From positions 1 to 47,975 of the IMG/VR virus record IMGVR_UViG_3300027852_000008: a DNA stretch of 47,975 bases. One strand, written 5' to 3'. Shown one piece after another: positions 1 through 47,975 of this stretch. A program made the translations under genes and the position numbers. The notes beneath the pieces were generated by a model. That model made no database searches. It was not told the origin of the DNA and saw only the letters and a program-made list of their open reading frames with translations. The DNA is from a virus. Numbering within the stretch: position 1 is the first letter of the stretch; each line of letters starts with the position of its first letter.

Positions 1-127
1 AAGTGTTCCAGGAGCACAGGCAGCATTATACATAAAAGCATCTACTCCTGCAGTCTCCTTATTACCAATAAACCCTACCGTCATGGTAGCATCTGCATCA
101 AGTACTAAGACCTCAACCCAAAGTTCC
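1..127. repeat. Exact copy of 47849..47975; terminal overlap of a circular contig
   Basis: The first 127 nt (aagtgttccaggagcacagg...cccaaagttcc) recur base-for-base as the last 127 nt of the window. A minus-strand ORF reads through the junction in frame. Confidence 0.95.
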
Positions 128-249
128 TTTACAAAAGCAAACCTGGGTATTCTTATAACACTATATGTGTCATCAGATAGAGCCAGCATCTTTTTGCTAC
201 CTGCCAGTCGGTAGTTGTCTGAAAAAGCATGTCCATACAAGTCAGCCAT
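1..249 (-). CDS. N-terminal 83 codons of a 130-aa virion-module protein that wraps the circular junction (continues 47848..47705)
   Basis: ATG at 249..247 is preceded by GGAGGTAGGAT. Translation is MADLYGHAFSDNYRLAGSKKMLALSDDTYSVIRIPRFAFVKELWVEVLVLDADATMTVGFIGN..., with no stop before position 1. The frame is continuous with ORF 47705..47932. Confidence 0.75.
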   Translation of the reverse strand, partial: MADLYGHAFSDNYRLAGSKKMLALSDDTYSVIRIPRFAFVKELWVEVLVLDADATMTVGFIGNKETAGVDAFMYNAACAPGTL

Positions 250-260
250 ATCCTACCTCC

Positions 261-1319
261 TTAGTCTAACTTGGCACCCCAAGAAGAACCTACAATAATT
301 CCAAAATCCTCAGACTGGAATCTAGTCTTCTTTACACCAAGTATACCTCCACCTCTGACATTAACAAACCTCTTGGCATCAGTAGTATAAGGTACAAATG
401 CCATTGTAGTACTCTTACTCTCTCCTGCACCACCCCAAGCCATAACAGCACTCTGTGCACCAAGAAGAATACTTCTATATACACCAGCCTTAGCATCAGT
501 AGCATCTACAACTGTATGCCTTATCCTTTCACTCTTACTAATAAGCATACCATTATATTCAATCTCCACTTGTGGCACTGCAAGCTTATTAGCAGACCTC
601 AATAGATCTCCCCACTGTCCTATATTAGTGTTCCTCTGCAACCTATCAAAGACATAGTTATGCAGAATAACCCTATAATAATTCTTACCTTTAAGACTCA
701 AGGGTCTAATCTTATACTTATTAGTACCTACAGGTACCTCAGCCTGCTGCTTCATCCTATCCAAAAAGGTTAAGTCCAATACATCTGAACTAGTCATAGT
801 AGCTTCTGAAGCTATATCATTAACCCTAAGCCAATGATTTGTATCTGGATCAACAGGATCTTGAGCAAAGGTATGTCCAGCTACTCTAAATGTAGTATCA
901 CCACACAGATGTGCAAAAGCCATATCACTTAGCTTTTCACTCCACCAGTACTGAAGTCCATCTTTAGCCTCAGTTAAAAGATTATAAGGAATCCTCTGCT
1001 CCTCCATCCTACCACCTGTATTCACGGCATGATTGAGCTCTTCAATAGTACAGTCAAAATCCTTGAAGATCAGATCTTCCTCATTACCCTCAACCTTTTC
1101 CCTACCTACTCGACCTTCACCACTAAGAGGTAGTCTAATACCAAAGGTTATTTTATCTCCTTCTCCCTTACCCAATTCCTTCCTTATCTGAATAATTGAG
1201 TCAGGCCCAGTTCCTACCAGTGCATTAATCTCAGTAGCTGGTAGGATAAGTCTAAACAGATCCTTTGCCCACTTTTTCCTGGTCAAAGCATCATTTGCTA
1301 AAAATACAGTCTCAGCCAT
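261..1319 (-). CDS. Major capsid protein (HK97-fold type)
   Basis: A 352-aa ORF directly downstream of the portal and the acidic scaffold ORF. The segment GDKITFGIRLPLSGEGRVGREKVEGNEEDL resembles the conserved N-terminal signature of N4/T7-supergroup capsid proteins (from memory, not searched). Confidence 0.8.
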   Translation of the reverse strand: MAETVFLANDALTRKKWAKDLFRLILPATEINALVGTGPDSIIQIRKELGKGEGDKITFGIRLPLSGEGRVGREKVEGNEEDLIFKDFDCTIEELNHAVNTGGRMEEQRIPYNLLTEAKDGLQYWWSEKLSDMAFAHLCGDTTFRVAGHTFAQDPVDPDTNHWLRVNDIASEATMTSSDVLDLTFLDRMKQQAEVPVGTNKYKIRPLSLKGKNYYRVILHNYVFDRLQRNTNIGQWGDLLRSANKLAVPQVEIEYNGMLISKSERIRHTVVDATDAKAGVYRSILLGAQSAVMAWGGAGESKSTTMAFVPYTTDAKRFVNVRGGGILGVKKTRFQSEDFGIIVGSSWGAKLD

Positions 1320-1331
1320 AACATCTTCCTC

Positions 1332-2132
1332 CTATTTAAGTGTACCCTGCATGTACTTAGTATAAACTACCGCAGGAACCTTACCAAGTTCATCCTCATC
1401 CATCTTATCAATCCTAGCTGTAGTCCAACCTGTTAGATCTTCTGAACCTCCACCTGAAAGATCTCCCAAATTTGTCTTCCTATGTTGTTCAGCTATCTTA
1501 TCAACATCATCAACTTTTTCCTCTTTTTCGTTCTTAGCATAATTAGGATGATTATTCTTAATCAAATCATACATATACTTGTATGGATTAGGTAAATCCC
1601 AAATCTTATTTTCTACCTCCATAACAAGTTGATTAAGATTCAAAGATGGATCATCCTCCATATATGTTTCAGCTATAGCCTGAACGATGTCATCTAAATT
1701 TGTTTGGGATACTACTTGATCAACATCTTCATACTTAGGATTCATCCTCATTGTCTCTTGCAAATTTGAAAGATATAAGGTTCTCTTATTAAACTCTTCC
1801 TTTCGCTCAGACAAAGCAGCCTCATCCTCTTCTGAAATGAGATTTGCCTTTCTTAAGATCTCATCCATATTGGTTATCTTACTATTTAAGTCATCCATTG
1901 TTCTTTTGTTATCTCTTGTTAATTGTCGAAGCCCTAACACCTCCTGATCTCGCTCATCAAGCTGTGCTTGTAAAGCTTTCTCTGCATCAGTTTGGTCTAT
2001 AATAACTTCTTTATCATCCTTGTTAAGTTCATCACCATCATCTTTGTTCGGATCATCAGACAGACTAGGATCTTCTATGTCATCTTCCAAATCCTCAAGT
2101 TTGTCAGTCTGCATCTCTAATTCATCTTCCAT
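1332..2132 (-). CDS. Scaffolding protein
   Basis: 266 aa, very acidic (D/E-rich N-terminus) and coiled-coil-like. It lies between portal and capsid genes. Strong RBS AGGAGG. Confidence 0.7.
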   Translation of the reverse strand: MEDELEMQTDKLEDLEDDIEDPSLSDDPNKDDGDELNKDDKEVIIDQTDAEKALQAQLDERDQEVLGLRQLTRDNKRTMDDLNSKITNMDEILRKANLISEEDEAALSERKEEFNKRTLYLSNLQETMRMNPKYEDVDQVVSQTNLDDIVQAIAETYMEDDPSLNLNQLVMEVENKIWDLPNPYKYMYDLIKNNHPNYAKNEKEEKVDDVDKIAEQHRKTNLGDLSGGGSEDLTGWTTARIDKMDEDELGKVPAVVYTKYMQGTLK

Positions 2133-2152
2133 TTTACGCCTCCTTTAAAGGT

Positions 2153-2174
2153 TTAAGAAAAGTCAATTATTGAC
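2153..2174 (+). promoter_or_regulatory. Conserved palindromic element, copy 1 (TTAAGAAAAGTCAATTATTGAC)
   Basis: Covers the portal stop codon, 20 nt upstream of the scaffold ATG. Carries the invariant TAAGAAAAGTCA arm plus GTCAA-N3-TTGAC. Confidence 0.7.
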
Positions 2175-3966
2175 TATTTCCCTTGTTAATTTTTGCCATC
2201 TCAAGTTCATACTCCCTTTGCATTCTAAGCTCATTAGCCTGTTGTACTTTCATCTTAACAGTAAAAGGTAAGTCAATGTAATCCATAATAATTTCAGGTG
2301 GAATTGTACCAGGATTGTTCCTTCCAAACTCCATAAGCATTGCAGCAATTGATTGCCTTAATGTAACATTTTCTGCACTCTCATCTATTACCATATCAAA
2401 CTCACCAGCAGATATGTCATTAAACCCTTCAACTTGTGGATTCATCTGATCATTAATCTGCATCAGTTGCTGACCCTTCTCACCCTCAATTCTTACCATA
2501 GTAGGATAATCTACATACTGTTGTACTAAGGAAAGTAATTGTTTACCTCCTTGAATCCTGCTCTTCCTAAAACCATTAAATAAGATATACAATACAGCAA
2601 TACTACTTTCTAACCTTGACCTAGCTGTAACTCCAGGTTCTCTTGAGGATGTCTGTATACCCATAAGTGGATCCTGTGCACCTGAAACATTCTTCATAGA
2701 TTCAATATACACATTATCTAAAACACTATACACATTACTTATTTGTGGTTGATCTGAAAACTTAACTCTATCAAGTTTACCGTCAGCCATCTCAAGTCTA
2801 AAGTTCGGTTCAGAGGAATGCTGCTCATATTCATCAACATTTAATATAGCATTAACCTCATGCATTAAGATACCTTTTGGAGAGGTCTGAAGAAGATGAG
2901 ATAATTGTCTTCTAAGTGTATTAAGTGCAACCTGTGGATCTTTCATCATAGTTGTTGCACTGAACCATCTATTCTCTTCTTCATTCTTATAAGCTCCATA
3001 TTGAATAAAGGGAATATCTTTATGATTATAAGGAGTCTCTCCCGACTCTAATATAACATCCCCAGAAAAGATTGCATAGTACATATAATCCATTCTAGTT
3101 TCAATAGACTGTAACTCTTGTCTAAGCACACTTCCATCTGGTAAAGGTATTCCTTCTCTTAAAGCATTTCTAAATTCAATCCACTCACTTCTTCTTAAAT
3201 GTTCAGGTTTACCTGTAAGAGGATTAATAAACCAGATAGCTGGTTCTCTCTTCCTATACCAACCTTCTACTATTCTATATAGATCATTAGACTCATCAAA
3301 GTATACTGGAGTATCTACTTGTCTATCTCCCTTAGCCATCCTAACAATTTCTTTATCAAACTCTGGCCAAGTAGCTTTAATAATATCTTCCTTAAACCAT
3401 TTATTAGCAAAGAAGTAATTAGAGTCAGACATATCTTGTTCAACAGAATTAGGATCAACAATGCAGTCTCTTCCAGGAAAACGCTTTGCTTTTATCTCTG
3501 GTCTAAAGGGATTATCAAAGTTAACAAAAAGATTTAAGAAAGATCTTCCACTCTTAGTAGAATGACTAAAACACTCCATCTCCTTATCAGATAAACCAGT
3601 AGTTGTTCTATAATGCTTAAATACTCCATTTATAACTTCAACTAAAGCCTCATCCTCTTTTCCTACTGGCTGCACATCTGGAACTTTCCTTATCTGTTCA
3701 GCCATACCTATTAACATATCAATCTTAGGCTTTACTTCATTATAAACAGTAGTTGGTCTCTTTTGAGCCTGTAACAAACTAACTACTTCAGGTTCATCCT
3801 GTTGACCAGCATAAAATTTATAATCTTCAGAAGCCTCTTCTCTCCAGTTAGTTTCTGGTGTAGAGTTCTCTCCATCTTGTAACCAAGTATCCAATTGTAG
3901 TAATAAGTCATCACTTCCCTTAGTACTACCTGGTCTAGACATATAGGTTGGAGCTGTTATATTCAT
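2167..3966 (-). CDS. Portal protein
   Basis: A 599-aa ORF immediately upstream of the scaffold and capsid genes. Size and synteny are typical of portals. No motif search was possible. Confidence 0.7.
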   Translation of the reverse strand: MNITAPTYMSRPGSTKGSDDLLLQLDTWLQDGENSTPETNWREEASEDYKFYAGQQDEPEVVSLLQAQKRPTTVYNEVKPKIDMLIGMAEQIRKVPDVQPVGKEDEALVEVINGVFKHYRTTTGLSDKEMECFSHSTKSGRSFLNLFVNFDNPFRPEIKAKRFPGRDCIVDPNSVEQDMSDSNYFFANKWFKEDIIKATWPEFDKEIVRMAKGDRQVDTPVYFDESNDLYRIVEGWYRKREPAIWFINPLTGKPEHLRRSEWIEFRNALREGIPLPDGSVLRQELQSIETRMDYMYYAIFSGDVILESGETPYNHKDIPFIQYGAYKNEEENRWFSATTMMKDPQVALNTLRRQLSHLLQTSPKGILMHEVNAILNVDEYEQHSSEPNFRLEMADGKLDRVKFSDQPQISNVYSVLDNVYIESMKNVSGAQDPLMGIQTSSREPGVTARSRLESSIAVLYILFNGFRKSRIQGGKQLLSLVQQYVDYPTMVRIEGEKGQQLMQINDQMNPQVEGFNDISAGEFDMVIDESAENVTLRQSIAAMLMEFGRNNPGTIPPEIIMDYIDLPFTVKMKVQQANELRMQREYELEMAKINKGNSQ

Positions 3967-3982
3967 CTATACAACCTCATAC

Positions 3983-4198
3983 TTATCTACAGTTATGACA
4001 TGAGGAACACTGCTTACAAACTACACCCTTACCCGTTGATTCTATAATCTCAATAGGAAACCGCATCTTTGTCAATTTTACAATAATAGGCTTCTCATAA
4101 GACTTAGAATAATCACAATGACGAAAAATTGTAGCTCCATCATCAAGTTGTAGAGGTGGAATAGTCTCATACTGTTTTATCTCATTGTCAAGATTCAT
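3983..4198 (-). CDS. Hypothetical small protein with C-terminal Cys cluster (CKQCSSCHNC)
   Basis: The ORF track gives 3983..4246. The internal ATG at 4198 has AAGGA upstream and avoids overlap with the small upstream ORF. The start is uncertain. Confidence 0.5.
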   Translation of the reverse strand: MNLDNEIKQYETIPPLQLDDGATIFRHCDYSKSYEKPIIVKLTKMRFPIEIIESTGKGVVCKQCSSCHNCR

Positions 4199-4212
4199 TT
4201 CTATCCTTAGTA

Positions 4213-4305
4213 CTACCTGGTCCAGGCGTTGGTAACCAAAGCCCAAAAACAGAGACCAAACACCAGAATGCCTAACAAGAAAATAATAGCCTCATCCCAT
4301 TTCAT
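4213..4305 (-). CDS. Possible 30-aa single-pass membrane peptide (MKWDEAIIFLLGILVFGLCFWALVTNAWTR)
   Basis: Found by hand because it is below the ORF-track cut-off. The ATG lies 1 nt after the stop of the upstream gene, with GAGGGAGA as RBS. It has a hydrophobic core. Confidence 0.3.
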   Translation of the reverse strand: MKWDEAIIFLLGILVFGLCFWALVTNAWTR

Positions 4306-4306
4306 A

Positions 4307-4777
4307 CTAATCTCCCTCTTCAGTAACCTCTCTCATAATCCTAAGAGTTTCTACATTAGCCTCTGCTACATTAACATCTCCATTGATATAAACATTAGCT
4401 GCTTGGACATTTGTCTTCTGAAGAGTTCCTGGTGGCACAGGTGCTGTCTTATTAAAATAATGAGAAACTTCGTTACTTTTTCCACTCTCCAGATGACCAT
4501 TATCATATGCTGTAAGTATCCAATATAAGGTAACATCTGTTACTGGCTCAATTGTAATAGTTACTGTCTCTGTTCCAATAGGTATACTTACTACAAAATT
4601 TGGACTTAACTCACCACCTATAACTTGTCCATCTGGAGTATCACTTTGGTACAATCTATAACCAGCTAGATCAAATTCAGTATTAGCATCCCATTCAAAG
4701 GTAAGCTCTTCAGCATGAACAAATACAACAAACATTAAACATATAGCCATACTTAGTAAAATCAAAAACTGTTTCAT
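4307..4777 (-). CDS. Secreted protein with Fn3/Ig-like beta-sandwich
   Basis: N-terminus MKQFLILLSMAICLMFVVFVHA|EE looks like a cleavable signal peptide. LTFEWDANTEFDLAGYRLYQSDTPDG resembles Fn3-type repeats. Confidence 0.6.
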   Translation of the reverse strand: MKQFLILLSMAICLMFVVFVHAEELTFEWDANTEFDLAGYRLYQSDTPDGQVIGGELSPNFVVSIPIGTETVTITIEPVTDVTLYWILTAYDNGHLESGKSNEVSHYFNKTAPVPPGTLQKTNVQAANVYINGDVNVAEANVETLRIMREVTEEGD

Positions 4778-4785
4778 ATTTTCTC

Positions 4786-5064
4786 CTATATACTGATTAG
4801 TTTTCTTCCCCCATTAACATCAGGAACAATACACACCCCAGGAATATAACACACTGCTTCAGAAACATTATCTCCTTGTTGAGTTGTAACTTGCACAACA
4901 CAACCTACTCCAGGTATCTCCATAGCTTTTGTTGATTTCATCCAACCTTCCTCTTTTGAAGATGCTTTACAAAGTAACTGAAACATATCTCCATCACCAA
5001 AAACAGTAAGATCTTTTACATTTTTCGATGCTCCAGAGATATCTGAATTATGTAATGTCTTCAT
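4786..5064 (-). CDS. Small conserved phage protein, function unknown
   Basis: 92 aa. The motif GWMKSTKAMEIPGVGCVVQVTTQQ recalls a small protein family seen in N4-like and other phages (memory only, low certainty). Confidence 0.6.
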   Translation of the reverse strand: MKTLHNSDISGASKNVKDLTVFGDGDMFQLLCKASSKEEGWMKSTKAMEIPGVGCVVQVTTQQGDNVSEAVCYIPGVCIVPDVNGGRKLISI

Positions 5065-5342
5065 TACTTACCTCCATTAAGATTATCCATTTTCTTAACC
5101 ATCCACAAAAGTCTCTCATCCACTCTGGCTAAGACAATACCTTGTTTTTGTTGTTCCTTCGTCAACTCATCAAATTTCTTTTCACCTCTTGCCATATCAT
5201 GATTTAAAGCCTCATGTATTGGTTCACAAGATGACTTATCAGCTTTCTTATTTAAAAACTTTAAACCTATTCCTACTACAGCTAATAAACTGACTCCAGT
5301 ACTTATTTCAGTAACCACATATACCTCACTAAGAAAAGTCAA
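5064..5342 (-). CDS. Membrane-anchored coiled-coil protein (holin- or i-spanin-like topology)
   Basis: One N-terminal TM segment (ISTGVSLLAVVGIGLKFL) followed by a charged helical tail. The tracked start is a TTG inside the conserved element, so the true start may be a downstream GTG. Confidence 0.5.
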   Translation of the reverse strand: MTFLSEVYVVTEISTGVSLLAVVGIGLKFLNKKADKSSCEPIHEALNHDMARGEKKFDELTKEQQKQGIVLARVDERLLWMVKKMDNLNGGK

Positions 5343-5350
5343 AAATTGAC
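5329..5350 (+). promoter_or_regulatory. Conserved palindromic element, copy 2 (CTAAGAAAAGTCAAAAATTGAC)
   Basis: Sits between the stop of ORF 5354..5644 and the start of ORF 5064..5342. Confidence 0.7.
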
Positions 5351-5353
5351 GTT

Positions 5354-5644
5354 TTAGGTTCCTAATCTAACTCCAACTGTTCCAGAAGTATAATCACCTG
5401 TTTTAACACCTATCCTATGTAATACTCCTGGTTCTGTATTTCTAAGAACTTCTTCTGTATCTGTAGTATATGCCTTAACATCTGTCCAACTTCCCACATC
5501 AGGAAAATAACGTTGTAGTGTCACTGTTGCTACCCAGGAAGCAACTGTATATACTGAAACATTTAAATAACCTCCTCGTCTTGGTTCAATTTCTAAAGAA
5601 CCTGTAAAGTTATTCTCTGCAGCAATATCTTCTTGTACATGCAT
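5354..5644 (-). CDS. Hypothetical virion-module protein
   Basis: A 96-aa ORF packed in the operon. No recognisable motif. Confidence 0.6.
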   Translation of the reverse strand: MHVQEDIAAENNFTGSLEIEPRRGGYLNVSVYTVASWVATVTLQRYFPDVGSWTDVKAYTTDTEEVLRNTEPGVLHRIGVKTGDYTSGTVGVRLGT

Positions 5645-5647
5645 TAA

Positions 5648-5866
5648 TTATCTCCTTATTTCTAATTCTACACAAGCAAGTATAAGAGCATCAAGTATAG
5701 TTACCCTGTTTTTTATCCTATTAATACCAGACTTAAATCCTGCCTTATCAGCTAGAGCAGTATGAATTATAGTACCACAATCACACTCTGACGTTTCCAA
5801 TACACCTAGCTCTATAATAAGTTGATCTCTTTGTTGCTCAAGACTTTCCTTTGTTATACCTTCCAT
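5648..5866 (-). CDS. Hypothetical protein
   Basis: A 72-aa ORF whose start and stop abut the neighbouring genes. Confidence 0.55.
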   Translation of the reverse strand: MEGITKESLEQQRDQLIIELGVLETSECDCGTIIHTALADKAGFKSGINRIKNRVTILDALILACVELEIRR

Positions 5867-6213
5867 TATAATATCTCCCTTGCAGCAAACCTACTATCAA
5901 TTATTTCTTGTGGTATAGCTGCTCCACTTGAAGGGTCGTTATAACGTGTTACATACCAATCAGTTTCATTAAGATATGATAAGGCATTTTCCATAAGTTC
6001 TTCTTCACTAGGAGGATGTGCTTGATCGTAAGTATCCTTTTCTTCCTGTGTTTTTTCTGTTACAACCACACCAACAAGTTTTAAATAATACCAAGGAATA
6101 TCCATTACCTCATCCCAATTTGGCACTGGTTCAATAGCTCCTTCAGGAAGAGGACTCCAACCTACCAAAAGATCAACTCCATCTTGTCTTTCCATAGCAT
6201 AACGCATTACCAT
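5866..6213 (-). CDS. Putative tail-fibre assembly chaperone
   Basis: 115 aa, directly downstream of the fibre-like gene. The C-terminal pattern LNETDWYVTRYNDPSSGAAIPQEIIDSRFAAR resembles phage tail-fibre assembly/chaperone proteins. Confidence 0.45.
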   Translation of the reverse strand: MVMRYAMERQDGVDLLVGWSPLPEGAIEPVPNWDEVMDIPWYYLKLVGVVVTEKTQEEKDTYDQAHPPSEEELMENALSYLNETDWYVTRYNDPSSGAAIPQEIIDSRFAAREIL

Positions 6214-7835
6214 ACCTCCAACAATTGCTCTGTAATCCTTTCAGGAGCAGGAGTTGGGCTTATCTTAGTCCTTGAAGAAAGTAAATTCCTTTGTCCTCCA
6301 ATGCTCCTTACATCTCTATCATAAAAGTTAATGTTGTTGGTTGTTGCAACTGCTGTAGAATTATAGGCATTGATTCCTATTCCATAAGAAGCATCCACAT
6401 TTCTAAGCTTACAACTAAATACCTCTGCTTCCTGATTAACCTGCAGTCCCCATTCATACGGTGGTGTTAAAGACCTTGTAGGTAATAATTGAGGTAAACT
6501 CACTTCACTACCAATTACTGTCATATTATCAAATTCAAACATCATATTAGGAATAGCAGCATATCTACGAAATTGCCAAGAAGTAAGATAGCTCTCTACT
6601 AGTAACTCCCTTGCCTTAAAACCTTCCACAAACCTGGGATTCAAAACACTACTGTACTCCTCACTAAACAAAATAACCTTATTATATGTTATATAATCCA
6701 TACCAGCTGAATGTATTCTACTTAACCTATATGAAGGTATAGTAAGTAACCCAAGTCCGGATGGACGATAAGACCAAAGTATAAGTGTCCCTTCTCCAGG
6801 ATCAACCACCAACTGTGCTCCAGATCCAGAGGCATAGGAGAAGAAAAATTCCACTGAATGTTTAAACACATGAACTCCATCTCCAAACTTTATTGTAACC
6901 ACAGCAGCAGGGAAATCATTAATATCTATTTTGAATGTACTCTCACACCACATTTGAGCAGTGTAGGTATCACAATCAAAGGTTGCAGCAGTAATAGCAG
7001 CGTTATTCTCTATTAATAACAATTTGTAGAATTTATGATTACCTGCTTTTAATGAACACACTTGGTTACTACTTAGGTATTCGATCTCAACTTCACAGGG
7101 ATCAACATACTCCCTCGCATCTATCTCAGCCGTAGCATCCTGTAAAACATACCTCATGTATCTAACAGAGATGACACCTCCAGTACCAATAACACTATTA
7201 CTCTTATACCTATACCACAATCTCCCTGTTCCAGTAATCTCTCCTGTGACCTCAACAGTAGCAGCATTCCCGCTAACATCTACATCACATATGATTGCTC
7301 CATTTGCCTGAATGTCAAGTATCCCAGATACATTAAGAGTCTGTGTAACATTAGCCACACCCAACCTTGTTCCAGTGAAGACATACTCCCCACTTATTGT
7401 CAGATGCTGAAAACTAGCTCCACTTAACTGATTAAGCTGGTATGTTTTAGTCTTTCCAGAGAAGATACACTCGGGATCTTTACCTGTACCGGTTCCAACT
7501 GAAAAACTTCCTCCAGTATTTAACCAATTTCCCTTAAATTCTATAGTATGATCAGGTCCTCCTGTTGGCCCAAAATACCCTGCGGCCATAGAAAAGTCCC
7601 CGTGAATAACAGCATTTGCACTGATCAACAACATCTCAGTCATAGTAACAAGTAAAGACATATTATTGCATACAATATCTGAAGTAGGAAAGCAAACCAC
7701 ATTCCCATTACCATCAAAGAACACATCATCACTTGCAGTAGGAATTCCAGCTCCACCGGCTCCACCACTTGTTAGTGACCAGTTAGCAGCAAGGTGCCAA
7801 TTTGTATCTGTACCTACCCAGTATCTATTAGCCAA
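6207..7835 (-). CDS. Putative tail fibre/spike (beta-helix-like)
   Basis: 542 aa. The N-terminus MANRYWVGTDTNWHLAANWSLTSGGAGGAGIPTASDDVFFDGNG is a motif I associate with beta-helical surface and fibre proteins. It is rich in G/T/S/N. Confidence 0.5.
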   Translation of the reverse strand: MANRYWVGTDTNWHLAANWSLTSGGAGGAGIPTASDDVFFDGNGNVVCFPTSDIVCNNMSLLVTMTEMLLISANAVIHGDFSMAAGYFGPTGGPDHTIEFKGNWLNTGGSFSVGTGTGKDPECIFSGKTKTYQLNQLSGASFQHLTISGEYVFTGTRLGVANVTQTLNVSGILDIQANGAIICDVDVSGNAATVEVTGEITGTGRLWYRYKSNSVIGTGGVISVRYMRYVLQDATAEIDAREYVDPCEVEIEYLSSNQVCSLKAGNHKFYKLLLIENNAAITAATFDCDTYTAQMWCESTFKIDINDFPAAVVTIKFGDGVHVFKHSVEFFFSYASGSGAQLVVDPGEGTLILWSYRPSGLGLLTIPSYRLSRIHSAGMDYITYNKVILFSEEYSSVLNPRFVEGFKARELLVESYLTSWQFRRYAAIPNMMFEFDNMTVIGSEVSLPQLLPTRSLTPPYEWGLQVNQEAEVFSCKLRNVDASYGIGINAYNSTAVATTNNINFYDRDVRSIGGQRNLLSSRTKISPTPAPERITEQLLEVW

Positions 7836-7836
7836 C

Positions 7837-8430
7837 TTATCCTCGCTTCATCAGTACAACATCTAATTTTAAGGAAACAGTTTGAGCCACTACAAAATCA
7901 AACACAAAATAAACGTCCTTACCACTCTCAGCATTCCAAAGCAGCACATCGTGGAGTTCAGAAACCTTTGACACACCTGTATTAATCACATGACTTCCAA
8001 CATTGTTCTCAGCAACCATTGTATCAGCAATAGTTTTTAATCTTGCCATTTCATCATCATCTAAGAATATTATTAAGTCATTTGGAGAGAAGTCAGTCTG
8101 GTCATCAGGAGTGATATTTGCATCACTCCCTGTAGTAGCAACCTCAAGTTCAGTATAGACAAGTTTTGTATCGCTTCTGTAAAAAACATCCTCTCCTGTT
8201 TTAGCCGTCTTATTAAAGAATGAATATGTTCCCCAAGCTGCAAAACCAGCTCCAGGATCTGCATCAACATACAGCCTGGCTAAAACAAGTTGTTGAACCT
8301 CTTCATCTAAGGAGATGGTAACTCCCTCAGACACAGAAGCAGTAAAATCTAAATCATATGAAACAAGTGTCTTTGGTTTCCATGAACCTATATTATCTAA
8401 CTCTTCCGTATCAGGATTTAACTTAAACAT
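7837..8430 (-). CDS. Hypothetical virion-module protein
   Basis: A 197-aa ORF tightly packed between fibre-like genes. Confidence 0.6.
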   Translation of the reverse strand: MFKLNPDTEELDNIGSWKPKTLVSYDLDFTASVSEGVTISLDEEVQQLVLARLYVDADPGAGFAAWGTYSFFNKTAKTGEDVFYRSDTKLVYTELEVATTGSDANITPDDQTDFSPNDLIIFLDDDEMARLKTIADTMVAENNVGSHVINTGVSKVSELHDVLLWNAESGKDVYFVFDFVVAQTVSLKLDVVLMKRG

Positions 8431-8431
8431 T

Positions 8432-8863
8432 TTACCATCCTACAGCTCTATTTGTCCAGCTTGTTATTCTAACTCTCTTCCTCGTCCAATTACCACTTGT
8501 CCAATCTATCCTAGTAATATACCAATCAGTATCACCATCAGCAGCGGTAAGACTAATATTTCTACCTATATAAATTGGGTTATCATCGCTGTCATAATCA
8601 ACTTGAGTATTCTTCCAGTAATAATTTGCTAATAAAGCTTCCACATCTCCCATAGAAACAGTAAGATCACCAGAAGCTTCAACAATAGCTTGTTGACCTT
8701 TTATCCAAGTTGTCAAATCAGTATCATAAACATGAACAGCTACAGGTATAAGAGGTAAACCTGAAAAGTCTATTGACTTTAATATCCTCGTTTCACCTGT
8801 ATCCTGATCTACAACACCTAGGCAAGGATGTCTATTTCTATCCTGTGGTACATTCTCATCCAT
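8432..8863 (-). CDS. Hypothetical virion-module protein
   Basis: A 143-aa ORF, W-rich at the C-terminus (ITRIDWTSGNWTRKRVRITSWTNRAVGW). Confidence 0.6.
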   Translation of the reverse strand: MDENVPQDRNRHPCLGVVDQDTGETRILKSIDFSGLPLIPVAVHVYDTDLTTWIKGQQAIVEASGDLTVSMGDVEALLANYYWKNTQVDYDSDDNPIYIGRNISLTAADGDTDWYITRIDWTSGNWTRKRVRITSWTNRAVGW

Positions 8864-9183
8864 TAAGGTACTCTTATTGTCATATTTCTAAGTTCAGTAG
8901 TTTTTCTAATCATAGCAACTCTAATAGCAAATATTACATCAGCATAAGTATATCCCTTTCTTTGATACCACTTTTTCCTAAATCTTCTCTCCTTTAATAC
9001 AGCTTGAGCATGATCTATCACTCCATGCATAAATTCCTCATCGTCATAACAGACATATGATCCATCACTTAATGTTGTAGGATGAAGACTCTTAGACACA
9101 TCCCCATTCTTGTTTGCAATACTTATCTCTTTAAGAACAGCAAAAAATACTCTAGTCACAGTAATGCTCCTTAACATATTCAC
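8863..9183 (-). CDS. Hypothetical protein
   Basis: A 106-aa ORF. The tracked start is a GTG overlapping the glutaredoxin gene. A GTG at 9159 preceded by AAGGAG is an alternative start. Confidence 0.5.
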   Translation of the reverse strand: MNMLRSITVTRVFFAVLKEISIANKNGDVSKSLHPTTLSDGSYVCYDDEEFMHGVIDHAQAVLKERRFRKKWYQRKGYTYADVIFAIRVAMIRKTTELRNMTIRVP

Positions 9184-9430
9184 CTACATCTTCACCAAAG
9201 ACTTTTACAGCATTGTGATCATCATAACAATCCTTACCTATATACAATGCAGGAGTATCTATTTGACCTTTACTATTCCACATCTCAAGAAAACAAGCTA
9301 AACCTAAACCTTCCATTTCTTCCAGAGAAAACTCTTGCAAGTCTTCTATCTTATCATAAATACCTGCATTCTTAAAATCATCACACTTAACACAACCACT
9401 CTTACTAAATAATATTACGCTGTTTGCCAT
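9152..9430 (-). CDS. Glutaredoxin/NrdH-like redox protein
   Basis: 92 aa. The N-terminal beta-strand plus CxxC (ILFSKSGCVKCDDFK) is typical of the thioredoxin fold. It overlaps the terL 3' end by 16 nt. Confidence 0.6.
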   Translation of the reverse strand: MANSVILFSKSGCVKCDDFKNAGIYDKIEDLQEFSLEEMEGLGLACFLEMWNSKGQIDTPALYIGKDCYDDHNAVKVFGEDVGEYVKEHYCD

Positions 9431-10866
9431 GAGTTTTTCCCCATATAATCAGATTGTCTTGTTCTTCTAGCATTCCTTTTAACCTTTACTTTCTTCCAAA
9501 GCCTATTTGCAAATGCAGCTGCATATTCAGTATTACAAAGTGCATCTGCAATATTTGGAGAAGCAACTCCACGAGCTTTCATCTGTTTCTTAGACTCAAC
9601 AACAACACCTCCATGAACATTAAAGTCATAAGTAGGCATAGCCAATTCATTACAAAGCTCCTCTCCGTCATCATTATCAGGAAACCAATAAGCACCTTTC
9701 ATACAGTTATCTCTAACTCTCCACCATAACTCATCTCTCATTCTATCATACTTAGCTATGTCTGTGGATTTATTAGCTACATTAAGACCTATTGTATTAA
9801 GATGTCCATGCTTCATTAACCAATCAGTTACACCTGCACCAACTCCTATCTCATCAATTACTAAACCATCTGCATTTAGTTCTTGATAAGTTAGATTAAT
9901 ATGTCCACCAAGTGATATAGTATTAATACCTTGGAAGGAATCCCAGTCAAATATTTTTATACCTTTCCTTGGTAAGACAATGGATCTATCCTCACCATAT
10001 CTAGCTACATCAACACCAAGATATAATGGCTCATCCTCTGAGATCTCTGTCTCATTACCAAGACATTGCCTTGCCCAAGATAATGGTATGAGTGTTCTTT
10101 CATCTTCATGAGGAGGATTCCCTGCTACACGAACAGCAAAAACAGATGAGTCTTCACCATACTTATTCCTGAAGAAATCCACCATGCTATCTTCAACTAG
10201 ATTGGATTCTCTTGAATCCCAATGAAGCCTATTCCATTCTCCAGCTATCTTCTCAGAATAATGTGTATCATAGAAGTAACCGGAGTTCTTTGTCATATTA
10301 CCAATGAGTAAGCATTTATTATCCTCCTGTGTCATAGCACCTTCTAATGGTATAAACACAGGATCATTAATTCCAGATGCCTCATCACCTATAATCAAAA
10401 GATGATCCCCATGAAATCCAGCTAATGTTTCAGCTTGTTCCTCTTTAGACGCCTTGACTTGTGGAGAGATAGCTCTAATCCACCAATCCTTTGGAGCACT
10501 CTTATGAAAGAACTTATCTTTCTGATGTATGAACTCATCTTGAAGACGAGATTTTCTAAACCACTTAGCTAATTCAGCCCAATATATATCTTGAAGCTGT
10601 CTGTTTGTAGGTGCTGTTACAGGTATTTTTGCATAAGGTCTTGTAGTCATAAACCAGAGTGCAATCCACACTGCTAAGGCGTCCTTACCGCAACCATGGC
10701 CTGAACGGATTGTAAGCCTTCTGATGTGAGGTATCATCTCTAGAGCTTCTATTTGCTGATTACTTGGCTTTGCCCCAAGACATTCGTGTGCAAAAGCTAC
10801 AGCATTATCTGTCCAATCCTGTAGTTTACCAAGTACATTATAGTTTAGTTTTGTCTTTGTCTTCAT
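9415..10866 (-). CDS. terL: Terminase large subunit
   Basis: 483 aa with a Walker A-like GHGCGKDA, Walker B LLIIGDEASG, and the nuclease-domain motif LGVDVARYGEDRS. Confidence 0.9.
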   Translation of the reverse strand: MKTKTKLNYNVLGKLQDWTDNAVAFAHECLGAKPSNQQIEALEMIPHIRRLTIRSGHGCGKDALAVWIALWFMTTRPYAKIPVTAPTNRQLQDIYWAELAKWFRKSRLQDEFIHQKDKFFHKSAPKDWWIRAISPQVKASKEEQAETLAGFHGDHLLIIGDEASGINDPVFIPLEGAMTQEDNKCLLIGNMTKNSGYFYDTHYSEKIAGEWNRLHWDSRESNLVEDSMVDFFRNKYGEDSSVFAVRVAGNPPHEDERTLIPLSWARQCLGNETEISEDEPLYLGVDVARYGEDRSIVLPRKGIKIFDWDSFQGINTISLGGHINLTYQELNADGLVIDEIGVGAGVTDWLMKHGHLNTIGLNVANKSTDIAKYDRMRDELWWRVRDNCMKGAYWFPDNDDGEELCNELAMPTYDFNVHGGVVVESKKQMKARGVASPNIADALCNTEYAAAFANRLWKKVKVKRNARRTRQSDYMGKNSWQTA

Positions 10867-11112
10867 AATCTAACCTTATGGTTCTTCATAAAGAGAATCT
10901 ATCGCCTACACTACAGTCTTTTAGTTTTAGCTGAGCAGCTGCTTGCCTTCCCTAAATGAACCATAAAAAATACCACTTAGATGAAACACCATCCATAATG
11001 GGCGGGATTCCGCAATTTGAGTTCCTTACACATTTGAGATATAAGACTCTGTAGAATAAACAGACTCAAGTATAGTTTCATTCTACTGTATGATTGCGGA
11101 TACCCAAAAAAG
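10867..11112 (-). other. 246-nt untranslated leader upstream of terL with long-range stems (candidate cis-regulatory RNA or pac region)
   Basis: No ORF longer than 15 codons. TCCGCAAT (11008..11015) pairs with ATTGCGGA (11092..11099) and is extended by GGG/CCC. Nested pairings are GTAGAAT/ATTCTAC and TTGAGT/ACTCAA. Confidence 0.4.
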
Positions 11113-11134
11113 TTAAGAAAAGTCAATTATTAAC
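11113..11134 (+). promoter_or_regulatory. Conserved palindromic element, copy 3 (TTAAGAAAAGTCAATTATTAAC; one mismatch in the right arm)
   Basis: Overlaps the stop codon of the 51-aa ORF, at the 5' edge of the terL leader. Confidence 0.65.
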
Positions 11135-11285
11135 CTTTTTCCTTATAATCAAAAAGAACATCCAATACTCTTAGAACCTCATCATCCCATTCCTCTCCGG
11201 GATCAGCAATAGCTTTAAGAAGTAAGTTTCTTAATCCAGAAGCATAAAGTATCTTAGCTATATTCCAGTACAAACTAACCTTCAT
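11130..11285 (-). CDS. Hypothetical 51-aa protein (MKVSLYWNIAKILYASGLRNLLLKAIADPGEEWDDEVLRVLDVLFDYKEKG)
   Basis: Found by hand. The ATG at 11285 is preceded by CGGAGG. Confidence 0.45.
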   Translation of the reverse strand: MKVSLYWNIAKILYASGLRNLLLKAIADPGEEWDDEVLRVLDVLFDYKEKG

Positions 11286-11304
11286 ACAAACCTCCGTGTT
11301 TTAA

Positions 11305-11829
11305 TTAAGCTAACCACTCCCCAATACACAATCTATCAGCTATTTGTTTCACCCTTGTCTTAGCTTGTTTATACCACTTGCTATCCATCAGTTCAATTGA
11401 GGCCTCTTTATACATTCCATCCTTTATGAGGGAAAGTGTCTTTCCGAAATTTAAAGCTCCTTTAAAACCCAAAACATAAACCATCTCAACCAAGACACCC
11501 TTTCTACTTGGTGTTAGACTTTTCCACGTATCATCTGTAACTAATTTCGGAGCTGTTTCTTTAGCATACATAATAGCTTCTTCCAATCTCCTTCTTGCTT
11601 CAGGTTCGGTAATTACTTCCTCTTTATACGATATTGTTCCATAACCTATTGACCAGCGTTTAAGATCCCAATAAGCCTTTGATCTATATCCTTCATTATC
11701 AGCTATCAAACATTCTATAATACTTAGGAACAATACATCTTCTATTGCTCGTAGAGTGGTTTTGTGCACCTGTACAGCTATATCTACTTTAACTAAGTCT
11801 TTTGTTTGTTTACTATAGGTTTGGGACAT
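11305..11829 (-). CDS. Endolysin, T4-type (GH24) lysozyme
   Basis: Catalytic-region signature DNEGYRSKAYWDLKRWSIGYGT. The ATG at 11829 has AGGAGAGGAT upstream. The ORF track extends to 11901 (see findings). Confidence 0.85.
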   Translation of the reverse strand: MSQTYSKQTKDLVKVDIAVQVHKTTLRAIEDVLFLSIIECLIADNEGYRSKAYWDLKRWSIGYGTISYKEEVITEPEARRRLEEAIMYAKETAPKLVTDDTWKSLTPSRKGVLVEMVYVLGFKGALNFGKTLSLIKDGMYKEASIELMDSKWYKQAKTRVKQIADRLCIGEWLA

Positions 11830-12250
11830 TATCCTCTCCTGGGTTAGGAGCATTAGCATCAGCATCACTAACAGGTTTACCAACAATTTCAAACTCGGCA
11901 TCTATGGACTCTTCCTCTTCAATAGTTGTTACATTTGCCTTCTGTTCCATATAAGTAAGATAGCCTATTAAGCCATGAATTTCTGTTGGTTTTCCGACTT
12001 CAAGTCTTTCATTATTCTTCAGGATGTTATAAGCACTAACAAGTTCACGGAGGTTCGCATCCTCCATCTTATCCTCATCTATACAATCAAGTATCTTAGC
12101 TTGTAAAGCAGTTAGCTGTAGGTTTTGTGTGGATCTATACTCTTCAATTACGGATGAACTGTTTTCAAACAAGCTTACAATCTGTTTCATAACATCAAGG
12201 CTTCTATCTAACTCTTCCGCCTTTCTAACTAAGGCTAAATCCATCTTCAT
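11813..12250 (-). CDS. Hypothetical protein, first gene of the leftward operon (small-terminase candidate by position only)
   Basis: 145 aa, helical, with an acidic tail. RBS AAAGGAGAC. Lies 24 nt downstream of the predicted TSS of the consensus promoter. Confidence 0.6.
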   Translation of the reverse strand: MKMDLALVRKAEELDRSLDVMKQIVSLFENSSSVIEEYRSTQNLQLTALQAKILDCIDEDKMEDANLRELVSAYNILKNNERLEVGKPTEIHGLIGYLTYMEQKANVTTIEEEESIDAEFEIVGKPVSDADANAPNPGEDNVPNL

Positions 12251-12280
12251 ATTATGTCTCCTTTACTAAGCTATACTACC

Positions 12281-12309
12281 ATTATATACAATTGTATCCA
12301 AGGTGTCAA
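12281..12309 (-). promoter_or_regulatory. Perfect consensus sigma70 promoter for the leftward lysis/packaging/virion operon
   Basis: The minus strand reads TTGACA (12309..12304), a 17-nt spacer, then TATAAT (12286..12281). Confidence 0.8.
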
Positions 12310-12372
12310 GAATAAAAAGTAGGCATATTTGTTTTAAGGTTTTGTTTTGAATTTTTTAGGTGTGTAAAAAAG

Positions 12373-12393
12373 GTGTAATCTACACTTTCTTAA
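12373..12393 (+). promoter_or_regulatory. Structural variant of the conserved element (GTGTA-ATC-TACAC followed by TTTCTTAA)
   Basis: It has the same 5-bp stem, 3-nt loop and flank as the conserved element but a different stem sequence. It lies in the divergent control region. Confidence 0.45.
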
Positions 12394-12461
12394 GGGGTAC
12401 CCCTGGGGCTTCATGGGGGTCTTAATATATATAGTTATAGTGATTCAGGATTATTGATGAC

Positions 12462-12490
12462 TTGACAAGGTTTATTATGTGTGATAAGAT
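12462..12490 (+). promoter_or_regulatory. Sigma70-type promoter (TTGACA-N17-TAAGAT with TGn) for the first rightward gene
   Basis: TTGACA at 12462..12467 and TGaTAAGAT ending at 12490. An 8-bp inverted repeat TGCAATCA/TGATTGCA lies immediately downstream (12490..12520). Confidence 0.65.
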
Positions 12491-12636
12491 GCAATCATAA
12501 TTAAATGAGTTGTGATTGCAGAGTGATGGAACCATTAATTGACTTAATGATTATCCATCTTTGAAAGTTCTTTGACAATTGAATATTGTTTTTACCTGTG
12601 TCTATCCTTCTTATATGTAAGAGGAGGAATAGATCA

Positions 12637-13143
12637 ATGGCAAAATCTAATATAGGCGGACAGTTTACCTGGAAGAGAACGGATAACGTTTTGATAGTTT
12701 ACTTTGTCAAGACAGGAGAGAAGAGGACTGATGAACAGTTAGCCGAGGCTACCTTTAACTTACAAGAGATATGGTCGAGTTACAAGGAGTTTGATGAAGT
12801 ACAAGCTGAAGCCAGTGCCTATGGTATTAAACAGAAGTTAGCTGATAGTACAGCTCTGCCAGAGACAGTTCTGAGTAAGGATGAACGTGTAGAGTATATG
12901 GTTAATACCTTTCATAGACTATCTGTTGATAGATTGTGGAACAATAAAACTAAGGCTGATCCTGATAAGGTAAAGGTATCACAGCGAGAGCTGGGTAAGA
13001 TTGATAGTTTGGCTGACTTAAGAGCAATGAAGATGCTTGATGGCAAAGCAGGGTTTATCATGCCACAAGAGGCAAAGGATAAGCTTGTTGAATTGGAAGC
13101 GGTAGTAGTTGAGGAAGAAATGAAAGATAAGAAGAAAAAGTAA
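12637..13143 (+). CDS. Hypothetical protein, paralog of 18194..18562
   Basis: The ATG at 12637 has GAGGAGG upstream, whereas the tracked start at 12586 has none. It shares AYGIKQKLADSTA / KHGVLQKLGDAAA and RLWN / GNWA blocks with the 122-aa ORF. Confidence 0.7.
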   Translation: MAKSNIGGQFTWKRTDNVLIVYFVKTGEKRTDEQLAEATFNLQEIWSSYKEFDEVQAEASAYGIKQKLADSTALPETVLSKDERVEYMVNTFHRLSVDRLWNNKTKADPDKVKVSQRELGKIDSLADLRAMKMLDGKAGFIMPQEAKDKLVELEAVVVEEEMKDKKKK

Positions 13144-13191
13144 TGCTAACCTTGGATAGACACAGGTACATTTGTTTATGTTTGTGTACGA

Positions 13192-13248
13192 TGTCAACAA
13201 ATGTCTGCATGTACCATGGTCTGTGTACAAATGGGGGGCCGTGCCCCC
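13192..13248. repeat. Left arm of an imperfect ~60-bp inverted repeat bracketing the origin-like region
   Basis: TGTCAACAAATGTCTGCATGTACC...TGTGTACAAATGGGGGGCCGTGCCCCC. Its reverse complement recurs at 13553..13616. It contains the GC hairpin GGGGGC-CGT-GCCCCC. Confidence 0.7.
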
Positions 13249-13278
13249 ACACATTGACCTTTTTGTCTTAGTACATAT

Positions 13279-13291
13279 TTAAGAAAAGTCA
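13279..13291 (+). promoter_or_regulatory. Half copy of the conserved element (TTAAGAAAAGTCA, no right arm)
   Basis: The invariant 12-mer is present. The downstream sequence GAAATATCC is not palindromic. Confidence 0.5.
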
Positions 13292-13337
13292 GAAATATCC
13301 CAGTCTTCATCTATCTAAGTAATCATTTATCTAAGAG

Positions 13338-13377
13338 TTAATAATATATATATATTAAAAAAAAAAATATATAAAAA
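13338..13377. other. 40-nt pure A/T tract (candidate DNA-unwinding element)
   Basis: ttaataatatatatatattaaaaaaaaaaatatataaaaa contains no G or C. Confidence 0.6.
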
Positions 13378-13410
13378 CTTAATCACTGAAAATTCAAGGT
13401 TTGGATTACA

Positions 13411-13530
13411 ATCTTGTAACTCACGTACTTTGCTTGTAATTGACAAACATACCTTGTAACTCATGAACATATCTTGTAACTAACACAAACATCTTGTAAC
13501 TAACAAACATATCTTGTAACTAACATACAA
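13411..13530 (+). repeat. Six tandem 20-bp iterons (consensus ATCTTGTAACTAACAnAAACAT)
   Basis: The CTTGTAA(C/T) cores start at 13413, 13433, 13453, 13473, 13493 and 13513, an exact 20-bp phase. Confidence 0.9.
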
Positions 13531-13552
13531 GAAAGGTCAATGATATTTGCAT

Positions 13553-13616
13553 GCGCACGGGGGGTAGTTTGTACACATAACACGGTATATGCAGACACAT
13601 GTTGCTTTTGTTGACA
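13553..13616. repeat. Right arm of the inverted repeat bracketing the origin-like region
   Basis: GCGCACGGGGGGTAGTTTGTACACA...GGTATATGCAGACACATGTTGCTTTTGTTGACA is the reverse complement of 13192..13248, with one 9-nt insertion and some mismatches. Confidence 0.7.
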
Positions 13617-13638
13617 ATCTAACATGAATACCTATATT
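13611..13638 (+). promoter_or_regulatory. Sigma70-type promoter (TTGACA-N16-TATATT)
   Basis: TTGACA at 13611..13616 and TATATT at 13633..13638. Confidence 0.6.
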
Positions 13639-13644
13639 TTATTG

Positions 13645-13673
13645 TTGACATCTGAACATATCCGTGGTAATAT
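13645..13673 (+). promoter_or_regulatory. Sigma70-type promoter (TTGACA-N17-TAATAT with TGn)
   Basis: TTGACA at 13645..13650 and TGgTAATAT ending at 13673. It is in tandem with the previous promoter, upstream of the small-ORF array. Confidence 0.65.
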
Positions 13674-13728
13674 TATTACATAATCATCCGAAATAGTTAA
13701 GGATGTTAACCTTTTTAGGAGAATAAAG

Positions 13729-13878
13729 ATGACAAAAGCAGAGTATCAAACATGGAAAGGATTGACTAAAGAAGAATATACAAGAAAGATTGAAGTAGAA
13801 AGACAAATAGTAAATGAAGCTATTAAACGTCTAGTAAAAAAGAATAAAGACCTAGATGTAGAAGAGTTACTGGAGTAA
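13729..13878 (+). CDS. Hypothetical 49-aa protein (MTKAEYQTWKGLTKEEYTRKIEVERQIVNEAIKRLVKKNKDLDVEELLE)
   Basis: Found by hand. The RBS TAGGAGAATAAAG precedes the ATG. It is the first ORF after the tandem promoters. Confidence 0.55.
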   Translation: MTKAEYQTWKGLTKEEYTRKIEVERQIVNEAIKRLVKKNKDLDVEELLE

Positions 13879-13962
13879 AAACAATTACACAAACATATTT
13901 GTACCAGTTAGCCTTTAGGCTCCAATCCGTCTTATCCAAGCTAATATTATTTAAGTTAAAAA

Positions 13963-13984
13963 GTCATTTTTTGACTTTTCTTAC
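13963..13984 (-). promoter_or_regulatory. Conserved palindromic element, copy 5, the only inverted copy (minus strand GTAAGAAAAGTCAAAAAATGAC)
   Basis: The plus strand reads GTCATTTTTTGACTTTTCTTAC, 21 nt upstream of the ATG at 14006. Confidence 0.65.
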
Positions 13985-14005
13985 ACAAATAAAAGGAGAT
14001 ATAAT

Positions 14006-14194
14006 ATGATAAAGAAAGAATGTTCTTCAGTTGAAGAATTATGGAATAATATGTGTCCTGAAGAACGAGCTTGTAATGAAAGGTTACGGTATTTATCTGA
14101 GAAGACTTTACTAGCAAACTGGACAGATTTAAATAAATATATTCAAGGACATATTATAATATTACTCAGTGGAGAAGTAAAGCAGAACAACTAA
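14006..14194 (+). CDS. Hypothetical early protein
   Basis: 62 aa, RBS AAAGGAGA. Confidence 0.6.
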   Translation: MIKKECSSVEELWNNMCPEERACNERLRYLSEKTLLANWTDLNKYIQGHIIILLSGEVKQNN

Positions 14195-14213
14195 ACAAAA
14201 GGAGAAATAAATT

Positions 14214-14579
14214 ATGTTAAGTTTAACAGCCGAACATTGTGTTGCTATGGTTGAAACTGTAATTGCTGGAGGTCCAGGAACCAAGATGTGGGTATGTACA
14301 GGTGATAGAAATGAAGCTGAGAAGTGGAGGCTTCGTCTCTATAGGATTATAAAAGATTTTCCGGAAATATTTAAGAATCAAATCTGTACAGAAAGAAAAA
14401 AGATAGGTGAAGACCTATATGAAGTACAACTGCTTTATATAGATGAAAGTAAATTACCAAGATTTGTGGCTATAAAGGCGGATGGAACAGAGATAGTATG
14501 TCAAACACCTAATGAAAGAAGAATAGAAAAGATGAAGAAAGAGGAAAAAGATAATATTTATGACTTAACTTGGGAATAA
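14214..14579 (+). CDS. Hypothetical early protein
   Basis: 121 aa, RBS AAAGGAGAA. Confidence 0.65.
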   Translation: MLSLTAEHCVAMVETVIAGGPGTKMWVCTGDRNEAEKWRLRLYRIIKDFPEIFKNQICTERKKIGEDLYEVQLLYIDESKLPRFVAIKADGTEIVCQTPNERRIEKMKKEEKDNIYDLTWE

Positions 14580-14618
14580 AACAAGACAAACAAATACATT
14601 CAACCCTTTATTATTTCA

Positions 14619-14646
14619 TTGACAACTTAATTTTACGTGTTATAAT
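14619..14646 (+). promoter_or_regulatory. Sigma70-type promoter (TTGACA-N16-TATAAT with TGn)
   Basis: TTGACA at 14619..14624 and TGtTATAAT ending at 14646. Confidence 0.75.
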
Positions 14647-14684
14647 GAGGGTAAATCAAATATTTAGAGAAAGGAGATATCAAC

Positions 14685-15026
14685 ATGATCAAGTTAGAAA
14701 CAGTTGGAGTTGTTTTATATAGAGATAAAGGAAAAGAAAAGGGTCTCATAATCAAGGATATTACAATGCTTCACCTTGGAGATCTTCCACAGGAATACAT
14801 AGGTAAGGCACCATATGCTTACAGACTTGATGATACAATACAAATCTGTATGGAACAAACAGGTGTTGTTGATGTCTTTAGAAAGGAGCATATATATGAT
14901 AAAGAAAGAATAGAGAGGCTAGTAGATAATCTTGAGATATGTGGTACTAGACTGAGAAACATTAACCTTGAGCTAGATCAAGAAATGGAAGATTGGAGAG
15001 GTTCAAAACACAACTATATTGTTTAA
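14685..15026 (+). CDS. Hypothetical early protein
   Basis: 113 aa, RBS AAAGGAGA. Confidence 0.65.
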   Translation: MIKLETVGVVLYRDKGKEKGLIIKDITMLHLGDLPQEYIGKAPYAYRLDDTIQICMEQTGVVDVFRKEHIYDKERIERLVDNLEICGTRLRNINLELDQEMEDWRGSKHNYIV

Positions 15027-15038
15027 GGAGGTAAAACA

Positions 15039-15245
15039 ATGACTGACTGTAACTTATGTATCAATTCAACATGCTTAAAGCACAGTAAAAGTAAAGAGTT
15101 TCCTTTAATCTGGGAAAAAGACCTACCTTGTTTTAGACCTATTAAACCCTTTAAGGTAAAAGTGGCTAATTTAGCTTGGACACATCCACAAGGAATGTAT
15201 GATGTTCTTAACAGGTTTGGGATAAAAGCTAACCTATATACATAA
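15039..15245 (+). CDS. Hypothetical early protein
   Basis: 68 aa, RBS AAGGAGG. Confidence 0.6.
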   Translation: MTDCNLCINSTCLKHSKSKEFPLIWEKDLPCFRPIKPFKVKVANLAWTHPQGMYDVLNRFGIKANLYT

Positions 15246-15257
15246 AGGAGAAAATAA

Positions 15258-15455
15258 ATGAGTAATGACTTAAATGAGTTTAAAGAGAACATGTGTAAGA
15301 CTATTTTTGGAACTACAAAAGAGAAGGCACAAGGAGAGGGTCTCTGTGTTAACTGTAATGAACCTGCTCTTCCAAAGTGCTACTCTGAGGCTGGTATCAG
15401 AGAGTTCCATATATCAGGTCTTTGTGAAGAATGTTATGATAAGATTTGTGAATAA
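15258..15455 (+). CDS. Small zinc-finger protein
   Basis: 65 aa with CVNC...CEEC. RBS AAAGGAGAAAATAAATG, identical to that of the next gene. Confidence 0.65.
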   Translation: MSNDLNEFKENMCKTIFGTTKEKAQGEGLCVNCNEPALPKCYSEAGIREFHISGLCEECYDKICE

Positions 15456-15467
15456 AGGAGAAAATAA

Positions 15468-15683
15468 ATGAAGATAAAAAAGATTACATTCCAGAGTCGT
15501 AGAGATTTCCATGCGATTTATGAGTGTGAACATTGTGGAGAGGTAAAGGAAGGTTCTGGATATGATGACTCATACTATCACAATTATGTAATTCCAGCAA
15601 TGACATGTGAGGTTTGTGGAAAGACAGCTCCGGAAAGTTATAGAGGTTTGGCTCCTAAGTATTCTGAAGACACAATTATTTAA
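15468..15683 (+). CDS. Small zinc-ribbon protein
   Basis: 71 aa with CEHCGE...CEVCGK. Confidence 0.65.
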   Translation: MKIKKITFQSRRDFHAIYECEHCGEVKEGSGYDDSYYHNYVIPAMTCEVCGKTAPESYRGLAPKYSEDTII

Positions 15684-15797
15684 TAAATAACCATTTAGGG
15701 CTTGGGGCTTGGTTCATTTAAGACACATATAATAAGATGTGTTGAATAAGTTTGGTGTTAGGGAATCAAGAGGTGGTTATTTAAAGGAGAAATAAGA

Positions 15798-16076
15798 ATG
15801 ATGAATGAACAACTCTGGAGAACAAAGGATGGAAGAGAGGTTAAAGCTAAAGATATGAGCTTCTCTCACTTAACAAACTCTTTAGCAATGTTAAAGAGGA
15901 AGGGTTTTATTGATCCTAAAACATATGAATGCTACATAAACTGTCCCCCACCTACTGCAGAGGGAGCTTTAGATGCCTTTGAACAAGAATTAGATATAGT
16001 TTTAAATTCACCTGTATCTCCATTTATAGGTATATTTGAAAGAGAAATAGAAAGGAGAAAGAATGATGAAGAATAA
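15798..16076 (+). CDS. Hypothetical early protein
   Basis: 92 aa, RBS AAAGGAGAA. Confidence 0.65.
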   Translation: MMNEQLWRTKDGREVKAKDMSFSHLTNSLAMLKRKGFIDPKTYECYINCPPPTAEGALDAFEQELDIVLNSPVSPFIGIFEREIERRKNDEE

Positions 16077-16293
16077 AACATTCAAGCAACTATGGCAATT
16101 TGAAAGAGCATTTAACCACGCTGGATCATTAGCAAGAATTAGAAATGTCTTGAAAAGAATGATTGAAGCTGAGTCAACCTTACCAAATGAGGCTGCTCAT
16201 CTCAAGGTAGCTTTAATGCAGCTAAGTAAGGTTAACTTTAGAAAGGATCTAGATAGATCTTGGAAAAAGTTTTCTCATAAGAAAGAAGAATAA
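16063..16293 (+). CDS. Hypothetical early protein
   Basis: 76 aa, RBS GAAAGGAGAAAG. Confidence 0.6.
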   Translation: MMKNKTFKQLWQFERAFNHAGSLARIRNVLKRMIEAESTLPNEAAHLKVALMQLSKVNFRKDLDRSWKKFSHKKEE

Positions 16294-16321
16294 AGATTCT
16301 TTAATCCCTTGGAGATAAAAA

Positions 16322-16732
16322 ATGGACATAGACTTAACACAACTAAGTGAAGGTGAAATATCTTGGTTAGAAGATAAAGGAATCATTTCAACCGTTAAGC
16401 CTCCAGTTATATCAACTGAAGGTAAAAGAATAGATAAGATTCTATGTATACAAACTTCTTGTAACTTATGCAGTAATGTTGAGCTTATCTGGAAGGTTAT
16501 TAAGAATGGTAAAGGATCTTCCATTACACCAGAGGAATCAAACGTATCGAAATATAAAACCTTTAAAAGAGATGAAGCTAAAGCTACTGTATTCATCTGT
16601 AGTAATTGTAGACCTTTTCTCATGGAGAAGTCTAAGGAAAACTTAGTTGATATTATCCTATTAAAAAGAGGAGGCTTGATAAATGAAGGAGGTATTTATG
16701 ACACTGACAAAGGAACAAAAGGAGAAGATTGA
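16322..16732 (+). CDS. Hypothetical protein with CxxC...CxxC
   Basis: 136 aa with CNLCSN...CSNCRPF. Confidence 0.6.
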   Translation: MDIDLTQLSEGEISWLEDKGIISTVKPPVISTEGKRIDKILCIQTSCNLCSNVELIWKVIKNGKGSSITPEESNVSKYKTFKRDEAKATVFICSNCRPFLMEKSKENLVDIILLKRGGLINEGGIYDTDKGTKGED

Positions 16733-16901
16733 AGAAATAAACAATATGTCTCATGAGCATATGTGTACTTTATGGAGGCATGCCCCATCTGGTCACGAAT
16801 TCTTTGACATGAAATTACCTTATCATGATGTATTCTATGAAAGGCTGTTTACGCATTTTGGAGGTTTTACACCTGAAATAAGTAAGAAGATAGGATGGTA
16901 A
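16698..16901 (+). CDS. Hypothetical early protein
   Basis: The ATG at 16698 is preceded by GAAGGAGG. The tracked start 16683 lies inside that RBS. Confidence 0.55.
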   Translation: MTLTKEQKEKIEEINNMSHEHMCTLWRHAPSGHEFFDMKLPYHDVFYERLFTHFGGFTPEISKKIGW

Positions 16902-16911
16902 AGGAGGTAAC

Positions 16912-17130
16912 ATGGAGATAGAACAATTAGTTAATATCATATCAGATGCTTTTGATGGAAACTGGACAAATGAAAACAAAGGTACTATTGAAGAGTTACT
17001 AGATACACAAAGACTCTTAGTCAATGGATTGTCTAATGTTATAGCACTTCTTATTGACAAGAAAATTATTAGTCTAGAAGAGATTGAAGCCTATCTGCAA
17101 CAAGGATATGTTATAGAGGGAGGTGAATAA
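16912..17130 (+). CDS. Hypothetical early protein
   Basis: 72 aa, RBS AAAGGAGG. Confidence 0.6.
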   Translation: MEIEQLVNIISDAFDGNWTNENKGTIEELLDTQRLLVNGLSNVIALLIDKKIISLEEIEAYLQQGYVIEGGE

Positions 17131-17134
17131 AATA

Positions 17135-17323
17135 ATGATAACAGAAAGAACTTTAAAAAAGTGGAGAAAGGAAGCGCTTAAATGCAAAGAAGCTATAAGT
17201 TACATTACTGCTCCAGTTGGTATTGCACAAGATGTACATGCAAGGAGAGATAAAGAACTTTATAATCGTATCTTATGCTTGACCCAGGAACTCTTAGATC
17301 AACACCTATTAAAAAGGACATAA
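17135..17323 (+). CDS. Hypothetical early protein
   Basis: The ATG at 17135 lies 11 nt after GAGGGAGG. The tracked GTG at 17123 overlaps the RBS itself. Confidence 0.55.
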   Translation: MITERTLKKWRKEALKCKEAISYITAPVGIAQDVHARRDKELYNRILCLTQELLDQHLLKRT

Positions 17324-17324
17324 A

Positions 17325-17717
17325 GTGAAAGAAGAATTTATTTCAACTTGGTTTAAGAGATCGTTAGATCTAGAATTAGATGAAGAACTATACATCTCTT
17401 GCACAACTAAACAAGAAAGAACAGAAGTATTAAAGAAATTAAATAAGTTAAACAGTTCAATCTTTGGTTACAAAGAAGTAATGTTTAAGGGTATCTTTAA
17501 AGATAAGAGACATTGGATTACAGCTAAGATCATTCCACCTAGTAGTGGAATAGGCTGGCTTAAAAAGGATGGAGAGTTAATTAAGATAGACATAACGGAA
17601 AATAAAGAGAGAAGAAGGATGATAAAGCTTATGTTTCAAGATGGACTAACCTTAGAAGATATGAACAATGCTTTAGATGAACCATTAACTGATCATGAAA
17701 TTGAAGAATATTTTTAA
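17325..17717 (+). CDS. Hypothetical early protein
   Basis: 130 aa with a GTG start after AAAGGA. Confidence 0.6.
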   Translation: MKEEFISTWFKRSLDLELDEELYISCTTKQERTEVLKKLNKLNSSIFGYKEVMFKGIFKDKRHWITAKIIPPSSGIGWLKKDGELIKIDITENKERRRMIKLMFQDGLTLEDMNNALDEPLTDHEIEEYF

Positions 17718-17741
17718 AAAACAGTTTTCTGTATTTTTTAG

Positions 17742-17770
17742 TTGACAAACTTGAACATATGTGCGACAAT
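17742..17770 (+). promoter_or_regulatory. Sigma70-type promoter (TTGACA-N17-GACAAT with TGn) predicted to give a leaderless mRNA
   Basis: TTGACA at 17742..17747 and TGcGACAAT ending at 17770. The A of the ATG at 17777 lies 7 nt after the -10 box. Confidence 0.55.
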
Positions 17771-17776
17771 GTTTAT

Positions 17777-17953
17777 ATGAATCGAACGGATGTTCACTTG
17801 ATAATAAACAAAGGATTAAAAAACACTATAAAAGCACTTGCCTCATTAGAGGGTTTATCACTAAGTGCTTTTATAGAAAAGATCCTATATGATTATCTAA
17901 ATAAGGAGAAAGAGAAAAATGGAAGAGTATCCAGCAATAGATCTAATAAGTAA
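17777..17953 (+). CDS. Ribbon-helix-helix (Arc/CopG-like) DNA-binding protein
   Basis: MNRTDVHLIINKGLKNTIKALASLEGLSLSAFIEKILYDYL fits a beta-strand/helix/helix RHH pattern. Neither candidate ATG (17759 or 17777) has an SD. Confidence 0.6.
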   Translation: MNRTDVHLIINKGLKNTIKALASLEGLSLSAFIEKILYDYLNKEKEKNGRVSSNRSNK

Positions 17954-18149
17954 TGACAAAGGAGATAAGTTTACTCTAAACAGTTCTTGTTTGAAGGATG
18001 CTTTTATTAACTCGGAACTTAGATCATTTGGTAATCTTGTAGGAATGTCAGTTTGGTTAAATCCTTCATTTAACTGGAAGATTGTAAAGGATAATGAAGA
18101 TGAACTTTGTTTGATAGCTTATGATAAGGAGGTGAATGATAAAGAATAA
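17919..18149 (+). CDS. Hypothetical protein
   Basis: 76 aa, RBS AAGGAGAAAGAG. Confidence 0.6.
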   Translation: MEEYPAIDLISNDKGDKFTLNSSCLKDAFINSELRSFGNLVGMSVWLNPSFNWKIVKDNEDELCLIAYDKEVNDKE

Positions 18150-18193
18150 GCTAATAATATTAACCCTAAAACAATAATAAAGGAGATAATTTT

Positions 18194-18562
18194 ATGGCTA
18201 AGAAGAAACTAACAAAAGCATTTGATGAGAAGAATCCAAATCTATTGATTATTACAGAGATGACAACCAACACTGTGATAAAGATAGACATTTCAAAGTA
18301 CACTAAAGAGATACAACATAACCTGTTTAAACATGGAGTACTCCAAAAGCTTGGTGATGCTGCAGCTGGAAGGAGTGGCAAAGAAGCTGTAGATTCTATT
18401 AACAAGGTACAGGAAGGTCTAATGGCTGGTAATTGGGCTGTTCGAGCTCCTGCTACACCTAAGATCAGTAAGGCTGCTCTCTCTGAAGCTATGGCTGAGA
18501 TGTCTCCTGAAGATGCAAAGAAGGCAGCGGATCTTATGGCTAAGCTTGGTGTTACCCTATAA
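18194..18562 (+). CDS. Hypothetical protein, paralog of 12637..13143
   Basis: 122 aa, RBS AAAGGAGA. See the paralog finding for the shared blocks. Confidence 0.7.
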   Translation: MAKKKLTKAFDEKNPNLLIITEMTTNTVIKIDISKYTKEIQHNLFKHGVLQKLGDAAAGRSGKEAVDSINKVQEGLMAGNWAVRAPATPKISKAALSEAMAEMSPEDAKKAADLMAKLGVTL

Positions 18563-18572
18563 ACCCTATGTA

Positions 18573-18609
18573 TAACAGCAGTACAATATAAACCAATGTA
18601 CTGCTGTTA
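18573..18609 (+). terminator. Hairpin terminator candidate (13-bp perfect stem)
   Basis: TAACAGCAGTACA (18573..18585) pairs with TGTACTGCTGTTA (18597..18609) across an 11-nt loop. The following U-tract is weak (TATTAATAA). Confidence 0.55.
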
Positions 18610-18614
18610 TATTA

Positions 18615-18636
18615 ATAAGAAAAGTCAAAAATTGAC
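18615..18636 (+). promoter_or_regulatory. Conserved palindromic element, copy 6 (ATAAGAAAAGTCAAAAATTGAC)
   Basis: Lies 23 nt upstream of the nuclease ATG. Its right flank CTTTTTTCTGAA roughly mirrors the left flank. Confidence 0.7.
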
Positions 18637-18659
18637 CTTTTTTCTGAAAGGAATAAGAA

Positions 18660-19610
18660 ATGATTAAATTAAGCTATTCATCAAAGTCATCATTGAGTTG
18701 TCCAAGATTGTATTTTTTACAGAATATTCTTGGTTTAGAACCTTCCAGAGGAAGTAATCCCATGAGGTTCGGTGCTACATGGCATGCATATCTTCAGGGT
18801 TATTACAACCACATAAGAGATAATGGTTGGTCTCAAGATGGAGGTGCTATCGTCCAAGCTGGTAAATATGGTAGTATGGAATGGGATAAATACACTTTAC
18901 AATATGACTTTTCAGAAAGTGATACATATCTAACTCAACAAACATTAGGTGAGTGTTTCTTAGAATATATAACTGAATTTTATGAAGATGAAGAAATGTT
19001 AGAGGTACTGGAGGTTGAACAGTTTTTTGAGGTTACCTTTCCTTTATCTAATTCAGATAAAAAAGTCTATACTTATTTAGATGAGTTAGTATATAGGGGT
19101 AAGATAGATTTACAAGCATCACTAGGTGGAGCCAATTGGATTATAGAATTTAAGACTACTGGTTGGTCTTTACCCTTATTGATAAAGCAATTAGATAGGT
19201 CACCACAGATACTCAGTTATCAGGTATGTGGTAATATTCTTAATCATCAAATAGGAGGTTGTTTAGTACCTATCCTTTATATAACTTCTAGAAGGAAAAA
19301 GGATGGAGAGTATGGAAAGGTATCCAGACAGTTAAGAAGGGTTCCAAGAATCTTTTCTGAACAAGATATGGAACAGTGGATAAAATCTCTCTATGGTGAT
19401 GCTGATTATTTAGCTTATCTAACTAAACAAGATGTTTGGCCTATGCAATTTGAGTGTTGTGGAGACTTTGGGGGTTGTAACTTTACAGACATTTGTACAA
19501 TGTTACCTGATCTAGATGAAGTTAGAAATAGGGAAGAACCTTTAGATGGATTTAAATATAGGGTAAGGGCACCAGAAGAGAATAAAGTTTATGGAACTTA
19601 TGATAAATAA
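18660..19610 (+). CDS. PD-(D/E)xK exonuclease, Cas4/RecB-like
   Basis: 316 aa. The nuclease core is RGKIDL...IIEFKT. Cysteines lie at LSCPRLYF and at the C-terminal CCGDFGGCNFTDIC, as in Fe-S Cas4-type nucleases. Confidence 0.75.
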   Translation: MIKLSYSSKSSLSCPRLYFLQNILGLEPSRGSNPMRFGATWHAYLQGYYNHIRDNGWSQDGGAIVQAGKYGSMEWDKYTLQYDFSESDTYLTQQTLGECFLEYITEFYEDEEMLEVLEVEQFFEVTFPLSNSDKKVYTYLDELVYRGKIDLQASLGGANWIIEFKTTGWSLPLLIKQLDRSPQILSYQVCGNILNHQIGGCLVPILYITSRRKKDGEYGKVSRQLRRVPRIFSEQDMEQWIKSLYGDADYLAYLTKQDVWPMQFECCGDFGGCNFTDICTMLPDLDEVRNREEPLDGFKYRVRAPEENKVYGTYDK

Positions 19611-19622
19611 AGGTGGTGTTTT

Positions 19623-20366
19623 ATGAACGCTAAAGATGTAACAATATTAACTGAAGCTTTAAAAATAATGGTTGTAGGATCTTATGGTACAGGTAAGTCA
19701 ACTTTTGCTTCTACTTGTCCTACACCTGGATTTGTATTCAACTTTGATGATAGGATAGTTAGTTATGAAGGCTTGGATTTTGATTATGAAGACTATTCTA
19801 TGGATTGGAAAGGATGGGTTAAGTTTGAGAAAGATATATTAACTGTTAAGAAGGGGGTGATTGAAGAGAAGTATAAATCAGTCATAGTTGATTCTACTAC
19901 AACCATGACCGATTTAGCAATGGAAAGAGCTTTACAGCTTGATCCAAAGAGGAGTGAAACGGGTGGCCCAATCTGGAACATCCACTACATGATGGTAAGA
20001 AACCTTATTGAAGGAAGATTAAGGCAGATCATAAAGGAGTTTCCTTGTGATGTAATCTTAATATCTCACATTGATGTTAAGACAGATCAGAAAACAGGCA
20101 ATATTATAGATATTGTACCTTTGTTAACTGGTCAATTAGCCGAGAAGATTCCTGGTTATTGTGATGAAGTGTATTATGCAACTACAAGAAGAAAGGAGAA
20201 TAAGACAGAGTTTTTACTTCAAACTGTACCTATTGGTCTTACAAAGGCTAGGAGTGTACTATCTGGTAGGACAAAAAGATTACCTGATTTTGTTCCTAAT
20301 AACTACAACAGTATTATAAACCATTTACAAAAACAATTAAAGAAGGAGGTGAAAGCTAAGTCATGA
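19623..20366 (+). CDS. Sak4-like RecA-fold ATPase (AAA_24 type)
   Basis: Walker A VVGSYGTGKST followed by PGFVFNFDD, and Walker B SVIVDS. Its position next to the nuclease is typical. Confidence 0.7.
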   Translation: MNAKDVTILTEALKIMVVGSYGTGKSTFASTCPTPGFVFNFDDRIVSYEGLDFDYEDYSMDWKGWVKFEKDILTVKKGVIEEKYKSVIVDSTTTMTDLAMERALQLDPKRSETGGPIWNIHYMMVRNLIEGRLRQIIKEFPCDVILISHIDVKTDQKTGNIIDIVPLLTGQLAEKIPGYCDEVYYATTRRKENKTEFLLQTVPIGLTKARSVLSGRTKRLPDFVPNNYNSIINHLQKQLKKEVKAKS

Positions 20367-20731
20367 AAAAGTATGGTTTAAGAATAGGTAAAATTGGGAT
20401 TGAATTTGTCTCAATAGCTGATAGAGACAAGGCAATAAAAAACTTTACACAGGGAGTTGATGTTATAATATCAGACACTGGAGTTAGATATAAAGAAGGA
20501 GAAGGAAACTTTAGTGTTTATGATAGGGATAGTAAGGAGCTGATTACAAACTGTGCTATCTGTAAAGGAATATTCAACATTGAGACGTGTAATAACAGAG
20601 TATATCCTTTTAAGCACTCTTGGGAAGATGAATATAAATTTACTGAAGGATATATCTGTGATGCATGTTTTGCAGTAGTAACCAAAGCAGAAGAGGTGTT
20701 TAACGCAAAGAAATTACTTAATGAAGAATAA
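20363..20731 (+). CDS. Hypothetical protein with CxxC...CxxC
   Basis: 122 aa with CAICKG...CDAC. Confidence 0.6.
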   Translation: MKKYGLRIGKIGIEFVSIADRDKAIKNFTQGVDVIISDTGVRYKEGEGNFSVYDRDSKELITNCAICKGIFNIETCNNRVYPFKHSWEDEYKFTEGYICDACFAVVTKAEEVFNAKKLLNEE

Positions 20732-20749
20732 ACTAAATAAAGGAGAAAA

Positions 20750-21271
20750 ATGATGGCTAAAAAGGAAAGAGAAGTACCTGAGGAAGCAACAGAGATGACA
20801 TGTGAGGATCAAGGCTTTGTTGATGAAGAAACTGACTTTGACGTAGAAGAAGAGTACAAACCTACACCACTAGTTCCTAAGTCAACCTATCATGCCTTTA
20901 TAACAGAGGTATCTGATAACAAAGAAGCTGCTTCTATCGACTTTACCTGTACCTTCCAGGATAATGGTGGTATAATGAGTGATGGAGAAACACAGATAGA
21001 TGGAAGTACGATTAAGAAAAGAGTGTTTCTACCTAAACCTGGTGATGATCAAGAAAGGACAAAATCTGGCAAGATGACCAAACGTCAGGCAAAGATTAAC
21101 ATGATGAGAGATTTTGCTGAAGGAATGAAGATTAACATGAACAACCTATCAGTTATTAGGACAGCTATCGATAACAGTGAGTGGATAGGACTTAGTGTAA
21201 CCTTAAAAGTAGACATCAGGGAATATCAAGGTAGATTCTCTAACGACATAGTCACGATGGTGATGGCTTAA
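20750..21271 (+). CDS. DUF669-like putative ssDNA-binding protein
   Basis: 173 aa with an acidic N-terminus, located after a Sak4-like gene. The assignment rests on synteny and general resemblance. Confidence 0.4.
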   Translation: MMAKKEREVPEEATEMTCEDQGFVDEETDFDVEEEYKPTPLVPKSTYHAFITEVSDNKEAASIDFTCTFQDNGGIMSDGETQIDGSTIKKRVFLPKPGDDQERTKSGKMTKRQAKINMMRDFAEGMKINMNNLSVIRTAIDNSEWIGLSVTLKVDIREYQGRFSNDIVTMVMA

Positions 21272-21272
21272 G

Positions 21273-21494
21273 ATGAGACTAGAAGATCAAGGAGTCAGGT
21301 TTAATCGCCTGGCTCCAAACCAAAAAATAGAATTTATGAGACAGTTTAGGAACAAGAGGGATTTAGCTTTAGAATTAAATCCAAGACCTATACCTAAATT
21401 ACCCAAGCCTTCTTTAACTAATGAAGAAAAGGCTATTTTAAAGACCCTTGGTATAAAACAAAAGGATATAAATAGTTTAAGAAAGGAGATATAA
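21273..21494 (+). CDS. Hypothetical protein
   Basis: 73 aa and basic. Confidence 0.55.
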   Translation: MRLEDQGVRFNRLAPNQKIEFMRQFRNKRDLALELNPRPIPKLPKPSLTNEEKAILKTLGIKQKDINSLRKEI

Positions 21495-21495
21495 T

Positions 21496-21720
21496 ATGAG
21501 TAATGGAAATGGCTTACCCAGAACAGCTGTAAAAGTTAGCTTAGGTGATTGTGAAAGTTATAAGTGTCCTGAGTGTTCAGGAGATTTATTTTACACCTTA
21601 TTTATTTTAAAGACAATACCAGCACTTTTGTCTCAAAGTGGTAAAGAAGAACTAGTTAACTTAGAAACATTTTTCTGTAATAGTTGTGACTTTAACACTG
21701 GTATATTAAAGAGAGGTTAA
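21496..21720 (+). CDS. Small zinc-ribbon protein
   Basis: 74 aa with CPECSG...CNSCD. RBS AAAGGAGA. Confidence 0.6.
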   Translation: MSNGNGLPRTAVKVSLGDCESYKCPECSGDLFYTLFILKTIPALLSQSGKEELVNLETFFCNSCDFNTGILKRG

Positions 21721-21726
21721 TAAATA

Positions 21727-23031
21727 ATGAAAGATGAAAGATTTTTCTTTGTTGATCCTTTAACTGTTAAGATAAGAGAGGGATTAGATAGATATAGGAA
21801 AGACGTTAAAAAATTAAACAAATTAAAAGAGTCTATAACAAAGTTTAAACAATTTCATCCTGTCTTAGTAACTAAAGAACTAGAACTTATTTCCGGAGGC
21901 AGAAGACTAGCTGCATGTATAGCTTTAGGTAGAGAAGTTATGTGTATGGACAGGGGTGAATTAACTGATTTAGAGATTAGAGAAATAGAATTAGAAGAGA
22001 ACTTGCAAAGTGAAGATCTTTCTCCTGCAGATGAAGCTATAGCAACAGCTGATTTACACAACTTAAAACAAGAAATATATGGTAAATCTGTTTCGGGTAG
22101 ACAAGGCGGTTGGACTTTAGAACAAACAGCTGAAACAATTTCTATGTCAAAGGGTACTGTTTTAGATGCCATAGAAATAGCTGCTGCAGTTGAAGAGTTT
22201 CCTGAGCTTAAGGATTGTAAGACTAAAACGGATATAAAACGAGCTGCTAAGATGATACAGAGGACTATGCTCAGAGCTCAAAAAGTAGAGGAGCATGAAA
22301 ATAATATAAAAGGGATAAGAGATACAGTTAAGGTAGAGTTAGAAGATGTCTTAGTTCACATGAAAACGATACCAGATAATCACATAGACCTATTACTAAC
22401 AGATCCTCTGTATGAAATACAAGTTGATGAAATAAAAAGAGGAAGTGGAGATGTTCCTGGAGGCTTATCAAATGTGGGATATAAGATCAAGGATGATAAA
22501 ACAGACTTCAGTGTATTAAAACAATTAGCTTTAGAGTCTTACAGGTTTACAAAGACAACATCCTTAGCTTATATATTCGTAGCTCCGGAGCATTTTCATA
22601 CAGTAAGAAATATATTCATCCATGCTGGTTGGAATTGTCATATAAAACCTTTAATATGGTTCAAACCTAATGCAGGTCAGTGTAATGTTCCTCTTAAGTG
22701 GCCAGCAAGTAGTTATGAAATGATCCTATATGCTAGAAGGTCGGAAGCACAGTTGATTAAACTTGGTCAAAGAGATGTATTAACTTATAGCACAGTTACA
22801 GGTACAAATAAATTACATGATTATGAGAAACCAGTAGAGTTATTAGAAGATCTTATTTTAAGATCTGTCTATCCTGGTAGTACATTATATGATCCCTTTA
22901 TGGGAAGTGGTTCATCTATCGTTGCGGGTATGAGACAAAAGTTAATTTGTTTTGGCTGTGATTATAACAAGGATGCTTATAATGCTACTTTAGCTAGAGT
23001 TAATGAAGAGGTAAATGGATATGAAAAATGA
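21727..23031 (+). CDS. ParB-like nuclease domain fused to a beta-class N6A/N4C DNA methyltransferase
   Basis: The N-terminus HPVLVTKELELISGGRRLAACIALG is ParB/Srx-like. Motif IV LLLTDPLYE precedes motif I LYDPFMGSGSSIVAG. Confidence 0.8.
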   Translation: MKDERFFFVDPLTVKIREGLDRYRKDVKKLNKLKESITKFKQFHPVLVTKELELISGGRRLAACIALGREVMCMDRGELTDLEIREIELEENLQSEDLSPADEAIATADLHNLKQEIYGKSVSGRQGGWTLEQTAETISMSKGTVLDAIEIAAAVEEFPELKDCKTKTDIKRAAKMIQRTMLRAQKVEEHENNIKGIRDTVKVELEDVLVHMKTIPDNHIDLLLTDPLYEIQVDEIKRGSGDVPGGLSNVGYKIKDDKTDFSVLKQLALESYRFTKTTSLAYIFVAPEHFHTVRNIFIHAGWNCHIKPLIWFKPNAGQCNVPLKWPASSYEMILYARRSEAQLIKLGQRDVLTYSTVTGTNKLHDYEKPVELLEDLILRSVYPGSTLYDPFMGSGSSIVAGMRQKLICFGCDYNKDAYNATLARVNEEVNGYEK

Positions 23032-23218
23032 TAACACAGAAATATATGATTTTACTGAAGTATGTAAAAATATTCTAAGCATGGTGGATTCTTTTGATGC
23101 TTCTCATTCTATCTGTAAGAATAAAGCAATAGATAGTCTTCTACAGAAACTCTATAATCTAGCAGAGGAAGGTATAGATTTATTCAAAGTTAATGAGGAG
23201 GTTAGTAAAAGTGGATAA
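23021..23218 (+). CDS. Hypothetical protein
   Basis: The tracked start is 23015. The ATG at 23021 has better spacing from GAAGAGG. Possible paralog of the next ORF. Confidence 0.5.
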   Translation: MKNDNTEIYDFTEVCKNILSMVDSFDASHSICKNKAIDSLLQKLYNLAEEGIDLFKVNEEVSKSG

Positions 23219-23393
23219 AATAGAGATGAATAAAGATTTAGAAATATTAGTTATGGAGATTAATCAATTAATAGTAACCTTTGATAAAACATATGATACT
23301 TGTTTAGCTAAGTCAATACAAACAGTTGCTGGAGTACTCCTCTCTATTTTAGAAGGTAAACGAAGAATAATAAAAGAAACAAAAAAGGATTAA
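23211..23393 (+). CDS. Hypothetical protein
   Basis: The tracked start is 23193. The GTG at 23211 lies 9 nt after GAGGAGG. The start is uncertain. Confidence 0.5.
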   Translation: MDKIEMNKDLEILVMEINQLIVTFDKTYDTCLAKSIQTVAGVLLSILEGKRRIIKETKKD

Positions 23394-23411
23394 GAAAAGT
23401 CAAAAGTTGAC
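23390..23411 (+). promoter_or_regulatory. Conserved palindromic element, copy 7 (TTAAGAAAAGTCAAAAGTTGAC)
   Basis: Overlaps the stop codon of the upstream ORF, 27 nt upstream of the DNA polymerase ATG. It is the same 22-mer as copy 8. Confidence 0.7.
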
Positions 23412-23438
23412 TCAAAAACTTAATAACTAGGAGAAATT

Positions 23439-25781
23439 ATGCCAACCTTTATTAAAACAATTGCCCCACCAGGTGCAAAGATTATGCTATTAGGTGAAGC
23501 CCCTGGAGAAGAGGAAGATAAACAAGGTAAGCCCTTTGTGGGAAGAGCAGGATATACCTTATCCAAGCTATTAAGTCCTGCTAATATAGATAAACAAAGA
23601 TGTATTGTAACTAATGTTGCTAGAGAAAGACCAAGAAATAACGAGATTACTCAATATTTTAAAAACAAGACTTGCACTGCACCAACCGAACAGATGCAAG
23701 AATGGATAGACCTACTTAAACAAGAGATAATAGAACTAAAGCCTAATATTATAATTGCTTTGGGTAACACAGCTTTATGGGCACTAACAGGAAATAAAGG
23801 TATTCAAAAGAATAGAGGTGCTATAGGAGAATGTTCCTTAGTACCAGGACAAAAATACATAGCAACTTATCATCCTCAAAAGGTAAATTATGAGTGGAAA
23901 CACAGCTTCACTGTTGTAATGGATTTTAAAAAGGCTTTACGTAATTCAACTATACCTGATATACCTGAAGATAATAGAACCTTTATTACTAATCCAACTA
24001 AGCAAGAATGGATTGACTATTGTGATTTCTTATATGATAACAATATGCCTTTTGCGGTTGATCTTGAAGCCACTAGAGGTACAGGTTATATAACAAGAAT
24101 AGGGTTTGCACACAGTCTTGAATTCGCCATGTCTTTAAAGTTACTTGATGGCAACATAGCTCATTTTCCTGAGAAGGATGAAATAGAAGTTATTGAAGCT
24201 ACAGGAAAAGCATTGGAAAAAGTACCAACTATTTATCATAATGCTGGTTATGATATAGCTAACATGTGGCATAAGTATAGGATAAAAGCTACAGCATATA
24301 TGGATACAATGATAACAATGAGGACATTGTGGCCAGAGTGCCCAAGAAGCTTAGCATATTGTGTAAGTTTATTATTAGATTTACCTGAATGGAAATCCTT
24401 ATCCGGAACAGATCAAGGTACATATAACTGTTATGATGCAGCTAATACAATGCAATTAAGTATTGTCATGGAAGAATCACTACAAAGTAGATCTAAGATA
24501 TATCCTACCATACTTGATATACAAGAACAAGATATGTTACAGCTTGAACCTTCCATACTCATGCAATTAGAAGGTATATCTGTTAATAATTCTAAACGAG
24601 AGGTTATACTTAAGGAAACAAAAGAAACACTTAAAGAGATTGAAGAAACAATAACAAATATAATAGGCAGAGAGATAAACCTTAACAGTCCAAAACAAGT
24701 TCAATCTCTATTATATATAGAACAAGGTTTGCCTGTGCAATATAAGAGAAGAAAAAATAAAAAAGAAGCCAGAACAATAACATCTGATGAAGGTGCTTTG
24801 ACAAAGTTAGCTAATAAGACATCCAATCCTTTACCTAACTTGATCTTAAAATATAGGGAATTTTCTAAGCGTTCTAGCTCCTTCTTAAATATAGAAACCT
24901 CCCCAGAAGGTAAGGTACATACAAGTTACAATACAGTAGGAACTAACTTTTCTAGGTGGTCATCTAGTAAGAGTATTATCTTACCTTTTGGTCCAGGTAA
25001 CTTACAGAATATACCAGAAGAAACCAGAATCTTTTACGTAGCACCTCTTGGTTATAAGATTGTTAGTGCAGATTATGTTCAAGCAGAGGCAAACATTGTT
25101 GCCTTTCTATCCTTAGATACTGTTCTTATGAATCTGTTTAAAGAATCTTTTGGTATGTCACCTAATGAAAGGAAGAAGAAACATGATCTTCATAAGATAA
25201 CAGCAAGTGAGCTTTATGAAATAGATATAGATATGGTTACAAAAGAACAAAGAAAAATAGGAAAGAGACTTAGACATGCTAAGAATTACAGAATGGGTAT
25301 CTATAAATTGGCTGCAGAATTAGATATAGCTGTCGCAGATGCTAGGATACTTGATGCTTTATACACAAGAAAGAATCATCGTCTTATTGTTTGGCAAAAG
25401 AAAGTGGAGGAACAATTAAGACATAGCAGAACAGTGATTAATTGTTTTGGTAGACCTCATAGATTCTTAGATAGATGGGGAGAGCACCTTGTAAACTCAG
25501 CAATATCATACAATCCTCAGTCAACTATTGGAGATCTTATGAACAGATCTGTAATTAGAATATACAGAGATTATGGAGATCTTTATACTCTTTGGGCACA
25601 ATTACATGATGGCATATATGTTTTGGTTGAGGATGAAAAAGTAGATCAGTGTATAAGTGATCTTAGACAAGCAATGATTGAACCAATTAATATAGAACAA
25701 GAAAAGGTCACTGTTGATGTGGATTTTAAGGTTGGTGATAACTGGGGAGAGTTACATGAAGTTAACATAGATTGGAGGTAA
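23439..25781 (+). CDS. UDG-like domain fused to family A DNA polymerase with 3'-5' exonuclease
   Basis: The family-4 UDG signature GEAPGEEEDKQGKPFVGRAG and TYHPQ are present. Exonuclease motifs are Exo I VDLEAT, Exo II HNAGYDI and Exo III YNCYDAANT. Polymerase motifs are A SADYVQAEANIVA, B-like RHAKNYRMGIY and C QLHDGIYV. Confidence 0.85.
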   Translation: MPTFIKTIAPPGAKIMLLGEAPGEEEDKQGKPFVGRAGYTLSKLLSPANIDKQRCIVTNVARERPRNNEITQYFKNKTCTAPTEQMQEWIDLLKQEIIELKPNIIIALGNTALWALTGNKGIQKNRGAIGECSLVPGQKYIATYHPQKVNYEWKHSFTVVMDFKKALRNSTIPDIPEDNRTFITNPTKQEWIDYCDFLYDNNMPFAVDLEATRGTGYITRIGFAHSLEFAMSLKLLDGNIAHFPEKDEIEVIEATGKALEKVPTIYHNAGYDIANMWHKYRIKATAYMDTMITMRTLWPECPRSLAYCVSLLLDLPEWKSLSGTDQGTYNCYDAANTMQLSIVMEESLQSRSKIYPTILDIQEQDMLQLEPSILMQLEGISVNNSKREVILKETKETLKEIEETITNIIGREINLNSPKQVQSLLYIEQGLPVQYKRRKNKKEARTITSDEGALTKLANKTSNPLPNLILKYREFSKRSSSFLNIETSPEGKVHTSYNTVGTNFSRWSSSKSIILPFGPGNLQNIPEETRIFYVAPLGYKIVSADYVQAEANIVAFLSLDTVLMNLFKESFGMSPNERKKKHDLHKITASELYEIDIDMVTKEQRKIGKRLRHAKNYRMGIYKLAAELDIAVADARILDALYTRKNHRLIVWQKKVEEQLRHSRTVINCFGRPHRFLDRWGEHLVNSAISYNPQSTIGDLMNRSVIRIYRDYGDLYTLWAQLHDGIYVLVEDEKVDQCISDLRQAMIEPINIEQEKVTVDVDFKVGDNWGELHEVNIDWR

Positions 25782-25787
25782 AATAGA

Positions 25788-25964
25788 ATGATAAAGGTTA
25801 ACGTAAGATGGAATGATGGATATTTGGAGGACTTTAACTGTTCAGAGGTGCGCTTTGGCTCGGACTTGTTATGGATGAGACTCAAATCTGGTGGCAATCG
25901 CCATATTCCACTAAGACAAGTAAGATGGTTCTCAACAAATCCAGAATCGCATGAAATATTATGA
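25788..25964 (+). CDS. Hypothetical 58-aa protein (MIKVNVRWNDGYLEDFNCSEVRFGSDLLWMRLKSGGNRHIPLRQVRWFSTNPESHEIL)
   Basis: Found by hand. The GGAGG RBS lies within the last polymerase codons. Confidence 0.5.
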   Translation: MIKVNVRWNDGYLEDFNCSEVRFGSDLLWMRLKSGGNRHIPLRQVRWFSTNPESHEIL

Positions 25965-25974
25965 GGAGGTAAAA

Positions 25975-26154
25975 ATGAACTTTAATAAGACAATGTTAAA
26001 TATAGCACTAAAAGCACTTGAAAAGATAAAGAAAGAACAAGGAAAAGTATGTAAAGACTTTGAACTTTGTAATCATATAGGTTGTAAAAGCAGTGCAGCT
26101 TCTTTGATAATAGCATGTGAGGCTTTAGAAGATATAAAAAAGGAGGCAAAATGA
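25975..26154 (+). CDS. Hypothetical protein
   Basis: The ATG at 25975 is preceded by GAGGAGG. The tracked start is 25951. Confidence 0.55.
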   Translation: MNFNKTMLNIALKALEKIKKEQGKVCKDFELCNHIGCKSSAASLIIACEALEDIKKEAK

Positions 26155-26474
26155 AAAGATTATTCATATCCCATCCTTATAGAGATGAAAAAATCTATAA
26201 GATAAACCAAAATATTCAAAATGCTAGAAAGTTTGCTATGAAGTATTGGTTACAAGGATATAATGTTTATTGTCCTCATCTTAATACAGCCTTTATGGAT
26301 GATTTACTACCAGATAAGATATGGTTAGAAGCTCACTTAGATTGGTTAAAGCTTTGTGATGTCATTGTCATGTGTGGAAGTTGGAGATATTCAATAGGTT
26401 GTACTGAGGAACATGATTTAGCAATGAGTTTAAAGCAAAGGATAATTTATGATGACATTTTAATGGAGGTGTAA
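26151..26474 (+). CDS. Nucleoside 2-deoxyribosyltransferase-like protein (DUF4406/DUF1937-type)
   Basis: 107 aa. LFISHPY...LDWLKLCDVIVMCGSWRYSIGCTEEHDLAMSL matches the C-terminal pattern of that fold (from memory). Confidence 0.45.
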   Translation: MKRLFISHPYRDEKIYKINQNIQNARKFAMKYWLQGYNVYCPHLNTAFMDDLLPDKIWLEAHLDWLKLCDVIVMCGSWRYSIGCTEEHDLAMSLKQRIIYDDILMEV

Positions 26475-26475
26475 T

Positions 26476-26781
26476 TTGTCTGAATATGAGTACAAAGATA
26501 TTAGAACTGAAAGGGAAGAAGAGGAAAAAACAATACATGAGCTAGATGCAATAGGTCCAGGATATCAAGAGAGCCCCTTAGCAATTCAAATAGGAGGTGA
26601 TCATTATAAAGACTTTAATATTCAACCAATAGAGTTTATAACTAGAAATAAGCTAGGTTTCATTCAAGGCTGTGTAGTAAAACGTATCTGTAGATATAAT
26701 GTAAAAGGAGGAAAAGGTAAAGAAGATCTGTTAAAGATTAAACATGAGATAGATGTTTTATTAACTTTGGAGGTATTATGA
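26476..26781 (+). CDS. DUF3310-family protein
   Basis: GGDHYKDFNIQPIEFITRNKLGFIQGCVVKRICRYNVKGGKGKEDLLKIKHEIDVLL fits the DUF3310 signature. TTG start 6 nt after GGAGG. Confidence 0.65.
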   Translation: MSEYEYKDIRTEREEEEKTIHELDAIGPGYQESPLAIQIGGDHYKDFNIQPIEFITRNKLGFIQGCVVKRICRYNVKGGKGKEDLLKIKHEIDVLLTLEVL

Positions 26782-27032
26782 AAGCTCCACAAAGAGAGCT
26801 TACCTATCCCAAGACAATCATATGGGATAATAGTAAAGTTGCAGCCTTGACAGAATTACAGAGGATAAAATATTCTATACTTAACTTAAGAACTAATGAT
26901 GAAGAAAGAGAAGAATATAGTCTGTTTTCTTCAGAGGATAGAAGAGATCTAATAAAAGCATCTACCTTTATCAGCACAGTATATAACAGTCTAAAAAAGA
27001 AAGATTCTTATAAGGACAAGATAATTAAATGA
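26778..27032 (+). CDS. Hypothetical protein
   Basis: 84 aa, RBS GGAGG. Confidence 0.6.
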   Translation: MKAPQRELTYPKTIIWDNSKVAALTELQRIKYSILNLRTNDEEREEYSLFSSEDRRDLIKASTFISTVYNSLKKKDSYKDKIIK

Positions 27033-28246
27033 GAGAATTATCAAATTGGCTAGACTCTTATGTAACATACGTAGATAATACTGAAAGTGCTAAGATATTC
27101 CACAAGTGGACAGCATTGGCAGTGATTGCAGCTGTATTAAGAAAGAAAATAAAATTAAACCTCGGTAGAATAAACGTATATCCTAACATGTATGTAGTCT
27201 TAGTAGGCCCACCTGGAGGCCCAAGAAAAAGCCAAGCTATTACCTTTGGTATGGACTTTTTAAGGGAGATTCCAGATATAGTACTAAGCGCCGACGCTAT
27301 AACACCACAAGCATTGATACAAGATCTTGAATCTAGTGCTATGGATGAAGTCTTACCTAATGGAGAGAAACTAGAACATGCCTCCTTAACCGCAGTATCA
27401 AAGGAGTTAGAAAGTTTCTTAGGTCAAAGAGGTGAGAATACTAAGATGATTATAACATTAACAGATCTATTTGATGCTAATGAATTACCTTGGAAATACA
27501 GAACAAAGCATTATGGTACTAATGTAATCCCAAGTGTATTTTTAAACTTATTTGCAGCCACAACACCAGATAGTATTGGAAGTTCCTTTCCTTTAAACGC
27601 CATAGGTGGAGGGTTATCAAGTAGAATTGTATTTGTTTGGGCAGAGAAAAGAGAAAAGAAAGTAACTGTTCCTGGTTGGACTCCAGAAGAATTAGTCTTA
27701 AAGGAAAAGTTACACAAAGATTTGTTTACTATAAGCAGAATGGCTGGAACATATAAGTATACTAGTGAGTCCTTTAAGTTTTGGGATAATTGGTATCATA
27801 GTTATGAAGCTCAATCAACCTCTAGAATCTGTAGAGATAATCTATTCAATGGTTGGTATGAGAGGAAACCTTTATATGTTCAAAAATTATCTATCATTCA
27901 TGCAGCTGCAACTACTAGTAAGTTATTATTAGAAATTCCTCATATAGAAAGTGCTTTAAATGTATTAGCTGAAACAGAAGTAGAGATGAGTAATGTCTTT
28001 AGAGCAATGGGAAGATCTACTATAGCTGCAGATGTTGATGTAGTTGGTAATATCATACAAGGTAGAAAATGGATTACAGAAGAACAATTAACTAGTTTAA
28101 TATGGAGGGATATAGATGCACTTAAGTTTGATAATGTGATTAATACCTTGAAGAAAAGAGGACATGTCAAGAGATATTATGAAGGTCCAGAAGGAGAAAA
28201 AGGTCAAGTTTGGTACAAGTATGTTGGAAGTGATTTTAATCTTTAG
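27029..28246 (+). CDS. DUF3987-like P-loop protein (candidate replicative helicase or primase-associated factor)
   Basis: 405 aa. It has an atypical Walker A VLVGPPGGPRKS (Arg where the Gly before Lys is expected) and a Walker B-like RIVFVWAE. Confidence 0.4.
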   Translation: MRELSNWLDSYVTYVDNTESAKIFHKWTALAVIAAVLRKKIKLNLGRINVYPNMYVVLVGPPGGPRKSQAITFGMDFLREIPDIVLSADAITPQALIQDLESSAMDEVLPNGEKLEHASLTAVSKELESFLGQRGENTKMIITLTDLFDANELPWKYRTKHYGTNVIPSVFLNLFAATTPDSIGSSFPLNAIGGGLSSRIVFVWAEKREKKVTVPGWTPEELVLKEKLHKDLFTISRMAGTYKYTSESFKFWDNWYHSYEAQSTSRICRDNLFNGWYERKPLYVQKLSIIHAAATTSKLLLEIPHIESALNVLAETEVEMSNVFRAMGRSTIAADVDVVGNIIQGRKWITEEQLTSLIWRDIDALKFDNVINTLKKRGHVKRYYEGPEGEKGQVWYKYVGSDFNL

Positions 28247-28263
28247 TGAAAGGAGAATAGATT

Positions 28264-28935
28264 ATGAAATTAATTAAGCCTGGTTATGAGATTATGGAAG
28301 TGATGGGAATTTATGGAAACTTTGGAATAGGTAGAGATGCTTTGCAGTTAATTGAAAAGGCTGGGAGAGTATGTTATAAGTCAGAAGAAAAGATAACACA
28401 AGATTCTTGTAAAGAGTTTGTCCAAAAAATAAATAAACTTGGACATGAATCAGTCATTGAACACTCTGCTATGACAGTTAAGTTCATATGTGATAGAGGA
28501 GTTAGTCATGAGTTAGTTAGACATAGACTTTGTGCTTTTAGTCAAGAGAGTACAAGATATTGTAATTATAAAGGAGGTGTTACTTTTATTATTCCACCTT
28601 GGGTTAATATAGAAGAAGGTATCTATACAGGTACTATTTCTGAGATAATAAATAATGAAGAGGATTTCATTTGGTGGGAGTCTATGTTGAATGCAGCAAG
28701 TAGTTATACAAAGCTGTTAAACAAAGGTTGGTCTCCTCAACAAGCAAGATCAGTTTTACCTAATTCTCTTAAGACAGAAATAGTAGTAACTGCTAACTTT
28801 AGAGAGTGGAAACATATCTTTAATTTAAGATGCTCCAAAGCTGCACATCCACAGATGAGAGAGATTATGATACCTCTTCTTGAAGAATGTAAGAAGTTAA
28901 TTCCTATAATCTTTGATGAGATAAACCATGACTAA
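28264..28935 (+). CDS. thyX: Flavin-dependent thymidylate synthase
   Basis: ThyX signature VRHRLCAFSQESTRY (RHRxxSxxxxSxRY), plus HESVIEH. Confidence 0.9.
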   Translation: MKLIKPGYEIMEVMGIYGNFGIGRDALQLIEKAGRVCYKSEEKITQDSCKEFVQKINKLGHESVIEHSAMTVKFICDRGVSHELVRHRLCAFSQESTRYCNYKGGVTFIIPPWVNIEEGIYTGTISEIINNEEDFIWWESMLNAASSYTKLLNKGWSPQQARSVLPNSLKTEIVVTANFREWKHIFNLRCSKAAHPQMREIMIPLLEECKKLIPIIFDEINHD

Positions 28936-29266
28936 TTATGTAGAACAAAGAACTAAAGAGCTTCTTGAAGACTTAACCAATTACCTAGCCACATTACCAC
29001 CTTTAAACTCTAAGGTAATTTGTACTAGGACAGGTTTCGTATTTGACCTTCATGCTATATGGCCTTCAGCTAAAATATCTTTAGCCTTTAATGAACCTGG
29101 TCATCAAGTAAGTTATCAAGTTATTTCACCTAAAACCTTTAAGAAAGAGTATGTTGCAGTATCAAAGAAGGTAGCTAAAATCTTTTCTGATACCATTAAG
29201 GATTTTACCCAAGAAGAGTTAACAGAAGCACTTACTGAAATGAAACACAGTGAAGAGGAGGAATAA
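28928..29266 (+). CDS. Hypothetical protein
   Basis: 112 aa, overlapping the thyX stop by 8 nt. Confidence 0.6.
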   Translation: MTNYVEQRTKELLEDLTNYLATLPPLNSKVICTRTGFVFDLHAIWPSAKISLAFNEPGHQVSYQVISPKTFKKEYVAVSKKVAKIFSDTIKDFTQEELTEALTEMKHSEEEE

Positions 29267-29490
29267 TGCAAAACACTTATGTAAAACTAAGAGTTTGTGC
29301 ATCCTGTGAATGGATTTTTAGAGATGAGTTAAGCTGCCCAAAATGCGGCTTTGCATATTATGGAGCAAGATCTGTATATGGAAACAAATGTTATAAATAT
29401 GAAAAAACTCAACAGCCTTGGATTAATAAAAAAGTTGCTGAGTATATAAGTGAACTACAAAAACAGATCAGAATAAAAAAGGGAGAATAA
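29266..29490 (+). CDS. Small zinc-ribbon protein
   Basis: 74 aa with CASCEW...CPKCG. RBS GAGGAGG. Confidence 0.6.
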   Translation: MQNTYVKLRVCASCEWIFRDELSCPKCGFAYYGARSVYGNKCYKYEKTQQPWINKKVAEYISELQKQIRIKKGE

Positions 29491-29491
29491 A

Positions 29492-29809
29492 ATGGAGATT
29501 ATACATGTAGAAGATTTAGCTTGTCTAGAAAACGAAGGTAGTATGATAGACGGAAAATATCAAGGTAACATTACAGTAGTAGATGGTTGTGAAGCTTATT
29601 ATACTTTAGGTGTAGAACATTATTTTATACCACAACAACTCCTAGAAGAAATTATAAATCTAAAAGCTTTAGAAGTTACTGAGGCTGTTGAGGAAGAACA
29701 AGCAGAATCAGAGTTCGACAGTGTTTTAGATATAATGGACTTAATGGAATTAGCAATAGTTTTCTCAGCAGATGATCTGTGTAACCTTAGAGCAAATGGT
29801 TTGATATAA
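29492..29809 (+). CDS. Hypothetical acidic protein
   Basis: 105 aa, RBS AAGGGAGA. Confidence 0.6.
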   Translation: MEIIHVEDLACLENEGSMIDGKYQGNITVVDGCEAYYTLGVEHYFIPQQLLEEIINLKALEVTEAVEEEQAESEFDSVLDIMDLMELAIVFSADDLCNLRANGLI

Positions 29810-29824
29810 AGGAGGTAAATAAAC

Positions 29825-30670
29825 ATGAAGTGTTTTTATCATAGTGCTGATTTAGATGGAAGATGTTCAGGGGCTATTATTAATAAGAGATTCCCAACTT
29901 GTAAACTCTATGGATTTGATTATGGAAATGAGTTTCCTTGGAAAGAAATTGAGGAAGGTGAAAAAGTTTTTATGGTAGATGTATCACTACCTATAGAAGA
30001 TATGAAAAGATTAAACAAGATGGTTAAGCTAATTTGGATAGATCATCATGTGTCTATAATAGACATAGCACAGAAGGAAAAGTTTCTTGCATATGAACAA
30101 CTACTTGAGGTTGGTAAAGCAGCATGTGAATTAACTTGGTTATATTGTTACCCTCATAGTAGCTTACCTCAAGCAGTTCATCTATTAGCAAGATATGATG
30201 TTTGGGATTTGTACTTTGATGATATCTTAGCTTTTCAGTATGGTATTAGAACCTTTGATACACAACCTGAAGATTATATTTGGACTGTTATATTACATGA
30301 AAACAGTTATTGTATTTCAATTATAAATAAGGGAGAAAATATTCTAGAGTATATACACAAGGATAATAAGAACTATGTTAACTCTTACGGATTTAAAACT
30401 ACCCTTAATGACTACAGAGCAATTGCTGTAAATAAAGGTATGGGTAATTCTCAATTATTTAATTCTATATGGAATGAAAAGGATTATGATATTATGATAG
30501 CTTTTGCTTGGGTAGCTAAGCTTAACAAACATCGTGTTAGCTTATATACAACAGAAGAAACAGGTATAGACGTTAGTCAAATTGCTGTATTATATGGAGG
30601 TGGTGGTCACAAACAAGCTGCAGGATTCATGTGTAACTACTTACCTTTTTCTTTAGTGGGGTATAAATGA
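29825..30670 (+). CDS. DHH/DHHA1-family phosphoesterase (NrnA/RecJ-like)
   Basis: Motifs HSADLDG, MVDVS, WIDHH and GGGGHKQAAGF. Confidence 0.8.
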   Translation: MKCFYHSADLDGRCSGAIINKRFPTCKLYGFDYGNEFPWKEIEEGEKVFMVDVSLPIEDMKRLNKMVKLIWIDHHVSIIDIAQKEKFLAYEQLLEVGKAACELTWLYCYPHSSLPQAVHLLARYDVWDLYFDDILAFQYGIRTFDTQPEDYIWTVILHENSYCISIINKGENILEYIHKDNKNYVNSYGFKTTLNDYRAIAVNKGMGNSQLFNSIWNEKDYDIMIAFAWVAKLNKHRVSLYTTEETGIDVSQIAVLYGGGGHKQAAGFMCNYLPFSLVGYK

Positions 30671-30858
30671 GAAGACATTGGGTATTAGCTTTAACAAAAG
30701 AAGAACATAAAAAGTTGGAAGAAGAGATAATCAAGTTACGAGTAGAGGAAAGCTTAGATATTAAAACTATATCTGAAAGGAAGCAGTTAAGTAGACCCTA
30801 TGTTACAGGTATACTTAAGAAGAATAACATAAACACCAGTAGAATAAAACAAATTTAA
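30667..30858 (+). CDS. Small putative HTH protein
   Basis: 63 aa. IKTISERKQLSRPYVTGILKKNNI looks like helix-turn-helix. Confidence 0.45.
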   Translation: MRRHWVLALTKEEHKKLEEEIIKLRVEESLDIKTISERKQLSRPYVTGILKKNNINTSRIKQI

Positions 30859-30874
30859 GGAGGTAAAGAATAAG

Positions 30875-31234
30875 ATGTTTGAATATGAAGAGATAGTTTT
30901 AGCTAAGTTTGAAGAAGATATATCTAAATCACAGAGTAAAGTAACTAAGAAATTAAAAGACAGATGTGATAATATAATAGTTGCTTATGCAGGATTATTA
31001 GATAAGCTTAAGCATGAAATTAAGGTGACTAGAATACTGAAGGAAAAGAATGTATATCTTACAGATAAACTAAAAAAGAAAGTAGGATTAAGTAAAGATG
31101 AATTAGATAGATTTGTTGAAATTAAAGAATCATTTGGTGACTGTGAATGGATGAGAGCCTTTTTTAATACCTATACAGTTGACTCCATTAACTGGTTAGT
31201 AGAGAAAGTTGATGAGTCTCAAGAAAGGAGATAA
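30875..31234 (+). CDS. Hypothetical protein
   Basis: 119 aa, RBS AAGGAGG. Confidence 0.6.
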   Translation: MFEYEEIVLAKFEEDISKSQSKVTKKLKDRCDNIIVAYAGLLDKLKHEIKVTRILKEKNVYLTDKLKKKVGLSKDELDRFVEIKESFGDCEWMRAFFNTYTVDSINWLVEKVDESQERR

Positions 31235-31254
31235 GATATCATGGAGGTTAAATT

Positions 31255-31482
31255 ATGCCAGATCTTCTAAGGATAGATTATATAAACAGTCTCCATCAAC
31301 CATTAGTAGTACGATTGCTAGGCGAAAAAGAGCCGATGTGGGAACTCCACGACATCGATGTGGAAACGGGCCTGTTGAGAATAAATGTGTGTGGTAAACT
31401 TCAGGCTATGCACATCAGTGATATTGGAGATTTTGTAGACATGGATGGAGTAACCCATGATCCAGATTCTTTTTATTGTTAA
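31255..31482 (+). CDS. Hypothetical protein, last gene of the rightward block
   Basis: 75 aa, RBS GGAGG. Confidence 0.6.
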   Translation: MPDLLRIDYINSLHQPLVVRLLGEKEPMWELHDIDVETGLLRINVCGKLQAMHISDIGDFVDMDGVTHDPDSFYC

Positions 31483-31489
31483 AAAGAAA

Positions 31490-31510
31490 AGCCCCCTACC
31501 ACAGGGGGCT
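31490..31510. terminator. Bidirectional intrinsic terminator between the convergent blocks
   Basis: AGCCCCCT-ACCAC-AGGGGGCT forms an 8-bp GC-rich stem. It is flanked by AAAAAGAAAAG on the left, which is a U-tract for the minus-strand transcript. Confidence 0.8.
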
Positions 31511-31551
31511 ATACAATATAAGCACCTTAGTTATTCTATCTCACCTCCTTA

Positions 31552-34500
31552 TTAATCATGATGGGGTGTAGGAACTCCAAACAAGTACTTAAGTTCACTT
31601 TCCTTATACATCTCAGGTATATCACCTTTACTTAATCTAAGAGCCTTATTTAAGTTTACTGGTACAGGAACACCTTTGTTAGCCCTTCCAAACCATTCTT
31701 GAAAGAAGGTAGACAAGATAAAATCCCTATCTTCCTCATCTTTTTGTTTCCAGGTTCTCCAACTAGCTTGAACTATAGGACTAGCAGATACAGCTATATC
31801 CCTAGAGTCTGCTTTTATAAAAGGAGGATGTATAAAGTGATGTAACAAATCTACATCAAGAACCTTTTCACCAAGACCAACAATACCTCCTACTGTTAAG
31901 ACTTCCCTCATAACTTGTCTTGTAACAGGTGTACCAAACAAATCCTTTTCACTATTCAGTGCACCTTTAATCAACTCCCATTTAAAAGCATGTTCACCTT
32001 CCTTTACATCTCTAGACAAATTTCTTAATTGTTCTAAGGTAACCTTACCAGCTCTACCTACAGCCTTACCAGCTCGACCATAAGTTAAAAGTCTTTGTTC
32101 AAATATCTTAAAAGGTGTACCCTGAAACATCATCATCAATCTTATCTTTGGGTTCCTAAGCCATGATGGATTCATATTTCCACTTAAAAAATTAGTCTTT
32201 ATAATAGTATCATACACTCCATAAGCTGCTTGTGCTGGAGTCATACCTTTCTTACTTGCCATCTTTAAAGCACATAAGGTAGAAAACCCTCTATCAAATC
32301 TTTCAATCCAAGCAACAGGTGCACCACCATACTTATTAATTTTCTCTACAACCTTATCCCACTTGCTATCAGCCATACTGAATGGTGTAGCATCAGATAT
32401 AGTTCTCCACAGACTACCTTGTTCATTCATTGCTTTAACTGCTTCATCCTCAACAGTTAAAGATATACCTGCTTTCTTAAGAGCTTCTTTACCTCCAGCT
32501 CTTTCAAGCTCAAGTCTAGAAAAACTACCTATTGCTTTAGGATAAACCTTTGCTCCTTCCCAACCAAAGATTCTAAGGTCAGCTACAGTTTTAAGATAAT
32601 GCTTAAATGTTACAGAAGGAGAGAAGCTAAGAAGTCTCATAACTTCCACAGCATAAAACCTCTCCATAGCTTTATCTACCCCTTCCTTATACTGTGGTTT
32701 AAACCCATCTTCCATAGCTTCAAAGAACTTTCTCATTCCAGAATTCTTCTGTACAAAATCACTTTGCTTAAAAGCATGCCAACCATCAGCTCTACCCATT
32801 CTCCAAAAGTCAGAAACTTCTAATCTCATATTTATATCAGGTAAGTACTTTTGTACAGAATATTCCATATCTGGCATCATAGGTTTATATCCTGCAACAC
32901 GACTGTGTAACTTAGCCATTGGAGGTGGATAGTCTTTGAAGAGATTACCTTCAGTTACTACGTTTTCAGCTCTCTTAAAATCTGCATCTGGATGAGCAGC
33001 ATGATGCATGTAAGGTCTCTTTGTTATAATCTTATGACCAGCTTCAGCTGTTCGTACACCATAGATTTCCATCATCTCTTTAATTCTACTAACGGCCAAT
33101 TTTTCTTCAAAACTAAGCATACCTTCTAAGAAAGGATAGCTCTCAAACTTAGCTGTATCCTCTGCAGCCAAGAACATCCTCACCCCACTATGCTGTGCGG
33201 CCAAAGGTTTTATTGTTTTATCCCAAGTTTTAGTATAAGACTTAAACATACTATTGGTATCACTAAACGCTTGTTCATGAAATAAGGCTTTATTTTCCAG
33301 AGCCTCTGCTGTAGCTATAGCAGCATCCTCAGTCTTCTTTCTATATTTTTTACCCTTAGTAATCTTATTCAATTCTTTATCTGCAAGACTTCTAAAATGT
33401 TTTGCTGAGTATTGGTGATATGATCTTTGCTGCATAGGTACAAAAAACTCATCTATCATAGGCTTCATTGATTGTCTAACTTCACCTATACTTGATTGAT
33501 AATTAGGTACATCATCTAATATATTTCTTAATACCCTAAGACCTTCTTTACTATTATACATAGCAGCAGTTTGTCCACTTGCCCACTGCACCATAGGATT
33601 AGTCATAGTCTCCAATCCTTCCTTACTAACTCCAAAGTAATGATGAGCAACTCTATAAGGACTAGCTAAGGATTGTATTGCAGGATGAAGAATAGCTCTT
33701 CTTGCTATTGAAGATATATCAGGTATAATTTTCAACTGTCTCATAGGTTCACCCAAGAAGAACTTTGTTCCTTCCTTTGGTAATAAACCTGCACCTTCCA
33801 TAGACTTTATTAAATTTGTTACACTCTTCTTAGGTGTATTCTTAATAATACTAGCTGTTAACTTTGTTAACGTTCTACCTGCAACCTGATCAACCATTCC
33901 TGCTTCAGCATCTTCAGGACCAAGCACATCAGATAAAACAATTAAACTTCCTGCAGCTAATAAACCATTCTTTAATTTATCCAAGAATCCTGTATCAGAT
34001 ACTATATCTGCTAAGTACTCTTCACCCTCTGAAGATTCAATAGCTTCTCTATACATCTGAGCTTCAGTAGCTAAGTTACCACGTTTTTGTAAGGTATCAA
34101 CTGTTTTATCCTTACCCAATAGTACTACTTCATCTAAGAGCTCTTGTCTCTTTGCCTTAAGTAATTCTACTTGCTCTTTACTTGCAACTCTACCAAAAGT
34201 TACAGCCTCAGTTGTATTAGATAGCTTTGGTATGGTAACTTCTGTAGCTTTATCAAGACCCTCTTTAGTTGTAACTCCAAGCTTTTCTAAGTCTTTTTTA
34301 GCCTTAGCTACCTTCATCATACCAATTCTATCTAAAACTTTAACCTGTTCTTCTGTAGCAGTTGTACTAACAACTTCAGCAATAGATGCAATCTCAACAT
34401 CACTAACTTCTTTAGCTGCAACATCTAACTCTTTATTATATGCCTTATATGCTTCTTTACTTTCTACATCCTTCCTAACTGTTCTTACTACTTCTCTCCA

Positions 34501-36198
34501 CTCTCCTCTAGTCACCTGTCCAGCTTCATATAAATCAAGCCTTTCGTTTGGTTTCATTTTAAGAAGAGCTTTAACCTTATCATTTGGTGTCATGGCAGAA
34601 AAGTCAAAAGTCGACTCTTTCCCTGATATTAATTTAACAGCATCAGTTACTTTATTTTCCATCTTAACTACTTGTGCTTTATCTTTCTCTGCACGTATGA
34701 GACTTCTCGCTGCTTGGTAGGTCATGTCTTTAAAGTCATCATCTTTATAACCAAGTTCTGTTAAAGATTCCTTAGTTTTATTTCCTATCCCCTGAGATTT
34801 TTTAGTTTTAACTGCTACTGGTTTAATTTTATTTATAGCTGCAATAATATCCTCTTGAATTTTGAATGTAGATTCAACAAGCTTCTCTTCAGCACTTGTT
34901 TCTATAACAGCAGTAGCAGGATCCTTACCTTGCTTTATTTTAGTAAAGATTCTATCTGTATTCTCTATCTTATCAAAACTCTTAGGACTCATAAGATCTA
35001 GCATCTCATTGCTTGATTTATTTGTTCCAGATGCTAGTATATCAGTGGTTTCTTTTGGTGTAGGTTTAGCTGTCCTTGCTTTATACAACTCCTCTTGTTT
35101 AACAAACTCTTTTTCAGCAATACCAACTCTCTTCTTCTTAACCAAGTTATCTAATGTTTTAGCAACATCTAATCTACCTTCACCAAGCTTCTTAGCATAT
35201 TCTTCTGCAACCTTTTCCTCTTGTCTATGTGCTTTGTTCCAAGTCAATAACATTGTAGCTTTTGGATCTCTCTTAACGGCTTCAGCTATAACTTCTTTAC
35301 TATAACTATTCTCTTGTAATCCTTTCATCATAGCTTTTAGTTTACTTGTAGCTCCTGGAAACACACCCTTAAAAGCTTTAGCTCCCCCATACAAAGCTCC
35401 ACCACTAATAGCCATTTCTAATCCAAGAGCTTTTATAGGATTATCTTTAGCCCACTGTGTCTGTTCAATTCTATTCTTTGTAAAATCAAATGCTGCAAAA
35501 CTTGGAACAGCCATTAGTGTTGCACCAACTAGCTTAGGAACAAATCCAGGAGTTCTCATCATTCTTCTACCAAGAAATGTTGCTGCACCTTTAGCTGCAA
35601 CCTTTGGGAAGAGTTTCCTTGCAGCCAATTTCACTCCCATATGACTTCCCATAAGAGCAGCTGAAAAGCCTCCTCCTATAGTAGCTGCACCTACTGCTGA
35701 AGTATAACCTGGTCTAAATTCTTTTTGTTCCCATTCTTCCTGTCCAGGTAACTCTCTTACTCCAGATTTAAACCTTGGTATTACATGCCAACCTTCCTTC
35801 CTATCCCAAGCATGTTGTCTTATAGCCTCTTCATTATTCCTTATATTCTTAGTATAAGAAGCTAATATTAACTCTTCTGGTTTAAAACTTGTTAATCTTT
35901 CATCACTAAGCATCCTATTATATTCATCTAATATTGTTTGACCAAGTTCTTTCCTTGGATCACCTTCAGGAATAGCTTTACTCACACTCTGTAATGGACC
36001 TAAACTTGATCTACTTTTTACCTTAACCCCTTCCGGAACATGCTGTGTCATCAAAGATGCTACCATCTTTTCAGCTTTAAGAGGATCATAAAGAAACTTT
36101 GCTCTTTGCTCAGCTGTTTTAGTTTCCCTCTTTACTTTATCTTTTTCAATTCTATCTAAGGATGTTCTTTCCTTTAATAAAAGACCTCCAACATTCAT
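31552..36198 (-). CDS. 1548-aa terminal virion-module protein (candidate ejected/internal protein)
   Basis: The largest ORF and the last gene of the late operon. It has a Gly-rich hydrophobic segment (GAATIGGGFSAALMGSHMG...LVGATLMAVPSFAAF) and a long K/E-rich helical middle region. No catalytic motif was recognised. Confidence 0.6.
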   Translation of the reverse strand: MNVGGLLLKERTSLDRIEKDKVKRETKTAEQRAKFLYDPLKAEKMVASLMTQHVPEGVKVKSRSSLGPLQSVSKAIPEGDPRKELGQTILDEYNRMLSDERLTSFKPEELILASYTKNIRNNEEAIRQHAWDRKEGWHVIPRFKSGVRELPGQEEWEQKEFRPGYTSAVGAATIGGGFSAALMGSHMGVKLAARKLFPKVAAKGAATFLGRRMMRTPGFVPKLVGATLMAVPSFAAFDFTKNRIEQTQWAKDNPIKALGLEMAISGGALYGGAKAFKGVFPGATSKLKAMMKGLQENSYSKEVIAEAVKRDPKATMLLTWNKAHRQEEKVAEEYAKKLGEGRLDVAKTLDNLVKKKRVGIAEKEFVKQEELYKARTAKPTPKETTDILASGTNKSSNEMLDLMSPKSFDKIENTDRIFTKIKQGKDPATAVIETSAEEKLVESTFKIQEDIIAAINKIKPVAVKTKKSQGIGNKTKESLTELGYKDDDFKDMTYQAARSLIRAEKDKAQVVKMENKVTDAVKLISGKESTFDFSAMTPNDKVKALLKMKPNERLDLYEAGQVTRGEWREVVRTVRKDVESKEAYKAYNKELDVAAKEVSDVEIASIAEVVSTTATEEQVKVLDRIGMMKVAKAKKDLEKLGVTTKEGLDKATEVTIPKLSNTTEAVTFGRVASKEQVELLKAKRQELLDEVVLLGKDKTVDTLQKRGNLATEAQMYREAIESSEGEEYLADIVSDTGFLDKLKNGLLAAGSLIVLSDVLGPEDAEAGMVDQVAGRTLTKLTASIIKNTPKKSVTNLIKSMEGAGLLPKEGTKFFLGEPMRQLKIIPDISSIARRAILHPAIQSLASPYRVAHHYFGVSKEGLETMTNPMVQWASGQTAAMYNSKEGLRVLRNILDDVPNYQSSIGEVRQSMKPMIDEFFVPMQQRSYHQYSAKHFRSLADKELNKITKGKKYRKKTEDAAIATAEALENKALFHEQAFSDTNSMFKSYTKTWDKTIKPLAAQHSGVRMFLAAEDTAKFESYPFLEGMLSFEEKLAVSRIKEMMEIYGVRTAEAGHKIITKRPYMHHAAHPDADFKRAENVVTEGNLFKDYPPPMAKLHSRVAGYKPMMPDMEYSVQKYLPDINMRLEVSDFWRMGRADGWHAFKQSDFVQKNSGMRKFFEAMEDGFKPQYKEGVDKAMERFYAVEVMRLLSFSPSVTFKHYLKTVADLRIFGWEGAKVYPKAIGSFSRLELERAGGKEALKKAGISLTVEDEAVKAMNEQGSLWRTISDATPFSMADSKWDKVVEKINKYGGAPVAWIERFDRGFSTLCALKMASKKGMTPAQAAYGVYDTIIKTNFLSGNMNPSWLRNPKIRLMMMFQGTPFKIFEQRLLTYGRAGKAVGRAGKVTLEQLRNLSRDVKEGEHAFKWELIKGALNSEKDLFGTPVTRQVMREVLTVGGIVGLGEKVLDVDLLHHFIHPPFIKADSRDIAVSASPIVQASWRTWKQKDEEDRDFILSTFFQEWFGRANKGVPVPVNLNKALRLSKGDIPEMYKESELKYLFGVPTPHHD

Positions 36199-36199
36199 A

Positions 36200-36835
36200 T
36201 TATTGCCCCCATTTCTTAAGTCTTCTAGATAACCTTTGAGTATAAGGAGGAAACAAATTTAACACGTTTCGTTCTCCCATGTTCTTTAATGTTGCTTGCC
36301 TATATGCCTCAGCACCTAGTTCATGAGGTTTATCCAATTTTGTCTTTGTAGTCCTTTCTAATAGTTTCTTATGTGTAGGAGACATACCTCTATACTCTTT
36401 GATTATACCAAGCTTAGTAGGAGATTTAAACTTTTCTAAGATCATATGTCCTACTTCATGAGAGGTTAAACCTGGATGACTTCTTCTTGCTACATCAGGA
36501 TGATAACCCAGATACTTTCTAGCCAGATTAAGTCCTGCTCTACCTGGTACAGCTTCAGTAACTTTAGCACTATTTATTAGATCAAGAGATCTTTGAGGTA
36601 TAGCAGCAAACTCTCTAGCCATAGTCTGTTGTACCTTCTTAGGTAAACCTTTAGCTGCTATATTGAATAAAGCTTTCTTAGCTATAGCTGCCATACCAAC
36701 AGGCCCAACCATACTACCTACATCTTCAGCACCTAGATACCTCTCCACTCCTTTAGGTATCTTTGTACCTCTTGTTAATCTTTTCCACTTCTCACTTTTA
36801 AACGGATCAGCTAAAGGCATTAGTTTGTACCCCAA
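36200..36835 (-). CDS. Virion-module protein with zincin-type HExxH motif
   Basis: 211 aa and basic. It carries GLTSHEVGHMILEKF, and a later HELGAEAY could supply a third ligand. Confidence 0.5.
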   Translation of the reverse strand: MGYKLMPLADPFKSEKWKRLTRGTKIPKGVERYLGAEDVGSMVGPVGMAAIAKKALFNIAAKGLPKKVQQTMAREFAAIPQRSLDLINSAKVTEAVPGRAGLNLARKYLGYHPDVARRSHPGLTSHEVGHMILEKFKSPTKLGIIKEYRGMSPTHKKLLERTTKTKLDKPHELGAEAYRQATLKNMGERNVLNLFPPYTQRLSRRLKKWGQ

Positions 36836-37380
36836 ATATTTAAGATCTCATCTACACTAGCCATAGGGTCATAAACAGGACTTGGTGTAGCTATTTCAGA
36901 TTTGGGTTGTCCCTTTAACAAATGCTTAAGATAGCTCTCTTCCATACCAAGTCTTCTGCTAAGAATACTAAGTTCTTCTCCCTTTAACTTAACTTTCTTC
37001 TTACCTAATTCAGATTCCTCTCCCATAGCAAGAGAAGCTGCTCTCCTTTGTCTTGGTAATTCTGAAGGTTCTCCATACTGCATCTCAGCTATACCAGTCT
37101 TAAAAGGTCTGGCCTCCTGTGCAGTTCTCATTTGACCAAGGATACCTTTCTCTGATAACCTTTCAGCAATAGTACCTCTTGTCTCAGCTAATTCAATATC
37201 ACCCCTTTGTCTTTGCGCTTCAAGCTCCGTAGCTCTATTAGCTGCTATAGTAGCAGTCTTCTCTTTAAAAGTTCTAGAACCTTTAACATGCTCTTTCCAC
37301 TCTGCACCTAATTTCTTTCTTACATCTTTTTCTCTACTTCCAAAAGAACTACTTCCTATGTAACTAGGTAAAGCTGCCAT
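36820..37380 (-). CDS. Hypothetical internal virion protein
   Basis: 186 aa, charged and helical. Its position is analogous to the small T7 core proteins. Confidence 0.5.
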   Translation of the reverse strand: MAALPSYIGSSSFGSREKDVRKKLGAEWKEHVKGSRTFKEKTATIAANRATELEAQRQRGDIELAETRGTIAERLSEKGILGQMRTAQEARPFKTGIAEMQYGEPSELPRQRRAASLAMGEESELGKKKVKLKGEELSILSRRLGMEESYLKHLLKGQPKSEIATPSPVYDPMASVDEILNIWGTN

Positions 37381-37389
37381 ATTAATCTC

Positions 37390-39270
37390 CTAAGGTGAAT
37401 AGTTATACTGATGTACTGTTCTTGTACTTGTACCAGATGACTCACTGTCAGACCTATTATAATCATATCTATAACTCATCTGTGCTGCAGCAGATACACT
37501 AGCTAATGAACTTGCAACCATTTGAGAAATTATATTCGCACCTGCTTTAGCTGTCTCAACCTGTATACCATGCTGTTGCATTGCTGCATCTAAGTTAACT
37601 TGTCCTTCCTTTAACATAATAGAAACTCTATTAGTTACTTGTTCAGATTGAGCCTTATATGATTCTATATCAGCATCTATTTTCTTAGAAGCAAAATCTA
37701 CATCAGCATTATATGCTCCTATCTGATAACCATAAGATTTACCAATAACATCTAACTCTCCAATAGAAGCCTGTACCTTTGCATTATACTCAACCAATTC
37801 AGATTTATACTGTTCAATTAATAGCTTATTCTTTTCTAAAGTTATCCCAACTTCAGCTATATTTATTTGTGCTTCAGTTTGTACCCCTCTCATCTCAACA
37901 TCATAAGCCTTTACTTGCTCAGTATATACTCTAACCTTACTTTCCTCTCCAGCCAATTGTGCCTGATATGCATTATATCTAGCAGTGATTCCACCTATGT
38001 TAGATGTATAAGCATCAACCTTAGATCTATAGCCTTCAATAATAAGCCTTTGTACATCAGCCTTAATCCTAGCAGCCTCCATCTCAACACTATATAACTT
38101 TGATATAATATCTATAGCACCTAATTGTGCTACATAAATATCTATTAATTGTTTCTGTACAGATGCTTCAAGACTTACTCCTTCAAGTAAGCTTTTATAT
38201 CTCTCTATTTCAATTAAGGCTCCTTTCATTCTGCTTTCATAAACACTTGCCATAGTTTTATATTTATCAAGGTCAAGATTATACTTAGTAACTGTTGCAT
38301 TAAAGACTAACACTGCAGCTTCTTGAGTAAACTTTGCTGCATTATATGCTCTATCTGCTACAGCATTAACATAACCAACCTTAACCTTCTCATGTTCCAC
38401 AGCTAAGGTTAAAGCAAACTGTGTGTTCTGTTGTGCAAGCTTTGCTTGTTCTATCATGATCTCATAGTTTACTTGACTATCAGCTCTTTCCATTTCACTA
38501 AGAGCTTCTTGTAATCTACCAGCTAAAGCACCAGGAGGTATCGACCATCCTCTTGATGCAAAGTAATCTTCAGCTTCATCATAAATTCTTTCCTTTTTAA
38601 TCTCTTCCCTTGCCAAGGCTCTTTGCCATATAGCTTCTTCAACATCCTCATTTAAACCAGTACCACCGTTTTGGATATCACTTAACAACTTATCATCAAC
38701 TGCATCTTTAACATCTGATACATAATCACCTTCATTATAAACAAACAAACTACCAGGAGGAACAACGTCAACAAAAGGTTCTTCACCTTCAAAATCAGGT
38801 AATGTAATATTTGGAGGATTTGGAAAAGTAAGTTCATCTAATGTAGGTATGGTTGGTAATGTATAACTTGGTTTAGTAGGATACTCTATCTCACCTGTAA
38901 CCGGTGCTTCTCCAGGACTCTCAGGCCAAGTAACAATTGGTTCAGCTGGAAAGGTAACAACTGGAGGAAGTACACTTAAGCTAGGTACATCAACTGAATC
39001 TATACTTACCTCATCAAGGTTATTTAATAAAGGAGATACAGGTAAAGTTATAGTTAAATCTGGTTCAGCTGGCTTAACAGGATTATATGTACCAACCTGA
39101 ATAGGTTCTATATCATAAGATAAATCTATAAAATCAGGTTTATATGAAGCTACCAAAGAACTCAAGGCATCTAAATATAACATCGCTTCTGACCAAGCAG
39201 TATCTGCATAACTTCCTGCTAGTTCAAACTGATCCTGAACAGTTCCAATTATTTCTTCATTATATGCCAT
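37390..39270 (-). CDS. Coiled-coil virion protein (internal core or tail-associated)
   Basis: 626 aa. It has a Pro-rich N-terminal third, then a long A/Q/K/E/Y-rich helical region. Confidence 0.5.
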   Translation of the reverse strand: MAYNEEIIGTVQDQFELAGSYADTAWSEAMLYLDALSSLVASYKPDFIDLSYDIEPIQVGTYNPVKPAEPDLTITLPVSPLLNNLDEVSIDSVDVPSLSVLPPVVTFPAEPIVTWPESPGEAPVTGEIEYPTKPSYTLPTIPTLDELTFPNPPNITLPDFEGEEPFVDVVPPGSLFVYNEGDYVSDVKDAVDDKLLSDIQNGGTGLNEDVEEAIWQRALAREEIKKERIYDEAEDYFASRGWSIPPGALAGRLQEALSEMERADSQVNYEIMIEQAKLAQQNTQFALTLAVEHEKVKVGYVNAVADRAYNAAKFTQEAAVLVFNATVTKYNLDLDKYKTMASVYESRMKGALIEIERYKSLLEGVSLEASVQKQLIDIYVAQLGAIDIISKLYSVEMEAARIKADVQRLIIEGYRSKVDAYTSNIGGITARYNAYQAQLAGEESKVRVYTEQVKAYDVEMRGVQTEAQINIAEVGITLEKNKLLIEQYKSELVEYNAKVQASIGELDVIGKSYGYQIGAYNADVDFASKKIDADIESYKAQSEQVTNRVSIMLKEGQVNLDAAMQQHGIQVETAKAGANIISQMVASSLASVSAAAQMSYRYDYNRSDSESSGTSTRTVHQYNYSP

Positions 39271-39279
39271 AGCTTACCT

Positions 39280-41046
39280 CTACAAGATACTAAAATTAAT
39301 ATTAAAGGACTTACTAGAATCATTGTTCATTACAATATCTATATAACTTTGACCAAACTTCTTTACTATATCCTCAGAGATATCAATAAGCTCTATGTCC
39401 TCAAATAAATCTTGTACATAATTGTTTCTCCTCATGGCTAACTCAAAATCATGATGGAGTAATACTGTTGTAGAAGCACTAGAATTTTGTATTATTTGTC
39501 CCCAAGCATCATAGACTTTAATATCTTCTCCTGTAATATTAGTAGCTGCTGGACAAGCATAAGAAATATAAACTCTTTTACCTACAAGAGTAGATTCTCC
39601 ATAAATAAACCCGAGTGGTTTATAACCTGGATAGTCATATGAAAATGTTTTAACCTCATGCTTCTGTCTATCAACTGAAGAAGGTTCACCTGTATAATAA
39701 ATATGTAAGTTGCTTGTTTTTGTATAAGTAGTTAATGTAGTACTTGTAATAAATGGTAAGATAATATTATGATATTCAAGAGTCTCTGTAATATCTACAT
39801 ATTCATTCTCATGAAAAAACCAAAAAGGATCAGCATCATCCCAGGTAAAAAGATAATCATAAGTATGATCTTCTCTTACTAACGTATGACCATTAACTGT
39901 ACCATATGCACTCCTATGTCTTGGTCCACCATGCTGCTTATAATCATACTCAAATGGAGCAGTGTAATTATTTACAAATCCAGGAATAATTATAGATCTT
40001 AATCCACCATCCTCTGCAATTAAGTCATCCCAAGTCTCAGGATCTGTATCACTATTATACCATGGATAATTTACTACATCAGGATCCACCTCTTGATTAA
40101 TATGATTACTTAGGTATCCTGACGGAGTCCCAATAACTTTTAGAAAGTATTCTTCTTCTTCTGCAGTTAAAATATCTTTATCTATAGAACATACACCAGG
40201 TAATACTGTGGTAAGAACAAGACTCGTAGCTACCTCTAATTGATCAAAAGGAAAAATAGCAGGCTCATCTAATACTACATCAGTGTGAACATACCACTTA
40301 TCTAATTTTGATTGTAAAAACATTCCTGTAGCTACTTCATCTTCAAGTACTCCCATATTAGCTACAACTAAATCCTCATCTTGCCATTTATCTACTGCAT
40401 TAATTCTACTAGGGTATTGAGTTCTTATTGTTAAAGGTAAGAATCCTGTGCTGTAAGAGATCCAATAAGACATTCCACTAACATATGATTTAATAAAGCT
40501 TGTAGGTATTAAAATATCGTTACCAGTAAAAGTTGGTTTAGTATCAGCTTCAACTCCCCAAGGCTCAGGATCATAAAAACCATCTACAGTTCTTCTATAC
40601 ATAGATTCTGGATCGTATAAGTAACTTGGTTGGTTCTCATCATCTGGGCCATACCTATTATATTCTGTACTTCCTGCAGGATAAAAAGCTAAATACATTA
40701 GTGTATCTTCAGTAACACTAACTACACTTCCCCCAGATAATCTTTGGGTTAACCTTAAGATAAATACACCTGTTATCTCTTCAATAATAACTTCCTCAAC
40801 AACTTCTGGACTATAGATATATATATTTGTCACTCCAAAAGTTTGTCTAAGTGAAATCTGTTCACCTGTATCAAAGTTAACAACTCTTGTTCCTTGCTCA
40901 AGCTTTTGGAAATTCATTAGATCATTAAGTATATCTAACTCTCTTAGTGCTTTAGGTATAAGAGCCTTAGCACCATTAAAATCACCTTCAAGATTTATGA
41001 AAGGAGTCTGTTTAAACTTCACTTGGTTTCCTTCCTTTAACAACAA
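39280..41046 (-). CDS. Putative tail tubular/nozzle protein (T7 gp12-like position)
   Basis: 588 aa, following the 183-aa gene. The tracked TTG start is doubtful. A GTG at 41022 after AAGGAAGGAAA is an alternative. Confidence 0.45.
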   Translation of the reverse strand: MLLKEGNQVKFKQTPFINLEGDFNGAKALIPKALRELDILNDLMNFQKLEQGTRVVNFDTGEQISLRQTFGVTNIYIYSPEVVEEVIIEEITGVFILRLTQRLSGGSVVSVTEDTLMYLAFYPAGSTEYNRYGPDDENQPSYLYDPESMYRRTVDGFYDPEPWGVEADTKPTFTGNDILIPTSFIKSYVSGMSYWISYSTGFLPLTIRTQYPSRINAVDKWQDEDLVVANMGVLEDEVATGMFLQSKLDKWYVHTDVVLDEPAIFPFDQLEVATSLVLTTVLPGVCSIDKDILTAEEEEYFLKVIGTPSGYLSNHINQEVDPDVVNYPWYNSDTDPETWDDLIAEDGGLRSIIIPGFVNNYTAPFEYDYKQHGGPRHRSAYGTVNGHTLVREDHTYDYLFTWDDADPFWFFHENEYVDITETLEYHNIILPFITSTTLTTYTKTSNLHIYYTGEPSSVDRQKHEVKTFSYDYPGYKPLGFIYGESTLVGKRVYISYACPAATNITGEDIKVYDAWGQIIQNSSASTTVLLHHDFELAMRRNNYVQDLFEDIELIDISEDIVKKFGQSYIDIVMNNDSSKSFNINFSIL

Positions 41047-41563
41047 GAATTGCTTCTATCTGATCTAAGCTAAAATCTCCACCATAAGTATTCTCAACCT
41101 TTATATCATAGTATCTTCCAACAACTTCTCTTTGTCCATCAAACACTCCACCATGTTGTTTATTACTTGTCTTAATAGAATCCAAAACATACTTATGTTC
41201 TACTCCATCATCAGGTGTTAGATAGAAGTTTAAGTCTTCACTAGTTTCATAACCTACATATATCTTTCTAAATCTCTTCTCATTAGCAATACCAAGGTCT
41301 GTTTTAGGAAAGATAACAAAGGCATCTATATGACCATCTTGATCTGTCTCACCATCTTCTAAAGAAAACAAACCATGTTCATTAGCACCAAGATAACCAT
41401 TGTTAATCTTACACATAGAGTTAAAATTAAATGCTCTATATTGTGTAGCAGCTAATCTTTCCAGAGATAAAGCCAAACTAAAATAGTGCACACCTGGTAC
41501 AGATTGCCTCAACCTTAAATCACTGGTTACATGTACGTGATAGCTTTCATTTACATCTACCAT
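41012..41563 (-). CDS. Putative tail tubular/adaptor protein (T7 gp11-like size and position)
   Basis: 183 aa. It has no SD, and its ATG lies 5 nt downstream of conserved element copy 8. Confidence 0.45.
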   Translation of the reverse strand: MVDVNESYHVHVTSDLRLRQSVPGVHYFSLALSLERLAATQYRAFNFNSMCKINNGYLGANEHGLFSLEDGETDQDGHIDAFVIFPKTDLGIANEKRFRKIYVGYETSEDLNFYLTPDDGVEHKYVLDSIKTSNKQHGGVFDGQREVVGRYYDIKVENTYGGDFSLDQIEAILVVKGRKPSEV

Positions 41564-41568
41564 AATTT

Positions 41569-41590
41569 TTAAGAAAAGTCAAAAGTTGAC
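41569..41590 (+). promoter_or_regulatory. Conserved palindromic element, copy 8 (TTAAGAAAAGTCAAAAGTTGAC)
   Basis: Lies between the stop of the SPRY fibre gene (41594) and the ATG at 41563. The stem is extendable to 9 bp (AAAAGTCAA/TTGACTTTT). Confidence 0.7.
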
Positions 41591-41593
41591 TTT

Positions 41594-43723
41594 TTACCTC
41601 ACGTGTTTAAGAATGTAATCATCAAATCTGTTACTTATATTACCAATAACATAAGCATCTATAGGTAATAAACTAGCTGTAACAGTTCCTATTGGCTGTA
41701 CATATCCTAAGATATCAGCACTCAAAGCCTCCAAAGCTGCATCAACTATTATACTTGTTCCTGTTATACCTGTAACATCACCTATCAAGTGTAACAAACT
41801 AGCATCAACATATCCATAACCTGATACTATTGCAGTTACTAAGGCTTCTAATGCAGGTAAGCTTGTATCAACATAACCTATATTACTTATATAACCTTGT
41901 ACACTAGCTTGTAATGCTGGTAGATCAGCTGAGCAACTTGCTACATTCGATACCACACCAGTTATAGTAGACTCTAACGCTTCTAAAGTAGCATCAACAA
42001 ACGCTCCACCAAAAGCTTCACAGGTTAAGGCAGCAAGATCAACATCAACACTACAAACATTTCCAACTTCACCTACTACTGTAGCTTCTAAAGCTTCTAA
42101 GATACCTAAGGTATAATCATTCCCAAAAGCAAAAGCTTCAAGAGGTTCAAGGCTATCAACAACCTCACCCTTAGGTGCAGTGAATGTAGTTGTTATGGTA
42201 CATAGACTGGTAACTTGTTCATGATAACTCTCATTAATATTTATCTGTCTATCTATATCTACATACCACTCATCTATAATACCAACTTTCTCAGTAATAT
42301 AACCTGTTAAAGCATATCCTGTAATCTCAGCAGATAAAGCTACTTCATCACTATAACCTGTTGATAAACTATAACCTATAAGACTATCTGTTAAACCAAC
42401 CTCTTCATTAATTTCTGTCCATTGAGGACTTGTTGATTCTATTACATCTGCAAGACCTGTCTCATCAGCTATGATAGTATATATAGGATTAGATACAATC
42501 CAAGTATCATTTAATCCAACTGTTTCAGTTTCTTCTTGTTGTGTTCCCCAGTTGTATTCAAAGGTATCACCCAATCTAACATTTTCATTTAACTCTTCCT
42601 CAACTGTACCAGGAGGAGGTTCTGGAGGTGCTCCTTTTCCTAAAGGATCAAAATCTGTAGGAATAGGATAAGTAAAATCATCTGTAATACTAGCTAAAGT
42701 ACCTTTTGCAGAACTATTGTAACCACTCCAAGCAGGACGATATGTACCAGACAAACCAGTATATGCAGGATTAGCTCCTGTAGAAGGATTACCTGAAGCT
42801 TGCCATACACCATTCTTTGACCACCAAATCCTACCATTATCAAGATCTAAGGCAACTCCTATAATATCTCCACTAGAATATGTAGCCCCAAAACCTTGCG
42901 AAGAAGAATTATTTACCTTTGATCCATCTTGACTATAACCATAATCATCTGCATGAATTCCTAAGTATGTACCAAGATCAGATGATATTGTACAGCATCC
43001 TACCCTTGCTATCCCACTATTCTCACAAAGAACTTCCCAATACCATTTTCCAGTAGATTTATCTTCTTCAGCTAAAACTTTACCCTGAGCAGTTACCCAC
43101 TTCCTTGCGGTAAGATTGTTATTATCTCTTGCAATACTAGAATGTATATAAATACCACTCCACTCTATAGGAAGATCTGCTACTGATATATAACCACTAG
43201 GAGCAGAATAAGTCCAGTCAACCTCATCAAACTTACCAGTAACAACATCTCCACTATTATAACCACTCCACATAGGAGCAACTATATCACTTATTCCTGT
43301 AAAGGCAGGATTAGTTCCTGCTACTGGATCACCTCCATTTTGCCAAACATTGTTCTTACTAAACCAAGCTTCTCCAGTAGTTAAGTCTAATGCTACACCT
43401 ATAATATCTCCAGTTACAAAGCTATTACCATAAGAAGTAAAGCTACCATCATACTGTACTTTACCATCAAAGGCAAAGTAACCCCAACTGTTAACATCCT
43501 CACCTAGCTGTACATCTACATCAAGTGTACTATTTCCAAATCCTACAAACATCTGTGGAGTAGTACCATCTTCCCCTATCTCAATTTCCCAGTACCACTT
43601 TCCAGCACCTACGTATTTAGAACACTTAACAGCATGATCTCCAGTTACATCATTAGTTGCAACTAGATCTCCACCCGATAAAGTAATAGAGGAACTTTTT
43701 TCTGCTGAGTTCCATGTAGCCAT
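41594..43723 (-). CDS. Tail fibre/receptor-binding protein with two tandem SPRY (B30.2-like) domains and C-terminal repeats
   Basis: The hallmarks GKWYWEIEIG...GDIIGVALDLTTGEAWFSKNNVW and GKWYWEVLCE...GDIIGVALDLDNGRIWWSKNGVW are SPRY-type. They are followed by VGLxD repeats and about 8 LxALEA-type repeats. Confidence 0.7.
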   Translation of the reverse strand: MATWNSAEKSSSITLSGGDLVATNDVTGDHAVKCSKYVGAGKWYWEIEIGEDGTTPQMFVGFGNSTLDVDVQLGEDVNSWGYFAFDGKVQYDGSFTSYGNSFVTGDIIGVALDLTTGEAWFSKNNVWQNGGDPVAGTNPAFTGISDIVAPMWSGYNSGDVVTGKFDEVDWTYSAPSGYISVADLPIEWSGIYIHSSIARDNNNLTARKWVTAQGKVLAEEDKSTGKWYWEVLCENSGIARVGCCTISSDLGTYLGIHADDYGYSQDGSKVNNSSSQGFGATYSSGDIIGVALDLDNGRIWWSKNGVWQASGNPSTGANPAYTGLSGTYRPAWSGYNSSAKGTLASITDDFTYPIPTDFDPLGKGAPPEPPPGTVEEELNENVRLGDTFEYNWGTQQEETETVGLNDTWIVSNPIYTIIADETGLADVIESTSPQWTEINEEVGLTDSLIGYSLSTGYSDEVALSAEITGYALTGYITEKVGIIDEWYVDIDRQININESYHEQVTSLCTITTTFTAPKGEVVDSLEPLEAFAFGNDYTLGILEALEATVVGEVGNVCSVDVDLAALTCEAFGGAFVDATLEALESTITGVVSNVASCSADLPALQASVQGYISNIGYVDTSLPALEALVTAIVSGYGYVDASLLHLIGDVTGITGTSIIVDAALEALSADILGYVQPIGTVTASLLPIDAYVIGNISNRFDDYILKHVR

Positions 43724-43732
43724 AATAGATCC

Positions 43733-44290
43733 TTAAAGATCACTTGCAGATAAGGTTACAGTTACCTTAAAAGTATCTCCACTTTCAACACTCTTACCTT
43801 CACCAAAATTCGCTGCACAATACATAAAGTTACCAGCAGTTTGATCATTTATAGTAACTAAACTAACTAAAGCTCCACCATATATATTCTTAGCTGCATT
43901 AATAGAAAATACAGCCTTATTAGCAGAGTTAGTTAAACTCTTTGCTGTAGCCTCACTCTCTACAAAAGCCTGTCTAGCTGCTTCTGTATAAGCTATACTT
44001 TCAGTAAATCCTGGAACCTGATATGTATCAGCTGCTAGTGGTGTATAATCATCTTCAAAGATAAGAATATACCAAGGATCTATTTGTGCTGCCCCATGAA
44101 ACTGAACATTGAGGATATGATTCAATCCTTGATCTACACACCTATTGTGAGATCTAGATGTATCTATACACTTACCATCTCTTATTAATTCTGTATCCCA
44201 AATAGAATATATAAGAGCATGTTCATTTATACCTCTATTTACTTCAAGCTCTCCCTTAAAGTCTGAACCAAAACTCCCCTTTTCAATCAT
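43733..44290 (-). CDS. Hypothetical virion protein
   Basis: 185 aa, in the virion operon. Confidence 0.6.
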   Translation of the reverse strand: MIEKGSFGSDFKGELEVNRGINEHALIYSIWDTELIRDGKCIDTSRSHNRCVDQGLNHILNVQFHGAAQIDPWYILIFEDDYTPLAADTYQVPGFTESIAYTEAARQAFVESEATAKSLTNSANKAVFSINAAKNIYGGALVSLVTINDQTAGNFMYCAANFGEGKSVESGDTFKVTVTLSASDL

Positions 44291-44300
44291 ATTATTCTCC

Positions 44301-44678
44301 TTAAGTCGGATTTCTAAGTTCTATATCCCAAGCTGATGTTTGAGTTAAGTTACCGGTTGTAACAACTTCCAATGTACAAGTCTGCACATATACTAATTTA
44401 CTACTTCCTGTATCACACAAGACAACATGAGTAACATCTCCATCACCAGTAATAGGTATATCTATCTTAGCTCCTACAGTTATCTTCCTTCCACTTACAT
44501 CTCCATAAGCTGGTCCAGTAAAATCTCCTCCTGCTATAACTACACTACCAAGAGAATATGTAACACTAGCTTGAGTATAATTAACAGGTTCAGCTGAACA
44601 AAGATGCATAATATTAGTGTTATTTATTACCCAATCCAATGCTGCATCTAACATATCTATGTTACAAGACTTTGCCAT
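44301..44678 (-). CDS. Hypothetical virion protein
   Basis: 125 aa, in the virion operon. Confidence 0.6.
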   Translation of the reverse strand: MAKSCNIDMLDAALDWVINNTNIMHLCSAEPVNYTQASVTYSLGSVVIAGGDFTGPAYGDVSGRKITVGAKIDIPITGDGDVTHVVLCDTGSSKLVYVQTCTLEVVTTGNLTQTSAWDIELRNPT

Positions 44679-44688
44679 TACTTACCTC

Positions 44689-45411
44689 CTAAGCGTATAA
44701 AGGATGTCTAAGGCTAAAGCCAGATAAGATAATAGGAGCACCACTTACAATATTAGTAGAAGCTAGTACCATTGTAGATCCACTTGTTCCACAATTTCCA
44801 TCAAACCTTCTAGCTGTTTTATCTGCTCCTGTATCTTTATTGTTATCATAATATCTAAACCAACCAGCTATACCTGTTGCTACAGCTGTACCTTGCCAAG
44901 TCTCATCATCATTCTTATACAGATAACCATCAATAATCTTCTTAAATTCCAGTCCATTAGTTGGACTACCTGGTGTAAACGTTCCTCCATCAACACTAAT
45001 AGTACAAAGCAATGTACCTGTCTCTGCAGCATCTGCATCAGCAGGTTGACTACCTGTTCTTATTTCTATTACTCCATCTTTAAGAAGTTCTTTAAGAGCA
45101 TCTCCATTATTACTTGTTAACGTTGTAGCTGCTACAAAAGCTTCTGTAGCTGCAAGCGTTCCTGTTATAAAGTTAATAGTTCCAGCTGCTACTCCTGTAA
45201 GAACAATAGGCCCAACATCATTACCACCTGTAGTTGATCCTGTAGTAGTTATAGAATCTCCAACTCTAAAACCTGCATCCAAGAATCTACTTTCAGAATC
45301 TGTTATTTGATCCTCTCCAGCACCATTATCCACATAAGCTAAACTTGTTCCCTGCAAAAAAGCATCTCCATTTAAGCTATTTGCAAGACCTGTACTAATC
45401 TTAAGTCCCAT
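44689..45411 (-). CDS. Hypothetical virion protein (G/T/A-rich)
   Basis: 240 aa, in the virion operon. Confidence 0.6.
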   Translation of the reverse strand: MGLKISTGLANSLNGDAFLQGTSLAYVDNGAGEDQITDSESRFLDAGFRVGDSITTTGSTTGGNDVGPIVLTGVAAGTINFITGTLAATEAFVAATTLTSNNGDALKELLKDGVIEIRTGSQPADADAAETGTLLCTISVDGGTFTPGSPTNGLEFKKIIDGYLYKNDDETWQGTAVATGIAGWFRYYDNNKDTGADKTARRFDGNCGTSGSTMVLASTNIVSGAPIILSGFSLRHPLYA

Positions 45412-45422
45412 GTTTAAACCTC

Positions 45423-46331
45423 CTAAGGCTTAATCGTACAAACATACTTCTTATTCATGATTATTCCAGCACCAAAATTACCAACTGGTACATCTACTTT
45501 ATCCTTAGTAACACAATGAACTTTTCCTTCAGATGTCGCTAAACATATACCTTTATCTGATAAGAAAGATAATACAATTTCTCCACCTAAATCAGATTCA
45601 CCTATCTTCTCATCTTGAATCTTTACTTGTGTACCTTCTACAACAACTCCATCATGTACTTTAATCAGCTCAAATTCAGGAGGTGTTGGACCATTTAAGA
45701 AATACACTCCCCCCTCTGTACCTATATATATACCTGACTTAACAGCCTGTAATAACCGTGTTCTTGAATCAAAGGGTAAATAACTTCTAGCTAAATCATA
45801 AGCATTATAGTTAAGTCTTGCTGAATACCATACAACATCCTCCTTAGCTATATACATCCTACCATTATACAGTTCTATTAGATGACCTATAGGAGGATCA
45901 GAAAAGGTTTTAACAGAAGGAGGTCTCACAAAATTAAGACACACCCAAGGATACAATGTTCTATCTACAATAATACCAGCTTGAGTACCATTCATAAAGT
46001 ATACTTTATTCATGACTTTAACATAGCTAACAGGATAGGATGTTGTTAAAGTAAGAATAGGATTAATACTATAATCCTTTTCTATAGCAGATAAAACATT
46101 ATCCCTTACACCTAAGTAAAAAGTACCTGCATCAAATAAACTATGAAAAGATCCTGATACCTTTTTAATATAACCCTTTCTTCTTGATATCCTACCAGTC
46201 TTATCAACATCAACATTGACAGCTTGAGCTAAATCAACAATACCTTTACTCGAATCAAAAGTAAGTCTACTGGGATCAACACTAGTGTCTAATCCATTAG
46301 TCTGCTTAAATATTACTGCAGGGTCTCTCAT
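45423..46331 (-). CDS. Hypothetical virion protein
   Basis: 302 aa and apparently beta-rich. Its ATG overlaps the stop of the upstream small ORF (ATGA). Confidence 0.6.
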   Translation of the reverse strand: MRDPAVIFKQTNGLDTSVDPSRLTFDSSKGIVDLAQAVNVDVDKTGRISRRKGYIKKVSGSFHSLFDAGTFYLGVRDNVLSAIEKDYSINPILTLTTSYPVSYVKVMNKVYFMNGTQAGIIVDRTLYPWVCLNFVRPPSVKTFSDPPIGHLIELYNGRMYIAKEDVVWYSARLNYNAYDLARSYLPFDSRTRLLQAVKSGIYIGTEGGVYFLNGPTPPEFELIKVHDGVVVEGTQVKIQDEKIGESDLGGEIVLSFLSDKGICLATSEGKVHCVTKDKVDVPVGNFGAGIIMNKKYVCTIKP

Positions 46332-46489
46332 TTCATAGCCTCATCTAACATCTTCTGCCTCTTCCTTATCTTTTTAACTGTACCAGGTAATGAAATGTCT
46401 TGTGTACCTCTAGGTCTTGCTATACCTTTAAAAGGATTTTTCTTCTTTAACCATTCCTTAAGCTTATTCTTATCTACAGGTTTTGGCAT
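46328..46489 (-). CDS. Hypothetical 53-aa basic protein (MPKPVDKNKLKEWLKKKNPFKGIARPRGTQDISLPGTVKKIRKRQKMLDEAMK)
   Basis: Found by hand. It is coupled to both neighbours by TAATG and ATGA overlaps. RBS GGAGGTATTA. Confidence 0.5.
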   Translation of the reverse strand: MPKPVDKNKLKEWLKKKNPFKGIARPRGTQDISLPGTVKKIRKRQKMLDEAMK

Positions 46490-47121
46490 TAATACCTCCA
46501 TATACTACTTGATAAGTGATTACGCCGTTTAGCTGACCAATGAGACAATAGTTTTATTCCCTCATTATAAGCTATCTTTTGAGTTCTTAAATTAATCTTA
46601 TCTTCTTCCAACCCCTCTTCAATAAGATCAAAACCTTTTACAGCTGCACCTGATACAATAACATTTCTATGTAAATAACTTGGTATTGTATCAGGTACAT
46701 CAGTATTATCTACCATATCAATAGCAACTCTCTTGAAAAGCAGGACAAGAGTCTCAACAGGATCTGGAATACCTTGATAATACAAGAGACTTCCTTCTAC
46801 AGTAACAGCCTCTATACTACCAGCAGTAGTCAAATCTGGATAGTCTCGGATAAGTGTATCAAGTGTAGCATATCTGGTTATTTCACCACTGCCATCACCA
46901 ACATACAGAACTCTGCCTGGAGAACATGTAACAGGTAAGCTTGTATAAGCTTGAGCTAAAACTGTATCTACTGAACCAAAACTTTTAAAGCCAGGAACCT
47001 CAGCTTGTTCAATAGCATCATTAACAACTTCATTAATCCAGATAGGTATACCAGCTATAATCTCAGAACTATTATCCTGTAGCTTAATCAAGACCTCATC
47101 CTGCAATTCAAGAAAGTTCAT
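46489..47121 (-). CDS. Hypothetical virion protein (head-completion/adaptor candidate by position)
   Basis: 210 aa. The N-terminus MNFLELQDEVLIKLQD...IWINEVVNDAIE is reminiscent of connector and adaptor proteins (weak). Confidence 0.5.
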   Translation of the reverse strand: MNFLELQDEVLIKLQDNSSEIIAGIPIWINEVVNDAIEQAEVPGFKSFGSVDTVLAQAYTSLPVTCSPGRVLYVGDGSGEITRYATLDTLIRDYPDLTTAGSIEAVTVEGSLLYYQGIPDPVETLVLLFKRVAIDMVDNTDVPDTIPSYLHRNVIVSGAAVKGFDLIEEGLEEDKINLRTQKIAYNEGIKLLSHWSAKRRNHLSSSIWRY

Positions 47122-47130
47122 CTCACCCCC

Positions 47131-47694
47131 TTAAGGTAATTTACTAACCAACATCTGTAACCTTGCAGCACCAGTAGTAATAGTACCACCTGTCAAAGTA
47201 GCATACACACAAGGAACATCTGCATCTACACCCTTAATCAAGAGCTTCTGAGGATCACCGTCTCCTGTACCACTAAAATCTGTAGCACCAAGTATCTTAG
47301 CCATCGCCCATACAGTACCTGAGATAACACCACTTGTACCTTCAGTATAAGTAATCGTTACAAGCCCACCAGGGTACAATCCAATCGTTCCCTCTGTAAT
47401 CTCAGCTGTAGCCATAAAATGAGTATCAACCTGATTATCCATAGTACCTAGCGTTGTAACAGCATCTGTAGCAATAGTACCATAGCCTACATCAATTACA
47501 CCACTGCCATCAAATGCAGTCTTGATATCCATCACAACTTCATGGATAAAGTAATTACCTAGATGTGCAGGAAATGAAAACAACAAAGCCTCTGCATCAT
47601 CAGCTGCAGGCAATATCTCTGCAGAGGTAATCCAAAAAGGGTTTTCTCTAATATTACTCCTTTGATCTCTCCGTCTTAAATCCAAAATAGCCAT
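47131..47694 (-). CDS. Hypothetical virion protein, possible paralog of the junction-spanning gene
   Basis: 187 aa. It shares an h-h-h-E-h-h-h-x-h...D...hxVGY/F pattern with the 130-aa protein. Confidence 0.6.
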   Translation of the reverse strand: MAILDLRRRDQRSNIRENPFWITSAEILPAADDAEALLFSFPAHLGNYFIHEVVMDIKTAFDGSGVIDVGYGTIATDAVTTLGTMDNQVDTHFMATAEITEGTIGLYPGGLVTITYTEGTSGVISGTVWAMAKILGATDFSGTGDGDPQKLLIKGVDADVPCVYATLTGGTITTGAARLQMLVSKLP

Positions 47695-47704
47695 TTTTTA
47701 CCTC

Positions 47705-47975
47705 CTAATGTATAACCGAGTATCCGGCAAATATCTGAAATGAGAGTAAATTTGCATCTGCTACAGTTACTGTGATAGCACCTGAACCTTCCCTAAAATA
47801 CTTTCCACTAGCTTCTGCAGCAACACCTCCCTTACAAGACTTTAAACCAAGTGTTCCAGGAGCACAGGCAGCATTATACATAAAAGCATCTACTCCTGCA
47901 GTCTCCTTATTACCAATAAACCCTACCGTCATGGTAGCATCTGCATCAAGTACTAAGACCTCAACCCAAAGTTCC
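47705..47975 (-). CDS. C-terminal part of the 130-aa junction-spanning virion-module protein (starts at 249 in window coordinates)
   Basis: The stop is at 47705. The ORF stays open to the window end, and 47849..47975 duplicates 1..127. The tracked start at 47932 is an internal Met. Confidence 0.75.
   Translation of the reverse strand, partial: ELWVEVLVLDADATMTVGFIGNKETAGVDAFMYNAACAPGTLGLKSCKGGVAAEASGKYFREGSGAITVTVADANLLSFQIFAGYSVIH
47849..47975. repeat. Exact copy of 1..127 (circular-contig overlap)
   Basis: Base-for-base identity with the window start. Confidence 0.95.

Follow-up and report, generated by a model that had tools for sequence, protein, structure and literature searches.

The OB operators of KorB are 13-bp palindromes, present in about a dozen copies that are dispersed between genes, many of them far from promoters. 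A few residues of the recognition helix set the discrimination between ParB and Noc sites. In Cluster A mycobacteriophages, which are temperate, the prophage repressor binds stoperators, sites that are asymmetric and strictly oriented with transcription. KorB of plasmid RK2 is described as a CTP-dependent sliding clamp and repressor of the ParB family (PMC11790492). Fusions of a ParB-CTPase domain with an N6_N4 methyltransferase are enriched in phages and prophages according to a survey that gives neither their function nor a cognate DNA site (PMC12704722). Among phages, Cluster O mycobacteriophages carry more than 30 copies of a 17-bp dyad, TGTTCGG-N3-CCGAACA, and encode a ParB-like domain protein, gp90 (PMC4351075, which also mentions the Cluster A stoperators), and Microbacterium Cluster EG phages carry 18-bp inverted repeats 14 to 22 bp upstream of start codons (PMC7302621). 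For both repeats, the authors give no known function and predict a dimeric DNA-binding protein (PMC4351075, PMC7302621). The hairpin promoters of phage N4 possess a 5- to 7-bp stem, a 3-nt loop, and four A's adjoining the hairpin (PMC4496689).

The window analyzed here, i.e., the whole 47,975-nt stretch of an IMG/VR virus record, contains dispersed copies of an inverted repeat. Judging from sequence and predicted structure, the most likely reading, to which we give about an even chance, is that these are parS/operator-like double-stranded sites of the phage's own ParB-methyltransferase; the link is correlative.

The repeat element and its distribution

The 12-mer repeat is real, family-wide, and intergenic, and it is symmetric in sequence, not in selected structure. 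Eight exact matches to TAAGAAAAGTCA are present in the window, seven on the plus strand and one on the minus strand. The sequence-only reading had guessed well under one chance occurrence, and dinucleotide-preserving shuffles gave an expectation of 0.06, with none of 100 shuffles reaching eight. There is no halo of copies with one mismatch, and the extra matches at up to two mismatches occur at chance level. Seven of the copies are full GTCAA-N3-TTGAC inverted repeats, two of these with one core mismatch, and the same 22-mer is found at both 23390 and 41569. When GTCAA-N3-TTGAC was searched with at most one mismatch, eight occurrences were found versus 1.66 expected, namely, the seven elements and one intragenic near-copy, which is probably nonfunctional. 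On rechecking, the eight coordinates and sequences of the sequence-only reading were all as written, but the copy at 13280 is only a half site. The copies and the near-copy are as follows (bit scores from the covariance model).

2153..2182, invariant arm on plus strand: site 1, TTAAGAAAAGTCAA-TTA-TTGAC TATTTCC, 19.7 bits on the minus strand; between portal (stop codon inside the spacer) and a scaffold-like gene (start 21 nt off), minus strand
5329..5358: site 2, CTAAGAAAAGTCAA-AAA-TTGAC GTTTTAGG, 20.5 bits; flanked by two small late ORFs of the minus strand, immediately upstream of the following ORF's SD and start
11113..11142: site 3, TTAAGAAAAGTCAA-TTA-TTAAC CTTTTTCC, one core mismatch, 26.8 bits on the minus strand; after a 51-aa ORF and before a 250-nt noncoding gap followed by the large terminase gene
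13279..13291, plus strand: half site, TTAAGAAAAGTCA, without right-hand inverted partner and missed by the covariance model; everted imperfect partner TGACCTTTTTGTCTTA at 13246-13261; in the control region after the plus-strand gene 12637-13143
13957..13984, invariant arm on minus strand: site 5, plus strand reading TTAAAAAGTCA-TTTTT-TGACTTTTCTTAC, 21.9 bits on the plus strand; flanked by the first small early gene (13729-13878) and the 14006 ORF
18615..18644: site 6, the most symmetric copy, ATAAGAAAAGTCAA-AAA-TTGACCTTTTTTCT, 37.4 bits; between a conserved 122-aa gene and the PD-(D/E)XK exonuclease gene, a junction occupied in 15 of 61 relatives
23390..23414: site 7, TTAAGAAAAGTCAA-AAG-TTGAC TCAAAAAC, 12.4 bits, stop codon of the upstream ORF inside; in the interval from the ParB-methyltransferase gene to the UDG-PolA gene
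41569..41596: site 8, TTAAGAAAAGTCAA-AAG-TTGAC TTTTTACC, 24.2 bits; between the genes of a 709-aa SPRY-domain virion protein and a 183-aa virion protein
34595..34623: degenerate near-copy, GTCAAAAGTCGAC; GGCAGAAAAGTCAA-AAG-TCGAC TCTTTCC, 13.4 bits (E 0.31); inside a 1548-aa ORF

According to our gene list, 5.5% of the window is noncoding. As the sequence-only reading had it, the copies lie between ORFs: seven of the eight centers fall into this fraction, and the remaining one (site 1) sits on the portal stop codon at the 3' edge of the ORF; the chance of all eight centers being noncoding would be 8.9e-11. The copies at 2154, 5330, and 11114 reach into the end of the upstream ORF, covering its last codons or its stop. 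The next start codon lies 11 to 27 nt beyond the element at all copies but 11114 (250-nt gap) and 13280. The minus-strand ORF 13018-13254 is probably spurious, the gene in this place being the plus-strand gene 12637-13143. The invariant arm is the gene-proximal one in five window sites, with one further site symmetric and one reversed, and in the late operons of the family the conserved arm is gene proximal by 48 to 14; both orientations relative to transcription occur in the family. The excess of invariant arms on the plus strand (seven of eight) had been counted correctly, but it mostly follows from the direction in which the genes are transcribed.

Uncultured phages of ~48 kb, which form a large family (>120 IMG/VR relatives), have the element as a hallmark, with the consensus AGAAARGTCAA-N3-TTGACYTTTCT. 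The motif is specific to these phages: a 21-nt pattern gave 12 matches in IMG/VR, at least 10 of which carry homologues of window proteins, and the covariance model gave 161 matches in 100 loci, near-complete genomes having 8 to 15 sites each; the search in related phage genomes that the sequence-only reading had suggested thus found the element across the family. Site positions turn over between relatives, and only some of the junctions are commonly occupied. The most often occupied early junctions are those adjoining the methyltransferase gene (28 of 75 and 20 of 70 relatives, the latter being the junction of site 7).

Half-sites are invariant and spacer length is fixed, while the spacer sequence is variable and A/T rich; i.e., the core is under purifying selection, and spacer and flanks drift. 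Related lineages possess other cores (GTTTAA, ATTAA, GTTAA, CGTAA, GTGAA, and TACAC), always in the arrangement of 5 to 6 bp, a 3-bp A/T-rich spacer, and 5 to 6 bp. Enrichment over expectation, computed for ATTAA and GTTAA, was 20-fold and about 80-fold, respectively. In the GTTTAA lineage, the core is swapped and the flanks AAGAAAG and ACTG are kept. Core replacement is lineage-wide and coordinated over all copies in a genome.

A ParB-methyltransferase as candidate binder

As the GTCAA core is kept across phages whose core proteins are 40 to 60% identical, the binder should be a core protein. The only HTH recognized among the core early proteins is that of the proposed cognate binder:

21727..23031, plus strand: ParB-methyltransferase gene, core early gene, 434 aa

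Its product features an N-terminal ParB-CTPase domain with box II (GGRR) and box III (ENLQR) and, at about residues 200 to 434, a beta-class N6A/N4C DNA methyltransferase domain. Profile comparison gave Spo0J, ParB, and Noc at 1e-11 to 7e-14 and a DpnA-like methyltransferase at 6e-18. The ParB boxes are invariant across the homologues, and precomputed Pfam assignments contain PF02195 and PF01555 in nearly all of the 120 homologues listed. In the AlphaFold2 model (mean pLDDT, 86), helices 131-137 and 142-157 form the helix-turn-helix. Structural alignment matched residues 1 to about 195 with the N-terminal and DNA-binding domains of ParB and Noc, and the rest with CcrM, M.BceJIV, and M1.HpyAVI. 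The HTH is assigned by fold, plus a weak Rrf2 match (E 1.4e-4, below Pfam's cutoff); it is weakly recognized by sequence, with no sequence match to the ParB HTH. The canonical ParB C-terminal domain is absent.

An unbiased specificity scan of seven core early proteins, 2,311 alignment columns in all, compared four variant-core lineages with 27 GTCAA-lineage sequences. A single column had residues never found in the 27 GTCAA sequences for all four variants, namely, residue 146 of the methyltransferase, which changes from I/V/L/Y to S, R, E, and S; residue 147, acidic or small in the GTCAA lineages, is K, K, and Q in variant-core lineages. The two are the fifth and sixth residues of the second HTH helix in the AlphaFold2 model, which places residue 146 in the recognition helix. 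Outside the HTH, the variant-core lineages are nested among the GTCAA lineages. When random sets of four GTCAA lineages were treated as pseudo-variants, 0.88 such columns were obtained on average; the column count itself is therefore not unusual, and the argument rests on the location of the column (about 12 of the 2,311 columns, kinship ignored) and on a later tally. This tally of all loci, made by hand per helix variant and likewise ignoring kinship, had GTCAA as the top repeated palindrome in 25 cases and another palindrome in 9 where residue 146 was hydrophobic, versus 1 and 10, respectively, where it was polar or charged. "SQ" helices go with TTTAA and ATTAA cores and "R" helices with CGTAA and GTTAA, and like residues accompany like cores even in proteins that are 43 to 50% identical. 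Exceptions are the L142/L200 and L143 groups, which have a hydrophobic residue 146 but other cores and show further helix changes, and L223 (T) and L236 (A), which nonetheless have the GTCAA core.

From this correspondence we infer that the ParB-methyltransferase binds the repeats. The two HTH domains of a dimer would read the 5-bp half-sites GTCAA and TTGAC across the 3-bp A/T-rich spacer, and the flanking AGAAAR would add affinity, at least on one side. Beta-class methyltransferase domains of solved relatives are dimeric, and the methyltransferase domain may stand in for the missing ParB C-terminal dimerization domain. Two options for what follows binding would be most likely. One is methylation of the phage genome in cis, the protein loading at the 8 to 15 dispersed sites and then sliding with its fused methyltransferase; the other is regulation like that by KorB, the protein serving where genes meet as a roadblock or regulator. 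Against this reading stand the strictly intergenic position, which a loading site does not require, and the combination of one invariant with one degenerate arm, which a symmetric dimer does not predict.

The sequence-only reading had proposed operators of a dimeric regulator; this class is favored here, but not the two proteins it named, since neither the Arc-like RHH protein (17759-17953) nor the small HTH-like ORF (30667-30858) has a detectable homologue in 170 related loci in which the element is conserved. That another dimeric DNA-binding protein, of phage or host, uses the repeats as operators or roadblocks, with shared ancestry alone producing the ParB-methyltransferase correlation, is rather unlikely. 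The operator-like anatomy would be the same, the control mean and the exceptions to the residue 146 rule fit this explanation, and, as the scan covered well-conserved core proteins, a fast-evolving small regulator or a poorly conserved small early protein may be the binder; for the analogous 7+3+7 repeats of Cluster O actinophages, the authors list three candidate DNA-binding proteins (PMC4351075). Against it stand the absence of the RHH protein and the HTH-like ORF from relatives keeping the element and the expectation of a core reader, for which the ParB-methyltransferase has the only recognized HTH; a host factor would leave the lineage-specific cores unexplained.

Hairpin, priming, and repeat-spread readings

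The usual order of stop codon, element, SD, and start is a hint that the element may be connected with gene expression or RNA. An intercistronic stem-loop acting at the RNA level, by marking a processing site, stabilizing a 5' or 3' end, attenuating weakly, or recruiting an RNA-binding protein, would set the relative expression of neighboring cistrons. This placement is found in early and late operons, and in relatives the element is often directly upstream of the major capsid gene and also occurs upstream of TerL and portal. Some relatives can form perfect 12- to 14-bp hairpins (mean folding energy, -9 to -10 kcal/mol), and the sense strand forms the slightly more stable hairpin in late operons (37 versus 21 site clusters, p 0.018). 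Pooled covariation statistics are strong, above all shuffles, but are attributed to lineage-specific half-site preferences; within-genome permutation found no compensatory covariation (position k5 paired, 90 observed versus 92.8 expected), which speaks against a selected hairpin. Furthermore, at three of the seven window sites shuffled sequences fold as well as the hairpin, in early blocks it is the antisense strand that has the better fold (15 versus 7), both orientations to transcription occur, Rfam gave no match for the element, and most RNA-protein hairpin recognition shows the opposite of a conserved stem with a free loop. A stem-loop function at the RNA level is unlikely. The window hairpins (-5.4 to -8.2 kcal/mol, z -3.0 to +0.1) are far weaker than the operon-end terminator (-15.9 kcal/mol), so that the element had correctly been judged too conserved and too weak for a generic terminator; placing a terminator immediately ahead of the capsid gene would be counterproductive. 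The earlier attenuator proposal is unlikely as well, given these weak stems and the frequent position of the element next to the major capsid gene in relatives. Strand-specific nick or processing sites, another proposal of the sequence-only reading, gained no support.

A signal in single-stranded DNA is very unlikely, be it a hairpin promoter like those of N4 or a site on one strand for ssi-type priming by a primase/primosome. The geometry, which had suggested this to the sequence-only reading, is strikingly similar to that of N4 early promoters (5-bp stem, 3-nt loop, and four A's before the putative start, on the template strand; PMC4496689), the better hairpin is more often formed by the late-sense strand, whichever the block (52 versus 28 clusters), and no canonical primase was recognized, the "primase" ORF being a DUF3987 helicase-like protein. 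However, neither the window nor the conserved gene set yielded an RNA polymerase, and the 1548-aa protein shows no polymerase signal and has just two close homologues; both transcription blocks are headed by consensus sigma70-type promoters; loop bases are unconserved; covariation within genomes is absent; and the strand effect is weak and absent inside the window.

Selfish or recombinogenic intergenic repeats (REP- or PeSL-like), i.e., module boundaries spread by recombination without a dedicated binder, would suit the turnover of site positions and the Sak4/exonuclease single-strand annealing system of these phages, but are highly improbable given the selection on the core with drifting spacer and flanks, and the coordinated core swaps; no transposase or RAYT-like gene was found.

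Comparison with known systems

Relative to N4, both the 3,500-aa virion RNA polymerase and the conserved loop purines needed there are absent here, and the three N4 promoters are confined to the early region (PMC4496689), whereas the window elements occur in both transcription blocks. Stoperators resemble the element in presenting many copies of an invariant word of 12 to 13 bp in the short intergenic gaps of long operons, but the core in the window phage is symmetric and both orientations are present; no integrase or repressor was recognized among the ORFs scanned.

The Cluster O and EG repeats share invariant inverted arms, a 3-bp (or 2-bp) A/T-rich spacer, and many copies per genome; sequences, hosts, and phage families are unrelated to the window phage, and no protein-site covariation is reported for them. 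One-third of the Cluster O sites are intragenic (PMC4351075), unlike those of the window phage.

With ParB-parS and Noc-NBS, the phage system has in common the ParB boxes (GGRR and ENLQR), an HTH of ParB/Noc fold, and short palindromic sites in multiple copies. It differs in that the phage protein comes without ParA and without the C-terminal domain, the half-sites are spaced by 3 bp, and every site is intergenic, in contrast to the frequent location of parS and NBS sites within genes. A segregation role is not expected in a phage that, like this one, looks virulent.

The likeness to KorB lies in the N-terminal CTPase domain of the ParB family, the HTH, and dispersed intergenic palindromes on a mobile replicon. 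KorB has a C-terminal dimerization domain, the partner KorA, and no enzymatic domain, whereas the phage protein has a fused DNA methyltransferase; also, unlike in the KorB system, the replicon is without a ParA/IncC partner, and binding, CTP use, and repression by the phage protein are putative. The window protein is exactly the surveyed fusion, PF02195 plus PF01555 (PMC12704722). What is new here for such fusions is a dispersed candidate cognate site together with a helix-core correspondence, and the repeats give a first testable handle on this widespread ParB-methyltransferase fusion.

Genome context and occurrences of the element

The first and last 127 bp of the window (1-127 and 47849-47975) are identical, indicating that it is a circular assembly representing a complete genome with a unique length of 47,848 bp; the cut falls within the gene next downstream of that for the major capsid protein. 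The G+C content of the phage is 35%, no tRNA genes were found in the window, and no DNA-level relatives were found among GenBank phages; PolA and the portal protein share no more than 28% identity with those of cultured phages. The phage is novel. Its genes form a late and an early block, both headed by consensus sigma70-type promoters.

Transcription blocks and signals of the genome
12250 to 261, wrapping to 47932 to 31552, minus strand: late block with TerS-like, lysozyme-like, TerL, portal, scaffold-like, major capsid and virion proteins
13729 to 31482, plus strand: early block with Arc-like RHH, PD-(D/E)XK exonuclease, Sak4, ParB-methyltransferase, UDG-PolA, DUF3987 helicase-like protein, thymidylate synthase and DHH phosphoesterase
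12309-12281, minus strand: perfect promoter TTGACA-17-TATAAT ahead of the TerS-like gene, the first of the late block
13611 and 13645 (13611-13673), plus strand: two strong promoters ahead of the early block
14619-14646, plus strand: perfect TG-extended promoter inside the early block
31487-31515: canonical terminator closing the late block, between the convergent early and late blocks

With a late promoter that looks constitutive, one may ask what controls timing. The terminator, read on the minus strand, consists of a GCCCCCU-GUGGU-AGGGGGC hairpin (-15.9 kcal/mol) followed by UUUUCUUUUU; in the scanned stretch, window 1-20000, canonical terminators were fewer than expected from shuffles (2 versus 9.6). 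The scanned ORFs included no recognisable RNA polymerase, sigma factor, integrase, or ParA. The usage of Shine-Dalgarno (SD) sequences and the promoters would fit a Gram-positive-like host. Two family members are found in MAG bins, one labelled 'Bacillota bacterium' (L171, JAUWAD010000005.1, whose 47,434 bp are a whole phage genome) and one labelled 'Candidatus Woesebacteria' (L172, LCBU01000033.1); these labels are probably binning artefacts and not reliable as host hints.

Several features of the genome were observed in passing. A series of six direct repeats, CTTGTAACT(A/C)A.., with a spacing of about 20 nt, precedes the early promoters (window 13400-13530); it adjoins an A/T tract (13340-13375) and could represent origin iterons or an operator array. 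The family A DNA polymerase (23439-25781) carries an N-terminal domain of the uracil-DNA-glycosylase superfamily (Pfam UDG, E 8e-25) fused to its exonuclease and polymerase domains. A 122-aa basic protein (18194-18562) and a 168-aa protein of the control region (12637-13143) have the motif G(V/I)xQKLxD in common, a weak similarity (BLASTP E 0.011); Pfam gave no match for either protein and the PDB none for the former.

The 12-mer TAAGAAAAGTCA that forms the invariant arm of the element has eight exact matches, seven on the plus and one on the minus strand (sites 1 to 8, at 2154, 5330, 11114, 13280, 13957, 18615, 23390, and 41569, the fourth being a half copy). Copies and flanks, including the identical 22-mers at 23390 and 41569, are as the sequence-only reading had given them, and its rough estimate of an excess over chance was borne out, with 0.06 copies expected and none of 100 dinucleotide-preserving shuffles reaching eight. 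Allowing up to two mismatches added matches in the window at chance level only. With at most one mismatch, the core GTCAA-N3-TTGAC occurs eight times in the window versus 1.66 expected; seven of these matches are elements, and the remaining one is a degenerate near-copy inside the 1548-aa ORF (34595-34623). A covariance model search of the window recovered the seven full sites and no other significant match, missing the half copy at 13280. By our own gene list, 5.5% of the window is non-coding. The claim that every copy lies between ORFs held for seven of the eight element centres, that of the copy at 2154 falling on the portal stop codon (the figure of 8.9e-11 is the chance of all eight centres being non-coding, and nothing more); three copies extend into the preceding ORF, covering its final codons or its stop codon.

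Further structures lie close to individual sites. The half copy at 13280 has a partner located 17 nt upstream, TGACCTTTTTGTCTTA, which is everted and imperfect (window 13246-13291), the arm order being reversed relative to the usual one; this pair is just preceded by a G+C-rich hairpin (13232-13250) located 3' of the plus-strand gene 12637-13143. A perfect 12-bp stem, AACAGCAGTACA-N11-TGTACTGCTGTT, is found immediately 5' of site 6 (window 18575-18609). Between site 3 and the large terminase gene, a non-coding gap of 250 nt (window 10867-11113) shows long-range complementarity, GTATCCGCAAT ... ATTGCGGAATCC, and could represent a structured RNA, a late promoter region, or a packaging signal.

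Conservation and variant cores among relatives

A search of related phages, as the sequence-only reading had proposed, found the element in most relatives. A 21-nt degenerate pattern matched 12 IMG/VR contigs, at least 10 of which carry homologues of window proteins, and locus searches with the portal, a tail protein, and alignments of TerS, PolA, and the methyltransferase yielded well over 100 related contigs. In these, the element is often longer and more symmetric, with the consensus AGAAARGTCAA-N3-TTGACYTTTCT; the covariance model gave 161 hits in 100 loci at E <= 0.01. Three near-complete relatives, reconstructed from overlapping loci, have 8 to 15 sites each in early and late blocks. Nearly every site occupies the interval from a stop codon to the SD sequence that follows. 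Which junctions are occupied varies by relative, the commonest being TerS-TerL, 187-aa/210-aa, and both flanks of the methyltransferase gene; often the element lies directly 5' of the major capsid SD sequence. The motif marks a large family of uncultured phages of about 48 kb and could be used for recognising its members. Many related contigs (loci L058-L132) start 0.2 to 2.5 kb upstream of the TerS-like gene, which suggests that genomes of the family have physical ends, either cos or a direct terminal repeat, within the control region. One lineage (L134, L141, L181, and L182) has an additional repeated hairpin, GCTGC-N3-GCAGC, partly in tandem beside a GTCAA site (L134 4700-4730).

The half-sites are invariant, the spacer is fixed in length, free in sequence and A/T-rich, and both orientations relative to transcription occur; together, these features are those of an operator recognised by a symmetric DNA-binding protein. 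Some lineages have other cores in the same arrangement.

Variant cores
TACAC-N3-GTGTA: some lineages
(C)GTGAA-N3-TTCAC(G): some lineages
GTTTAA-N3-TTAAAC: some lineages
CGTAA-N3-TTACG: some lineages
GTTAA-N3-TTAAC: 5 copies versus 0.06 expected
ATTAA-N3-TTAAT: 4 copies versus 0.2 expected

In the GTTTAA lineage, the core is swapped in every copy while the flanks AAGAAAG and ACTG are kept. That all copies in a genome were re-keyed in concert points to a reader encoded by the phage, with changed specificity. The two arms are not equivalent: conservation favours the gene-proximal arm in late operons (48:14), in part because the upstream stop codon sits inside the other arm; in early blocks orientation is mixed (10:14).

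Among readings of the element as a nucleic acid signal in its own right, that of an RNA hairpin was initially favoured, based on variants (TTAAC) that seemed G.U-compatible on the sense strand and on the strong apparent covariation in the pooled alignment; a count of wobble pairs, 53 in the sense and 40 in the antisense direction, did not separate the two strands. As a control, arms were permuted, ungapped, only among sites of the same locus (43 loci, 161 perfect-core sites). At position k5, next to the core, 90 paired cells were observed versus 92.8 expected, and at the outer positions pairing was below expectation. Since permutation within genomes abolishes the signal in this ungapped test, the pooled covariation reflects lineage-specific half-site preferences and not selection for pairing, and a structured RNA or single-stranded DNA hairpin was rejected; Rfam contained no match to the element. 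Across 82 site clusters of the relatives, the better-folding strand was the late-sense strand in both blocks (52 versus 28 clusters), which in early blocks is the antisense strand. This strand asymmetry of hairpin stability is weak and contradictory, and absent in the window. A genome-strand polarity of the single-stranded DNA or lagging-strand type was set aside as well: the effect is weak in relatives and absent in the window. GC skew follows transcription.

The suggestion of a hairpin promoter of the type used by phage N4 draws on a strikingly similar geometry, the N4 P2 promoter having a 5-bp stem, a 3-nt loop, and four A's (PMC4496689). Only stem size, loop size, and the A-run match, however: the loop bases of the element vary freely, so that the conserved loop purines are absent, and no polymerase was detected in the large ORFs by PHROGs, Pfam, and PDB searches or in the conserved gene set. 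Three large ORFs considered as cryptic RNA polymerases were dismissed, namely, the 1548-aa ORF (without a signal in PHROGs, Pfam, or the PDB and with no more than two homologues), the 542-aa ORF (barely conserved, with one related locus), and the 588-aa ORF (only 3 related loci).

The idea of attenuators is contradicted by weak folding energies and by context, including the position upstream of the capsid SD sequence. Folding energies of the window copies range from -5.4 to -8.2 kcal/mol (z-scores of -3.0 to +0.1), compared with -15.9 for the terminator at 31487-31515, and three of the seven fold no better than shuffles. An intrinsic terminator would have a stable G+C-rich stem and a direct U tract, which does not fit the elements: the terminator scan did not flag them, and in relatives the full stem is followed by an SD sequence, not by U's. 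Energies, scan, and context agree with the earlier view that the element is no generic terminator. A sigma70 promoter with TTGAC as a -35-like hexamer is excluded by the lack of a -10 element at 16 to 18 bp on either strand of any copy, as previously noted, and by the closeness of SD sequence and start codon.

A candidate reader of the sites

Both binders named in the sequence-only reading, the RHH protein (17759) and the small HTH-like ORF (30667), were dropped, as neither has a homologue in any related locus. The conserved early genes encode the 122-aa protein, the exonuclease, Sak4, a 173-aa protein, a 74-aa Zn-ribbon protein, the ParB-methyltransferase, PolA, and the helicase-like protein. 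Pfam searches with the 122-aa, 173-aa, and 74-aa proteins and PDB profile searches with the first and last of these returned nothing informative.

For a column scan, loci were labelled by their dominant core, and seven core early proteins were aligned, leaving out the 74-aa protein; a column qualified if all four variant-core lineages had residues never seen in GTCAA lineages. One of 2,311 columns did so, residue 146 of the ParB-methyltransferase (434 aa, gene 21727-23031, plus strand), which is I, V, L, or Y in GTCAA lineages versus S, R, E, and S in the TTTAA, CGTAA, TACAC, and GTGAA lineages, respectively. The adjacent residue 147 is among the 15 columns differing in three or all four of the variant lineages. 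As binders, the 122-aa, 173-aa, and 74-aa proteins were dropped, the first two having no fully discriminating column. With four random GTCAA lineages as pseudo-variants, 0.88 such columns were obtained on average; the number of discriminating columns is thus not remarkable, but the place is. When the HTH was masked, the variant lineages were nested among GTCAA lineages. Extension to every locus with a methyltransferase gene added two further fitting lineages. At residues 146-147, 'R-Q' occurs with GTTAA beside 'R-E/A' with CGTAA at 50% protein identity, and 'S-Q' with ATTAA beside 'S-Q' with TTTAA at 43%.

Top repeated palindrome by class of residue 146 (hand tally by helix variant, kinship ignored)
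Residue 146 hydrophobic: GTCAA on top, 25; other on top, 9
Residue 146 polar or charged: GTCAA on top, 1; other on top, 10

Exceptions are L142/L200 and the L143 group, which combine a hydrophobic residue 146 with other cores and have further changes in the same helix. Overall, residues of the predicted recognition helix appear to co-vary with the sequence of the sites, a correlative relationship uncorrected for phylogeny.

A profile of 13 homologues of the ParB-methyltransferase matched the N-terminal domains of Spo0J, ParB, and Noc at 1e-11 to 7e-14 and a DpnA-like adenine methyltransferase at 6e-18. The ParB motifs GGRR and ENLQR are invariant in sets of 13 and 40 homologues, and precomputed Pfam annotation assigns PF02195 and PF01555 to nearly all of the 120 database homologues listed. 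The AlphaFold2 model (mean pLDDT 86.2, pTM 0.70) places helices 131-137 and 142-157 in a helix-turn-helix with pLDDT values of about 90; the second helix being 142-157, residues 146 and 147 are the fifth and sixth of a recognition-type helix. Foldseek aligned the N-terminal 190 residues or so with constructs comprising the N-terminal and DNA-binding domains of ParB/Noc (191 to 195 columns; hits 7bnk, 7nfu, and 6sdk) and the remainder with CcrM, M.BceJIV, M1.HpyAVI, MboIIA, and RsrI. A weak Rrf2 winged-HTH hit (E 1.4e-4) was below Pfam's cut-off. Profile and model thus predict an N-terminal ParB-CTPase fold with boxes I to III, and the model predicts a central HTH DNA-binding domain. The C-terminal part is the methyltransferase, and the ParB C-terminal dimerisation domain is absent; no ParA-like match was found among ORFs of 180 to 300 aa in PHROGs or Pfam. 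Several of the methyltransferases matched by Foldseek are presumably dimers in their solved structures; methyltransferase dimerisation could replace the missing ParB domain.

Proposed function and relation to known ParB-site systems

Our preferred reading, with about even chances, is that the repeats are docking sites, in double-stranded form, of the ParB-HTH-methyltransferase. Two outcomes of binding are conceivable. According to the first, which we regard as possible but rather doubtful, the ParB module would load at the sites, slide, and carry the methyltransferase in cis. The ParB-CTPase and HTH would act as a loader recognising 8 to 15 dispersed intergenic sites, and the loaded module would close as a nucleotide-dependent clamp before sliding. 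The fused methyltransferase, of intrinsically low specificity, would thereby be delivered to the phage chromosome only, resulting in self-restricted, genome-wide anti-restriction methylation that spares the host chromosome and makes a long recognition sequence needless; lineages would re-key by changing one or two recognition-helix residues and all sites together. According to the second, the protein might serve at gene boundaries as a roadblock or regulator in the manner of KorB. Some link to expression is favoured by the inequality of the arms and by the location of the sites, which is strictly intergenic, between stop codon and SD sequence.

Fusions of ParB-CTPase and N6_N4-methyltransferase domains rank with the most frequent ParB fusions of phages, and a 2025 survey assigned them neither function nor DNA target (PMC12704722); a phage ParB-like protein activates a thymidine dioxygenase (PMC13229309, 2026). 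No description of cognate sites for such methyltransferase fusions was found in the literature searched. If the repeats are these sites, the question of function and target becomes directly testable, with the sites, the predicted specificity residues 146-147, and natural pairs (GTCAA, TTTAA/ATTAA, CGTAA/GTTAA, GTGAA, and TACAC) in hand. This would also suggest how the genome of a mobile element might direct an epigenetic enzyme to its own DNA, and the same approach could be extended to the dyad repeats of unexplained role in Cluster O and Cluster EG actinophages.

The latter are the closest relatives in descriptive terms and form a descriptive class without a known mechanism. Cluster O mycobacteriophages have more than 30 copies of 17-bp dyad repeats, TGTTCGG-N3-CCGAACA (7+3+7, with an A/T spacer), and also encode the ParB-like gp90; Cluster EG phages have 18-bp repeats, and neither repeat has an assigned function. 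The element matches the architecture of this class (invariant inverted arms of 7 to 8 bp, an A/T spacer of 2 to 3 bp, about 8 to over 30 copies, and mostly short intergenic gaps near start codons) and has no sequence relationship to it. Cluster A stoperators are asymmetric, have one orientation to transcription, and are bound by a temperate-phage repressor; in contrast, the core of the element is symmetric, its orientation in early blocks is mixed, as noted, and no integrase or repressor was recognised among the scanned ORFs. To N4-type promoters, the likeness extends to stem size, loop size, and A-run, the N4 polymerase and loop purines having no recognised counterpart here. The closest mechanistic relatives of element and protein are KorB/OB of RK2, ParB/parS, and Noc/NBS, whose features are found here as a predicted ParB-CTPase fold, an HTH, an over-represented palindrome on the same replicon, and helix-core covariation. 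No ParA was recognised among the scanned ORFs and the ParB C-terminal domain is absent; both are parts of ParABS partition systems, so the system is not a member of that group.
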